Origin: Octopus vulgaris
Taxonomy: Eukaryota
Direction of reading: 5' to 3'
NCBI GenBank assembly: GCA_951406725.2
Contig: OX597816.1
Location: 8,618,001-8,682,000 of the forward strand
Length of the DNA: 64,000 nucleotides
Shown here: one piece after another, positions 1 to 64,000 of the stretch
How the letters are laid out: each line of letters opens with the position of its first letter
Position numbering within the stretch: position 1 is the stretch's first letter
Program-made: the position numbers and the translations under genes
Notes under the pieces: generated by a model
What the model saw: only the letters and a program-made list of their open reading frames with translations
Told to the model about the DNA's origin: nothing
Databases searched by the model: none

Positions 1-55
1 CAGACCTCAGTCAAACCATCCAAGCCATGCCAGCATGGAAAACGGATGTTAAATG

Positions 56-94
<39 letters not shown>

Positions 95-593
95 AAATAT
101 TTACTACATGAACTACAATGGAAAAATATTGTATATAATTTTTTGTGTGTGCAGAAGAGACATAATTTATTTTAAGCATTACGCAAGAGTAAAATAGTTG
201 AGAAATGCCGCTCTGGACTATAGTAGAAGACATTCGCTCAAAGTGCCAAGCAGTGGGACTGAACTCAAAACTACATGGTTGGAAACTAAATCCAGTGAAG
301 TGGCTCTCTACCAGGACCCATACGACCCTTTTGAGGTCACTATAAGATTTTGCTGTCATAAATTTATGTGCAATAATTTGCTTATATTTCTGCAATACAC
401 AAAATATTTTAATCTTTTTATACAATTCCTGATAAATATTCAATTATGAAAATATTATAGGATTTTTAAAGCATTGAATGGTTATGAGGGTCCAACTGAA
501 TACAAAAAAGAACCGATGGGGTCAATAGCAAAAAAAAAGGGCTGAGAACCTCTGCTTGAAATCAAACAAATTTAGAATGGAGAACAAAGTTAC

Positions 594-803
594 CTCGCTT
601 TCATTCAATGGTCTTTTTTGCAAAGACTTTGGTGTATTAATTGGTCTTACACCTGTTGAGAGAGAGTTAGGGGTTCCAATCACGTTGGGTAATAGAGAAT
701 GGCTTTGGATCTTGGAAGACATCGGTGTGGAATGGTAGATATTGGATGGCGCCGATAGAATGCTATGGATATGTATATTTTCTTTGTTAGATTCCATGAG
801 ATT
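594..803 (-). CDS. NUP35: NUP35 coding exon 9 (NLMESNKEN...RPLNESE); the terminal exon is left of the window
   Basis: ttcacag| and |gtaact, 210 nt, phase 0 to 0; inside ORF 522..797. The expected C-terminal amphipathic helix is not in the window. Confidence 0.85.
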
Positions 804-1182
804 CTGTGAACAAAGTAAAATAAATAATTAGAAAATAATTACTGCAAAACCAATTACATTAAAAAAAATTGCTATTCTGCTTCAAGAGAGAGGATTTTGC
901 AAATCTGAAAATATTTTGGTGTGTTTTAACAACTTGAGATTTTTTCTAATGCCTAACCAATGAATCATTCAAATGAGATTCCTATTCTCCTGTCTTCGTC
1001 TCATACATAAGCTTGGTGGCAGTCGTGGAGTCAGAAACAATTAAGGGGTAGCTGGAGTCAGAGAGGGTGAAACTATACTGACTCTGATTCCGACTCACAA
1101 CATCTTTATTCTTTAATATAAACTAGTTATAACATATAGGCCTACTCAAAGTACAAGCGTATGCATATGCTTTATGAGATAA

Positions 1183-1567
1183 CTAGCAGTATCGCCCGGC
1201 GTTGCTCGGGTTTGTAAGGGAAATAACTATAAAGCATTTTTAGAGAGTTATAGCCAAAAAATAGCAAAAAAATGGGAAAAAAATGATGGTAAATTTTTTT
1301 TTAATCGTTGACTCATTCTAGACATTTTTAGAGAGTTACTTCCCTTATATAATAGCGAAAAAATGCATTAAAATGGAAAAAAATGATGGTAAATTTTTTT
1401 TTAAATCGTAGACTCATCGTAGACACGCGCTAATACCCAGAAGGGCTCGATATGAATCACGACTATAAGATACCCGGTTTTGGTTAAACTGCACCGCAAA
1501 ATGTGGGAGTAGTTAGGAATCTAAATCGTAGGAGACAGACACACAACTTCACTTTTATATATAAAGA
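1183..1567 (-). mobile_element. Non-autonomous Helitron
   Basis: Minus strand A|TC..., subterminal hairpin cccgagcaacgccggg, terminal CTAG|T. Confidence 0.85.
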
Positions 1568-2436
1568 TTACATAAAGATGAGTCAGGGTCAGAATCGAAA
1601 TTTTTTTGTTTCGACTCCACAGCCCTGGTAGGCAAAGTGAAGGGCACAACACACAAGAAAGAAAGACTCACAGAGGAGGTGGAGGAGAAGAGTGAATTGG
1701 AGTAAATGACACTTATGCAAATGAGAAATTTTTATTTAATTTTATCTGAAGGTAATGTTTTCCTTTCTAAATTAGTTTTCATTTCATCATCATCATCGTT
1801 TAGCGTCCGCATTCCATGCTGGCATGGGTTGGACGGTTCGACCAGGGGTCTGGGAAGCCAGAAGGCTGCACCAGGCCCAGTCTGATCTGGCAGAGTTTCT
1901 ACAGCTGGATGCCCTTCCTAACGCCAACCACTCCATGAGTGTAGTGGGTGCTTTTTACATGCCAGACGAGGCCGACAAACGGCTACGATCGGATGGTGCT
2001 TTTTACGTGCCACTGGCAAGGAGGGCAGTCGGGGCAGTGCTGGCAATGGTCACGTTCGGATGGTTCTCTTATGTGCCACCGGCACTGGTATCACAGCTAC
2101 GATTTCCATTGATGTTATTTTGTATAAGCACCACGAAATCAGATAGTAGTTAAATCATATCTTGTGTCTTGAGAAGGTCATTTCACCAATAATAACACAT
2201 GCACTGGTTCTATATCACTTCTTTACTGTTAGTCATTTGGTTAAACATCTAACAAACTAACTAATCAATCATTCGTTTAATGTGCTGCTTGGTTGGTTGG
2301 TTTGTTAATGAAAGACCTCTCAGTGCTGTTTGCAACCTTCTCAATAACTGCCCTCTCGCCTCAAGGGCTACAGATTCAAATTGAGAATCTTACAAACCAA
2401 ATACAAAAACAAAGTTAAATTATAATCATCGTATTA

Positions 2437-2598
2437 GGCGCAGGAGTGGCTGTGTGGTAAGTAGCTTGCTAACCAACCACATGGTTCTGGGTTCAGTCCC
2501 ACTGTGTGGCATCTTGGGCAAGTGTCTTCTGCTATAGCCCCGGGCCGACCAATGCCTTGTGAGTGGATTTGGTAGACGGAAACTGAAAGAAGCCTGTC

Positions 2599-2631
<33 letters not shown>

Positions 2632-2868
2632 TGTGTGTGTATATGTTTGTGTGTGTGTGTTTGTCCCCCTAGCATTGCTTGACAACCGATGCTGGTGTGT
2701 TTACGTCCCCGTCACTTAGCGGTTCGGCAAAAGAGACCGATAGAATAAGTACTGGGCTTACAAAGAATAAGTTCCGGGGTCGATTTCCTCGACTAAAGGC
2801 GGTGCTCCAGCATGGCCGCAGTCAAATGACTGAAACAAGTAAAAGAGTAAAAGAGAGAGAGAGTAAAG
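2437..2868 (+). mobile_element. Full-length tRNA-derived SINE family A (other copies ~4912-5295 -, 19233-19620 +, 29986-30335 +, 45020-45310 +)
   Basis: Head ggcgcaggagtggctgtgtggtaag (A-box-like) and ggttcagtccc (B-box-like); internal (TA)n(TG)n; 3' ccagcatggccgcagtcaaatgactgaaac with an (agtaaaag)n tail. Confidence 0.85.
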
Positions 2869-2997
2869 AGTATGTTTGCCAAATTTCTCGATATAAGCTA
2901 CGGTGGTAAAAGCAAACTCCCTATTTTACCCATCATGTGACAAGTAACACCCTGGTTTTAAAATCAAGATACCTAAGTAAGAGAAGTGGGGGATTAC

Positions 2998-3126
2998 CTT
3001 ATCAATGCAAGGTGTAACTCCCAACATAATACTATCACCAAATATTTTGCCATTCTTGCTGAGAGCCTTTTTAGCTTGTAATTTGGATTGATACTGTATA
3101 TGCATCCAATTGCCATCTGAAGATAT
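2998..3126 (-). CDS. NUP35: NUP35 coding exon 8 ([43 protein letters not shown])
   Basis: Very close to the NUP35 RRM C-half [39 protein letters not shown]. gttgtag| and |gtaatc, 129 nt. Confidence 0.96.
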
Positions 3127-5292
3127 CTACAACAAAACAAGAAAAAAAATTTTTTAAATAAAGATATAAATTTAGAATTAAACAGAAATGGGGGGGAGAT
3201 AATAACTAAAACAGCAGCTGGTAAAGAACATATCTTTTCTCCACTTCAATAACATTACGGATTCTCTACGCTGAAATTGTTAGAAGAACTTTCTGACCAA
3301 ATTCATTATCAAAACATAAAGTAATCAACATCAATCTTTAATTACACAACACATATTCTGTACAGTTATCATCATCATCAGCAACATAGTCATTTTGAGA
3401 GTAATGTTGGTGGACAGCCAAACTTGTGAATCACCACAACATAGGATGGTGGACTGTGTCAAATGTCTTTGTTAAATTGATGAAGGTGTAACCTATGTCC
3501 CTCTCAGCAGTTCATGACACTTTTCAAGAAGATGGGTCACAAATATCAGGTGAGAAATACTTCTTTCTGGTCAAAATCCACATAGGGACTTAAGGCATGA
3601 CCAGGTTGGCAACAAGTGGAAGACTGAGGGGAATCGTTGTCAGCGTCACCTCACTGGCACTTGTGCCGGTTTCACGTGAACAAAACATTCGAGCGAGGTT
3701 GTTGCCAGTGCTGCTGGACTGACTCCTGTGCAGGTGGCACGTAAAAAACACCATTTTCGAGTGTGGCCATTGCCAGTACCGCCAGACTAGCCCTCGTGCC
3801 GGTGGCACTTTATAAGCACCCACTACATTCTCGGAGTGGTTGGCGTTAGGAAGGGCATCCAGCTGTAGAAACTCTGCCAGATCAGATTGGAGCCTGGTGC
3901 AGCCATCTGGTTTGCCAGTCCTCAGTCAAATCGTTCAACCCATGCTAGCATGGAAAGCGAAGGTTAAACGATGATGATGATCTTTCCGGTATTATCTGGA
4001 TGAGAGATTCCTCTGCTGTTGCCAAACTCTGTATGGTTTCCCTCGTGCTTGTAGTCTGTGACAGTATTGGAGTGTTTCCACCTGTCAGGTATAGTCTTCC
4101 CCTGCCAGCAGAGAAGAAACAAAGAGTGACAATGGGATATGAAGTGAGGCTTGCCGCACACGTTCATCTCATCTGGAATCCCACCATCGCTGAGCAAGTA
4201 AATAGAGTCATTTAATGTTCATTTTGTTGAGGCACATCTTGTACAGCAGGATGCCTTTCCTGTTGCTAACCTGCCTCATTAAATTCCATCTCGTGCATGC
4301 AGACAAGGAAAAGTGGACATTAAATGGTGATAACCATGTATTTATTATCTCCCTGGTCTTTCATCTAACAAACTTCTGAATGACTTGACATGTCTCATAC
4401 AAAGCACAAACGACATCATGGCTTAAGTTGTGACATGGTTTTATATTAAGCATTTAAACAATGTCAAAACACTATCATTTGTTTCACATCCATTTCCCCA
4501 TTCCTGCACAGACCAGACAGAATTCACTAAGGCAGATTTTCCATAGCCAGATGCCCTTTCTGTTACTAGAAAGGTAATATTTCTCCATGGTTGGACATGC
4601 CTTCCATGGAAGGTTGGATAGCAACATTTGTTCATAATTATCACAGCATGTGTGACATCAACACAATGAGACAAACATACACCCACATTATATTTTATAT
4701 ACATTCTTACATGCCAGGACGGCGGTGACACATAAAAAGCACCCACCACACTCACGGAGTGGTTGGCATTAGGAAGGGCATCCAGCTGTAGAAACACTGC
4801 CAGATCAGACTGGAGCCTGGTGCAGCCTCCTGGTTTCCCAGACCCCAGTTGAACCGTCCAACCTATGCTAGCATGGAAAACGGACGTTAAACGATGACAT
4901 ATATATATAGACTCTTTTACTTGTTTCAGTCATTTGACTGCGGCTATGCTGGAGCACCGCCTTTAATCGAGAAAATCAACCCCGGGACTTATTCTTTTGT
5001 AAGCCCAGTACTTATTCTATCGGGTTCTTTTTGCCGCACCGCTAAGTGACGGAGACGTAAACACACCAGCATCGGTTGTCAAGCAATGCTAGGGGGACGA
5101 ACACAGACACACACACACATATACATATATACGATAGGCTTCTTTCAGTTTCCATCTACCAAATCCACTCACAAGGCTTTGGTCGGCTCGAGGCTATAGT
5201 AGAAGACACTTGCCCAAGGTGCCACGCAGTGGGACTGAACCCGGAAACATGTGGTTGGTTAGCAAGCTACTTACCACACAGCCACTCTTGCG

Positions 5293-5336
<44 letters not shown>

Positions 5337-5618
5337 GCTTCTTTTAGATTGCACCTATCAAATCCACTCCCAAGGCTTTGGTTAGTCCAGAGCTACAACA
5401 GAAGACACTTGGCAAAAAGAGCCACACTGTCGGACAAAACTAAAAACTGAAATAGCTGTGTCGTTAAGATGTAAACCTCTTAAAACAGCCATGCTCACCC
5501 CTCTATATTGAAATTATCCCAGGGAAGATCTCAGGGTTATTTTTATTTACAAAATATCCTCCTCACACACACATACACACACACAAACTGACAGAGAAAG
5601 AAAGAATGGAGTACATAC

Positions 5619-5688
5619 CACATGTTGTAAAATGTTTCCATATTGTGAGAACTGGTCAAGGATATAAGATGCAGCGGCTGAATTGAAG
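5619..5688 (-). CDS. NUP35: NUP35 coding exon 7 (FNSAAASYILDQFSQYGNILQHV)
   Basis: Matches RRM segment ASYILLQFAQYGNILKHV. ctcctcag| and |gtatgt, 70 nt, phase 2 to 0. Confidence 0.95.
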
Positions 5689-5809
5689 CTGAGGAGAAAA
5701 GGAAAATTCTAAATAACCAGACGGAAAGAAATCATTTTTAAATGTGAGTCTCTTCTTCACAGCTGAATCCATGTCAGAAGGAACCCATAACCCATTATCA
5801 TTTATCATT

Positions 5810-5843
<34 letters not shown>

Positions 5844-5848
<5 letters not shown>

Positions 5849-6171
5849 TAGTTATCGCCATACTAATATGGCAGTCTATAAATATAAGACTAAAGCTGTC
5901 ACTGATTAGCTCCAAGAGGCCATCGCCTCTAGCTAGCTGTATGACACACGAACCTGACTACGCTGCATTGATAAAGGGCAACAACCCTCAAACATGTCTG
6001 CAGATATCTGATTAGCAAGGTGAAGCGGCTGACTTCCCCTGTTCGAAGGTTGTAGTGGACGCAGGTTTGTGTCATATAGCTAGCTAGAGGCGGTGGCCTC
6101 TTGGAGCTAATCAGCAACAGCTTTAGTCTTATATTTAGACTGCCATATTAGTATGGCGATAACTATTAATA
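5844..6171. repeat. Inverted repeat (~110-bp arms) embedded in (TA)n
   Basis: attaatagttatcgccatactaatatggcagtc... (5844-5957) mirrored at 6062-6171. Confidence 0.8.
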
Positions 6172-7125
6172 TCCAGTAACGCTGCCGTAATCTCCTTTAG
6201 AGAGACTTAGTAATTTTAATATTTCTATTATATATATATATAGGGAGAGATTACGAAAAAAACAAAAGATGAAGACAGGTGGTGTATAAAACAAACAGAT
6301 GTATTAGTATAATGTTCAGGAATAGAAAAAGTCTTTTACGTCTCGAGCCTACGCTCTTCTACAGAAAGAGACACAGAAAAAACAAGGAGAAAAAAAATGT
6401 GTAGTGGCTAACGATCTATCATGGCATCTATATATATGTATATATGTACACACGTCCTGCCTACGTTAGCATGGAAGGTGGTCATTAAATGATGATGATA
6501 CATATAGTAATAATGAAAATGACTTGTGGAAGGAAATTTTTGCATTTTATTGCAATATGTTACTATATACCACATATTCATTTGTGAGGATATTATTAAA
6601 TATTTATAATATCTATGAATCTTGAGCATGCCTCTATTCCATGGGTATGCTCAAGATTTATAGATATTATAAATAATGTCTAATGATATCCTATGGTGTG
6701 TGAGAATATCCCCACAAATGAATTATGTGATATGCAGAAACGTATGGTGCAACACATTGATGAAGTACAAAAGTTCCCACCCCCAAGCCATTTTTGTTGT
6801 TACTATATTGATCCCAAGTTGTAAGGAATTCTGCAAAGATAACCGTTCTACAGGATGACTCTGGAAGACAGGAACAACAGATGGCAGCTGACAAGAAACA
6901 TAGGAGCTTCTACGAGGGCATTGAGAGGCATTGGCTCTAAACAAGCGCATATATATCGTTACGTTCTGAGTTCAAATTCCGCCGAAGTCAACTTTGCCTT
7001 TCATCCTTTCGGGGTCAATAAATAAAGTACCAGTTTCGCACTGGGGTCGATGTAATCAACTTAATCCCTTAGTTTGTTCTTGTTTGTCCCCTCTATGTCT
7101 AACCCCTTGTGGGCAATAAAGAAAG

Positions 7126-7182
<57 letters not shown>

Positions 7183-8039
7183 CATATAAACAGACTGGCT
7201 GCTTGTTTTTGTGGAACTGGTCAAGTGATGTCAACACCTCTGATGAGAACACAAAGTTTGAAAATCAATTAACCCTTTCGTTACTCTATTTATTTTAAGA
7301 TGCTCTGTGTTTCTTCCAATTAATTTTAAATGTAACAAAGAATTTAGTAAAATAACTTAGTTATCATTCAGCTAGTGTTAGCAACATAAATCGTGACTAA
7401 GGTTTGGTGGAAGATTTTAATTCAAAACTTATGAAAACAAGACATTTGTACTACAGAGCCAGAGGTGGTTTCAGCCAGGTTGGTATCAAAAGAGTTTAAA
7501 ATATCATGGTAACTTTAACCCTTTTGCTACCATATTTCTGTTGAGATGCTCTGTGTTTCTTGCAATTAATCTTAAATTTAAATTTAAAAAATTAATCTTA
7601 AATCAAAGAATTTAGTAAAATAACTTAGTTATCATTCAGCTAGTGTTAGGAACATAAATTGGGACTAAGGTTTGGGGGAAGATTTTAATTCAAAACTTAT
7701 GGAAACAAGACATTTGTACTACAGAGCCAAAGGCAGTTTTAGCTGGGTTGGTAACGAAAGGGCTGTCTGGCATGTTTTCAATCAATGGAGAAATAGGTAA
7801 ATTTACCCCGTTTGTACACCTATTGCATAATTTGTGTGTGCATGTGTACTTTTCTTCATGTTGGAGGTGCATGTTTTTTAGGGGTTAAAATTGAAGTTGG
7901 GTGTGGGACAAAAAAAAAAAAGATTTAGAATCCCTGATGTAGAGGCTCCCTTGTTGGTTTCTTCATCAACAAATAATGTGCAAAAATGTAGACAAAAACT
8001 ATTCCAAGACAAAGGCAAGATATCAAAAGAGAGACTTAC

Positions 8040-8093
8040 CCGAAAATAGTAACCCAAGTTTCATCAAGTTGGTCAGTAACCAATAAAGATTCT
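8040..8093 (-). CDS. NUP35: NUP35 coding exon 6 (ESLLVTDQLDETWVTIFG), start of the RRM/MPPN domain
   Basis: WVTIFG corresponds to the Nup35 RRM motif WVTVFG. cttgcag| and |gtaagt, 54 nt, phase 2 to 2. Confidence 0.93.
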
Positions 8094-9672
8094 CTGCAAG
8101 AAAAAGAATTTCATTAGTTAAAAGTCGCAAAGTTACAATTTTTAACTTTATTGCCAAAAGAATTAGGGATTTTGTCCAAGATACAAATCCAAAGTCTTTT
8201 CAATAGAAACTTCAGATGTGGCTGTGTGGCAAAAGAAGCCTGCTTCTCAACAACATGCTTCCGGGTTCAGTCCCACTGCATGGCACCTTGGGCAAGTTTC
8301 TTCTACTACAGCCTCAGGCCAATCAAAGCCTTGCGAGTGAATTTAGTAGACAGAAACTGAAAGAAGCCCATCATATCATATCATCGTTTAACGTCTGCTT
8401 TCCATGTTAGCATGAGTTGGACGATTTGACTGAGGTCTGGCAAACCAGATGGCTGCACCAGACTCCAGTCTGATCTGGCAGAGTTTCTACAGCTGGATGC
8501 CCTTCCTAAAACCAACCACTCCGAGAGTAGTGGATGCTTTTATGTGCCACCGGCACGAAGGCCAGTCAGGCGGTACTGGCAATGGCCACACTCAAATGGT
8601 GCTTTTTATGTGCCACCTGTACAGGAGCCAGTCCAGCGGCACTGGCAACGACCCTGCTCCAATGTTTTTTTTCATGTGTCACCAGAACAAGTGCTAGTAA
8701 GGCGACGCAGGTAACAATCACACTCATATATCATCATCATCATCGTTTAACGTCCGCTTTCCATACTAGCATGGGTTGGACGGTTCGACCGGGGATCTGG
8801 GAAGCCAGAAGATTGCACCAGGCTCCAGTCTGATCTGGCAAGGTTTCTACAGCTGGATGCCCTTCCTAACGCCAACCACTCCGTGAGTGTAGTGGGTGCT
8901 TTTTACGTGTGTGCATCTTTGTGTCTGTGTTTGTACCCACTGCTTGACAATCAGTGTTGGTGTCCCCATAACTTAGCGGTTCAAGAAAAGAGACCGATAG
9001 AAATACTAGGTTTGAATATAAAAACTGGGGTCAAATCATTTGACTAAAAATTCAAGGTGGTGCCCTGGTATGACCGCAGTCTAATAACCGACACAAGTAA
9101 TGGATTTTAACACCTGTGACTTTGTACTAAATTAATTCCTAATTAATTGCTAGCACAGGTTGGGTGGTTTGACCGGGGATCTGGGAAGCCAGAAGGCTGC
9201 ACCAGGCCCAGTCTGATCTGGCAGTGTTTCTACAGCTGGATGCCCTTCCTAACACCAACCACTCCGTGAGTGTAGTGGGTGCTTTTTACGTGCCACCCGC
9301 ACAGGTGCCAGGCGAGGCTGGCCACGGACGGATTGGTGCATTTTACGTGCCACCGGCAGGGAAGCCAGTCGAGGCGGCACTGGCATCGTGTTGAAAAATG
9401 TGTATGGCATCATCATTTGAAACCCCTTTTTCCATGCTAGCATGGGTTGGACAGTTTGACAGGAACCGACGCACCAGAGGCCTGCACTGAACTCCAATAT
9501 TTTATTTTTTTTGTTTGGCATGGTTTCTACGTTGGATGTCCTTTTTCATGCCAGCTACTTCACAGAGTGTACTTGGTGCTTTTATCCACGGCACCAGCAT
9601 TAGTGAAGTCACCAGGTATCTGCAGAACAATACCCCACCCCCTTAACATGTTTGTAGAAATTAAATACATAC

Positions 9673-9793
9673 CCTTGAGTATAAAAAGGATCCATTTGTG
9701 TTGGAGATGTGTGTATTTTGGAGACCTGCTGGAAACTTTGATTAATATTAGAGACATTTAGTGGGCTTGTATTCGATAATGGTGATGATCCAC
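9673..9793 (-). CDS. NUP35: NUP35 coding exon 5 (...HTSPTQMDPFYTQG)
   Basis: SPTQMDPFYTQG matches the NUP35 SPAQLDPFYTQG motif. tttccag| and |gtatgt, 121 nt, phase 1 to 2. Confidence 0.93.
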
Positions 9794-10029
9794 CTGGAAA
9801 TATAAAAGTAAAACAATCATTTTATGTCTTATAATCAGGGCCAGATTAAGACCCATAAAGGCCCCAAGCACTTAAAAGAATTTGCTGCCCCCACATATAA
9901 ATGGAATTCAAAATTTGAAAAGTTTTCTATTCTTTTTTAATTGGAAAGTCTTTGATCAGATCCTCAAAATTACTCTTGCGTAACACACCTGCTTCTATAC
10001 TTAATAAAGATAAGGCATCAAGAACATTA

Positions 10030-10480
10030 TTTTAGCAACAGGACAAGTGAGACCATAACCCGTGGCCTTTACCTGGGATGTAGCCAGTCCACTTATGCAC
10101 ACCTTTCCTTCTTGGGACACAAAACTCTGCTTGCGAAGACCTGTTGAGGCAAGTGGAATCAAAATTGATCAAAAATCAATGGAAATTGTAGTTGTGATAC
10201 CAGTGCCAGTGGCACGTAAAAGAAACATCCGAACGTGGCCAATGCCAGTGCTGCCTTGACTGGCCTCTGTGCCGGTGGCATGTAAAAAGCACCAACCGTG
10301 GCCGTTGCCAGCCTCGCCTGGCACCTGTGCCGGTAGCACGTAAAAAGCACACACTACACTCATGGAGTGGTTGGCGTTAGGAAGAGCATCCAGCTGTAGA
10401 AACACTGCCAGATCAGACAAGGCCTGGTGCAGCCTCCTGGCTTCCCAGACCCCGGTTAAGCGGACGTTAAACGATGACGA
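10030..10480 (+). mobile_element. RTE 3'-end repeat, representative of ~20 copies (e.g. 1786-2110, 3595-3980, 8385-8910, 10717-11030, 11644-12060, 15740-16035, 16724-17105, 28330-28562, 34885-35345, 37360-37692, 39335-39620)
   Basis: All share ggcacgtaaaaagcacc units, ggaagggcatccagctgtagaaac and a cggacgttaaacgatgatgat tail; same family as the 3' UTR at 62690-63237. Confidence 0.85.
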
Positions 10481-11237
10481 AAGTGGTTTCTTTTGTGCCG
10501 TAAACCCCTTACCATTTCCGTGGTGTCCTCTTCCCTTGATGCTTTAAGCACATGCTCATAAGGGCTTAGTGGTTAGGCCAGCGCTGTTTATAATGATCAT
10601 ATTTTGGGGTTATGCAGTTCCATGCAGCCTTCACACGAAACCAGGCTCAGCTGCTTTCATTTCTCTTAATGACTGCTTGGTTTTGTTATTTGCTGAGAAT
10701 TTATTCTTTGCCTTTCATCATCATCATCATTTAGCATCCCGTTTTCCGCGCTAGCACAGGTTGGACAGTTCGACCAGGGTCTGGGAAGCCAGAAGGCTGC
10801 ACCAGGCTCCAGTCTGATCTGGCAGTGTTTCTACAGCTGGATGCCCTTCCTAACACCAACCACTCCGCGAGTGTAGTGGGTGCTTTTTACGTGCCACCTG
10901 CACAGGTGCCAGAGGAGGCTGGCATCGGCCACGATCGGTTGGTGCTTTTAACGTGACACCGGCACGGAAGCTAGCCAAAGCGGCGCTGGCATCGGCCACG
11001 TTTGGATGGTGCTTTTTATGTGCCACCGGCATAAGATTTAATGTGGTGTGATACATTGGATCCTGTAAAAGGCTGAGCATCCTTTCTACTATTGGCACAA
11101 GGCCTGACATTTTGGGGGAAGGGACAAGCAGATTACATTGCTCCCAGTATACAACTGGTATTCATTTCACCAACCTTGATGGTATTTGAACACAAGATGG
11201 ATGAAATGCAGCAAAGCTTTCTGTCCAGCCATGCCCA

Positions 11238-11550
11238 TGAATTACAGTGTCCCCTGGGGGAGGAGCTGAATGAGGCAGCACAACCCAGGCAGAGATGGCA
11301 GGTGACCATCCATATCTGGAGGGCATCTGACCGTGTAATGGTGGTGGTCATGGTTGAAAGGGCTGGGAGAGGAGACAGAATGCCTGTTGGACTGAAGTTG
11401 GAGTGTGGTGATGAGTGACTTAATACCATTCAATCTGGGTTGTCTTGTGTGTTTGTGCTCGGTCTAAGAATTTCACACTTTATTAGATATGAAGTGAAAT
11501 TAAATCCAACTGTATGGCCTTGGGTTCAATCCCACTACATAGCACTTTGA
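11238..11550. repeat. Local inverted duplicate of 14240-14725 (minus its SINE)
   Basis: Twin ORFs 11242..11433(-) and 14519..14770(+); direct reverse-complement match. Confidence 0.9.
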
Positions 11551-12157
11551 TTTGCCAGCTCACCACTTTATACTTTATAATTAGGCATTAGTATTGACTA
11601 CACACACACACACACACACACAATAGGTGCAGGCATTAGCTGTCATCATCATCATCATCGTTTAACGTCCATTTTCCATGCTGGCATGGGTTGGATGGTT
11701 CGACAGGGGTCTGGGAAGACAGGAGGCTGTACCAGGCTCCAGTCTGATCTGGCAGTGTTTCTACAGCTGGATGCCCTTCCTAACGCCAACCACTCCGTGA
11801 GTGTAGTGGGTGCTTTTTACGTGCTACCAGCACAGGGGCCAGAGGAGACTGGCAAACGTCCACGATCAGTTGGTGCTTTTACGTGTCACAGACACGGACG
11901 CCAGTCAGGCGGCGCTTCGACGTTTGGACGGTGCTTTTCTTTTAACATGTGACCGGCACGGGTGTCTTAACTACTATTCCCATTCAATTTTCATTTGATG
12001 TTGCTGTTGATGTACTTGACTCAATAGGTCTTCTCAAGAACAGCAGGTCACTCTACGATCCGGGTGAAAAGTTTGTTCTGCAACCAAATGGTTTTAAGTT
12101 CAGTCCCATTGCAAGACAATACAAGGAAGTGTTTTTTTTTTCCCAGTTATAACCCAG

Positions 12158-12393
12158 ACCTATTTCTTTACTACCCACAAGGGGCTAAACACAGAGAGGA
12201 CAAACAAGGAGAAACAAACGGATTAAGTCGATTATATCGACCCCAGTGCGTAACTGGTACTTAATTTATCGACCCCGAAAGGATGAAAGGCAAAGTCGAC
12301 CTCGGCGGAATTTGAACTGAGAACGTAACGGCAGATGAAATACAGCTACGCATTTCGCCCGGCGTGCTAACGTTTCTGCCAGCTCGCCGCCTT
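12158..12393 (-). mobile_element. Full-length tRNA-derived SINE family B (other copies ~6958-7128, 14370-14536, 43931-44560, 45837-46070)
   Basis: Head aaggcggcgagctggcag..., B-box-like gagttcaaattcc, conserved central gactttgcctttcatcctttcggggtcgat, tail cccttgtgggtagtaaagaaata. Confidence 0.85.
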
Positions 12394-12457
12394 GTTATAA
12401 CCCAGACCGACCAACCCCATCCATGAATGAATTGTGAATAATTAAATTTGCTCTTAC

Positions 12458-12539
12458 CAATTTGCATCATTTCAGGTTCAGAGATGGGCCGCGATACAGC
12501 TGGGGATGTGTGTTGTTGAGTGAAGGAGGAGTAAGGAGT
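12458..12539 (-). CDS. NUP35: NUP35 coding exon 4 (TPYSSFTQQHTSPAVSRPISEPEMMQI)
   Basis: tttttgtag| and |gtaaga, 82 nt, phase 0 to 1; needed to reconcile the phases of the flanking exons. Confidence 0.82.
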
Positions 12540-12796
12540 CTACAAAAATGTGAAACAGGAAATGTGAAAGTAATGTCAACAGGAGAAATAATAAGTGAGA
12601 TTAGAAATTAGCCGTTTGATTCTTTTGAAAGCAACCTGTCTAAGACTGCCTCTGATTCTAAGATACAAACTTCCTATTTTCAAGTGATTTAAATTAAAAC
12701 CGTTAATCAAAATTTCACGTTAATTTATATTTTAAACATCAGCTTAATAATAACAAAAATATTTTACTAAATTCTTTTTGAAGTGTGTGTGTGTGT

Positions 12797-13252
12797 TAGA
12801 TAAAATGAAACAACAAAGCCAAGGCAATGTGAAATTTCTAGGACATTTTATAAAGAGTAAAGTAGTCTTAACAGCTGTTTCAGGGAAATAAAAGATATCT
12901 CATCATTAGAGATGATATGAGAAAGTTAACTAGAAGGAAATAGTTGAGTTCAATATAGGAAGTTATTTTGGAAAGAGAGAGATATAAGTACAAAGGGAAG
13001 TATGAGGATAAGAATAAAAATATATAATACATACAATTTATTTTTATTCTCATATTTAGCTTTATACTTCCTACATCTCTCCCTTTCCAAAATAACTTAT
13101 ATTGAACTCTACTATTTCCTTCTATTTAACTCTCTCGTATTGTCTCTATATATAGCTTTTATATCCCTGAAACAGCTGTTAAGACTACCTTTCTCTTTAT
13201 AAACGTCCTAGAAATTTCACACTGGCTTGGCTTTGTTGTCTCATTTTATTTA
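12797..13252. repeat. Fold-back element, possibly Penelope-derived
   Basis: ~12797-13020 mirrored by ~13040-13252; both arms contain gaaacagctgt. Confidence 0.65.
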
Positions 13253-13666
13253 CCATATACACGTTCACACACGACTTGCGTTAGACTCTTCACTCATACT
13301 ATTATTGAACCAGGAGTCTAACAGCAGTCCTTCTGTAGTACTTACATAGCCTTACCTGCCTTTTGGGTCTTCCAGACACCAAACCCTCTCATACATATGT
13401 ATATATGAAATTTTGAATTTAGTTCATGGACCCCCTGTACTACCTTTGTGGACCACTAGGGGTCCGTGGACTCCTGGTTGGTGGGGTCACTGCTTTAATG
13501 TAATGCACTATAACCATTTTCCTCCGTGAACATATGCTGCTAAAACTGGGGCATATCTAATATGCATACGTGTTTTTTATGTTATCAAATACAATAAACA
13601 AATTAAGACAAACAAAGTTACTTTCATCGTATTTTGTTTAATGAGAATCAAGCTTAATCAACTTAC

Positions 13667-13769
13667 TTGGCGGAAAGAAGTCTCTACCATTGATGAAGAC
13701 ATTGGAGATTCGAATAAACTCTGGACAGGTGGTGCAGCACTCCGATCTTTACTGCGAAGAATCTCGCTT
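13667..13769 (-). CDS. NUP35: NUP35 coding exon 3 (SEILRSKDRSAAPPVQSLFES...FRQ)
   Basis: KDRSAAPPVQSL resembles NUP35 KDKSGAPPVRSI. tttttcag| and |gtaagt, 103 nt, phase 2 to 0. Confidence 0.9.
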
Positions 13770-16129
13770 CTGAAAAATATTAATTTTACTTTCAGCAATG
13801 GTAGAAACAATAACAGATGGGTGATTAACTCTTTCGATACAAATTCATCCAAAACTGACCCTGGTTCCAGGAGACAAACTGTTGGCAGTGATCTCAAAAT
13901 CTTCCATCAAAATTCCATGTCAATTTATGTTCCAAACAACAGCTTAATTAATAGTTTCAAATTTTAGCACAAGGCCAGCAATTTTGGGTGAGGGCCTGTC
14001 ATTGGATTGCACTCATGCTGGGACACTCCTTGATGGATTTAGTTGAACAAATCAACCCCAGTACTTATTCTGTCTCTTTTAACTGAACTGCTAAGTTACA
14101 GGGATGTAAACAAACCATCACTGGTCATCAAACTATAGGGGGAGACAAATACATATAAAATGGGTTTCGCTTAGTTTCCACCTACCAAATCCACTCATAA
14201 GGCTTTGGTCAAAGCAAGGCTTTAATAGAAAACATTTGCTCAAAGTGCTGTGAAGTGGGATTGAACCCAAGGCCATACGGTTGGATCTAATTTCACTTCA
14301 TATCTAATAAAGTATGAAATTCTTAGACCGAGCACACACACAGACAACCCAGATTGAATGGTATTAAGTTACGTTGTGAGTTCAAATTCCGCCGAGGTCG
14401 ACTTTGCCTTTCATCCTTTTGGGGTCGATAAATTAAGTACCAGTTATGCACTAGGGTCGATGTAATCGACTTAATACCTATGTCTGTCCTTGTTTGTCCC
14501 CTCTGTGTTTAGCCCCTTGTGGGTAATAAAGAAATAGGTATTAAGTCACTCATCACCACACTCCAACTTCAGTCCAACAGGCATCTGTCTCCTCTCCCAG
14601 GCCTTTCAACCATGACCACCACCATTACACGGTCAGATGCCCTCCAGATATGGATGGTCACCTGCCATCTCTGCCTGGGTTGTGCTGATTCATTCAGCTC
14701 CTCCTTCAGGGGACACTGTAATTCATCTCCTCCTGTCACCCATACCCACCAACTCCAGGTGCCACTGTAACCCCTATATCTAGACCTTCCTTCCTCGACT
14801 GTTGGCTCTCAAGAATTCCTCCCTGCATACATGTTCCCTGAAACCACTTATTTGCAAAAGCTCAAGAGGTACACAACCCTGTCATCTTTACCAGTTCAAC
14901 CATTTAGCATTCAGATCACTCTGTCATGTGTCGTCATCATCATTGTTTAACGTCTGCTTTCCATGCTAGCATGGCTTGGACAATTTTGACTGAGGACTGG
15001 CGAACCAGATGGCTGCACCAGGCTCCAATCTTGATCTGGCAGAGTTTCTACAGCTGGATGCCCTTCCTAACACCAACCACTCCAAGAGTGTAGTGGGTGC
15101 TTTTTATGTGCCACCAGCACAGGGACCAGTCAGGCGGTACTGGCAATGACCTTGCTCGAATCTTTTTACACATGCCACTAGCACAGGTGTCAGAAATTCA
15201 AGTGTTTGAATTTAACTTTCGCAATCCCATTTGGGGTCACAACCCATAATTTATGAAGTGCTGATCTATAATATACTATTAACATATCTATTATATATTA
15301 CTGCTCTACCCACTCAGCTGAGAGATCTCTTCTTGCAAGTTGCTTAGTGACTCTATTGGTGCTGGTGCCCTTCCTAACGTCAACCACTCTGAGAGTGTAG
15401 TGGGTGCTTTTTACGTGCCACCAGCACGGGGGCCAGTCAAGGCGGTACTGGCAATGACCTTGCTCGAATCTTTTTACACATGCCAGTGAAACGACGTTGG
15501 TAACAATCATGCTCAAATGATGCCCTTTTACATGCCACAGTTACGGAAGCCAGTTGGCGCCTCTGGCAACGACCATGCTCGAATGGTGCTCTTGGCACCC
15601 TACTAGCACGGGCACAAGTGCCAATAAGGCAACACTGGTACATTTATTCACACCAATTGGAATTGGACATCCATTGTCTTGTAGCTTGGAATTTCAATGA
15701 TGTGTGTTTATTTCTAAAATAATATTGCAGGCTAAGCACCATCCGAACATGGCCGTAGCCAGCGCCGACTCGACTGGCTTCTGTGCCGGTGGCACATAAA
15801 AAGCACCATCTGAACGTGGCTGATGCCGAACCCCCCCTGGCACCTGTGTAGGTGGCACGTAAAAAGCACCCACTACACTCGCGGAGTGGTTGGCATTAGG
15901 AAGGGCATCCAGCCGTAGAAACTCTGCCAGATCAGACTGGAGCCTGGAGCAGCCCCTGGCTTCCCAGACCCCGGTCTAACCGTCCAACCCGTGCTAGCGC
16001 GGAAAACAGACGTTAAACGATGATGATGATGATGAAGCTAGATCCGGCCAGTTTGAGGATAAAACAAGAATATTTGGTGCTAGTCTAGTACGCAGTCTAA
16101 CATGGTGTCAAACAGGGTTGTCTACCTGA

Positions 16130-16690
16130 TCTCTCAGATTTTTCCAGAGATTTCAGCGATTAAAAAACTTCAGATATTTCAGAATCATGGTTTTAGCATC
16201 TAACCAAGATCACTCAATGGCCTGAGTGTGTGCTCCACTCACTGGATCCACATAATGTCATTGATGGTTCACTGTCAGATGGTGATAAACTATGGCATTT
16301 TAATTATTATAAGTGGACCAATCATCTTTTTCACATTCACTTTCAATAATTGGGATCAGAGTGTTCCCGTCACACCGTTCCACACAAAAGTATTGACAGT
16401 CTGAGCCTTGCTTGAGACCCACAGCCTATCAATTCTACATCCATGGTTCCTGTTGTTTTGTTGTTCTGCATCACTGTCATTAAGAGAGGAGCGTTGTCGC
16501 CATCCAGCTTTCTTCCACGATTGCATTTTCGTCGCCCAGCAAATCTTGCTTCATCAATCTCAATGGGGTTATCATTTGTTACAACCATCTTCCCTCATCG
16601 TTCATGATAAACTATGGCTCCACGCACCTTGCGACACATATTATACCAGTCAGTTTTTGTATTTTTAGATTTCCCTGTTAGAGTCACTGC
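16130..16690 (-). mobile_element. Merlin (IS1595/ISXO2-like) DDE transposase remnant
   Basis: IEIDEARFAGRRKCNRGR and HLTVNH...VDPVSGAHTQAIE.SW motifs, with stops and frameshifts. Confidence 0.8.
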
Positions 16691-17456
16691 TGTGGTCATG
16701 GGTATATCCATGACAAAGAAAAATCATCATCATCGTTTAACGTCCGCTTTCCATGCTAGCATGGGTTCGACGATATTGACTGAGGGACTGGCAAACCAGA
16801 TGGCTGCACCAGGCTCCAATCTTGATCTGGCAGAGTTTCTACAGCTGGATGCCCTTCCTAACGCCAACCACTCCGAGAGTGTAGTGGGTGCTTTTTATGT
16901 GCCACTGGCACGGGGGCCAGTCAGGTGGTACTGGCAATGACCTCACTCGAATCTTTTTACACATGCCACCGGTACAGGTGCCAGTAAGGCGACGGAACGA
17001 TCGCAGTCGAATGGTGCTCTCTTACGTGCCACACGTAATAGCAACGATCACACTTGGATGGTGCTCTTGGCACCCTACTAGCACGGGGCACAAGTGCCAG
17101 TAAGTTCTAAAATCTCTCTCAGGTTCAGCTTGCAGTTTAATCTGTTGTTAATGTCCGTATCATGGGACAATTGGTTTCGTTTATTAACTGAACGATTAAG
17201 ATAGATAACCCTGGCTATACTGTTTGACAAAGTGTTAGACTGCATCCTATACTAGCACTGAACATTTGGGCCAGATAAGGCTGGTTTAAATGTACTCTAA
17301 AACATGAAGTTTATACTGTAGAATGAAGGGTAGACTCTCAGACAAGTTGGTGCCAAAAGGGTTAATTCTAGTTGCCTTCTAAACAACTTCAAACTTTCTT
17401 GCAAATTCATGTCATAATCCAATAAGTAAAAAATTTCAAATAACTGAAACACTCAC

Positions 17457-17572
17457 CTTGATGGTGGGGTCGTTACCATACTGGATGCTGGGGATACTTT
17501 GGTTCCTTGTTGACGTCTGGCAGAGATGGGTGTGGTCTGAGCATGACCTGAAGGCCAACGGAGTGGAGTTTG
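17457..17572 (-). CDS. NUP35: NUP35 coding exon 2 (QTPLRWPSGHAQTTP...TTPPS)
   Basis: tcctttag| acceptor, |gtgagt donor, 116 nt, phase 0 to 2, open S/T/P-rich frame linking its neighbours. Confidence 0.85.
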
Positions 17573-18508
17573 CTAAAGGATAAAAAAATTAATAAATGTT
17601 ACTGTCAAGTTTATAACAACAATAAACTACAATTTTTTTCTTACATCAACAAAACCCCTCAAATCCACAGGAAAAAAGAAATACTGCATTTGATGGCATA
17701 CAAAGATGCAATGAAATCCCAGCAGTGCTGTTCAGGAAAAGAGTGCTAGGGACAAAAATTGGCCTATAGGAGGCCCAAATTTGCACCAGTCCTTATATGC
17801 TAGTAGGATGTTAAGAGAACCATCCGAGCATGATCATTGCCAGAGTGGCTAACTGGCTTCCGTGCCGGTGGCACGTAAAAGCACCCACTACACTCTCAGA
17901 GTGGTTGGCGTTAGGAAGGGCATCCAGTAGTAGAAAGTCTGCCAGATCAAGATTGAAGCCTGGTGCAGCCATCTGGTTTGCCAGCTCTCAGTCAATCGTC
18001 CAACCCATGCTAGCATGGAAAGCGGATGTTAAACCATGATGATGATGATAATCAGGTCCAGGATCTATCCTCGGTTAACAGAGACAATCAGGGAAACCCA
18101 TGGCCTAACTTTGACTGCTAGAACACCCTACAAGCAGGGGAACAAGTGCCAGTAAGGCGACGCTGGTAACGTTCACACTCGAATGGTGCCTTTTATGTGC
18201 CACTGGCACAGAAGCCGGTTAGCTGCTCTGTCAACGATCACGCTCGTATGGTGCTCTTTGCAACTCATTAGTACGGATGCCAGTCATTGAATGAGATTTT
18301 GATTTTGTGTCGTTAGGAAGGGCATCCAGCCGTAGAAACACTGCCAGATCAGACTGGGCCTGATGCAGCCTTCTGGCTTCCCAGACCCTTGTTGAACTGT
18401 CCAACCCATGCTAGCATGGAAAACGGACGCTAAATGATGATGATGATGATGGATCCTATTATAAGATTGGCATTTGTTGATGGCTAAAAAAAAGAAAAAA
18501 AGCCTCAC

Positions 18509-18604
18509 CGTTCTGCCATGTGGTGTAACGTCTCCCAAGAGATAACCGGGTAGATATTGGTTAGGAGGAGTATGAATATTTGGAGAAACAGCACTGGATG
18601 TCAT
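18509..18604 (-). CDS. NUP35: Nucleoporin NUP35/Nup53, first coding exon (MTSSAVSPNIHTPPNQYLPGYLLGDVTPHGRT)
   Basis: QYLPGYLLGD resembles the NUP35 N-terminal FLPGFLMGD motif. Phase-0 donor acg|gtgag at 18508; acceptor tttctgtag ending at 18631. Confidence 0.88.
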
Positions 18605-19193
18605 TCTCTAAAGTCAGAATGTGTTGGTAGCTACAGAAACATGGACAAAAAAAGAATTCCATTATTAAAGACTTTGACAGTTTTGTTGCTAAGAAAAATA
18701 AAAACGAATCAGAGCCTTCAAATAAATTTCTGCAGTCAGAAATCCCAAATTTTAATGGATATATTGAAATCATTCTCAATGTTTTCCCAGAATTTAAATA
18801 AATTTGTAAAAGAAATATGTAACTTTAATCCTTTCATTATCATATTTGTGACTAATTACACTACCTACAAGTTTCAATTAAGAAATAATCAAGAATTTCA
18901 TTTCGACACGTAGTTGATGTTTGTAACTTAATTGAGACCAAGATCATTCTATAGAATTATGATGGAAGATTCTAATTTATATACGAACACTTTAAAAGAG
19001 GTTTTGTATCACTCTTCCCCTAACTGTCATTCACTCTCTCTCTTCCTCATCCTCTCTATTGTGTACCATTTCTTACTGCCTGGCTCCAAGGTACTGTCTC
19101 ACTCTGTACCTGTTGGTACCTTTTCTGTCACCTCTCTACACAAAGTATGATTGGAAAAATTAATCAACCAACCATCATTTATATCATCTATTT

Positions 19194-19235
<42 letters not shown>

Positions 19236-21390
19236 AGTGGCTGTGTGGTAAGTAGCTTGCTAACCAACCACATGGTTCCGGGTTCAGTCCCACTGCGTGG
19301 CACCTTGGGCAAGTGCCTTCTACTATAGCCTCGGGCCGACCAAAGCCTTGTGAGTGGATTTGGTAGACGGAAACTGAAAGAAGCCCGTCGTATATATGTA
19401 TATATATGTGTGTGTATGTTTGTGTGTCTGTGTTTGTCTCCCTAGCATTGCTTGACAACCGATGCTGGTGTGTTTACGTCGCCGTCACTTAGCGGTTCGG
19501 CAAAAGAGACTGATAGAATAAGTACTGGGCTTACAAAGAATAAGTCCCGGGGTCGAGTTGCTCGACTAAAGGTGGTGCTCCAGCATGGCCGCAGACAAAT
19601 GACTGAAACGAGTAAAAGAGTATATATATATATATAGAGAGAGAGAGGTGAAATAAACATCAGAGATGCTTTTCCCTATGCTGAGACTGCAGGAGCTACT
19701 CAGAGGTTTTGCTAACTCTTCTAAATCCATTGTAAGGCTGGAATATTCTGACCAGGGCACAAAAACCCCCAAAAAAATAGTGTAAATAGTGGCTAAACTA
19801 CAACATGGAAAGATCAATGTAGTCCATAGCCAAACAACCTCTTTTCTTTTTGTTAGGGAGATTTTAAACACAAGGGTTACTGTTTGGGGGAGATCTTATT
19901 TCTTTACTGTTATGGCTATCACATTTTTCTTTCTTTTTCTTGTTTTCTTCTGACTTGTATTACAAAGTCTTTGACTCAGTTCAGCAGTGCCAAACCAAAA
20001 AGTATAGAAACTATTATTTCACTTCAATGGTGTTGGTTAATCTATTGATATTGATAACTTCACCACACACACACATTCAACTCCACAATAATAATAACAA
20101 CCGATACTAAAGATGGTGCTATGGCCTTTTCTTTGATAATATCTTTCTTGCTTATTTAAATTCAGTTCAATGCACACATGCCTTGAACCAACCATTTCTC
20201 TTTGTGTATGTGTGTTCTTGATAATCGTTTAGAACAAGTAGTTTTACACAAATTGCACTATCTTTTTCCGGCCCGGGTCAAACACTATAGTTTAAAGGCT
20301 ATGGACTGAAGATGTGAATTTTTTTTGTTTGTTTTTGTGTCCGGGTCAAACCCGGAACATTCACGATGTGAATTTTCCGAGTCCTCTCCCCCACCCCCTT
20401 TTCGCGAGCGCGCATTTTTTTTTTGTCATCTTCGTTTAGAGCAAGTTGTTTTACACCTATTACACTATATTTTTTAATGTTTTTACTATATTAACTTAAG
20501 TTTTTTATTATTGTTTTTACTTTCTCAAAATAAATCAATCGCCACCCCAAAACTCCATCATGTTAGGTTAAATCATTCCTAACTTCATTTACTAACGGAT
20601 AAAAGGATATAATATAACACTGCGTAGTTAAGTTGGAAATTCTTAAGTTCGCAAACTTTTTCAAATATTTGGGGTGGTTTTCTTCTTTCTGTTTTTATTG
20701 TTACACTCGTCTGATGAGTCGGCAGCAAGAGTGCGTGAAGTTAGGGGCAAAAATGTTAAAAATGAAACTTTGGGGATACCAAAGTAATTCTTTAACAGAA
20801 GAAAGCAACCACACACATTACTTTCCCTTTCCCAAGTGGCAGTGATAGCCGTTTCCGAAAGTCCGTCGCAGAGGATTTCGGAATTGAATAAGGGTGTAAA
20901 AAGATTTTTTTTTTTGGTCTTTATCCTCCCTATCTGAGCAGACCTTATAATCAAAGACATTCCAGCTTGTTTTTTGTTTTCCTACTTTTTTTGACACAAA
21001 AATGCTTCTAGAAAAGTGAACAACCACGCAATTCCGTGTCCACGAGATAGTGAAAGACTATTCCGGGAAACACGCCTATCAAGGCGAATATTTAAACTAA
21101 TAAAATGAATATCCTCAATTTTATGGCACTAAATTCAAGAACTAGCCTTTAAATACAGCTTTATTACACGTGTGTGTGTTACATTAAAGTATTTGCCTTG
21201 AAAAACCAATAAATGAAGCTAATTAAGCGAAATCTCATTTTGTAGGGAACTGGGCAACAACGAAATAGACATCAGTATTTAAGGGAGCTTTCTTTTTTAT
21301 ATTTTAGGACTGTAAATGTAAGAGCAGTTTAAAGATCAGTTTGAATTAAGGACTACGAAAAGCGAGGATAGTGAATAAACTAGAACCTAC

Positions 21391-21480
21391 CTCGTAGAAT
21401 CCGTTACGATTTCGAACGGTGGAGATTTCAAGATTTGAATGAAAGAAACCACCGGAAGAAGAGGTCATGAACCGGAAGTA
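21391..21480 (-). promoter_or_regulatory. Putative NUP35 first exon and promoter with tandem ETS-type CCGGAAG sites
   Basis: Donor gag|gtaggt at 21390; CCGGAAG at 21452-21458 and CCGGAAGT at 21472-21479; locally CpG-rich unique sequence ~2.8 kb upstream of the first coding exon. Confidence 0.55.
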
Positions 21481-23459
21481 ATATGTAAGCCTCGTTTTGG
21501 AAGAGCGGCTTTTTTTAAATGCTGAAATGTCGTTGAAAGAAATAAAACTTTGTGACTGAATTAAGAACTCTGTTTATTTGGAATTAATATGTCTATTTGT
21601 AAATTAAGGACTTTAATTGTTTCTTGTTTTACTTTTACAGTTATGCATATATTAAAATATGTTATTTTGAAATAATAACTCATTATCAGTTGGGGAAAAG
21701 AAAAGAGCACGGATCTTTTCCTTTTGATGAACGGCATTTTCTAGTTAACTAAACAATTTGAAAGGGCACAGATTCGGATGTAGTGAGGGACAAACATTTA
21801 AAATTGTAATTTTACGCTTTATTTGTTTCGGTTATTGGACGGTAGCCATTCTGAGGCACCGCCTTGAAGGGTTTAGGCAAACAAATAAACTCAGTACTGA
21901 TTTTTTTTTTTTTAATCTCTATTACAGTGCTTTTCAAACTTTTTGCTGGAGCGGAACCACAAGGAAACATTCCACTGGCTCGAGGAACCCCTGTGCAATA
22001 ATTTAATAGCCTTATGCACACATATCTGCACAGGAGAATTAAAAATTACTGCCGATTTTAGCAGTTTTGTAACTTCTTGCGGAACCCTGGTTGAAAACCA
22101 CTGCTCTTTATCGGTTTCTTGTCGAATAGCTAAGTTACGGGGACGTAAACAAACATAAACCGGTTCTCAAGCAGTAGAGAACAAATATACATACAACAGA
22201 CTTCCACACGGTTTCTGCCTACCATCTTCACCCATAAGGTACTAGTCTCCTAGGGCGAAAGGAAAAAACGTGCCTTCGGTGCCGCGCTGTGGGACTAAAC
22301 CTGGAACCACGTGATTGCAATAACTGCAAACAAGCACTTTATCAGCGGAGCGCTGTGGTTTAGACAAGATGTTTCGTTTTAGGAGGGGGGAGCGGCTCCT
22401 AATTCATTAGCAGACAACGTAATTTCAAGAGTAAACTTTGGTTACGTAACTATTTGTGTAAATAAGTATTGTAGCTTGGGATCTTTTCTAAAAGATGGAC
22501 AGAATTTTCTACTTAACTAAATAATTTGAAACTTCGTATACTGGTAGAATGTGTCAAGAGAAAACATTAATTTCAATTAGTTTTTTTGAGAAAAATGTAT
22601 TTTGTAACTTTTACGTAGTTTAATTCTTCGAATTTTAACCAATCGTATTCTCTGTTTTAAGCTCAATTCATTCTGCCGTGTTATTCATCCTTATCACTGT
22701 CTTCTGTCTTCAAAGGCTTTTCCCATGTTTATTTCAATATCATCCTTGACTTACGGAACGATTACCTATGTGTGCGTGTGTGTGGACCCGATACCTCAAG
22801 GTATTTTAAGTTTCATTGTTCCAGAATCAACTACAGTTATTTTGAGTTTCATACAGCTGGATTTCGTGGCAATATTTGTACGTAAATACCCTGTAACCTA
22901 GATCTTACCTATACAACCTACCTGTTGAAAACTTCTGCTTAGAATTAAATTAAAAATTATCGAATTAAGCAAATAAAAAAAAAAGAATAACAAAGGGAGA
23001 TAACCCGAACAAGAAGTTGAGAAAGATTAGTCTCCCTTGGAAGAAGTCTTTCAAGTACAAATCAGAAATTGTAGGGCTCAAAGTCGAAAACTGAAATTAT
23101 CCAAGGGATGGGAATTCATTCACCCTAGAGGATCTTAAAAATCTAAAAAAACAAAAGAGTTAAGTCTAGATTAGCTTAATTTGGTTTGGCAGATAGGGAT
23201 GCTCCAAAATTGTCCATTGAACGAATTGCTTGTACTATAATGTGCTTAAATGTATAGTTACAACCATATGCCCACGTCATTACAGGTTTTACATCGGAAC
23301 CACGATTCATTTTAAGCAACGCTAACGTGCACACCTGTTAAGCTGAAAATTTACCTCGTTTTCTACATCCCTCGCAATCCACATACCCTACAATCTGTCC
23401 TGTTCCATAGTTTGCAGCGGAATTCCTCGGACATTCCTCTTTGGAGTGATCGATTTTTT

Positions 23460-24253
23460 TTTTAACAGTTTGAAACTTTGTATACTGGTGTAATTTCTCA
23501 TGCTGAACACGGTTTAATTTCAACATTTTTGACAAAATTTCATATTTTAGAAGTTGTCATATTTGGGTAATTTTAACCAATCAATGACGTGCATTCAGCT
23601 GAAGAAAACTACTGCTGTTTGCAATAGTAATCAAAGAACAACACCTTGCAGGTCATCTCTACTAAATGTCACCACTTGTTTCCTGCCTGTGTTGCATATC
23701 ACACCCTTTGTTTTTTTCCGATCGCCTCTTTGTACATTTGCCTGTTAATTTTGCGATTATTTTCACCTATCTGTTGCATTTTATTTTTGTTTACTGCCTG
23801 TGTTGCATACTGTACGCTTTGTTTGCTTTTCAATCGCCTCTTTGTACATTTGCATTTTCACCACACATAGAAAGAGACAATCATCATCATCATCATCGTT
23901 TAACGTCTGCTTTCCATGCAGAAAAAAAAAGGCCTGTAATATGCAACACAGACAATAAAGAAGAATAAAATAGAACAGAGTTGGTGACATTTAGTAGAGA
24001 CGACTTAGAATTTGTTGTTCTTTGATTACAGTCACAAACAGCAGTGGCTTTCTTCAGCTGAATACATGTTGTTGATTGGTTAAAATAACCCAAATAAGAC
24101 AACTTTAACATGAAATAACTTCTACAATATGAAATTTTGTCACAAATATTGAAAGGAAACCATGTTCAGTGTGAGAAATTAAACCAGTATACAAAGCTTC
24201 AAACTCTTTAGTTAAAAATTCTTTTTAATCTGTGAGCGAAACTGAAGAGATCC
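23460..24253. mobile_element. Fold-back MITE with ~240-bp imperfect inverted arms; the left terminus appears truncated
   Basis: ~23460-23700 mirrored by ~23940-24215 (twin ORFs 23554..23748 + and 23893..24111 -). Confidence 0.7.
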
Positions 24254-24338
24254 TATATTTGTAGTATATTATTTATATGTATATACATATATATATATAT
24301 AGGTAAACATACACATCATATCCATATACAAAGATAAA

Positions 24339-25207
24339 TACGAGGTCTGATCAATAAGTATCCAGACTGTTGCCATGGAAACAAAGCTAAAGCACACAGA
24401 GTGGATCCGCTTGGCAAAGATTGACCTTGCACTCTGTTGTGCATGCGCACACTCAGTTTTAATATTCTAGCTCACTTCTGTTTACAGCAGTGCTTTGAAG
24501 GAAGGTGTGTAGCGTGTGATCGTTGCATTGACCATGACAGAGAAAGTTGTCATGGCGATACATGCTCAGAGGTGTACACAAGGTTGCAGAAAGTATATGA
24601 GCCACACACAAGTGTACGAGTGGTTTGGACATTTCCAAGAAGGCCGAAAAAATGTCAATATTGACGAACATTCTGGGAGACCTGCAACCAGCAGAACTGA
24701 GAAAAACATTGCAGATGTGTGGGCAGTTGTGAAGGGAAATTGTTGAATCACCATCTGTGAGTTATCAGAGGCTGTGCAGATTAGTTACGGTTCAGTTCAG
24801 TCCATTATCAATCAAGATTTAGGTATGAGACATGTGTTTGCCAAGTTTGTGCCAAAACTGCTTTCAGCTGACCAAAAAGACACTCGGGTTTCAGTTGGAT
24901 AAGATCTCGATTGTGTCAAGAATGAGGAAAACTTTTTGAAAACTTTGCGCAGACCTCTGAGCAGATATTGTCAAGCTTTTGTCAAAATTTGATGCAGATT
25001 CTCTGCTCAACTTTCTGTCATGGTCAATTCAATGATCACCTTCCTTCCAAGCACTGCTGTAAACAGCAGAAGTGAACTAGAATGTTAAAAGTTAGTGCAC
25101 ATGCACCAGCAGAGTTGAAGGTCAATGTGTGCCAAGCGGCTTCATTCTGCGTTGCTTTAGCTTCGTTACTACGGCAACAGTCTGAATACTTATTGATCTG
25201 ACCATGA
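24339..25207 (+). mobile_element. Internally deleted mariner element with ~170-bp TIRs
   Basis: 24339-24507 mirrored by 25037-25204; HTH remnants VYEWFGHFQEGR...DEHSGRP...AKFVPKLL. Confidence 0.88.
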
Positions 25208-25915
25208 ATATACACCATGTGTGTATATATCCTATTTATAAATGTTCTAAAATCTTCACAGCCTTGGTTTTTTATCTCATTCTGAAAAAAAAACAATTTT
25301 TATATACACACATGCTGATATATGACCTACGTTGGACCCCTTATTCGCACAATGACCGAACCTGGAGCTTAACTATGGTCTGTCCATAGCCCTTACTCAG
25401 CATTACCTGACACCTTTCGGTCTTACAGATACCAATACCTCTCTCTCTCTCTCTGTATATTACAGTATTGACTTATAAACCTTTAATATATTTGGTTGTA
25501 TATTATGGTTGCAAAACAAAATACTGAGTCCCTACCAGCAGTAACACACACACACACATATATGTAAAGGTGCATGGGTGCCTAGTGGTTAGAGTGTTGT
25601 GCTCACAATCACAAGATCATGGTTTCAGTTCCTAGACCAGGCGGTGTGTTGTGTTCACTTTGTCTCACTCTGCTCTGTGATCACTTCAACACCTGGTGCG
25701 TGGTACACCATGCACCTGTTCAGGCTAAATTGATTTGATGTAGGGAGTGAGCTGATGGACAGCTCATACATTTGACCACAATAAACAAACCCTTTGGTGC
25801 AGGTCATAATAATAATAATAATTGTGTAGTGCTCAGGTGCACTACAACTCATCTGCAGAGTCATTCAGCACACAGCTGAACACTACACTCATACATCATC
25901 TTCAACAGGAAAATC

Positions 25916-25959
<44 letters not shown>

Positions 25960-26556
25960 GATCAAACCACTATTAGGCAAATCAAACAGTGAAAAACATA
26001 AACCAATACATAGAAATAAAAATAATTAATATAATATTCAAAATTTAAATTATTTAAATTATTAATTTATACTCATAAATTTATATATATATTATTTTTA
26101 TTATTATTTTTTATTTATTTTATTTTATTTTATTTTAATTTTTTTTAAAAATATAATTATCAAAAAGTATTAAAAAGTTTAATATAAGATAAAGAGTATA
26201 TATATATGTAAAGCATAATGTTATATGTATGTATATTATTGTAATTATCAGTTTAGTAAATAAATAATTAAGTTAACATTATATAATGTCTAAAAGTTGA
26301 TGAACCACCCATTGATCCCCTCCATTTTCTTATTTGCTTTATAAATTAATAGTAAAATATCTCTTCACATTCACCCATTTAGTACACTCAGTAATGTAAT
26401 TGCAATGCAATAAAAAACACTTGTGTATTAATAACTGGGTATTCTACCAGCAGTATATTGGATAGATATTATCCCTTAGTGGGTTGGATTCACAACCTCT
26501 AACTTTCTTGGAGTTATATATATTTATATATATATATATATATAAATAAATAAATA

Positions 26557-26971
26557 CAGGGTTGGCCAAAAGTAACCAGACAGTAAATCAAAATTCCATG
26601 AATACTTAACCCTGTTGAAATTCTCTGTGTTTCTTTTAATTAATTATAAATATAACAAATAATTTAGTTATCATTAAGCTAGTGCTAGGAACATAAATTG
26701 TGACTAAGTTTTGCTGGAAGATTTTAATTCAGAACTTATGAAAACAAGACATCTGTACTACAGAGCCAGTTTCAGCCAGGTTGGTATCAGAAGAGTTAAT
26801 ATTCAGTCTTATTTATTCATTCCAATTATGAATGCTGTGAGTTAAAATCACTGTTTTTTCTTTTCCTCCAACATTTGTCTATTTCTTAGTCTCATGTAAA
26901 ATATTTTTTTGTTTTAATCTTGGAATTAAATGCTTTTAATTTACTGTCAGGTAACTTTTGGCCAACCCTGT
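26557..26971. mobile_element. Tc1/mariner-type MITE with a nested piggyBac-like MITE
   Basis: ta|cagggttggccaaaagtaacc ... ggtaacttttggccaaccctg|ta. Confidence 0.8.
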
Positions 26972-26989
26972 ATGTATGTATGTATGTAT

Positions 26990-27291
26990 GTCACCGTCAC
27001 AGACCAGGCTATCAGACGTTGCTACACATCGCTGGTCACAATGCGCTTCACATTGTTTTAGCCTTCAAATGATGCCACCCCACTGGCTAAGCAAGCAGGC
27101 CAACAGAAGAAAGAGTGAGAGAAAGTTGTGGCGAAAGAGTACAGAAGGGATCACCACCACCCTCTGCCAGAGCCTCGTGGAGCTTTAGGTGTTTTCACTC
27201 AATAAACACTCACAATGCCCGGTCTGGGAATCGAAACCACGATCCTACGACCACGAGTCCGCTAGCCTAACCACTGGGCCATTGCGCCTCC
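26990..27291 (-). mobile_element. tRNA-derived SINE family C (related copies ~25568-25900, 54117-54200)
   Basis: Head ggaggcgcaatggcccagtggttagg...ggtttcgattcccagacc followed by a non-tRNA body. Confidence 0.75.
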
Positions 27292-27296
27292 ACATG

Positions 27297-27371
<75 letters not shown>

Positions 27372-29518
27372 TTGTGTGTTAATTGCTAGTAAGGACACAG
27401 TGTTTCATTTTGCAACTATTGGATGCTAGCAAATACATTAAGGGTTTATAAGTCAATATCATGTCCTGCTTTTGTGTTAGCAGTGCATTGTCTTCATTTT
27501 TAATTTTCTCTCTCCAGATTTTGTATAGAACCCAGAGCCAGCATTGAAAGTTACAACATTTTATATATGAAGACATCTATGTAAACAATGTGATCAAAGA
27601 CAGAAAAATGGGTTAAGGGCAGACATGCATGTTTCAAGAGTTATTGTTCCCTCGTCAGCACCACATGCAACCCATTAACTATCCATGAATACATTGCTAA
27701 AATACCCACCAAGTTTAGCAGTATAACACTATTGGATAGAACAATTTATATATTAAACACTGAAGAAGGAGCAATAACTTCTGAAATGTTCATCTACACC
27801 CAATACCTATTTTTCTAACTTCAATCACATTGCTCACATAGATGTATTTGTATACAAAACATCACAACTTTCAGTTCTGGCTCTAAATTCAATCAAAAAT
27901 CTGTAAACTTTTAAATACACACACACATATAATATAATATGTGACAAATATTCGGTAGCCAAGATAAAACTCTGAGTTTCGGATGCTGAGGTGGAAATCC
28001 ACACCACCATCTCTTCAGTTATCCGGCCATCGGCAAAAAGCTATGGAAAAAGACCGTTTTACATACATACCCGCATACAGGTTTTAGTGAAGAAATAACC
28101 TAAAAGATGGTGGTTTAAAGTTGTGTTTACTGAAGAGCTTCCTGTAAGTATGGTTGACTGGAAAATGTCTATCTATCAGTGCTAAGAAATATTTGCCTAT
28201 ATTGAAGGTCACCTCGGGTGAGTAGGGAGGTGTGAACCAGATGATCTTTGGGCTAGTGACAGGTGTATAGGTTATTTCTTCGCTAAAACCACTATCTTTT
28301 AGGTTATTTCTTTGCTAAATATATATATATCATCATCATCATCATCGTTTAACGTCCGTTCTCCATGCTAGCATGGGTTGGACGGTTCGACCGGGGATCT
28401 GGGAAGCCAGAAGGCTGCACCAGGCTCCAGTCTTATCTGGCAGTGTTTCTACAGCTGGATGCCCTTCCTAACGCCAACCACTCCGTGAGTGTAGTGGGTG
28501 CTTTTTACGTGCCACCTGCACAGGTGCCAGGCGAGGCTGGCAACGGCTACGGTCGGATTGGTGTATATATATAATGACAGTGTGTCTACTGACTAAAACA
28601 AGTAAAAACTAAATGATAGGGGTCCTTGGACCCACTGGATCCTGTCAAACTGTCTAACCCATGCCAGCATGGAATACAGACGTTAAATGATGATTCATTT
28701 GCTCTATGTGAAGACATATTTTCAAAAAGTAACTCAGTCATTTTATATCTTTCACTTGTTTCAGTCATTACAATTGTGGCCATGCTGGGGCAACCACCTT
28801 GAAGAATTTTAGTTAAGTGAATTGACCCTGGTACCTATTTTTTTAAAACCTGGTATTTATTCTATCAGTCTCTTTTGCCGAACTGTTAAGTTCTGGGATG
28901 CGTAAACACCCCAATACCAGTTGTCATGCAGGGGTGGGGGACAAACAGACACGCACGCACACATGATAAGCCTAGTACTTATTCTATGAACCTTTTTTCT
29001 GAATCACTAAGTTATGGGGATATAAACAAACCAACACTGGTTATCAAGTCGTGAGTGGGGGACAAACAGACACAAACACATAACTACATATATATGTGTG
29101 TGTATGTACCAGATATATTGTGTTTGTGTGTGTTTTTGTCACCACTACCAATTGACAACTGATGTTGGTATGTTTATGTCCCTGTAACTTAGTGGTTCGG
29201 CAAAAGAGAACAATAGAATAAGTACTAGGCTCTAAAACAAAATAAGTGGTGGGGTCCAATTCATTTGACTGGAAAATTCTTCATGGCCAGACTTGGCTGA
29301 AACAAGTAAAAGATAAAAGATCTCACTGGGCTATTATTAAAAGAAAGTGAAATTGCTGAAAGAAATGCTATGAGTATTAACATAACATCTGAAATTTCCA
29401 TGAAAATGTTATTCTTACTGAGTGCTGGAAAGATTAAATGGATAGCAAGTGATACTGAGATTCAATTTATTTCAGAAATTAAGTTATTTCATTTGTGTCA
29501 ACAAACATTTGCCAGTCG

Positions 29519-29574
<56 letters not shown>

Positions 29575-31066
29575 AAGTTCAAGTAAATGTCTCTCTTAAA
29601 ATTAATAAATGATGTAATGAGTGAAGCGAATAGTGACTTCGAATGAAGTTACCCAATAATTTAGAAAGAGATGAAATATGAATCAATTTAGGAAATAATT
29701 TTTCTTTGAAATCCTGTCATCCTAAATTAACAAGTTCATTCGTTAAGGTGAACTGCTTAATTACATAAAAATTCTCAGAGGATACCAACTTAAAAATTCC
29801 AATTTATTAAGCCTACTTCATGTTTAATTAGAAAGAAAATTTAAATATCTATTTAATTAGATAAAAAATCTGCTAAAAATCAATACTTTGATTTATTTTA
29901 AATCATTGTCTCTGACATTCTGTCAAATATTCACTAGATTTTTAAATACTTTTATAAACATTGAAAATAAATGTTTATGGTACGGAGGCGCAGGAGCGGC
30001 TGTGTGGTAAGTAGCTTACTTACCAACCACATGGTTCCAGGTTCAGTCCCACTGCGTGGCACCTTGAGCAAGTGTCTTTTACTATAGCCTTGGGCCGACA
30101 AAGCCTTGTGAGTGGATTTGGTAGATGAAATTGAAAGAAGCCCACTATATATATATATATGTTTGTCTCCCCACCAACATCGCTTGACAACCCCGTCACT
30201 TCACAGTTCGGCAAGAGAGACCAATAGAATAAGTACTAGGCTTACAAGGAATAAGTCCTGGGGCCGATTTGCTCGACTAAAGGTGGTGCTCCAGCATGGC
30301 CACAGTCAAATAACTGAAACAAATAAAAGAATAAAAGAAAGGTACAAATCTTGATTTCTAATAAAATTCCTAGTATATTTTTCTATCCAGCTTTAAAAAT
30401 CTGGTTTTGTTTGTTGGTTTTTGTTAAAAAAAAGTTGTTGTTGTTTCCTGTTGTCTTTTTGGAAAGAGATAAAAAAATAAATAACTAATTTTATGAATCG
30501 AGTGTAGAGCTTGAACATAGAAAAATAAATGCCTGATTTGTGAATCAATTAGGGGTCTTGGTGAACAGAAATATCAGAACGGTGGGTACCAAAAGCAGTG
30601 AAACAACACTTGTATTGGTGTTTGCATTGTAAGCTGTTTATATATTTTTAAAGTTTCCCTTCCAGGGACATCACAGCTGGTGAACAACTGTAATTGTAAA
30701 TTCCATTACAATTGGTGTGGTTTCTGCAATGAATTAGCAAGAATTATGAGACACACCTCCAAAATATTAATATCTAAAATTTGAGACGGTTTTAACAAAT
30801 TTCACTTTGATTGTTTTATTTTGGGTCATTTTTCAAATTGCTGCCTTTTTTTTTTTAAAGTTTTTTACACAAAATAAACCCCCATCTTCCATGTGCCAAT
30901 CAATTATTTTTGTCTTTTTCTGTGCTGTAATAATAATAATAATAATCATTAACTTTGAAGAAGCTTAAAAAATACATATTTACATAAGAATACAACCAGG
31001 GAATGCTTTGCATATAAAATAAGCCATTGTGAAGATAAGTTTGTTTTTTGTTTTTCTCAATAAAAC

Positions 31067-31416
31067 TCAAGAAGTTGATCGAGCCTCTTCCACACTAACG
31101 GGGCTCCGAGTCCTACTCGTAGATTGATTGTTAGAGGTTCCGTCTAAAATTGCAGGATGCATTGTAAAATGTCCTGATGAATTTGAAGATGAAGATGCGC
31201 AGAGAGTTTTTACATGGACAGAGTTCATGTTCTCATGGTAAGTCAGCTGGCTGCTGTCCGGACTAGGAGACGTAGAATGCATAAGCAAACTACTACTGTC
31301 TGCTAGAAGGCCTTGTCGTTTGGATTTACTAATCTCCAATAAATGGTCAAAGCACTGAGACTTCCTCTTTAGTAATTCCTTCTTGTGTTCCGCTTCTGCA
31401 ACTCGACGTCGAAGTT
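31067..31416 (-). CDS. GMEB: GMEB-like terminal coding exon (ELRRRVAEAEHKKELLKRKSQCFDHLL...RSTS stop)
   Basis: ctttcttag| acceptor, phase 1, coiled coil followed by a Ser-rich tail, TGA at 31067-31069. The spliced CDS totals 1260 nt (419 aa) including the micro-exon. Confidence 0.88.
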
Positions 31417-31492
31417 CTAAGAAAGTAAAGATAAAGAAAATTCATATAAGCAGAGTAATTCTAATATCCTCTCTGTAAGAAAATTTATTTAA

Positions 31493-31716
31493 CCCTTTCA
31501 TTACCAACACGGCTGAAACTGGCTCTGACTCTGCGTACAAATGTCTTGTTTTGAATTATACGTTTTGAATTAAAATCTTCCACCAAACCTTAATCACAAT
31601 TTATGTTCCTAACACTAGCTGAATGAAAACGAAGTTATTTTACTAAATTCTTTGTTATATTTAAAGTAATTGAAAGAAATACAGAGCATCTCAACAGAAA
31701 TACAGTAACGAAAGGG
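31493..31716. mobile_element. piggyBac-like MITE (related copies ~7270-7497, 7515-7763, 33325-33546, 47770-48000)
   Basis: TTAA|ccctttcattac ... gtaacgaaaggg|TTAA. Confidence 0.85.
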
Positions 31717-32792
31717 TTAATCATCTGGAACAGTGGTTCACAACCTTTTTAATATCCAGGCTAGATCCAAAACCTAGAATTTTTTTTTAGGGGTTTACAG
31801 CAAAAAATGTAAAACACAAATGAATTGAAGAAAAATTTATTATAATTCTCGTGGGAAGACTGTCAGAGTCCATTAGAAGGATATTTGAAGGCCACATGTG
31901 GCCCTGGGGTCCGCAGGTGAGAACGACCACATGTATAGATATTCAGATATACATCAAGAAACGAGGACTATATTTTAAGTGCATTCCCTTCTTTTCATTA
32001 CTTTAAAAAAATTATTATTCTTTGAATATTAATTGAAAAAGTAACAAATAAAAACCAAAAACATTTTCTTTACAGACTGGCATGGGGCAGTGCTGTTAAG
32101 AAATTTGCTTTGCAACCATATGGTTCCAGGTACAGTCCTATTTCAAAAGACTTTGGGCAAGTGTCTTCTACTATAGTCTAAACTGTGCCATGTCCCAATG
32201 TCGACTTTGGCATGGTTTTTACAGCTGGATGCCCTTTCTAACACCAAACACTTTATAGAATATGCAGCATACATTTTTGTGGCACCAACATCAATGAGGT
32301 CACCATGTCACTCACAGGACTAAGCTCTCCATGAACTGAATGAGACTAGACTAGCTGGGGAGGCAACTTTAAAGCTAGGAAGAGCCTGGAAGTGTCTTGC
32401 TGCAAAGGAGATACATGGCTTCTTGTATTATATAAGAATAGGTGGAGGCTGGGTGGGCAGAGGTTGCAAGGATGTACAGGGAGAGTGAGGGATGGTTAGA
32501 GATAGGGTAGGGGTGTTTTGACATCATAAGCACCAATATGAATAAAAAAAGAAACAGACTTAATGATGAGATGTGAATCATATATCATCATTATCATTTA
32601 ACGTCTGTTTTCTATGCTGGCATGGGTTGAATGGTTTGACAGGAACTGGCAAGCCAGAGAGCTGCACCAGGCTCAAATTGTCTGTTAGGTGAGGGTTCTA
32701 TGGCCAGAGGCCCTTCCTAATGCCAACCACTTTACAGAGTGTACTGGGTTCTTTTTATGTGACACCAGACAATGTAGCTGCTATTAAAGAAA

Positions 32793-32864
<72 letters not shown>

Positions 32865-33685
32865 CATATTTTTTTTCAGGCCCTTTGTTCCAGCCATTTC
32901 AACATGTTGAACCGTTAATCCCTACATATTTTTTTCCCTCTTAATCCTTTCTGTCAAAGAGCATAGGCTCGAAATGTCAGCAACTTTTCCATTCATCCTG
33001 AGCATTAAACTAATATACCTGCTTATTGTTCCTTTACCTGTCTTTGTCTTTTGCTTTCTGTAAATTTGATCTAAATATATTATGTATGTGTGTGTGTGTG
33101 TGTCCCCGTCCATTTGTTTTACATCCATAATAAAGGATGCAATGTCTCAGCAACTAACAACTGATGCACGTAGTTTGTTTCATTCTTCAGCAACTCTGAG
33201 TGTGAAAAAATGTTTTCAAAAGTCATGGGAGCTGAGCTGTTTACTGACTTTGTAGACATGCCTACATGTGTTAGATACATGGAGCTCAAAAAGACGCTCA
33301 AAGTGGTTGTTAAGAGGTTTTATTTAACCCTTTAGTATTCGGATTACTCTGTTAAATGTAATACTTATTTATTAACATTGTTTTGAATTAATCATGCATT
33401 ATCTTGTAGCTTTGAGATTTCGATGGTGTGTTTGCTTAGCTTTAGAATGACATTGTAGGGTAGGTGTAAGAGGCTGAATCTTGCCAAACATAAAACAGTT
33501 GGAATATTTGAGCCGGATATGGCCGGTTTAAACATTAAAGGGTTAAAGACAAACACATTTTTCTTTTTAATTACCACAATAACAGCTCGAATCAAAACCA
33601 CCCCTCCCCAACGAAAAACCTAAACTTACAAATTTCAAACCAATACCACCAAAGAAAATAAAATGAAAGAATATAGACACTTTAC

Positions 33686-33808
33686 CTTCCATTTCTTTAT
33701 CAAGTTTATCTTTCTGTCGTTCCATGTCAGTCTTGTGAGCTGCCAACCTGTATTTCAGTTTCGATGTCAAACCCAGTTCACTGACAACTCTAGAAACCTT
33801 CCGCACCT
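33686..33808 (-). CDS. GMEB: GMEB-like exon, coiled-coil region (EVRKVSRVVSELGLTSKLKYRL...KEME)
   Basis: attgcag| and |gtaaag, 123 nt, phase 1 to 1; within ORF 33567..33806; heptad-like composition. Confidence 0.88.
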
Positions 33809-33994
33809 CTGCAATTCACAATTAAGCATATGGAATAACACTAATTTCAAATTTTGGCACAAGGCCTGCAATTTGGGGGAAGGAGATAAGTCAATTACAT
33901 CAAGCCCAGTACACAACTGGTACTTACTTTATCGACCGCAAAAAGATGAAAGGCAAAGTCAGCTTTAGCCGAATTTGAACTCAGAACATCAAGC

Positions 33995-34478
33995 TACTGG
34001 GAAAGACTGAAAGTATTAAACCTCTTCTCCCTAGAGCGGAGGCGGGAGAGATATGCAGTGATATACATCTGGAAAATCCTGGAGGGTCTTGTCCCAAACT
34101 TTGGCATTCAAAGTTACCCCAACCGCAGAACAGGGCACCATTGCATGGTGCCAAAGATTCCAACATCACCATCAAAATACAGGTCCAGATACTGCAACAG
34201 CTTGGGTTTCAGAGGACCACAGCTCTTTAACATCCTCCCTAAATGCCTGAAAGACTTACATGGTGTGGATGTGGGTTTCTTTAAAACTAAACTGGATCTC
34301 TTCTTGTTGGGAGTCCCAGATGAACCTACCTCATGACAGGAGACGCAGATGCGGGCAGCAGCATCGAAATCCCTTGTTGATCAAGTGCCACGTATCAGAG
34401 GTGGATTCACATATTAGTGTATCTCATTCAGTGGTGGTGCCCCAGCATGGCCGTGGCCTTCGGGCTAAAACATTTAAG
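33995..34478 (+). mobile_element. CR1/L2-group LINE 3' fragment
   Basis: YWERLKVLNLFSLERRR...IYIWKILEGLVPN...GPQLFNILP...FKTKLDLFL..VPDEP. Confidence 0.8.
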
Positions 34479-35836
34479 GATGGACGAAATACTGTGAAGT
34501 ATTCTGACACAAGGCCAGCAATTTCAGAGAAGTGGAAAGTGGATTACACCGACCCTGGTAGCATTTGAACTCAGAATCTACAAACATGAAATGCAGTTAA
34601 GCATTTTGCCCAGCATACTAACGGTCTTGCAATGATATGGAATGATATTACAATTTTATTATTATTCTTCAAGTCAATTTTCAGTAATAAAACAGACTTG
34701 AAGGTTTTGATACCAGAAAAGAAATTCTTTCTCAATTTGTTTTATGTCTTTTTTTGTCTCTTCTTTTTCCAGGCTTGACATCTTACATTAACTGAGGCAG
34801 TGCTCTGCAACCAGACGGCCTTCCTGTCATCAAGCCTTACCCGGTTTTCAAGTAAGAGTTCTTTTATTTCCCCTCCAAGTCCTACGACTGGCACCCTGCA
34901 GTTGCCAGTGCCACTGGACTGACTCCTGTGCAGGTGGCAAGTAAAGAAACACTGTTTCGACCCTGTGCTTGAGGAAACCTATTGAGTCAAGTACATCAAC
35001 ATCAAAAATCAATGGAAATTGTAGTTGTGATACCAGTGCCGGTGGCATGTAAAAAGCACCATCCGAACGTGGCCAATGCCAGCGCCGCCTTGACTGGCTT
35101 CAGTGCCAGTGGCACGTAAAAAGCACCAACCGACCGTGGCCGTTGCCAGCCTCCTCTGGCCCCTGTGCCGGTGGCACGGAAAAAGCACCCACTGCACTCA
35201 CAGAGTGGTTGGTGTTAGGAAGGGCATCCAGCTGTAGAAACACTGCCAGATCAGACTGGAGCCTGGTGCAGCCTCCTGGCTTCCCAGACACCGGTCAAAC
35301 CATCCAACCCATGCTGGAAAACCGACATTAAATGGTGATGATGATGTCATTGAAAGCATAAAGTGAGCAATGATTTGTTGACAAGGCAACTGACAACAAC
35401 ACCACAGTTTGTAGCTCACGACTTTCAAAAGATATTTTGCATGAATATAAGACAGAATTTGTCAAAGCAGATTTTTCTATTACCAAATGTCCTTTGTGTC
35501 ACCCACACACACCTGTTTCTAAGCAAGACAATATTTTTCCACCGCCAGACATGTTTTCATGGAAGATTGGAAATAAAGGACACTGCTTGTACAACAGTGA
35601 TACTCGTTTACAACTATTGCATTGAAATTACACACTATCACCTTAAAAAGGGAGAGACACACTGAATAATGTAGTCCTAAATACACAATGTTCAATAAAA
35701 GACAGGACAGTCATGGCTGCAATAGGTTAGAGCAGTGTTTCTCAACTGGGGTTCCTCCAGAACCCTAGAGTTCCACAAAAGGTTCCTAGGGGTTCCACTA
35801 GAAAGAAATAAGCCAATGCTAATTTCATGATCATAA

Positions 35837-36211
35837 TCTCTATATATAAAGCTGAAGTTGTCTGTGTATGGCAGGTTTGGGTAGCCTTCAACTAACACTA
35901 TCTCCTCCAAGACCCTGCGGTGCAAGTTGACCAAAATTGAGAGTATGATAGAAGAAGGCTTGCTCTTCCTTCCGTAGAAGAAAAAATTCAAATCAGACTA
36001 TGTTAACACCAAAAATGTGATTTTTTTCTATGAAAATCCCTATTTTTTACGATTTTTTTACTGCTGTGTCGCCATTTTTTGATGTATTTCAAACAGAAAA
36101 ATGTTCACTTAAAGAGAATAACAAGCTACATAATGCAAAATTTTTAGTTTTCAAAAATTCCAATTGTAAAGGGTCAAAACAAACCCGAGCAACGCTGGGC
36201 GATACTGCTAA
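35837..36211 (+). mobile_element. Non-autonomous Helitron nested in a hAT-like MITE (35733-36463)
   Basis: A|TC start, cccgagcaacgctggg hairpin, CTAA|T end. The host MITE cagtgtttctcaac...gttgagaaaccctg has an 8-bp TSD ggttagag/gtttagag. Confidence 0.82.
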
Positions 36212-36302
36212 TATTACTATAAATGTACAACATATTATTGGTTATTGTAATATAGACATCATCCTATCTAACCTATTATATTATCAAAAAAATACAACAA
36301 CC

Positions 36303-36333
<31 letters not shown>

Positions 36334-36529
36334 ATTTACTACGTGAACTACGATGAAAAAAATATGAGAAAGACATGGTATATAATTTTTTTGTGCAGGA
36401 GTTCCTTGAGACATGTAATTTATTTTAATGGTTATGCAAGGGTAAAAATGTTGAGAAACCCTGGTTTAGAGCCTAGGTACGCTCATTCAGGACTGATCTG
36501 ACATTGATTTATAACAAAGTTAAACTTAC

Positions 36530-36652
36530 CTTCAAGTGGACATTGGTTTCGAATGAGCTTATATTTTATATTGTCCAAGGTGTTCTTAAATTCCCGAAAT
36601 ATTTCATCAGCAAGTCCGAGCTCAATGATTCCTTTCCAAAATAGCTGACTTT
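36530..36652 (-). CDS. GMEB: GMEB-like exon (ESQLFWKGIIELGLADEIFREF...CPLE)
   Basis: FWKGIIELGL parallels GMEB FWKGIADVGL. tcttgtag| and |gtaagt, 123 nt, phase 1 to 1. Confidence 0.92.
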
Positions 36653-36741
36653 CTACAAGAGACGAAAAACACGAACATCATTTCTTCAAGGAATAACAGT
36701 AAACAATTATACACTCAATGGAAAGTTTGACTCCTAAGATG

Positions 36742-36773
<32 letters not shown>

Positions 36774-39700
36774 AATGAAAATGTAATAGAATTTAGAATG
36801 TAAAAATTAATTTAGAATAGAATATTAGAATCAACTGTAAGAGAATTCAAAAAATTCTTCTGGACTATTTCACTTGTTTATTTTTAGTGGTTTAGCCCAG
36901 TGGTTTTCATGTGACCCTTGGGGGTCTATATAAGAGTTTGTTATTTAAAATTTAACTGCAATAAGTTGGTTATAATTCTACAATACACAAAATATTTTAA
37001 TATTTTTATACAATCCCTAGTAATATTTAATTATAAAAATACAGTAGGATTTCTTTTTTATATGCAGTGAATGGCTATTGAAGTCCAGTAGAATAAAATA
37101 GGAATCAAAAGGGTCCATAGTAAAAAAAAAAGGGCTGAGGACCACTGATTTAGCCAGAGAAGAGTAGCACTGATGATCCTTTGCAAGACTAATAGGAGAA
37201 AGAAAGGAAGTTGTCATTTGAGAGATCTGGCCTGAACGCTGGCACAGAATGGACACTAACAAAGACACCCAAAAGCTAAGTGGTGGTAGTGCTAAACCAG
37301 AAGCTAAAGTCTACCCCCCAAGAACGAGATTAGTCCTTCCAAAGGATTTCATAGTTTACTCTCCGTGCTGGTGGCATGTAAAAGGCACCATTCGAGCATG
37401 ATCGTTACCAACGTCGCCTTACTGGCACCTGTGCCGGTGGCATGTGTAAAAAGATTCGAGCGAAGTCATTGCTAGTACCGACTGACTGGCCCCATGCCGG
37501 TGGCACATAAAAAGCACCCTCTACACTCTCGGAGTGATTGGCGTCAGGAAGAGTATCCAACTGTAGAAACTCTACCAGATCAAGATTGGAGTCTGGTGCG
37601 GCCATCTGGTTTGCCAGTCCTCAGTCAAAATCTTCCAACCCATGACAGCATGGAAGGCGGACGTTAAACGATGATGATGATGATGATGATGAAAGATTTG
37701 GCTGACGTAACTGGCTTTGCATCAGTTACAACAAGGAGAGTTTTAGTTGATAGAATCAATGGAATGGCCTAATGGGGAAATTAATGTGCAAGTGGCTGAG
37801 TACTCCACAGACACACGTATCCTCAATGTAGTTCTCAAGGAGATTCAGTGTGTCACAGACTGTCACGACTGACCCCTTTGAATCACAGGTACAACTCATT
37901 TTCGTAAGCTGAATGGATTGGAGCAATGTGAAATAAAGTGTCTTGCCTAAGGATACAATGTGGTGCTGGATATTGAACTCATGACCTTACGATTGTCAGC
38001 CGAAAACTTTAACTATGAAGCCACGCACTTTCACTTCGTTGACCTGAGGCTGTGGTGGACGACAATTAAACTAAGGTGTTGTGCACTGGAATTGAACCTG
38101 AGATCACACACTTGCAAAGCACACTTCCTAACCACACAGACCTGCCTGGTGATTACAAAAAGAGAAAAAGAGATTGAATGTAATGAAATTATTTTGAGTG
38201 TATTTTAAGCGAAGAGTAAGGAATAAAGACATCTGAGGGCTTTAGATGAAGTTCACTGAGGCAGATTCTAAGGCTGGGTGCACTTCCTGTTGCCAACCCT
38301 TACCTGTTTCCAAGCAACATAATATTTCCCCATCGGTTAGTCCATATTACTCCGTCAGGAGCATAGGACTGGTTTCCCAGTTTCTCTGGCAAATATATTC
38401 CTCATGGTCCACCACAGGATTGCTCATTCCTGCCAGCTGACTGGAGCAACGTAAAATGAAATATTTTGGTCAAGAACACAGTGCATGGTCTGGTCCAGGA
38501 ATCGAAACCACAATCTTACAATCATGAATCCCACACCCTAACCACAAAGCCATGCACCTCCCCATAGCCAGATATTTTTTCATGGAAAAACTGTACATAA
38601 ATGATGCTCATTTGCAACAGCACACAATGTCAAAACAATGACACAGACATAGACACGTCACAAAACAGACGTTAAAGTGATGACGACAATGATGGTGATG
38701 TTATATTAGTTTGTTTCCATCAATCCTCCCACACTTTTTAGATTATGTTTGTTGTTTGCTTTTTTGCACAAAATAAAGCAGAGAAATATGGAGAGGGAGA
38801 GAGAACTGAGATTTGCAACAGTTTTGCTGAGTAGAAGGTAACCTCACTGGTGCTGGTGCCATCATAAACTGTACCCCATTCACTCTGCAAAGAGGTCGGT
38901 AAACAAGCAGGGGTATCCTAAGGTTGAAAGGACCCTTTATTCTTACTGAGGACATAACAACCTGCCTAGAGCTGGCACCATGATAAAATGCACCCAGTAC
39001 ATTCGGTAAAATGATTGAAGTACATCCAACCATAGATACCTTGCCAGTACAAAATACAAGAACAAGGTGCTTTCCTGCAACTATGTCAAAGAGGGTGGTA
39101 ATTCTGCAAACTGTGGCAACCCCTCTAACTCCTGACAGCATGGAAAGCAAACGATGATGATGGCAAAGATGACATTCTAATTTGTCTCCAATCAACTCAG
39201 TTGGTTCGTTTAGCTTTCATTAGTATTTTCCCTCAATACAAAAACCACTAAGATATCTTTAGCTTAGTCAATGCCAGTAAAACAGACTAACATAGAAAAG
39301 CAAACCTCCAGGTGTTCAAATGTCATTGCTTTTCATTATCATCATCGTTTAACGTCCGTTTTCCATGCTAGCACGGGTTGGACGGTTCGACCAGGGTCCA
39401 ATCTGATCTGGCAGTGTTTCTACAGCTGGATGCCCTTACTAACACCAATCACTTTGTGAGTGAGGCGGGTGCTTTTTATGTGCCAGGGAAGGCTGGCAAC
39501 GGCCACGATCGGTTGGTGCTTTTTACGTGCCACCGGCATGGAAGCCAGTCAAGGCGGCGCTGGCATCAGTCACGTTTGGATGGTGCTTTTTACGTGCCAC
39601 TGGCACAGGGATCACGACTACATGTGCCAAATAATGATGGTGATTAATAACAGAGATACTAAGGAGTTTATTTATCAGTGTGAGAATGTGTCTTGGTAAG

Positions 39701-39838
39701 TATTTCATGAAACGAAGAACAGTTGTTAGTTGATGAAGTACAATGGCTATGTGGTTAAGCTACTAGAGCGATGATCACAGTCGTGAGCTCAAATCTTACC
39801 AGAGCCACCGGGCTGTGCTCCAACATAAGCCATCTCAC

Positions 39839-39871
39839 CAGTAGAACTAGCATGAGGAAATGTCTGTAAAA
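39839..39871 (-). CDS. GMEB: GMEB-like putative 33-nt micro-exon (VLQTFPHASST)
   Basis: Strong pyrimidine tract tttctttctttttgcag| and g|gtgaga; symmetric phase 1 to 1 with an open frame; no homology support. Confidence 0.55.
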
Positions 39872-41175
39872 CTGCAAAAAGAAAGAAACAAAACCAAAAA
39901 AGACTCATTTTGACTTATTAAAACAAAAAGAGTTTTTGAGAAAAGCACAGCACTGAAGTATAGAATATTTAATTTGGCACTTGACATGAAATGTCAAGTG
40001 TCCGCAACTGAAGTGTTCAAAATACATTCCACAGTAAACCTTTTTCAAAAGGATAAACCAAACAAACTGAGGAACCAAATATCTTCCTTTAAATGTTGTA
40101 TTCAAGAAACAACGCAAGGCCCTGAAGATTGAGGCTTCAAGGGGCTGCAAAGAATTTTTAGAAATTGCTTTAATTACTGTTGGGCACCTTGGGCAAGTGT
40201 CTTCTACTATAACCCAGGGTTGACAAAAATGCCTTGTGAGTGGATTTGATAGGCAGACACAGAAAGAAGCATTTCACCCAGGGTGCTCACGTTTCTGCCA
40301 GCTTGCTGCCTTAAAAGATAAAAGATATTATCACAAGAATGGTTTCCTGCTGGGGTTTATTATTTTCTTACAATCTTTCCAAAAGTGAATTGTTTTCGCC
40401 TTCTGTTGAAAGGCTGTCCTAATTGTCAAATGCTTGAAGCATTTTTTAACTGTATGTTTGTTGATTTTTGACAACAGTGATTCAATTTTTTGATCCATGG
40501 GATTTCTTCTCCTTCACTTTGAATGCGTGCCACTTGATAGATGGGTCTTCTCCCTGACTGTTCATTGAATTAACAGCCAATTAGTGTTGGAGGCACAAAA
40601 CAGCACTCAGTACACCAGTACACACTGTAAAGTGGTTGGCATTAGGAAGGGCATTTGGCCAAAGAAGCTTTGCCAAAGTTGTAATTGAAGGGCAATGCAG
40701 CCCTGTGGCTTGCCAAATCCTGTTGAACCAACCACACACACAATGTACTTGTCCAACGTACTTGTCCAACGTACCAACCGATCGGACATTGTACCTTTGA
40801 CCTTTAGATTGTCAAAGCAAATGATTAAATCCAATGAGACCGAAAATAAATAAACTACTGACCCATTCTGTGCCTACCTAACAAAGGGACATACCTAAAC
40901 ATACACACTGGCTTACAAAGTTCTACATACATTCTGAACAGTAAACGTAACCCCGATATTTAATCAATAAAAAATTCCCCAAAACACCTCTCCATAACAA
41001 TCCACTCTAAGACCCAATTACCAACCCACTCTCACACACAAGTAATACTTTAGCCCAACAGAGATTATATAATGCCAAGATTAACTTCAATGCATCACAG
41101 TACAACAATGGCTTGACTGACTAAAACTTTGAAGTCACTGTCCACAATATTCATGTTTAAGTATATATGTAAGTA

Positions 41176-42380
41176 TTGGGTCATCCCATAAATAATGTGC
41201 GTTTTTTTATATTTATTTTATTTTTCAAAAATTAAGATAGACAAATTTCTTTTTTAATCTAAGATATATTCTCCTTCATTTTCTACAATGCTCTTCCATC
41301 TATATGGTAGACTTGCAGCCCCCCCACCTCTTCCAAAATCCACTTGCCCGTGATGAAAAATACTCTTCCAGTGCTGTTCTGACCTTATCTACAGAATTCA
41401 CATTTTTTCTGTCCAAATGATTTTGAAGACTGCAGAATAAATGATAATCAAATGGGACAATGTCCAGCAAACACAGTGGGTGGGTGGGGCATCGTTTCCC
41501 CATTCAAACTACTCCAGCCTGTAAGTGGCCGAGCATTATTCCGATGGAAGAACACCTTTTGTCTTGAAACTAAAAATGGTTGTTTTCCTTCTAGTGCTGA
41601 TTTAAGCCACTCAAGCTGCTCACAGTAGATCCCCTTTGTTATCATTTGGTTTGGGTGCAGACCTTCTTTAGCCTGGGGTACTGGTGTTTCTCCTTTCCCT
41701 ACCTACTGTTCTTGGCGGTTGACATTTTTATAGAGAACCCATTTCTTGTCACCAGTCACTATTTGGCCCCCAAAAGGTTCATTCGTGAGACGTGACAGCA
41801 GAGAAGAGCACACATTCACTCTCTGCACACAATTAGACTTGGAAGGTTTGTAAGGAACCCATTGACCCACTTTACTGACTTTTCCCATGGCAAGTAGGTG
41901 CCGATGAATGGTTGAATGAACAAATCCAAGCTTCTCTGATAGTTCCTCCAACAGTTACAATGGGATTTTGTTCCATCAAGGTTTGTAAGATGTCCTCATC
42001 AAGCTCTACAGATCTTCCAGGACAATGCTCATCTTCTAGGCTGTAGTTTCTGGCTCAGAATTTCTGGAACCACCGTTGACCCTGGCTTACACTTACTGTC
42101 TGATCCCCCTATACTGCATTAATATTCCTCACACTATCCGTTGTGCTGCTGCCTTTACTGAACTCATTAAGTAAAATATGCTCCTTTGTCACTTCCATTA
42201 CAGCTTTGAAAAAGTAACTGTTAAAATGGAACTGCACTCTTCAAAACTTGCACTAAGAATAAGTACAACGTAAAATTACTACCTGCTTTCATAGCAAGTT
42301 GATGCAGGTAGTTTATCCCATTCCCCTCTGACTTTTAGTTCATGCAATTGAAAAAAACTGTTATTTATGGGATGACCCAA
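41176..42380 (-). mobile_element. Decayed mariner transposon
   Basis: TIRs ttgggtcatcccataaataa / ttatttatgggatgacccaa with TA flanks; transposase remnants WVPY, IVTGDKKWVLY, FHRNNARP and DYHLFCSLQN. Confidence 0.92.
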
Positions 42381-42705
42381 TATGTGTGTGTGTGTGTGCA
42401 TCTTTGTGTTTGTCCCCTAGCACTCATTAAGAGCCAGTGTTGGTTTGTTAACATCCCTGTAAGTGGTTTGTCATGAGTCAACGACAGAATAAGTTCAAGA
42501 GTTAAAGTACTGGGGTTAATTAGTTCAACTAAAAATACCCTTTAAGGTAGTAACCCAACATGGCCACAGTCCAATGACTGAAACAAGTAAAAGATTAAAA
42601 GATGTGAATTTCTAGAAGAAGCAGAGCTTAAACAAAACAAACAAAAAGAAAGAGGAAATAGTGAGGTTCTATGGTAGATTGCCTAATAAAAAGGAACCAG
42701 AAGTG

Positions 42706-42737
<32 letters not shown>

Positions 42738-43027
42738 TTAATGTCATTTTTCTATGCTGGAATGGGTTGGGCAGTTTGATAGGAGTTGGTAAGGCTGGAA
42801 TTGCACCAGGCTCCATTGTCTGTTCTTGCATGGTTTCTACAGCTGGATGCCCTTCATGGCACCAGCACCAACAGGGTCACCAAGCAATTTGCAAGGTAAA
42901 ACTTCTTGGCTTGGAGGACACGGGAAGTCATATTGAGGCAGGAGTGGCTTTGTGCCAGTTGAGCATTTGAAAGATTAAGAGGCACAAGGATAGATGTTCA
43001 TTAGTTAATAAATGGCAAATTACATAC

Positions 43028-43033
43028 CATCAG

Positions 43034-43066
<33 letters not shown>

Positions 43067-43446
43067 CTTCTTCAGTGTTTTCAGCTGTCACAGCTCTATG
43101 CAGAACCTGTACACTTGGTTTGACATCGGGGTCATCTTGGTTTTGCGATTGATTATGCAGAACCAGTACACTTGGTTTCACATCAGGGTCATCTTGATTT
43201 TGCGATTGATTAACATACGTATACTGACTTCCTACTGCTTCAGCAATTTTGCCAGAAGTCTGTTCAGAAACATAGAGATAATTGTTTTCTTTAATGCTAA
43301 TCCCAGTCCCTGCCAGCAGAGTTGAGATTGGGGCCAAAGTGCCATCATCAAATACCATTGTCTTCAATGGTACTCGCGGTACACAGCGACCTGTACACAT
43401 CTCTTGGTGATTAGTAAAATCCAACTGTCCTGATTCAATGTACTTC
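43028..43446 (-). CDS. GMEB: GMEB-like exon 2 (KYIESGQLDFTNHQEMCTGRC..., 19-aa tandem repeat, poly-Q)
   Basis: SGQLDF.NHQEMCTGRC parallels the GMEB post-SAND zinc-binding segment SGQIDFYQHDKVCSNTC. cccttcag| and |gtatgt, 419 nt, phase 2 to 1. Confidence 0.9.
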
Positions 43447-43571
43447 CTGAAGGGAATGAAAGTGAAGACATTTAGAACAACTCTACACCACTTTATACAT
43501 TTGTATTATCATCATCATTATTATTATTTAACATCTACTTTTCCAAGCCTGAATGGGCCAGACAGAATTTG

Positions 43572-43793
43572 GGTACTACTAGTGAACAGTGGTCCTGGTG
43601 CGTGCACATGCGCATCCGTGCAGGCTAGTCGTAAGTAGTCGATCCTACAACGACTTTTTAACCCTAACCTTAGTTTGTTAATAAAAATAATTTATTTGCT
43701 TAGTTTAAAAAATTATTTAGGATCGACTACTTACTACTAGCTACTGCGGATGCGCGTGTGTGCGCACCGGGACCACTGTTCGGTAATAGTACC
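43572..43793. mobile_element. 222-bp MITE with long TIRs and a 9-bp TSD (Merlin- or MULE-type)
   Basis: GGTACTA...TAGTACC termini, ~75-bp imperfect TIRs, TSD cagaatttg at 43563-43571 and 43794-43802. Confidence 0.85.
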
Positions 43794-44359
43794 CAGAATT
43801 TGTTGAGGCAGATTTTTTACAGCTTAATGCTTTTCCTACAAACACCACATGATGTCAAGACTAGGATACACACACACACATAAACACAATATAATAATGT
43901 GTAAGATGCTGAGCACTCCACAGACACAGGTACCTATTTCTTTACTACCCACAAGGGGCTAAACACGGGCTCTCTGTGTTTAGCCCCTTGTGGGTAGTAA
44001 AGAAATAGGTACCTGTGTCTGTGGAGTGCTCAGCATCTTACACATTATTATATTGTGTGTATGTATTTGTGTGTGTATCCTAGTCTTGACATCATGTGGT
44101 GTTTGTAGGAAAAGCATTAAGCTGTAAAAAATCTGCCTCAACAAATTCTGGGTACTATTACCGAACAGTGGTCCCGGTGCGCACACACGCGCATCCGCAG
44201 TAGCTAGTAGTAAGTAGTCGATCCTAAATAATTTTTTAAACTAAGCAAATAAATTATTTTTATTAACAAACTAAGGTTAGGGTTAAAAAGTCGTTGTAGG
44301 ATCGACTTCTTACGACTAACCTGCACGGATGCGCATGTGCACGCACCAGAACCACTGTT
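43585..44359. repeat. Near-perfect ~775-bp palindrome (fold-back duplication) in a GMEB-like intron
   Basis: Arms 43585-43966 and 43976-44359 are reverse complements with few mismatches, around a 9-nt spacer gggctctct. Confidence 0.95.
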
Positions 44360-45375
44360 GCTCCAGTCCCCTCAGCAAGGACAGACAAACGGATTAAGTC
44401 GATTAGATAGACCCCAGTGCATAACTGGTACTTAATTTATCGACCCCGAGAGGATGAAAGGCAAAGTCGACCTCGGCGGAATTTGAACTCAGAACGTTGC
44501 GGCAGACAATATACCGCTAAGGATTTCGCCCGGCGTGTTAATGATTCTGCCAGCTCGCCACAGACACATTGACCCTTAATGTAGTTCTCAGGAAGATTCA
44601 GTACGACATGGAACGAGGCAAGGCTGGCCCTTTGAATCACAGCTACAGCTCATTTTTGCCAGCTGAGGGGACTGGAGCAACGTGGAGTAAAGTGTTTTGC
44701 TCAAGGAAACACTATACTGCCAGGTATCAAACTCACAAGCTTACAATCGTAAGCTGAGCACCCTAACCACTTAGCTATGTGCAAGAGTAGTGATGGGGGT
44801 AGAAGTGAATGTAGTAAGTGAGGACCAGGAGTGGAGGGGCAGCTTGAGACATAAAAATGGTAAAAGTGATGTCTTGACTATTAAGTGTTGCTTGTATCAG
44901 CAAAGTATACAAATCAATAAATTCTATACAAAGAGATTCTTTAATTTCCCAAAACTTTGCTTGTTTATAAACATGAAGCATCACTGCATTGATATCATTA
45001 AATTTCTTAGAATAGATTAACATGTGGCTGTGTGATAAGAAGCTTGCTTCCCAACCACATGGTTCCGGGTTCAGTTCCACAGCATGGCACCTTGCACAAG
45101 TGTCTTCTACTACAGCCTCTGGCAGGCCAAAGCTTTGTGAGTGGATTTGGTAGACAGAAACTGAAAGACCATTGTGTATGTGTTTGTGTTTATGGTCCTG
45201 TAACTTAGTGCTTCAGCAAAAGAGACTGATAGAATAAGTACCAGGCTTTGAAAAAAAAAAGTACTGGAATTGATTCGTTCATTCGATTAAAAATTCTTCA
45301 AGGTGGTGCCTCGATTCCAAATAAGGTAAAAACTGTGATAAAAAACTTTAATGAAACAGATCAAAGATGAAATAC

Positions 45376-45587
45376 CTGAGTTGGATGCCATTCATTCGAA
45401 CAGCATTCTTCCAGTCTTTAAGCTTTTCTTTCTCGCCCATGACAGAAAACAGTTTCGGAGAGATAAAACGGCCTTCAAACTCAATACATTCTCGGTGAAT
45501 GCCAGGACAAATAAATTTCTCCATATGTAGTTTACCAACCAAATTTCCACAGGTGACTGTTATCACCCCTGCACTATCTTCAGTCAT
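45376..45587 (-). CDS. GMEB: GMEB-like (glucocorticoid modulatory element-binding protein family) transcription factor, SAND-domain exon
   Basis: VTCG...KFICPGI...FISPK.F...KLKDWKNAVRMNGIQLR is a SAND domain with the KDWK motif. cttacag|ATG and ag|gtattt, 212 nt. Confidence 0.93.
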
Positions 45588-46208
45588 CTGTAAGAGAGAA
45601 TTGAATTTTACTAAGATAACAAGTAGAAGCTGTTAGATAAATACATTTTCAATAGGCTGCAATGAAGCATTGCTGTCAAATTTTGGTACAGGGCCAGCAA
45701 TTTGGTGGGACTGGGCAAGTCAATGACAACCCCTGTACTCATTTTATTGAAAGGAAGAAAGGCAAAGTCAATCACAAAAGTTTAAAATGCAAAACCTCAG
45801 CAAAATTTAAACTCAGCACATAAAGACAAACAAAATACCTATTTCTTTACTACCCACAAGGGGCTAAACACAGAGAGGACAAACAAGGACAGACAGACGG
45901 ATTAAGTTGATTACATCGACCCCAGTGCGTAACTGGTACTTAATTTATTGACCCCGAAAGGACGAAAGGCAAAGTCAACTTCGGTGGAATTTGAACTCAG
46001 AATATAAAGACAGACGAAATACCGCTAAGTATTTAGCCCGGTGCGTTAACGTTTCTGCCAGCTCGCTGCTTTAATATACAAAATACCAATATACATTTTG
46101 CCTGCTGTGCTAACAATTCTGTCAGCTTACCATTTTAGGCTGCAATGAAATATTGAATGCAATTTCAATCAAAAGGATCATCATCATCATCATTTAATGT
46201 CTGTCTTC

Positions 46209-46700
46209 TACAGGGTGTGCCACAAAAAAATGTACTTGCATTTTGACTCTCCATAACTCACTGGATTTTTCATTTCTTTTTGGATCAAATTGATCCTAAT
46301 AATGGCAGAAGTATGACAAAGATTTGAAGGAGAAAATTCATGAAAAAGTGCGACTTGGAAGCATTGAAACATCGTGGAAGTGCTAAGACAATTTGAAGTG
46401 ATTTTCAGAAAGATCCACCAGTGCAATGCAACACTGCTCGCATCCAAGATAAGTTTGAATCAGATGGAACTGTGCATGGCATCCATAAGGAACATTCAAG
46501 AAAGTAAGAGAAAAGGAATTGTCCTAAAGGAAAAAGAATTGATGGAAATCCTTCACTGTTCCCCACAAAAATCTGTATGACAAATGACTCATGAGAGCGG
46601 AATCCCTAAATCAAGCACCCGTCGCATTTTGAAGGGAGTCCGTTGGAAACGTTACATGTGAACATTAAACCATGCTCTAAATAAAGATGATTTATCCATT
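46209..46700 (+). mobile_element. Tc1/mariner-superfamily 5' remnant
   Basis: ta|cagggtgtgccac terminus followed by degraded HTH-like coding (RIQDKFESDGTV...SPQKSV); no second TIR seen. Confidence 0.55.
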
Positions 46701-47124
46701 TAACCATCAATCTTGTTTCTAAGACAATCAACAATGCATTTATTGTCATTTAAAGAGTGAGTACACTGGGGGGAGGGTGGATACCCTGGATATTGGCATG
46801 GATTGGATGGTTTGACAGGACCACCCAACTAACCAGAGGACTGTGCTGTGTTCCAGTGTATGCTTCAGCATGATTTCTACAGCTAGATACCCTTCCACAA
46901 CAAACAACCCATTAAATTCAGTTTCAAATTTTGACACAAGGGAGGGTCAAGTCAATCACATCAACCTCCCCAGTGCATAACTGCTATTTCTCTTTTCAAC
47001 CAACTTCAACTTAGAATATAAAGACGAATGAAATGGTGCTAAGCATTTTGACCAGTGAGCTAATGATTCTGCCAGCTTGCTGTCTGAAACAACTCATTAA
47101 CTTCAACCAATGAAGTTAATGAGT

Positions 47125-47642
47125 TCCCTAGTGCGAACAATTCTCCTTTACGGCAGCGAGTCATGGCCGATGAGGGTGGAAGATATTAAGCGACTAGAAT
47201 CCTTCGATCACCTCTGTCTACGCCACATCTTTCATGTCCGATGGCATCACTTTGTCTCCAACAATTCGGTGCGACACCAGTGCAGAATCACCTCCCTCCG
47301 ACAAGTCATTCTAACGAGACATTGGCTGCGTCATGCCTGTCGTCGTCAACCAGGAGAATTCATCTACGAAGCAATTGCCCTAGCTCCCCTTCAGGGTTGG
47401 CGAAAGTGATGTAGTGGACAATGAAAAACCTGGCTGATGACAGTCAAGGCTGATCTGGAACCCAACCTAGACACCATATCTACGGCGTTCACCGCTGGAA
47501 TAAGGAGTGGTTGGAGATCACGCGGTCGTTAGCCTCAAATCACCAGGTCTGGTCAGCGTTTGTGAGAGATGCAGCATTGAGGATGAATGAAGCCAGCTCA
47601 ACCCACCCCGGGTGAATGCTGTCTCAAGACAAGAAAAGACAA
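47125..47642 (+). mobile_element. RTE LINE 3' fragment of a second family; mirrored at ~63580-64000
   Basis: VRTILLYGSESW...LESFDHLCLRHI...WLRHACRR (ORF 47110..47409) with a caaga-repeat tail. Confidence 0.8.
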
Positions 47643-48225
47643 TGATGATGATGGCTTAACTGTCTTCATAGAGGTTATCCTAAGACATTAGTCCATGCTC
47701 TAAATGAAGACAATTTATCCATTTACGCATTTAATCAGCAATCTTGTTTCTAAGACAATACTGAGGTATTTAACCCTTGAGTTACCACATTTCTGTTGAA
47801 ATACATTATTTCACTTTACACATTAATTTTTTTTAAATAACGAAGAATTTAATGAATTAACTTTGTCATTTTTAAGTTGATGTTTCCAACATAATTTAAC
47901 AAGAAATTTTGATGGAAAGTTTTAAGATGATTTTAAAATGGGAAGTCTGTACCATAAAGCCAGGGGCAATGTCGGATGGTTTGGTATCAAAAGTGTTTAA
48001 ATAGAAACCTAATTACATGAGATTTCAATTGGTCAACACCAACATAATATATATAAACCAATACATAAATTTACAGGTTTTTCACTAAATACTTTGAAAA
48101 TCTTGATTATATTGAACATTTATAGGAATACATAGACAGGCTACTTGTTAAAATGCAGTTAAAGAAAGTGTGAAGCAAGAACCGTGCTGGACTACATGGC
48201 AATACAGGAATTACCATAATTGATG

Positions 48226-49565
48226 TCAACAAGAGTCACGGCCCTGACGGCATACACCCACGGGTTATCAAAGCGTTGGCTCCGGTCATCTGCGAGCCCT
48301 TAACATGACTATTCAATATGTCATTGGCGACGGGTGTTATACCTGCAGACTGGAGAACAGCGATAATCTGCCCAATTTTCAAGAAAGGGAGCCGCGAAGA
48401 CCCGCTTAACTACCGACCGGTTTCCTTACATCAATAATCAGCAAGATGTTCGAAACCATCCTTAAGAAAAGTATGATGCTCCACCTCCTAAACACAGCCT
48501 CGATCACTGATTCCCAACACGGCTTCGTGCCGAAGAGATCATGCTTGACCAACTTACTAGTAATGGAAGAATTGGTGACGCGCATCCTCGATGATAGTAA
48601 TGCTGTTGACATCGTTTTATTGGACTTTGCCAAAGCTTTTGACTCGGTAAACCACCGCCTACTACTTGTCAAGCTTCAAGCATATAGTTTCCATCCGGAT
48701 ATTGTACGATGGGTTGGTGCCTTCCTCTCAGATCGCTCCTTCCAAGTTCAAGTTAATGGTTCGCGGTCCGACGTCTCCAGTGCAAGCAGTGGCGTGCCTC
48801 AAGGTTCAGTGCTTGGGCCCTTGTTGTTCTTAGTCTTCATAAATGACTTGCCCGACGACCTCACGCAACACACCCTTCTATTTGCCGACGATATCAAACT
48901 GGTCGCTCCTCGCGGTAGTATAGAGGATCTTCGTCGATGCCTCCACCAAATTTGGAAGTGGTCTAACGATTGGGACCTGTGTCTGAATGTGTCAAAGTGC
49001 TGTCATCTGCCTGTCGGCTCTACTCCTGCAACTCAACTTGATTTCGAGCCGGGTCGTCTGCTGCTGGAGAGGACCGATCAGGTAAAGGACCTGGGTATCT
49101 TGGTGGATTCCTCCTTTTCGTCTTCGGCCCAGTGCGTCCATGCTGCCAACAAAGCGCGCGGAATTCTGTTTTTGATTCGACGGTCATTCGGAATGCTCAC
49201 AGCAGCCATATTCCTGCCACTCTATGTCACGCTGGTGAGACCCATATTGGAGTATGGGATTCAAGCCTCTTCTCCTTATCTCCTCAAAGACATACAGCAC
49301 CTCGAAAGAGTCCAGAGGCTGGCTACCCGCATGATTCATGGTCTCAAAAATTTGTCCTATGAAGAAAGGCTGAGGACGCTCGACCTTTATTCTCTTGAAA
49401 AACGCCGCCGCCGTGGTGATCTCATTCTCGCCCACAACATCATAAGCGGGAAGTGTAACCTCTCGAAAGAGCTGTTCTTCACTCCTGCTCCGGAGCGTCG
49501 GCTGCGGGGTCATTCCGAAAAGCTCTACCTGCGACGATTTCATCTCAATCGAAGGAGAGGAGCTT
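48226..49565 (+). mobile_element. CR1-type LINE ORF2 (reverse transcriptase) fragment, truncated at both ends
   Basis: KSHGPDGIHP, NYRPVSL, QHGF, DFAKAFD, GVPQGSVLGP and FADD motifs; ORF 48446..49582. Ends at RRGA with no 3' UTR and is absent from the right arm. Confidence 0.93.
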
Positions 49566-52004
49566 TATTATTATTATTATGACGATGAGAGCAATGCATG
49601 CCATCAAAGTGATGGTGGGGTACAAATATACGAAGCCCTATATACTATCTGATAAGGATACACCAGGCACATACATAAAAACCATGTGACATGGTGACCT
49701 CATATCAAGATGAACAGCACATGACCTCACAGGTGGAACCCAGTTATAATTTTCTTCAGGTCGAGTTCATCCTGCTTAAAACATCCCTGAATAAGGGTTA
49801 AGGACGATGGGTGAATCACTTCTCAACACATGGTTATGATGCTCCCCCACTATTTCTGCTTGTGATAAGAGATGCACATAGCATCAGCCATTAGGTGACA
49901 TGCACAACTGGTTACAGTTAAGCAGCTGACAAGCAAATCTGTGGTATTGAGCAGAATATTTGCTGTAGCCCATCTTTTACATCAAGATAAAACATGTACA
50001 TGTTAACACTTCCAATCAATTATGATCAGAAGCCATGAGAACCACAGCCTGGTACTGCATCAGAGCATTCATTATTATTATTAATTGGCAAACTAGCAAA
50101 GAAATCTTTAGCATGTCAGGCAAATCGCTTAGTGGCATTTCTTTTGGCTCTTTCCCTGGTTCTTAGTTCAAATACTACCAAGGCTGGCTTTTTGCAGTCA
50201 CCCTTCTAGGGTTTCATAAGATAAATATCTTTTCTAATCTAGGCAGAAGGACTGAAATTTTTGGAGAGGGGGCCAGTCGTTTAGATCGACTCCAGTGCGC
50301 AACTGGTACTTATCGACCCCAAAAGGATACAAGGCAAAGTCGACCACGGCGGAATTTGAACTCAGAACATAAAAGACAGACGAAATACTGCTAAGCATTT
50401 CGCCTTTCATAAAATAAATTCCACCAAAGCACTGATATCAACATATTACCGTATTTTAACGTGTATAAGGAACCTATTTTTGTCAAAACTTAGGTTTAAA
50501 AAATATGGGAGTTTCTTACACATGGATAGTATTATAATCTTTTTTTTTTCCCAAATTTTAAGAACCCCAAAATTAGGGGGTTCCCTATACACGTTAAAAT
50601 ACGGTCTTTTGTTGCCAGTTGAAATCATTATCACTTTTATAATTTTCTTTTTTTTGTTTTTATGACCGGGTCAAAAGCTTTAGTTTGACCCTTACGGTTA
50701 CTCTCCGGTAGTTTATTCTGCTTTTGTCTCAAATTTGTTTTTTCCCTACTTTCTGGGTCAATAAAATAAAGTGCTATAAACAACTGCTACCTTTCCTGCA
50801 AAAGAAAAAAAAAAAGAAAAAAATTCTGGCCTTCTGCCTGTGCTAGAAATAACAACTGTTATTTCTCATTCCTCGGTGAGGAAGCAGACAGGAAGAAAAC
50901 ACAACTCTAGGCAGAAGAAGAGTTGTCTAAATTCCATGATAGGTGTGAAGGTAACAAGTGCTTGCTTGCACATTTATTGTTGTTGTTGTTGTTCCACAAC
51001 TCTGCCTTTCGTCCTTTCCGGGACGATAAAATGAAATAGCAGTCAAGTCCCGGGGTCGGTGTAACCAGCTGTCCCCATCTGTCCCCTTTTCTGGAAATTG
51101 TTGGATTTGTGCCAAGATCAGAACGAATTATTATTGTTGTTATAAAAATATATTTAGACAAAAGTTTTAAGAGCCAAATATAACCAAATTCTCTAAATGT
51201 GTTTAGTAAAGAAAGATCACGTTCGCAAAGCACAGGTCGATGACATACGGGTGCGTTCGGGGTCACTACCTGCTACAAAAGAGTAGCTAAATCTCCCTCA
51301 AACGAAACACTTACGTATTTTATTGTGAACTATTCAAGTATTTGTGTGGACTATACGAGTATAATTGCTGTCTTTACTTGACTTATTGCGGTTCTTTTGC
51401 TCCTACCATCACCTTTCATCCTTTTCCGACAAGTTGTGTTCTAAAGCCCCGGGGGGTGGGGAAAATGCTGAGCGATATTTGTTGCAGTTCTTTACGTTCC
51501 CAGATCAAATCCCAGACTAACGTTTTGTCTTCCATGGGTCGATTAAATAAGTAACAGTCAAGTCCTGGGATCGATCTAATCCACGAACCACCTCCCCATA
51601 AAATTTCAGGCCTTGTCTATTCGTAGAAAGAATTATTGTTATTATTATTATTATTACTAAGGTGGCGAACCTGCAGAATCCGTTTAGAGCCTCGCAGTGT
51701 TACCTCCGGGTCTTTACGTTCCCAGTTCGAACTCCACCGACGTCGACATCAACCCCCCCCCCCAGCATCCCTGAAAACTGAGGCCCTTGTCCCTAAATCG
51801 GAAATTATAATTATTATTTGATATGCGACGACGAGAAGGTCATGGATGGAGACTTTTCGATTAAAGGCATGCTGTATCAATAAGAACATAAAGGAAAATA
51901 ATACAAACAATAAATAATAATAATAATAATAGTAATTGCATGTGTGTGTGTGTGTGTGTGTTGTATGAAGAACAAAGAAAGAAAAAACTTGGTTTTATAC
52001 CCAC

Positions 52005-52939
52005 CTTTGATTAAAAGTATGACAGGTAGAAACCAGGTGAGCAGCAGGGACGGAGATTAGTGAGGATTCGTGGGGAAGACGGAAATAACGGATGAAACCA
52101 AATAGGGTGGTAACATATAATATAGAGAGGAAGAAGGAATATATATATGTGGGTACATCATTGATTCTATTGTCTTGCCTCCATAACTTCAATAACAACA
52201 CTGACCAAGAGAGAGAGAGGAATGCTGCAATGACCATATATATATATAGATATAGATATATGTATATATAAATGTGCCCACCCACACAGAGGAGAGGGGA
52301 AACTATTATCGTACAACAGTTGGGAGAGAGAGGAAAAGTTACGTTGTCATGAAAGAACTTAGCAAAGTTCGATCGATCGATTTTGCGGGAATTTAAGCGA
52401 TTATATCATATATTTATTACTTTGTTAAGTGGTGTAGGTATATTTTGTGTGTGATTATAAAATAATGTCGTGAAATTCTAAGAGATTTGAGGGAGAATGG
52501 TGTCTTTTTTTTGTTTGTTTGTGGAGTTTTTGTTGTTAGTTTTTTTTCTTTAAGGTCGACGTTTTTGGAAGAAATCGGGAGAAAAGAAAATATGGCGAGA
52601 AAAAAAAGGGAAAGAGTGTTCTAAAGGAGAGGAAAAGTTGGATGAAAGCATGGTAAGAATTGTGGTTTGCGCCTGAAGACGGTAACGTGCCCCATTTTAA
52701 CGTCGAGAAACAAATATGGACGTTGCTTTGAACGGAAACGGACACTGACGTCATTGACGTTTCCCTTACGTCACGACTCGGTGTGACACGTGAGCGTTGC
52801 GTTCCGCCAACCCCGTCGCGAGTTCGTCGCCGCCTTCGCCGTCATCGTCGTCGTTTTAACGAAGTCGTTGGGTGACGTTGGTTTTGAAAAGGAAGAGGAA
52901 AAGTAAGAGGAGAGAACAACAGAGAATGGTTGACCTCCT
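52005..52939 (-). promoter_or_regulatory. Putative GMEB-like promoter and 5' UTR exon (CpG-rich; CRE, E-box and ACGT cluster)
   Basis: CpG-dense block 52680-52880 with TGACGTCA (52746-52753), TTACGTCA (52766-52773) and CACGTG (52787-52792). Candidate donor aag|gtgggt at 52004, ~6.4 kb upstream of the SAND exon. Confidence 0.55.
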
Positions 52940-53384
52940 ACCACACGGCTATGTCATGTGCTTGCTAGACTAGCCTCGTTCTGGAAACTGTATTGAACTC
53001 TTTCGAAAAGTTGAGGTTTTGAAGGAATATTGATTGATTTGCGGCGAGTTTGATAAAAGATAATAAAAATAAAGTTATCGTCGAAAGAAGTAAACATCCC
53101 ACACGCAATTCTGATTTACAACGGAATCCATTTCATTTTTAGTCGAATAAATGAATCTCAGTAATTATTTTTTTAAAAGCCTAATATTTATTCTAGCGGA
53201 CTCTTGCGAACCTCTAAGTTACGGGGATGTAAAAAAAACCAACACCGGTTGTAGAGCGGTGGGAGACAGGCAGACACAAAGACATGCACGCACACACACG
53301 CACGCAAAACATATAATCGTCCTTTCTACGACAGGCACAAGGCCTGAAGTTTTTTGGGGGTGGGGAAGAGGCGAGTCGATTACA

Positions 53385-53899
53385 TGGACCCAACTGGTAC
53401 TTAATTTATCGATCCCGAAAGGATGAAAGGGGAAGTCGACCTCGGCGAAATTTGAACCCAGAACGTAGCAACGGGCGAAATACCTATTTCTTTGCTACCC
53501 ACAAGGGGCTAAACACAGAGGAGACAAACAAGGACAGATAGGCGGATTAAGTCGATTACATCGACCCCAGTGCGTAACTGGTACTTAATTTATCGACCCC
53601 GAAAGGATGAAAGGCAAAGTCGACCTCGGCGGAATTTGAACTCACAACGTAACGCAGACGAAATACCTATTTCTTTATTACCCACAAGGGGCTAAACACA
53701 GAGGCAACAAACAAGGACAGACATAGGTATTAAGTCGATTACATCGACCCCAGTTCGTAACTGGTACTTAATTTATCGACCCCCGAAAGGATGAAAGGCA
53801 AAGTCGACCTCGGCGGAATTTGAACTCACAACGTAACGCAGACGAAATACCGCTAAGCATTTCGCCCGGCGTGCTAACGTTTCTGCCAGCTCGCCGCCT
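53385..53899 (-). mobile_element. SINE (family B) tandem array, about 3 units
   Basis: Repeated gtcgacctcggcggaatttgaactc...gaaatacc units with a ~183-bp period. Confidence 0.88.
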
Positions 53900-55785
53900 C
53901 AACAAACATGTAAGATATACACAGCGGACTTCTTTCACTTTCCATTTATCAACTCCACTCACAAGGCTTTAGTCGGCTCGAGGCTATAGTAAAAAACACT
54001 TGCTCGTCGTCGGGAAGTAGGTTTCTTACTACACAATTTATTATTGTTATTTATCTTTTTTGAAAACTCGCTGATGTTTACATATTTCAGTGAAAGATGC
54101 ACAAATGGCATAGTAAGTTAGGGTGTTGTAATCACAATCGTCAAATCGTGGATTCGGTTCCCGGACCGGGCAGCGCGTTGTGTCCTTGAGCAAAACAGTT
54201 CATAGCATGTCAGGCTGCAGGTGAGAGCGCGGTAGAATCGTTGGCGTGTCGGCAGATATGCTTTATGAGATATCGTCCAGCTGCCTACATTCTGGGTTCT
54301 AATCCCACCTGACTGGAGAAGGAAACAGGAAACTGTTCCAGTATTAGTCCCAAATCTAGTCATGGAAGTAATCTACTTGACGGTGGAAGTGGGGTAAGGG
54401 CCCTCTCAGGTCATATAGAGAGTGCTGGAGAAAGTTTACATGCACAGGACTTACCAAGGGCAGACAACCGCTCGACTCTTATATTTTACATTTATTTAAA
54501 TTATTTCATTTCGAAGTGTAAGCGTCTAGTTGAACAAGAATCTTCTGATATGGCTCAGGCCAACCAAAACTTTGTGAATGGGTGGGGTTGATGGAAACTG
54601 AAAGAAGCCCTTTGTATGAACATAAACCTGAAAAAAGAAATAAGTACTGAGATTAATTAAATCGACTAAACCCTTTAAGGCAGTGCTCTATCATGGCCAC
54701 ATGTCAATGACTGAAACAAGTAAAAAGATAGCCTCTTCTGGGCGCAATCGGTCCAATGTAGACACCTATACTTTGGCTTCTAGGAGAACCGGGTATGTCA
54801 GGTGATGCGCTGGCAGAGGGAATGGAAAGTAAGTGGGTTCTATGAATAAATGTGTGTTCTTTTATCTTATACTTGTTCACTCATTAGGCTACGGTCATGC
54901 AGTGGGACTGAACTCGGAACCATGTGTTTCAAATATGAGATAGAAGCAGCGCTAGTGTAATAACATTATCAACCACATATACTTAACGTATATATCGGTT
55001 GTTTGCGATTTGACATGGTGGAGAAGACTCTCTCAAAGTGCCGGGTGTTAAAACACCTGAACGTTATGGACAGGCAAGATAAATCCCCTCTAATACCATC
55101 CAGGAGTGATGGACATTGATCCTTCGCCATTTTCGTGGCTTATCAACATCACGTAACCGAACAGGATCTGAGATGGATCATTTCATCAGTTCACGTGCAA
55201 ACTGTGTGGATGTGCCCGGACAATGCATACGAAAAAATAAATTCAGATATGAATTTATTGCATTAACGCTGCTTCCATTTCCTATCAGTAAAGGCAGATA
55301 AAGTAGGCTGAATGTATATTTACATGGAATATTAAATACAGAGTACGGAATGAAGTAAACGGAAGAAGTTATGTAATCGTTTTGTCTCGACAGCTGTTTC
55401 AGGTGCACCACGGCTTATGCCGTAGACACATTCTTATGTAACAAAGGTGCATGATGTCTTAGGGGTGTGTAATAACATAGGTCCGAATTAATTTATTAAG
55501 CAGATCACCTTCATTGGAAGGAAGATTCCAAGGTCGTATTTTCATAAGTAAAGGTTTATAGAAAACACAATAGAGGTACTAAGGAAAATGTTCGAGGGAG
55601 GATAAGAAACGGTTAACGAGGTGGGGAGATTAAAGAGGAATTAGCAGAATGAAACTCAGAGAGAGGAGGGATAAAGACTATTGTGCTCGCCTTAGAGTTG
55701 TTAGGTAGTTTGTTAAACAATACAGAAAAAAGGAGAGGCAACAGTAGCAAACGTCATTAAGGAGAAAGCAGGTTATAAAGGAAGA

Positions 55786-56823
55786 AAGACGGCGAACTGG
55801 CAGAAACGTTAGCACGCCGGGCGAAATGCTTAGCAACATTTCGACTGCCGCTACGTTCTGAGTTCAAATTCCGCCGAGGTCGACTTTGCCTTTCATCCTT
55901 TCGGGGTCGATTAAATAAGTACCAGTTAGTAAAGGGACAAGCTAGTTTGTACAGTAAAAATTATGACGATTTCATGTAGTTGGAGAAAGTTTCGTAGCAT
56001 TTGTGATAACATTCAATGGGGTTGATATAATCGACTTAATCCATTTGTCTGTCCTTGTTTGTCCCCTCTGTATTAAGCCCCTTGTGGGTAGTAAAGAAAT
56101 AGGTATTTCATCTGCCTTTACGTTCTGAGTTCAAATTCCGCCAAAGTCGACTTTGCTTTTCATCCTTTCGGGGTCGATTAAATAAGTACCAGTTACGCAC
56201 TGGGGTCGATATAATCGACTTAATCCATTTGTCTGTCCTTGGTTGTCCCCTCTGTATTTAGCCCCTTGTGGGTAATAAAGAAATAGGTATTTCATCTGCC
56301 TTTACGTTGTGAGTTCAAATTCCGCCGAGGTCGACTTTGCTTTTCATCCTTTCAGGGTCGATTAAATAAGTACCAGTTACGCACTAGGGTCGATGTAATC
56401 TACTTAATCCATTTGTCTGTCCTTGGTTGTCCCCTCTGTATTTAGCCCCTTGTGGGTAGTAAAGAAATAGGTATTTCATCTGCCTTTACGTTCTGAGTTC
56501 AAATTCCGCCGAGGTCGACTTTGCTTTTCATCCTTTCAGGGTCGATTAAATAAGTACCAGTTACGCACTAGGGTCGATGTAATCGACTTAATCCATTTGT
56601 CTGTCCTTGGTTGTCCCCTCTGTATTTAGCCCCTTGTGGGTAGTAAAGAAATAGGTATTTCATCTGCCTTTACGTTCTGAGTTCAAATTCCGCCGAGGTC
56701 GACTTTGCTTTTCATCCTTTCAGGGTCGATTAAATAAGTACCAGTTACGCACTGGGATCGATGCAATCGACTTAATCCGTTTGTCCCGTCTGTGTTTAGC
56801 CCCTTGTGGGTAGTAAAAGAAAT
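55786..56823 (+). mobile_element. Head-to-tail SINE (family B) concatemer with a 184-bp period
   Basis: Units restart at 56102, 56286, 56470 and 56654; one 16-bp TSD aggttataaaggaaga at 55770-55785 and 56824-56839. Confidence 0.92.
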
Positions 56824-57102
56824 AGGTTATAAAGGAAGATAGATAAAAGTAAATAAAGCCGCGGGTGAAGGAGGCGCGTCGGTAAGAGAGAAGGTGAGTG
56901 TTAGAGAATTACGATTAGTAAAGGTGGAAGCTAGTTTGTGCAGTAAAAATTGTGACGATTTCATGGAGTTGGAGAAAGTTTTGTAGCATTTGTGATAACA
57001 TTCAAAAATTATGTCAGAGAATCGATTTAGCTTCGAAGTCTTGTTGTGGCGAAATATAGTGAGCGGCACGTGGCAACATACTGGACAAACGCACCAATCT
57101 GC

Positions 57103-57888
57103 TGTCCGAGGAATTCCGCTGCCAACTATGGAACAGGACAGATTATAGAGTATGTCCTTATAGGGTATGTGGATTGCGAGGAATGTAGAAAACGAGGTAA
57201 ATTTTCAGATTAACAGGTGTGCACGTTAGCGTTGCTTAAAATGAATCGTGGTTCCGATGTAAAACCTGTAATGACGTGGGCATATGGTTGTAACTATACA
57301 TTTAAGCACATTATAGTACAAGCAATTCGTTCAATGGACACTTTTGGAGCATCCCTATCTGCCGAACCAAATTTAAGCTAATCTAGACTTAACTCTTGTT
57401 TTTTTAGATTTTTAAGCTCCTTTAGAGTGAATGAATTCCCATCCCTTGGATAATTTCAGTTTTTGACTTTGAGCCCTACAATTTCTGATTTGTACTTAAA
57501 AAAAAAAAAGACTTCTTCCAGGGGAGACTAATCTTTATAAACTACTTGTCTGGGTTATCTCCCCTGGTTATTCTTTTTTTGATTTTTTAAATTCAATACC
57601 TATTTCTTTACTATCCACAAGGGGCTAAAGACAGAGAGGACAAACAAACGGATTAAGTCGATTATATCGACCTCAGTGCATAACTGGTACTTAATTTATC
57701 GACCCCGAAAGGATGAAAGGCAAAGTCGACCTTGGCGGAATTTGAACTCAGAACGTAACGGCAGACGAAATACCGCTGAGCATTTCGCCCGGCGTGCTAA
57801 CGTTTCTGCCAGCTCGCAATACCCTTTAATTACATTCTAAGCAGAAGTTTTCAACAGGTAGTTTGTATAGGTGAGATCTAGGTACAGG
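57103..57888 (-). repeat. Inverted copy of 22890-23433 (with a SINE inserted at 57601-57816), fused to the right arm
   Basis: tgtccgaggaattccgct...gatctaggtacagg is the reverse complement of cctgtaacctagatc...agcggaattcctcggaca. The SINE is flanked by TSD caatacc. Confidence 0.93.
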
Positions 57889-60800
57889 AGGTCAACCATT
57901 CTCTGTTGTTCTCTCCTCTTACTTTTCCTCTTCCTTTTCAAAACCAACGTCACCCAACGACTTCGTTAAAACGACGACGATGACGGCGAAGGCGGCGACG
58001 AACTCGCGACGGGGTTGGCGGAACGCAACGCTCACGTGTCACACCGAGTCGTGACGTAAGGGAAACGTCAATGACGTCAGTGTCCGTTTCCGTTCAAAGC
58101 AACGTCCATATTTGTTTCTCGACGTTAAAATGGGGCACGTTACCGTCTTCAGGCGCAAACCACAATTCTTACCATGCTTTCATCAAACTTTTCCTATCCT
58201 TTAAAACACTCTTTCCCTTTTTTTTTTTTTCTCGCCATATTTTCTTTTCTCCCGATTTCTTTCAAAAACGTCGACCTTAAAGAAAAAAAATTAACAACAA
58301 AACCTCCACAAACAAACAAAAAAAGACACCATTCTCCCTCAAATCTCTTAGAATTTCACGACATTATTTTATAATCACACACAAAATATACCTACACCAC
58401 TTAACAAAGTAATAAATATATGATATAATCGCTTAAATTTCCGCAAAATCGATCGATCGAACTTTGCTAAGTTCTTTCATGACAACGTGACTTTTCCTCT
58501 CTCCCAACTGTTGTACGATAATAGTTTCCCCTCTCCTCTGTGTGGGTGGGCACATTTATATATACATATATCTATATCTATATATATATATGGTCATTGC
58601 AGCATTCTCTCTCTCTGGTCAGTGTTGTTATTGAAGTTATGGAGGCAAGACAATAGAATCAATGATGTACCCACATATATATATTCCTTCTTCCTCTCTA
58701 TATTATATGTTACCACCCTATTTGGTTTCATCCGTTATTTCCGTCTTCCCCACGAATCCTCACTAATCTCCGTCCCTGCTGCTCACCTGGTTTCTACCTG
58801 TCATACTTTTAATCAAAGGTGGGTATAAAACCAAGTTTTTTCTTTCTTTGTTCTTCATATAACACACACACACACACACACACATGCAATTACTATTATT
58901 ATTATTATTATTATTATTTATTGTTTGTATTATTTTCCGTTATGTTCTTCTTATTGATACAGCATGCCTTTAATCGAAAAGTCTCTCCATCCATGACCTT
59001 CTCGTCGTTGCATATCAAATAATAATTTCCGATTTAGGGACAAGGGCCTCAGTTTTCAGGGATGCTGGGGGAGAGGGATTGATGTCGACGTCGGTGGAGT
59101 TTGAACTGGGAACGTAAAGACCCGGAGGTAACACTGCAAAGATCTAAACGGATTCTGCAGGTTCGCCACCTTCATAATAATAATAATAATAACAATAATT
59201 ATTTCTACGAATAGACAAGGCCTGACATTTTATGGGGAGGTGGTTAGTGGATTAGATCGATCCCAGTACTTGACTTACTTATTTAATCGACCCATGAAAG
59301 ACAAAAGTCAAGTCTGGGATTTGATCTGAGAACCTAAAGAACTGCAACAAATATCGCTCAGCATTTTCCCCCACCCCCGGGGCTTTAGAACACAACTCGT
59401 CGGAAAAGGATGAAAGGTGATGGTAGGAGCAAAAGAACCGCAATAAGTCAAGTAAAGACAGCAATTATACTCGTATAGTCCACCAAAATACTTGTATAGT
59501 TCACAATAAAATATGTTATTCGGTGTCCTACGGTAAGAGTTTCGTTTGAGGGAGATTTAGCTACTCTTTTGTAGCAGGTAAGTCACCCCGAACGCATCCG
59601 TATGTCATCGACCTGTGCTTTGCGAACGTGATCTTTCTTTACTAAACACATTTAGAGAATTTGGTTATATTTGGCTCTTAAAACTTTTGTCTAGATATAT
59701 TTTTATAACAACAATAATAATTCGTTCTGATCTTGGCACAAATCCAACAATTTCCAGAAAAGGGGACAGATGGTTACACCGACCCCGGGACTTGACTGCT
59801 ATTTCATTTTATCGTCCCGGAAAGGACGAAAGACAGAGTTGTGCAACAACAACAACAACAACAATAAATGTGCAAGCAAGCACTTGTTACCTTCACACCT
59901 ATCATGGAATTTAGACAACTCTTCTTCTGCCTAGAGTTGTGTTTTCTTCCTGTCTGCTTCCTCACCTAGAAATGAGAAATAACAGTTGTTATTTCTAACA
60001 CAGGCAGAAGGCCAGAATTTTTTTCTTTTTTTTTTCTTTTGCAGGAAAGGTAGCAGTTGTTTATAGCACTTTATTTTATTGACCCAGAAAGTAGGGAAAA
60101 AACAAATTTGAGACATGGGCTGGATTTGAACATAAAAAAGCAGAATAAACTACCGGAGAGTAACCGTAAGGGTCAAACTAAAGCGTTTTTAGCCCGTTAT
60201 AAAAAGAAAATTATAAAAGTGATAATGATTTCAACTGGCAACAAAAGACCGTATTTTTTAAACCTAAGTTTTGACAAAAATAGGTTCCTTATACACGTTA
60301 AAATACGGTAATATGTTGATATCAGTGCTTTGCTGGAATTTATTTTATGAAAGGCGAAATGCTTAGCAGTATTTCGTCTGTCTTTTATGTTCTGAGTTCA
60401 AATTCCGCCGTGGTCGACTTTGCCTTGTATCCTTTTGGGGTCGATAAGTACCAGTTGCGCACTGGAGTCGATCTAAACGACTGGCCCCCTCTCCAAAAAT
60501 TTCAGTCCTTCTGCCTAGATTAGAAAAGATATTTATCTTATGAAACCCTAGAAGGGTGACTGCAAAAAGCCTGCCTTGGTAGTATTTGAACTAAGAACCA
60601 GGGAAAGAGCCAAAAGAAATGCCACTAAGCGATTTGTCTGACATGCTAAAGATTTTTTTGCTAGTTTGCCAATTAATAATAATACTGTATGCCCTGGTGC
60701 AGTACCAGGCTGTGGTTCTCATGGCTTCTGATCATAATTGATTGGAAGTGTTAACATGTACATGTTTTATCTTGATGTAAAAGATGGGCTACAGCAAATA

Positions 60801-61608
60801 TTCTGCTCAATACCACAGATCTGCTTGTCAGCTGCTTAACTATAACCAGTTGTGCATGTCACCTAATGGCTGATGCTATGTGCATCTCTTATCACAAGCA
60901 GAAATAGTGGGGAAGCCTCATAACCATGTGTTGAGAAGTGTTTCACCCATCGTCCTTAACCCTTATTCAGGGATGTTTTAAGCAGGATGAACTCGACCTG
61001 AAGAAAATTATAAGTGGGTTCCACCTGTGAGGTCATGTGCTGTTCATCTTGATATGAGGTCACCATGTCACACATATGGTTTTTATGTATGTGCCTGGTG
61101 TATCCTTATCAGATAGTATATTGGGCTTCGTATATTTGTACCCCACCGTCACTTTTATCGCATGCATTGCTCTCATCGTCATAATAATAATTTTAAAATT
61201 TTGGCACAAGGCCAGGAATTTTAGAGATAGAGAATAAATCAATTGAATTGACTCCAAGTTCTTCACTGGTACTTATTATCGACCCCAAAACAAGGATGGG
61301 CAGATCTTGTATGCTATGTTCCTTTAATGCCCTAAACATTTTCCCCTTGAATATGCTGTGCATCTTTTATACCATCAATTATGGTAATTCCTGTATTGCC
61401 ATGTAGTCCAGCACGGTTCTTGCTTCACACTTTCTTTAACTGCATTTTAACAAGTAGCCTGTCTGTGTATTCCTATAAATTTTCAATATAATCAAGATTT
61501 TCAAAGTATTTAGTGAAAAACCTGTAAATTTATGTATTGGTATGTATATATTATGTTGGTGTTGACCAATTGAAATCTCATGTAATTAGGTTTCTATTTA
61601 AACACTTT

Positions 61609-63237
61609 GCTCCTGGGAGCTCCTCTATGCTGATGACCTGGCTCTCATAGCAGAATCACTACCGGAACTAGAAAAGAAATTTCGGGTTTGGAAGCAAGGG
61701 TTAGAATCAAAGGGCCTTAGAGTAAATGTAGCAAAGACCAAAGTTATAGTAAGCAGAAAGGCGAACTCAGCACACACCCCTTCGGGCAGGTGGCCCTGCT
61801 CGATTTGTAGGAAAGGTGTAGGTAGAAACTCCATAAGATGTACCCAGTGTAAGCTATGGACGCATAAGAGGTGCAGCAACATCAAAGGGAAATTAACTGA
61901 TAAGATAGCTTTCATGTGCAGCAGATGCACAGGGACAATAGACACCACAGATACTCAGAAAACAGATTCCATCACACTCCAGGGGGAGAAACTAGAAGTA
62001 GTTGATAGTTTCCGCTACCTGGGTGACCAAGTTAGTAGTGGAGGTTAGCACGCCGGGCGAAATGCTTAGCGGTATTTTGTCTGCGTTACGTTGTGAGTTC
62101 AAATTCCGCCGAGGTCGACTTTGCCTTTCATCCTTTCGGGGTCGATAAATTAAGTACCAGTTATGCACTGGGGTTGATGTAATCGACTTAATACCTATGT
62201 CTGTCCTTGTTTGTCCCCTCTGTGTTTAGCCCCTTGTGGGTAATAAAGAAATAGGAGGTGGATGCTCAGAGAGTGTCACCACTAGAATACGAATAGCCTG
62301 GGCAAAGTTTAGAAAGCTCCTACCCCTACTGGCGACAAAGGGTCTCTCGCTCAGAGTGAAAGGTAGATTGTATGATGCATGTGTGCAAACTGCCATGCTT
62401 CACAGTAGTGAAACATGGGCCTTGACTGCAGAGGACATGCGTAGACTTGAAAGAAATGAAGCTAGCATGATCCGCTGGATGTGTAAAGAAGTGCCGCTCC
62501 CAAACAGTTGAAGGTATCAGGGAGAGAGGTAGACCCAGGAAGACATGGGATGAGGTAGTCAAGAATGACCTCAGAGCGTTGGGCCTCATAGAGGCAATGG
62601 CGAAGGACCGAGATCTCTGGAGATATGCTGTGACTGCAAAGACCCGGGCTGCTTCCTGCACCAGTTCTGCATAGCCGCTGCCCATTCAAAGTACCTTGGA
62701 TTCCAGAACATCCCGCTGTGCTTGAGGAGACCTATTGAGTCAATTACATGAACATCGAAATAAATATCAATGGAAATAGTAGTTGTGATACTTGTGCCAG
62801 TGGCACATAAAAAGCACCATCCGAACGTGGCCGATGCCAGCGCCGCGTTGACTGGCTTCTGTGCTGGTGGCACATAAAAAGCACCATCCGAACGTGGCCG
62901 ATGCCAGCCCCGCGTTGACTGGCTTCTGTGCCGGCGGCACATAAAAAGCACCATCTGAATGTGGCCGATGCCAGCGCCACCTTGACTGACTTCCGTGTCA
63001 GTGGCACGTTAAAAGCACCAACTGATTGTGGCCGATGCCAGACTCCCCTGGCACCTGTGCTGGTGGCACGTAAAAAGCTCCCACTACACTCGCGGAGTGG
63101 TTGGCGTTAGGAAGGGCATCCAGCTGTAGAAACACTGCTAGATCAGACTGGAGACTGGTGCAGCCCCTGGCTTCCCAGACCCCGGTCAAACCGTCCAACC
63201 CGTGCTAGCGCGGAAAACGGACATTAAATTATGATGA
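61609..63237 (+). mobile_element. 5'-truncated RTE-type LINE (YADD, PHD-like finger, thumb region, 3' UTR with ~67-bp tandem units, (GAT)n tail)
   Basis: LLYADDLALIAES...FRYLGD...RIRIAWAKFRKL...RGRPRKTW. Absent from the left arm, whose empty site is at ~47990. Confidence 0.92.
62046..62253 (+). mobile_element. SINE (family B) nested in the RTE ORF
   Basis: TSD ggaggt at 62040-62045 and 62254-62259; the RTE reading frame resumes across it. Confidence 0.9.
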
Positions 63238-64000
63238 TGATACCAAACCATCTGACATTGCCCATGGCTTTATGTTACAGACTTCCCATTTAAAATCATC
63301 TAAGTTAAAACTTTCCATTAAAATTTAATGTTAATTTATGTTGGCAACATCAACTTGAAGTTAATTCATTAAATTCTTTGTTATTTGATAAAAAGTTAAC
63401 GTGTAAAGTGAAACAATGAATTTCAATAGAAATGTGGTAACACAAGGGTCAAATACCTCAGTATTGTCTTAGAAACAAGATTGCTGATTAAATGCATAAA
63501 AGGATAAATTGTCTTCATTTAGAGCATGGACTAATGTCTTAGGATAACCTCTATGAAGACTGTTAAGCCATCATCATCATTGTCTTTTCTTGTCTTGAGA
63601 CAGCATTCACCCGGGGTGGGTTGAGCTGGCTTCATTTATCCTCAATGCTGCATCTCTCACAAACGCTGACCAGACCTGGCGATTTGAGGCTAACGACCGC
63701 GTGATCTCCAACCACTCCTTATTCCAGCGGTGAATGCCATAGATATGGGGTCTAGGTTGGGTTCCAGATCAGCCTTGACTGTCATCAGCCAGGTTTTTCA
63801 TTGTCCACTACATCACTTTCGCCAACCCTGAAGGGGAGCTCTGGGGCAATTGCTTTGTAGATGAATTCTCCTGGTTGGTGACGGAGGGCATGACCCAGCC
63901 AACGCAGCCAATGTCTCGTTAGAATGACTTGTCGGAGGGAGGTGATTCTGCACTGGTGTCGCACCGAATTGTTGGAGACAAAGTGATGCCATCGGACATG

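Follow-up and report, generated by a model that had tools for sequence, protein, structure and literature searches.

A rotated, inverted duplication of a GMEB gene in Octopus vulgaris that probably arose by duplication-inversion-duplication

The octopus GMEB locus, studied here in a window of 64,000 nucleotides of contig OX597816.1 extended by 150 kb, has the layout X-A-B-Y-a-b-Z, in which a and b are inverted copies of A and B. We consider it probable that this rotated and inverted duplication arose as a duplication-inversion-duplication (dupINVdup) from the single-copy order X-A-rc(Y)-b-Z, a route that takes two new joins and no circle. The arrangement itself is real and not an assembly artefact.

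Results

Layout of the locus

Segment A (544 bp, 22890..23433, plus strand) recurs inverted as segment a (57103..57888, minus strand), where the match is split by a 228-bp SINE-type repeat at 57598-57825; the homology of about 540 bp stopping at 23433/57103 that a sequence-only reading of the window had described is thus correct. Segment B (29,499 bp, 23441..52939, minus strand) holds GMEB copy 1 together with a CpG-rich promoter region near 52640-52939 and is followed by the single-copy segment Y (52940..57102). Its counterpart b, with GMEB copy 2 on the plus strand, begins at 57886 and fills the window to 64000, 64000-57886 being the inverted match of 47233-52939. Beyond the window the inverted copy passes through all GMEB coding exons (extended 65647-81758) and ends at extended 89170 (G000:C3:8707170), the equivalent of 23441 and 7 nt from 23433, very near the end at about 23434 that had been predicted. 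The two copies therefore differ in the order of A and B, lie inverted to each other and are separated by a spacer of 4,163 bp, which agrees with the approximately 4 kb first given.

The join that revealed the permutation had been read accurately. On the minus strand, 57900-57870 consists of a left half matching the sequence that runs up to 52939 and a right half matching the one that begins at 22890; the halves overlap in CCT, and a 1-nt deletion lies two bases inside the A side. The ends of copy 1 (22890-52939) thus adjoin each other in copy 2, at 57886-57888 (minus strand), and the same CCT is found on the plus strand at the X|A join (22890..22892) and at the B|Y join (52937..52939). For comparison, at least three shared bases occurred in 6.0% of 200,000 random joins. 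The genome-wide count of 22890-23433 that had been called for returned these two places only (2 of 2 candidates), and because the search skips very common words this number is a lower bound; segment A as a dispersed repeat was ruled out by this count of at least two places.

GMEB genes and a third copy

Vertebrate GMEB1 and GMEB2 are sequence-specific DNA-binding proteins that dimerise. In the octopus, the SAND domain PF01342 scored 83 bits against a cut-off of 22 in P0017 and P0002; it spans residues 6-79, includes the KDWK motif and is accompanied by PF25892 in precomputed annotation. The names of identical or near-identical database proteins likewise identify the genes as GMEB. Copy 1 has its coding exons on the minus strand: exon 1 with the start of the SAND domain (45376..45587), exon 2 with a 57-bp internal tandem duplication (43028..43446), exon 3 (36530..36652), exon 4 (33686..33808) and the last coding exon with the stop (31067..31416). 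An alternative exon found in longer database isoforms was located by tblastn with P0005 at 39801..39872 (minus strand). On the plus strand, 21307..21484 is an exon-like stretch, preceded by AG and followed by GT; a cDNA-like fragment on contig C9 has it fused to GMEB coding exon 1. The matches listed include no RNA record for 52300-58400.

Both copies are intact and arranged head to head, and a dN/dS of 0.23 indicates that both are kept under purifying selection. A third copy on contig C6 is older, truncated and also in rotated order, whereas a single GMEB gene was found in each of O. bimaculoides and Argonauta. This C6 copy comes from the same locus, and its rotation, which dupINVdup cannot explain, raises the prior for a circle. 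With C6 as outgroup, 12,306 sites give 185 derived changes for one copy and 192 for the other, that is no rate asymmetry that would mark donor and derivative. A reciprocal crossover between the copies in proteins named O. sinensis was considered and dropped, as P0007 and P0008 proved to be the third copy.

Soundness of the assembly

The sequence-only reading had itself raised the concern that the 57886 join might be a misassembly or haplotig join. The chance that the layout is such a haplotype join is, in our judgement, negligible: substitutions between the copies amount to 3.0% across the unit, each copy carries private LINE insertions, contigs from other runs and organisms show the joins or branch points again, and among proteins named O. 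sinensis one contig carries both paralog types, while the one circumstance on its side is that the raw reads compared, about 3 in 100 of those in X22 and in X23, are too shallow to span any join. The join at 22889 is bridged by contigs of runs X2, X7 and X8 and that at 57103 by contigs of X5, X7 and X8. At the 23433/23441 join an X2 contig (23404-23470) covers the insert with 0 differences but has 30 letters on the left side, one short of the 31 letters of our spanning rule. In X5 and X8 the promoter contig stands at about double depth and branches exactly at 52939. One of four runs shows the A|B join, and two of four have a contig for the a|b join (short matches in X5 and X8). Since X2, the run with the window's own organism label, itself shows no a|b contig, absent contigs were left out as evidence. 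Pre-duplication outgroup DNA was not among the runs compared, which counts against dupINVdup.

Run X8 holds a 1026-bp contig of depth 6.57 matching 22786-23433, and a contig of equal length and depth matches 57587-56779; provided that both matches are one record, this contig would be X-A-rc(Y) in one piece, in favour of dupINVdup. The X8 organism, a related one, is already duplicated, as it has an a|b contig and the promoter at double depth, and the contig may reflect a later flip or a fusion of both A copies by the assembler. Of the 18 informative sites in it, 12 match copy 2, for which a test of an even split gives p 0.24. In X5 the tally for the start of Y is 4/368, against 47/1766 in four other Y/a contigs among those listed (Poisson p 0.033); the X8 comparison, which is not independent of it, gives 4/368 against 39/1585 among the contigs listed (p 0.053). 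These figures hint that conservation at the start of Y might be close to that of the promoter in X5, which would lean weakly towards dupINVdup.

Dating the joins

Dispersed repeats offer a means of telling old joins from new ones. A palindromic repeat is unbroken across the far end of copy 2 in all 10 loci fetched (8 distinct places), and a retroelement family aligns in frame across 57103 in all 11 non-self loci fetched. Because these repeats cross both joins unbroken, Y|a at 57103 and the distal end of copy 2 are shown to be ancestral. The join at 23433/23441, in contrast, cuts both repeats and contains a 7-nt insert, TTCCTCT (23434..23440, plus strand), and this evidence shows it to be new, just as had been suspected. 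The element truncated there had been misidentified, although its truncation was seen rightly: it is not the element at 23453-24219 but a neighbouring palindromic high-copy repeat of which a stump of 16-17 bp remains (23441..23457, plus strand), the intact element lying across the far end of copy 2 at extended 89154-89351. On the other side of the join, the last approximately 230 bp of segment A are the front of a decayed retroelement reading frame cut at 23433, which runs unbroken across 57103 at 56941..57351 (minus strand). Pfam gave no name for this frame (best hit E 0.04); from its motifs we take it to be Penelope-like, of the GIY-YIG type. The insert repeats a TTCCTC found 11 nt upstream and thus looks templated, the background being that a 7-mer recurs within the preceding 30 nt at 2.9% of sampled places.

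For the three remaining joins no repeat or second copy was found across 22889, 52939 or 57886 in DNA searches of 22300-22889, 52940-53220, 22786-23000 and 52860-53130, nor did a protein search of 22969-23091 or a profile search with the retroelement family find anything across X|A, B|Y or a|b. CpG counts per 200 bp lean mildly at most towards dupINVdup (9 at the start of Y, 3 at the start of A, background mean 4.2). One new and two ancestral joins are therefore dated by repeats, and for the layout as a whole the two-join solution is the minimum.

Enumeration of single-copy ancestors

The earlier comparison had weighed two ancestors only, with either copy as donor and three new joins each. We enumerated all 48 single-copy orders of A, B and Y. 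Just one of them, X-A-rc(Y)-b-Z, requires two new joins and loses no adjacency, and it uses only joins that are still present today; the two circle-type ancestors each require three new joins and lose one adjacency. The repeat-dated joins reduce the possible ancestors to 2 of the 48.

Discussion

Probable duplication-inversion-duplication

In the octopus locus A and B are duplicated and flank a single Y in the order A-B-Y-a-b, each pair inverted, and the joins taken as new carry a 3-bp CCT microhomology and a 7-nt insert. If dupINVdup was the route, the new strand would have left the end of A (23433) during replication or repair and added seven templated bases. It would then have restarted within the palindromic repeat at the distal limit of the gene unit, on the opposite strand, and would have copied B, Y and A backwards. 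The CCT with which A starts and B ends would have let it switch back onto the forward strand next to the promoter. The same product would also result from staggered double-strand breaks on paired chromatids. Two isomers, X-A-rc(Y)-b-a-b-Z and X-A-B-A-rc(Y)-b-Z, have the same joins and could be converted into the present layout by recombination between inverted copies; they are counted as the same explanation. We infer from this reading that 22889 and 52939 are ancestral, as donor site and as original neighbour of the promoter, respectively, that 57886 is new, and which repair pathway was used. Y would be the inverted middle, copy 1 would have kept the ancestral DNA upstream of its promoter, and copy 2 would have gained new upstream DNA.

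Two features follow directly from dupINVdup. A single microhomology join accounts for CCT at all three places, and the 4.2-kb spacing is explained since adjacent inverted copies are obligatory for dupINVdup and incidental for a circle. Template switching, which had been named as an alternative, fits this favoured two-join route. The hint that the proximal copy is the derived one loses its force on this reading, as a dupINVdup with two new joins leaves neither copy simply derived, and on the best reading the CCT at 57886 is a template-switch join rather than the point at which a circle was opened.

Circular and tandem alternatives

The permutation had been taken to indicate a circular intermediate; the permutation stands, but the circle is not its best reading, for an ancestor with two joins exists and a circle needs three. 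In the form most compatible with the data, copy 2 would be the donor: a circle of about 30 kb, from 57103 to the far end, would have closed at 23433/23441, opened at the promoter-side CCT and entered the chromosome between X and Y, 4.2 kb away and in inverted orientation, with X|A as a new insertion join. This is unlikely in our view, although it produces the order flip as defined in the available portion of PMC7450558, its closing join is new, with a short insert and no long homology, the ends of copy 1 adjoin in copy 2, its direction fits both repeat-dated joins, and the C6 copy on another contig is likewise rotated. Against it stand the three new joins and one lost adjacency as compared with two and none, the need for the circle to land no more than 4.2 kb from its donor although the genome measures 2.8 Gb, and an integration that has to be flush and to retain CCT on either side. 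The closest pair in Table 1 of PMC7450558, in the part available, lies 0.09 Mb apart, and the distant location by which circles are recognised is absent here, where the copies lie 4,163 bp apart and inverted and a two-join route exists. No X|Y join occurs among the matches listed for four runs at 22786-23470, which weighs little, as 21 loose ends fall outside that listing and all these organisms may carry the duplication.

A more far-reaching version, which we regard as quite improbable, holds that the GMEB locus shed germline circles twice, an older one that ended up on C6 next to Merlin-type transposon ends and a younger one of 30 kb, closed at 23433, which was reopened beside the promoter and went back in 4 kb away.

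Still less credible is a tandem duplication of a+b followed by an inversion with its ends at X|Y and at the second copy's a|b point, via inverted CCT, and then by a flip between the 29-kb inverted B copies. Derived by hand, this route yields the same six joins, and each step is a common event; it nevertheless takes three events and three new joins, and its intermediate was not seen. Exchange between copies seems real, as P0004 and P0005, named O. sinensis, combine copy-1 residues in exons 1 and 3-5 with an exon 2 of the copy-2 type, but gene conversion or assembly collapse could also explain this. The sequence-only reading had counted two inversions beyond the tandem duplication; the count is right, yet no coincidence is needed, since the second may be ordinary recombination between the inverted copies. 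A circle with copy 1 (22890-52939) as donor and copy 2 as insert, closed at a CCT join that does resemble circle-closing microhomology, has next to no probability, because it would make the 57103 join and the distal end of copy 2 new, whereas dispersed repeats cross these two points without a break and are truncated in copy 1.

Comparison with known rearrangements

For the paired-duplication inversion class, Brand et al. 2015 is the work reportedly cited. Human dupINVdup and paired-duplication inversions, as far as described in the portions available (PMC5338099, PMC6286558), resemble the octopus locus in that duplicated segments flank a single-copy middle and the two new joins show an insert and at least 3 bp of microhomology. 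One human case follows a path forward, through an insert, with a jump to the far end in reverse and then forward again, with at least 3-bp microhomology (PMC6286558, same portion). The octopus case differs in having persisted to 3% divergence, in its arms of 0.54 and 29.5 kb, the long one with a whole gene and its promoter, and in that the ancestral orientation of the middle is deduced.

Drosophila inversions explained by staggered breaks, in the accessible part of PMC1885836, are likewise bordered on either side by single-copy DNA duplicated in inverted orientation and have no shared repeat at the new joins. Their breakpoint duplicates measure 46 bp to about 1.9 kb, whereas the 29.5-kb arm of the octopus is seven times its inverted middle; since it so far exceeds the Drosophila duplications of up to about 1.9 kb, the single-strand-break version is disfavoured.

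Duplications attributed to circles comprise human cSDPs (PMC7450558), tilapia vasa (PMC3245284) and, by way of those papers, cattle KIT. In the parts available they share with the octopus the order A-B versus B-A, a size near 30 kb, short inserts and microhomology at the joins, and a whole gene with introns. Their copies lie at least 0.09 Mb apart or on other chromosomes, several with an empty acceptor site in an outgroup, in contrast to 4.2 kb and inverted in the octopus; the adjacent-inverted geometry, unlike theirs, is the one in which two joins suffice (PMC7450558, PMC3245284).

Significance

Searches of the literature outside subscription papers and supplements found none on GMEB with octopus and, among the papers listed on octopus extrachromosomal circular DNA, nothing on the adjacent-inverted order; none linking paired duplications and recombination was found either. 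DupINVdup is an already known class, of which the octopus GMEB case is a further example. The order A-B/B-A, which is used to call circular-DNA duplications, fits a two-join inversion equally well if the copies are adjacent and inverted, and rotated order alone is therefore no proof of a circular intermediate. Were the two-circle version true, it would mean that a gene was duplicated serially by way of circles in a mollusc, with joins at base level, a functional head-to-head pair and diverging coiled-coil exons. On the favoured dupINVdup reading, the locus presents, in a cephalopod, a base-resolved, old and apparently fixed doubling of a whole transcription-factor gene by complex local rearrangement, which has left two intact recent paralogs beside a truncated third copy.

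Structure of the duplication and its genes

The junction on which the sequence-only reading had based a circular permutation is present in the window: on the minus strand at 57900-57870, the sequence ending at 52939 is fused via CCT to that starting at 22890. The window corresponds to G000:C3:8618001-8682000. After extension of the analysis by 150 kb downstream and 50 kb upstream of it, the inverted copy was followed to extended position 89170 (window numbering carried past its ends), the equivalent of 23441 and the far end that had been forecast. Between the outer flanks X and Z, the order runs from A (544 bp) through a 7-nt insert, B (29,499 bp) and the single-copy Y (4,163 bp) to a and then b, the inverted copies of A and B. 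Segment A (22890-23433) is matched by 57888-57103, which contains a 228-bp repeat, and occupies at least two places in a genome search. Relative to neutral DNA, both conservation and CpG content are weakly raised at the start of Y.

Copy 1 (B, 23441-52939) and copy 2 (b, 57886 to extended 89170) represent a unit with an overall divergence of 3.0% (714 substitutions over 23,997 aligned positions). When the first coding exon of GMEB, a gene for a SAND-domain transcription factor, was used as a query, 15 proteins were returned from 22 candidates, the top ones named as GMEB-like and from Octopus species. The frames of both copies are complete, GT-AG spliced and identical to the stored proteins P0017 (408 aa) and P0002 (390 aa). 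Both proteins contain the SAND domain and are distinguished by 21 residues; the coding comparison gave pN 2.4%, pS 9.8% and dN/dS 0.23 (Fisher p 3e-6).

Coding exons 3 and 4 (36530-36652 and 33686-33808) differ by 7-8% between the copies as compared with 3% overall, an excess not due to CpG transitions. They hold 9 of the 21 residue changes, and relative to the stored protein P0003 those of exon 3 lie mostly in copy 1 and those of exon 4 in copy 2. The promoter-side kilobase (52277-52939) differs by 0.9% (8/933) versus 3.0% overall, reflecting either constraint or conversion. Copy 1 alone carries a 777-bp fold-back (43585-44359, 97% palindrome) and a 480-bp inversion (40267-40745) that is the derived state by comparison with copy 2 and a third copy on contig C6. 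Each copy has one private insertion (48226-49563 and 61609-63237), of the LINE type judging by its motifs, and the former contains a 390-aa reverse-transcriptase-like frame.

Old and new joins

A high-copy palindromic repeat spans extended 89154-89351 and hence the far end of copy 2; it crosses this point in all ten fetched loci (8 distinct places), and copy 1 retains a 16-17-bp stump of it at 23441. Likewise, a decayed retroelement frame spans 57103 and its version in copy 1 ends at 23433. In-frame alignment across the 57103 join was found in 11/11 fetched non-self retroelement loci, 150 of 1196 candidates from the genome search having been scored. The repeats are thus unbroken at 57103 and at the far end and cut in copy 1, which makes Y|a and b|Z ancestral joins and A|B a new one. 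The earlier suggestion that 23433 is the novel junction and the proximal copy the derived one was therefore right in part, namely with regard to the A|B join. Nothing was found crossing X|A, B|Y or a|b. The insert at A|B, TTCCTCT, repeats bases located 11 nt upstream (chance level 2.9%) and may be a templated insert. A remnant of the retroelement also occurs as a local direct repeat (55911-56016 and 56901-57005) flanking a 184-bp tandem array.

Mechanism

We enumerated every one of the 48 ways in which single copies of A, B and Y can be arranged between X and Z. The ancestor X-A-rc(Y)-b-Z (rc, reverse complement) keeps all its adjacencies and requires just two new joins, A|B and a|b; fixing both repeat-dated joins leaves only this ancestor and X-Y-a-b-Z. 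From the former, the more likely ancestor, a single forward-reverse-forward copying path would yield the layout of the window, placing it in the duplication-inversion-duplication class described in PMC5338099. The CCT at three places would then be one microhomology, visible at both donors and at the product, and a small inverted gap between the copies would be obligatory. A human case reported in PMC6286558 is similar to the proposed path: its course is forward-reverse-forward, one join carries an insert, and the microhomology amounts to 3 bp or more. Staggered breaks might act on the same ancestor, but the duplicates of this kind described in PMC1885836 reach only ~1.9 kb, compared with 29,499 bp for B.

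The circular intermediate favored by the sequence-only reading is possible but is not the best explanation, as the two circle-model ancestors cost three new joins and one lost adjacency. Papers on circular intermediates, among them PMC7450558, rate an order flip as most parsimoniously explained by a circle for non-tandem copies. Starting from X-Y-a-b-Z, a circle would have had to reinsert with both ends flush no more than 4.2 kb from its source, whereas the closest circle-type pair reported in PMC7450558 lies 0.09 Mb apart and the tilapia copy described in PMC3245284 moved to a distant site. X-Y-a-b-Z could also be converted by tandem duplication, then inversion, then a recombinational flip.

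Contigs from other sequencing runs bear on the two-join ancestor. In run X8, 22786-23433 is matched by a 1026-bp contig (depth 6.57) and 57587-56779 by one of equal length and depth; if these are one record, it reads X-A-rc(Y), as would be expected of the two-join ancestor or an isomer of it. Since the a|b join and a doubled promoter are present in X8 too, this reading could also reflect a later flip or merging of both A copies by the assembler. The contig agrees with copy 2 at 12 of 18 informative sites, which does not differ significantly from an even split (p 0.24). In run X7, X|A is bridged, A continues into Y and neither new join was seen; as X2, the run labeled with the window's own organism, is also without an a|b contig, these missing joins were not counted as evidence.

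Further GMEB-related sequences

A protein search picked up an additional GMEB copy on contig C6 of the same assembly. Read in reverse, C6:42572341-42593713 corresponds to extended 60816-81085 followed by window 9388-12845, a rotated order. The similar divergence of the two parts (5.3-5.5% and 4.6% substitutions, respectively) points to one older event. This copy breaks off within coding exon 4 and has no promoter. One end adjoins an IS1595/ISXO2-type transposase remnant (PF12762), presumably what is called Merlin, and at the other lies a matching inverted-repeat element. Window 20221-20483 is a remnant of the inverted-repeat transposon end that borders this copy. In the reconstructed donor, the outer ends are separated by ~18 kb and the strict signature of a circle is therefore missing. 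Duplication-inversion-duplication is unable to produce this copy; either a circle followed by loss or separate templated copying can account for it. In the database model P0022 it is fused to an array of C2H2 zinc fingers, and the truncated P0007 and P0008, named as O. sinensis, look like the same copy.

Within another element on contig C9 (G000:C9:103542870-103543205; L050:4870-5205) lies a cDNA-like insert of three exon-like pieces joined at splice-site boundaries. The first is window 34773-34851, which is antisense to GMEB and intronic in each of the three copies; the second is window 21307-21484, and the third comprises the initial 70 bp of GMEB coding exon 1. Splicing from the present layout could not place the first and second pieces in this order. 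Upstream, an acidic exon-like frame of 158 aa (extended -35164 to -34691, plus strand) may resemble a HACE1-like HECT ligase.

Age of the duplication

One GMEB gene each was found in O. bimaculoides and Argonauta, and both paralog types occur on a single contig among proteins named as O. sinensis. Here, exon 2 of the copy-1-type P0004 and P0005 is identical to that of the copy-2 type (P0018, P0019), owing either to gene conversion or to assembly collapse. In contigs of runs X5 and X8 (organisms B and D), the promoter has ~2x depth with a branch at 52939, and the a|b join is present, such that the duplication predates the split of these two organisms from that of the window.

What the first reader, a model, noticed from the sequence alone, without database searches (positions are those of the whole stretch)
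47233..64000. Large inverted duplication predicts a head-to-head pair of GMEB-like paralogs
Seen: at least 5.7 kb is mirrored around a 4.9-kb spacer (52940-57885). The arms are highly similar but carry scattered substitutions, microsatellite length changes, a ~95-bp deletion in a MITE (50500-50595 missing on the right) and independent retroelement insertions, so the copies have evolved separately. The promoter block is almost unchanged. Inference: a second, plus-strand GMEB-like gene starts near 58.1 kb, with its SAND exon ~1.6 kb beyond the window if collinear. Vertebrate GMEB1/GMEB2 act as homo- and heterodimers, so a young independent paralog pair would be of interest.
Basis: partly seen in the sequence, partly recalled or inferred. 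Interest (0 to 1): 0.7.

Follow-up and report, generated by a model that had tools for sequence, protein, structure and literature searches.

The report
Inverted, permuted duplication of octopus GMEB
In an octopus genome the likely promoter and first intron of the gene for the DNA-binding protein GMEB are present twice, back to back, and a scar at the junction suggests that the whole 30-kb gene was likely copied as a loop and re-inserted upside down, which would leave a near-identical twin gene just beyond the window.

Summary
The inverted arms are real (47233-52939 / 57886-64000; 104 substitutions in 4225 columns, 2.46%; each arm has its own insertion or deletion). The left gene is a six-coding-exon, 432-aa (not 419) GMEB; its last three exons are identical to Octopus sinensis. 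That is the end-to-start junction of a 30-kb unit holding the whole gene, the signature of a circular-intermediate or template-switch duplication, so the second copy is predicted to be complete. Support: an O. vulgaris GMEB model takes its first 38 residues from arm DNA read toward the spacer, which fits two arms; octopus GMEB proteins show two exon-3 lineages shuffled onto one 3' half. The second gene lies outside the window and is not shown. The pair is likely old and exchanging sequence, not young and independent; the GMEB1/GMEB2 heterodimer analogy is weak. Known kind of event, new locus.

The parts
47233..52939 (.). Left arm: promoter, putative non-coding exon 1 and proximal intron 1 of the left GMEB gene (inferred ancestral copy)
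57886..64000 (.). Right arm: inverted copy, runs off the window
52940..57885 (.). Spacer: unique CpG-rich DNA, SINE arrays and a decayed Penelope-like element; CpG o/e 0.85-0.91
22890..23433 (+). Segment X, left copy: decayed GIY-YIG (Penelope-like) fragment downstream of GMEB; marks the far end of the inferred 30,050-bp duplicated unit 22890-52939
57103..57888 (-). Segment X, right copy (31 substitutions in 539 columns once a SINE is removed), fused to the start of the right arm
57886..57888 (.). Junction joining position 52939 to position 22890 at a 3-bp microhomology (CCT)
56950..57330 (-). Broken GIY-YIG frame; continues past the end of the left X copy
   Evidence: Pfam GIY-YIG E 0.22 directly; tblastn E 3e-10 to 4e-9 with P0123, P0125, P0126, of which P0123 has GIY-YIG at E 5e-4
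57594..57823 (+). SINE with a 7-bp target duplication, present only in the right X copy
45376..45587 (-). GMEB coding exon (exon 2): starts at ATG, SAND domain with KDWK
   Evidence: (PF01342, E 7e-22)
43028..43446 (-). GMEB exon 3 (419 nt): end of SAND, zinc-ligand residues, 57-bp tandem repeat, Gln run
39800..39871 (-). GMEB exon 4 (72 nt, absent from some octopus isoforms)
36530..36652 (-). GMEB exon 5
33686..33808 (-). GMEB exon 6
31067..31416 (-). GMEB exon 7 to stop codon
51964..52339 (-). Longest substitution-free run between the arms (370 columns); holds the best minus-strand donor (GT at 52004); putative non-coding exon 1. Mirror donor GT at 58819 on +
   Evidence: exon status inferred
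52641..52939 (.). Second substitution-free run (299 columns): CpG-rich block with 8 ACGT sites; mirror 57886-58184
51823..51838 (+). Exon 'a' of O. vulgaris model P0001, read toward the spacer; mirror 59013-58998 on -
52555..52652 (+). Exon 'b' of P0001 (strong acceptor, GTAAGA donor); mirror 58275-58173 on -, splice sites kept
48226..49565 (+). Left-only non-LTR RT element with a 390-codon open frame; about 175 bp of target lost
61609..63237 (+). Right-only non-LTR RT fragment with nested SINE and a further repeat
50506..50601 (.). 96 bp of a MITE deleted from the right arm

Best explanation
The arms are an inverted duplication next to an octopus GMEB gene, and the right arm is likely the start of a complete second copy, made when a 30-kb unit (22890-52939) was likely joined end to start at a 3-bp microhomology and re-inserted upside down about 3-4 kb upstream of the original promoter. 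Shown: the arms; the GMEB gene; the copy of 22890-23433 fused to the promoter end. Inferred steps: (1) the ancestral order was NUP35 promoter - X - 3' flank - GMEB body - intron 1 - promoter - spacer; (2) the unit closed into a circle (or a replication fork switched template) at 52939|22890; (3) it was opened in the 3' flank, beyond X, so the gene stayed whole, and inserted in inverted orientation somewhere in about 54-56 kb; the new copy reads X' - promoter - intron 1 - exons; (4) the arms then gained their own retroelements and indels, while the two promoter/exon-1 blocks were kept by selection or gene conversion; (5) the copies have exchanged coding sequence. The likely effect is a second, near-identical GMEB transcription factor gene transcribed away from the first (a dosage increase, not a new heterodimer partner). 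My odds per step: real duplication 0.9; left copy ancestral 0.75; second coding copy beyond the window 0.7; one-step circle or template switch rather than tandem duplication plus inversions 0.7.
For: Junction: 57103-57598 matches 23433-22958 and 57825-57888 matches 22954-22890, ending where the arm match 57886-58000/52939-52825 begins; the three sequences share CCT at the join. X has no third copy in the window, and the left copy has no match to the spacer beyond it. No target duplication of 7-12 bp of the arm end lies in the spacer, so the right X does not look like a simple insertion. This end-to-start order with 1-2 bp microhomology and breakpoints in repeats is the signature described for circular-intermediate duplications (PMC7450558, passages). 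Direction: unmasked CpG o/e is 0.33 in the GMEB body, 0.44 and 0.39 in the distal arms, 1.11 and 1.14 in the proximal arms, 0.91 and 0.85 in the spacer (spacer vs distal arms p 1.5e-4 and 9e-6); octopus methylates gene bodies and not intergenic DNA (PMC9476566, passages), so the distal arms were gene body (intron 1) and the spacer was not. Age and sharing: residues 1-38 of O. vulgaris P0001 equal, 38 of 38, two exons on the + strand of the left arm; no such match exists on the minus strand of 45588-57885 (8 of 33), so with this direction of transcription O. vulgaris needs an inverted arm too. At 6 of 6 differences between the arms in these exons P0001 has the left-arm state (two-sided p 0.03). 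Two coding lineages: at residues 95/96/117 the window gene equals O. sinensis P0008 (R,V,G) while O. sinensis P0005 equals O. vulgaris P0002 (H,A,E); exons 5-7 of the window gene equal P0005 at 198 of 198 residues, including changes absent from P0008 and P0002. A left-arm exon read across the spacer would reach a plus-strand gene, and P0001 carries the H,A,E type that the window's left gene lacks. Substitutions are clustered (two longest clean runs 669 columns; 2 of 5000 permutations reach it).
Against: No coding exon of the second copy is in the window. The homolog searches (15 hits, and the best 120 of 314 listed) show only one coding type in O. vulgaris (P0001 and P0002 agree where they overlap) and one cluster in O. 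bimaculoides; a curated table counts 1 GMEB in 'Octopus', species not stated in the passages seen (PMC9699675 table S2). The known second O. sinensis locus (P0007/P0008, truncated) lies on a different long contig (120 Mb against 174 Mb), so the allele mosaic could come from that locus or from allelic variation. X-X divergence (5.75%) is twice the arm mean (2.46%); 6 of 137 ordinary repeat pairs are as close, so two independent insertions of one family are not excluded. I could not show that the retroelement continues across 22890 (negative), so which junction is derived rests on parsimony and CpG. The part of the element beyond X (57102 downward) is missing on the left and needs a separate deletion. 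The opening/insertion point in the spacer was not resolved. The strongest donors in the promoter region are on the strand facing the spacer (52653, 52037, 52903; scores 5.2, 5.1, 4.3 against 4.6 for 52004, rough matrix), and one octopus methylation class leaves the first third of a gene unmethylated, which weakens the CpG argument.
Confidence: 0.55

Rival explanations
1. Same gene content, other route: a head-to-tail tandem duplication of 22890-52939 made the junction, and later inversions turned one copy round.
For: A 52939|22890 junction is exactly a tandem-duplication junction. Inverted SINE arrays in the spacer (53374-53899, 56014-56827) could seed inversions. Loss of the element's tail on the left could mark a breakpoint.
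Against: Needs two inversions that reuse homologous breakpoints to give the observed order (my reconstruction; the same argument is made in PMC7450558).
Confidence: 0.15
2. Promoter-only duplication: GMEB is transcribed toward the spacer from the right arm, the spacer is intron 1, and the left arm is an inverted copy dropped into that intron; there is no second gene.
For: O. vulgaris P0001 uses exons read toward the spacer, which a single-copy locus of this layout would give directly. Strong GTAAGA donors face the spacer and are kept in both arms. Only one coding type is seen in O. vulgaris.
Against: It does not explain why the DNA next to the right promoter has a copy 30 kb away, cut at the same base. 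The spacer is not CpG-depleted while the distal arms are. All 6 informative changes would have to fall on the working copy (p 0.03). No breakpoint sign was found in 45588-47232 (weak test).
Confidence: 0.12
3. Assembly artefact: a second haplotype (perhaps one carrying a tandem duplication) was joined in reverse through a repeat in the spacer.
For: Molluscan heterozygosity is high (1.22% for O. vulgaris); SINE tandem arrays lie in the spacer; no read data were available.
Against: No gap; arm divergence 2.46%, up to 4.4-5.75% in unconstrained parts, exceeds that heterozygosity; both arms carry their own derived events; a haplotig would be collinear and would not create a base-exact permuted junction; an independent O. 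vulgaris assembly yields a model consistent with two arms.
Confidence: 0.1
4. The two X copies are independent Penelope-like insertions; the right one inserted with a 5' microhomology join and bridged or marked an inverted duplication whose extent X does not tell.
For: X is a GIY-YIG element. Penelope elements form 5' junctions by microhomology and can frame intron-containing host genes (PMC3846280, passages). X-X divergence exceeds the arm mean.
Against: Both copies end at the same base and share their stops and frameshift; only two copies in 64 kb, both at the ends of one unit.
Confidence: 0.08

Closest known systems
Segmental duplications via circular DNA intermediates (human cSDPs, PMC7450558; cattle KIT Cs29/Cs6 as cited there)
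   Same: Ends of the donor unit joined inside the new copy; microhomology of a few bases at the join; breakpoint in a repeat.
   Different: Here the copy sits 3-5 kb from its donor in inverted orientation rather than far away; only the closing junction is seen; the opening junction and the second half lie outside the window.
Vertebrate GMEB1/GMEB2 (SAND/KDWK family; PDB 1OQJ)
   Same: SAND domain with KDWK (PF01342); best solved match is GMEB-1 SAND, E 1.5e-22, with the Cys/His positions aligned; octopus relatives carry PF25892 plus PF01342 like vertebrate GMEB1.
   Different: GMEB1/2 are ancient, unlinked and divergent (recalled); the octopus copies would be neighbours about 99% identical apart from one repeat, so a mixed dimer would be nearly a homodimer. 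SAND starts at the N terminus.
O. sinensis GMEB loci P0004/P0005 (174-Mb contig) and P0007/P0008 (120-Mb contig, truncated)
   Same: Exons 5-7 identical to P0005; exon-3 residues 95/96/117 identical to P0008.
   Different: The window gene is a mosaic of the two, with a private 19-residue repeat and H217; it equals neither.
Penelope-like retroelements with GIY-YIG endonuclease
   Same: X matches GIY-YIG-bearing proteins over the endonuclease region.
   Different: Decayed, no RT shown, no terminal repeats or ribozyme found (Rfam); likely a passive breakpoint marker here.

Membership tests
GMEB (SAND/KDWK transcription factors) | SAND domain with KDWK motif | tested here: met
   PF01342 E 7e-22 on exon 2; 1OQJ E 1.5e-22 using P0005, whose first 70 residues equal the window's
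GMEB (SAND/KDWK transcription factors) | Zinc-ligand Cys/His residues in and after the SAND fold | tested here: met
   The Cys, His, Cys, Cys positions align with 1OQJ; their role as ligands is recalled, not tested
GMEB (SAND/KDWK transcription factors) | Second conserved helical domain (PF25892) | tested here: inconclusive
   Precomputed for P0001-P0008, and exons 5-7 equal P0005; the Pfam copy scanned gave no such hit
GMEB (SAND/KDWK transcription factors) | Homo- and heterodimer formation; binding to paired ACGT/CG half-sites | not tested
   No complex job was run; PIF binding to two ACGT motifs seen only as a reference title; PIF = GMEB1/2 is recalled
Circular-intermediate segmental duplication | Donor ends joined inside the derivative copy | tested here: met
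   52939 joined to 22890 at 57886-57888
Circular-intermediate segmental duplication | Only microhomology or short indel at the closing junction | tested here: met
   3-bp CCT
Circular-intermediate segmental duplication | Single opening point: the two ends of the derivative are adjacent in the donor | not testable with these tools
   The far end is beyond 64000; the near end has no counterpart left at the donor
Circular-intermediate segmental duplication | Ancestral and derivative copy told apart with an outgroup | tested here: inconclusive
   No eukaryotic genome collection; element continuity across 22890 not shown; CpG pattern favours left as ancestral
Head-to-head paralog pair | Two complete coding genes on opposite strands | not testable with these tools
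   Second gene outside the window; indirect support only; cluster members unavailable
Head-to-head paralog pair | Arms are paralogs, not alleles | tested here: inconclusive
   Divergence, private insertions, no gap favour paralogs; read depth not available
Penelope-like element (segment X) | GIY-YIG endonuclease | tested here: inconclusive
   Pfam E 0.22 directly; 3 of 5 phmmer hits align over the frame and 2 of those score GIY-YIG below the cut-off
Penelope-like element (segment X) | RT upstream, pseudo-LTRs or hammerhead ribozyme | tested here: not met
   No RT hit in 22561-23234 in three frames, none by search; no ribozyme at Rfam gathering scores. A decayed fragment may have lost them

The most novel reading that the evidence does not exclude
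The rearrangement cross-wired the two genes: each arm holds a bidirectional promoter, so each GMEB copy is driven both by its own arm and by the opposite arm's inward-facing promoter, whose exon splices across the spacer and the other arm (about 12-13 kb) onto the SAND exon, as in O. vulgaris model P0001. The inverted pair has been kept since before the vulgaris-sinensis split, swaps coding exons by conversion, and carries a doubled ACGT cluster through which GMEB could regulate itself.
Probability: 0.2. Interest if true: 0.6.

Novelty: new member of a known kind. Interest (0 to 1): 0.42.

Why it matters
If true, the common-octopus lineage has extra copies of a transcription factor counted as single-copy in octopus (PMC9699675 table S2), made by a duplication route documented at base level mainly in mammals. 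The locus would be a clean test case for circular-intermediate duplication in a mollusc and for concerted evolution between inverted neighbours. [quoted passage not shown] It does not by itself point to new GMEB biochemistry, since the copies are almost identical. I found no paper with both 'GMEB' and 'octopus' in the main text; that one search is the only basis for saying it is not in print.

Tried and rejected
Cluster membership of the octopus GMEB proteins could not be listed, so the number of annotated loci per assembly stays unchecked. Showing that the GIY-YIG element runs across 22890: word search 0 of 7 candidates, Pfam on three read-through frames gave only chance hits, the ESM Atlas gave scores of 0.80 or less; the spacing of motifs resembles a Neptune-type element from recall only. 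Strand skew did not tell the direction of transcription. CpG-decay polarity, 10 right against 4 left, is not significant (p 0.18). No target duplication for the right X. No coding exon candidates in the spacer on either strand. The 134-codon frame at 58424-58825 has no Met and only chance Pfam hits: not a gene. The Rfam mir-1 hit at 43923-44019 is the centre of a SINE-end palindrome, rejected. No tRNA. Supplements: no GMEB rows in the 3 files searched for PMC9712504 (one scanned PDF not searchable) or the 3 files of PMC9795677; one file of PMC9699675 was not searched; none available for PMC10700109; unseen files could hold gene ids and coordinates that settle copy number. No fold or complex job was run, because the family is clear from sequence and no binding is claimed. 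The genome collection is bacterial and archaeal and was not scanned; viral and metagenome collections stayed unchecked.


Full report
Observation. The mirrored arms are as described. Self-BLAST gives four inverted blocks covering 47233-52939 and 57886-64000, the last running to the window edge. They differ at 104 of 4225 aligned columns (2.46%), from 0 of 285 in the block next to the spacer to 33 of 747 (4.4%) in the most distal block. Each arm has derived events: a non-LTR RT element with loss of about 175 bp of target on the left, and an RT fragment and a 96-bp MITE deletion on the right. There is no N in the window. Ordinary repeat pairs differ by a median 12.4% (137 pairs).

The gene. Six coding exons on the minus strand (45587-45376, 43446-43028, 39871-39800, 36652-36530, 33808-33686, 31416-31067) give 432 aa with AG/GT boundaries. 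Exon 2 is a SAND domain and the best solved match of its relative P0005 is GMEB-1 SAND. [quoted passage not shown] Exons 5-7 equal O. sinensis P0005 at 198 of 198 residues, against 17 differences from O. vulgaris and 9 from O. bimaculoides, so the window is inferred to be O. sinensis or a very close relative. The next gene to the left is NUP35 (RRM_Nup35, E 3e-15).

The last 0.8 kb of the spacer is not unique. 57103-57888 is an inverted copy of 22890-23433 (segment X), which lies 7.6 kb downstream of the GMEB stop codon, and the match ends at the base where the right arm begins. The left arm end, the start of left X and the right junction share CCT. Read on one strand, the right locus joins the end of the unit 22890-52939 to its start. 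That unit is 30,050 bp and holds the whole gene. X is a decayed GIY-YIG, Penelope-like fragment (weak scores); its frame runs on in the right copy past the point where the left copy stops at a MITE. Joining of donor ends with a few bases of microhomology is the mark of duplication through a circular intermediate or a template switch (PMC7450558, passages read). If the circle was opened beyond X, in the 3' flank, the new copy carries every exon.

Which way does the promoter face? CpG o/e in unmasked DNA is 0.33 in the gene body, 0.44 and 0.39 in the distal arms, about 1.1 in the proximal arms and 0.85-0.91 in the spacer (p 1.5e-4 and 9e-6). Octopus methylates gene bodies and leaves intergenic DNA low (PMC9476566, passages), so the distal arms look like intron 1 and the spacer like intergenic DNA. 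The two longest substitution-free runs (52339-51964 and 52939-52641; 2 of 5000 permutations as long) cover the best minus-strand donor and the ACGT-rich block. Against this: the strongest donors face the spacer, and one methylation class spares the first third of a gene.

Evidence from other octopuses. O. vulgaris model P0001 has 38 extra N-terminal residues. They equal, 38 of 38, two exons on the plus strand of the left arm (51823-51838, 52555-52652), antisense to the left gene. Such a model needs arm DNA facing the SAND exon, which under the layout above means O. vulgaris has the inverted arm as well; the split is put at 2.5 My (bioRxiv 2023.05.16.540928, passages). At 6 of 6 arm differences in these exons P0001 has the left-arm state, and its coding exons are of the H95/A96/E117 type found in O. 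sinensis P0005, not the R/V/G type of the window gene and of the truncated O. sinensis locus P0008. A left-arm exon read across the spacer would reach a plus-strand gene, so the simplest reading is that P0005 is the predicted right-hand gene. This is inference: the left-arm states may be merely ancestral, P0001 may be an ab initio model (that annotation mixed ab initio and transcript evidence), and P0008 lies on another long contig. The window gene has a P0008-type exon 3 on a P0005-type 3' half, which needs exchange between copies or alleles. Against extra copies: only one coding type is seen in O. vulgaris among the listed hits, and a curated table gives one GMEB for Octopus (PMC9699675, part 1 of 3 of supplement file 3). 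Cluster members could not be listed.

Mechanism and rivals. Best reading (0.55): one-step end-joined or template-switch duplication of 22890-52939, re-inserted inverted upstream, giving two head-to-head GMEB genes about 6-7 kb apart at their putative first exons, with later conversion. Rivals: tandem duplication plus two inversions (0.15; same gene content), promoter-only duplication with the right arm as the true promoter (0.12), false duplication (0.10), independent X insertions (0.08). The weak points are the unresolved opening point, the missing left tail of the element, X-X divergence of 5.75%, and failure to prove that the element crosses 22890.

Comparison and novelty. The gene is a GMEB by sequence; dimer formation and DNA binding were not tested. 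The event works like known circular-intermediate duplications and meets two of their four features here; the other two could not be settled. The parallel with GMEB1/GMEB2 is weak because the candidate partner differs by 5 residues and one repeat. The block 52655-52939 has 8 ACGT sites, the joint maximum of the window with its mirror (10 of 1000 shuffles reach 8; block chosen after the fact); PIF recognises two ACGT motifs (reference title in PMC1185569), and PIF being GMEB1/2 is recalled, so autoregulation is a lead only. Papers: PMC7450558, PMC9476566, PMC3846280, PMC1185569, PMC9699675 and the O. vulgaris genome preprint were seen as search passages, not whole texts; PMC9712504 and PMC9795677 only through supplement searches. 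One search for 'GMEB' with 'octopus' found 0 papers.

Verdict. Observation confirmed; interpretation partly supported and extended. New member of a known kind; interest 0.42. The boldest open reading is cross-wired promoters serving both copies (probability 0.2, interest 0.6).

Noticed in passing
window 2998-3126 (-), putative promoter near 21470: The neighbouring gene is NUP35/Nup53 (RRM_Nup35, E 3e-15); further candidate exons at 17572-17457 and 9793-9673. The far end of the duplicated unit (22890) lies about 1.4 kb upstream of its putative promoter.
   Followed up: partly
window 43585-44359: A 775-bp palindrome, 97% perfect, in GMEB intron 2, 140 bp from exon 3, centred on a SINE end and containing a MITE in each arm. 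It could promote the exchange seen in exon 3. Its centre gives a false Rfam mir-1 hit.
   Followed up: partly
window 43104-43217 (-): A 57-bp tandem repeat in exon 3 adds 19 residues absent from all seven other cephalopod proteins aligned.
   Followed up: yes
P0007/P0008 (O. sinensis, 120-Mb contig): A further, truncated GMEB locus with two isoforms that ends within exon 6; shares V96 with the window gene.
   Followed up: partly
window 31330 and 30726 (-): O. vulgaris P0001 ends through an internal donor in exon 7 and a downstream acceptor; both sites are present in the window.
   Followed up: partly
window 53374-53899 and 56014-56827: Two tandem arrays of a 184-bp SINE unit face each other in the spacer; the second is flanked by a 91-105-bp direct repeat.
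   Followed up: no
window 28087-28314 (-): A second, different Penelope-like fragment downstream of GMEB (matches the N terminus of P0126, E 2e-5).
   Followed up: no
window 12787-13262: An imperfect 476-bp palindrome (82%) in a NUP35 intron.
   Followed up: no
window 41180-42380: Decayed mariner-like element in GMEB intron 3 (Transposase_1, E 0.04).
   Followed up: no
window 46662-46728: About 70 bp repeated at 47685-47759 and in the right arm at 63537-63463 (80%); origin unexplained.
   Followed up: no
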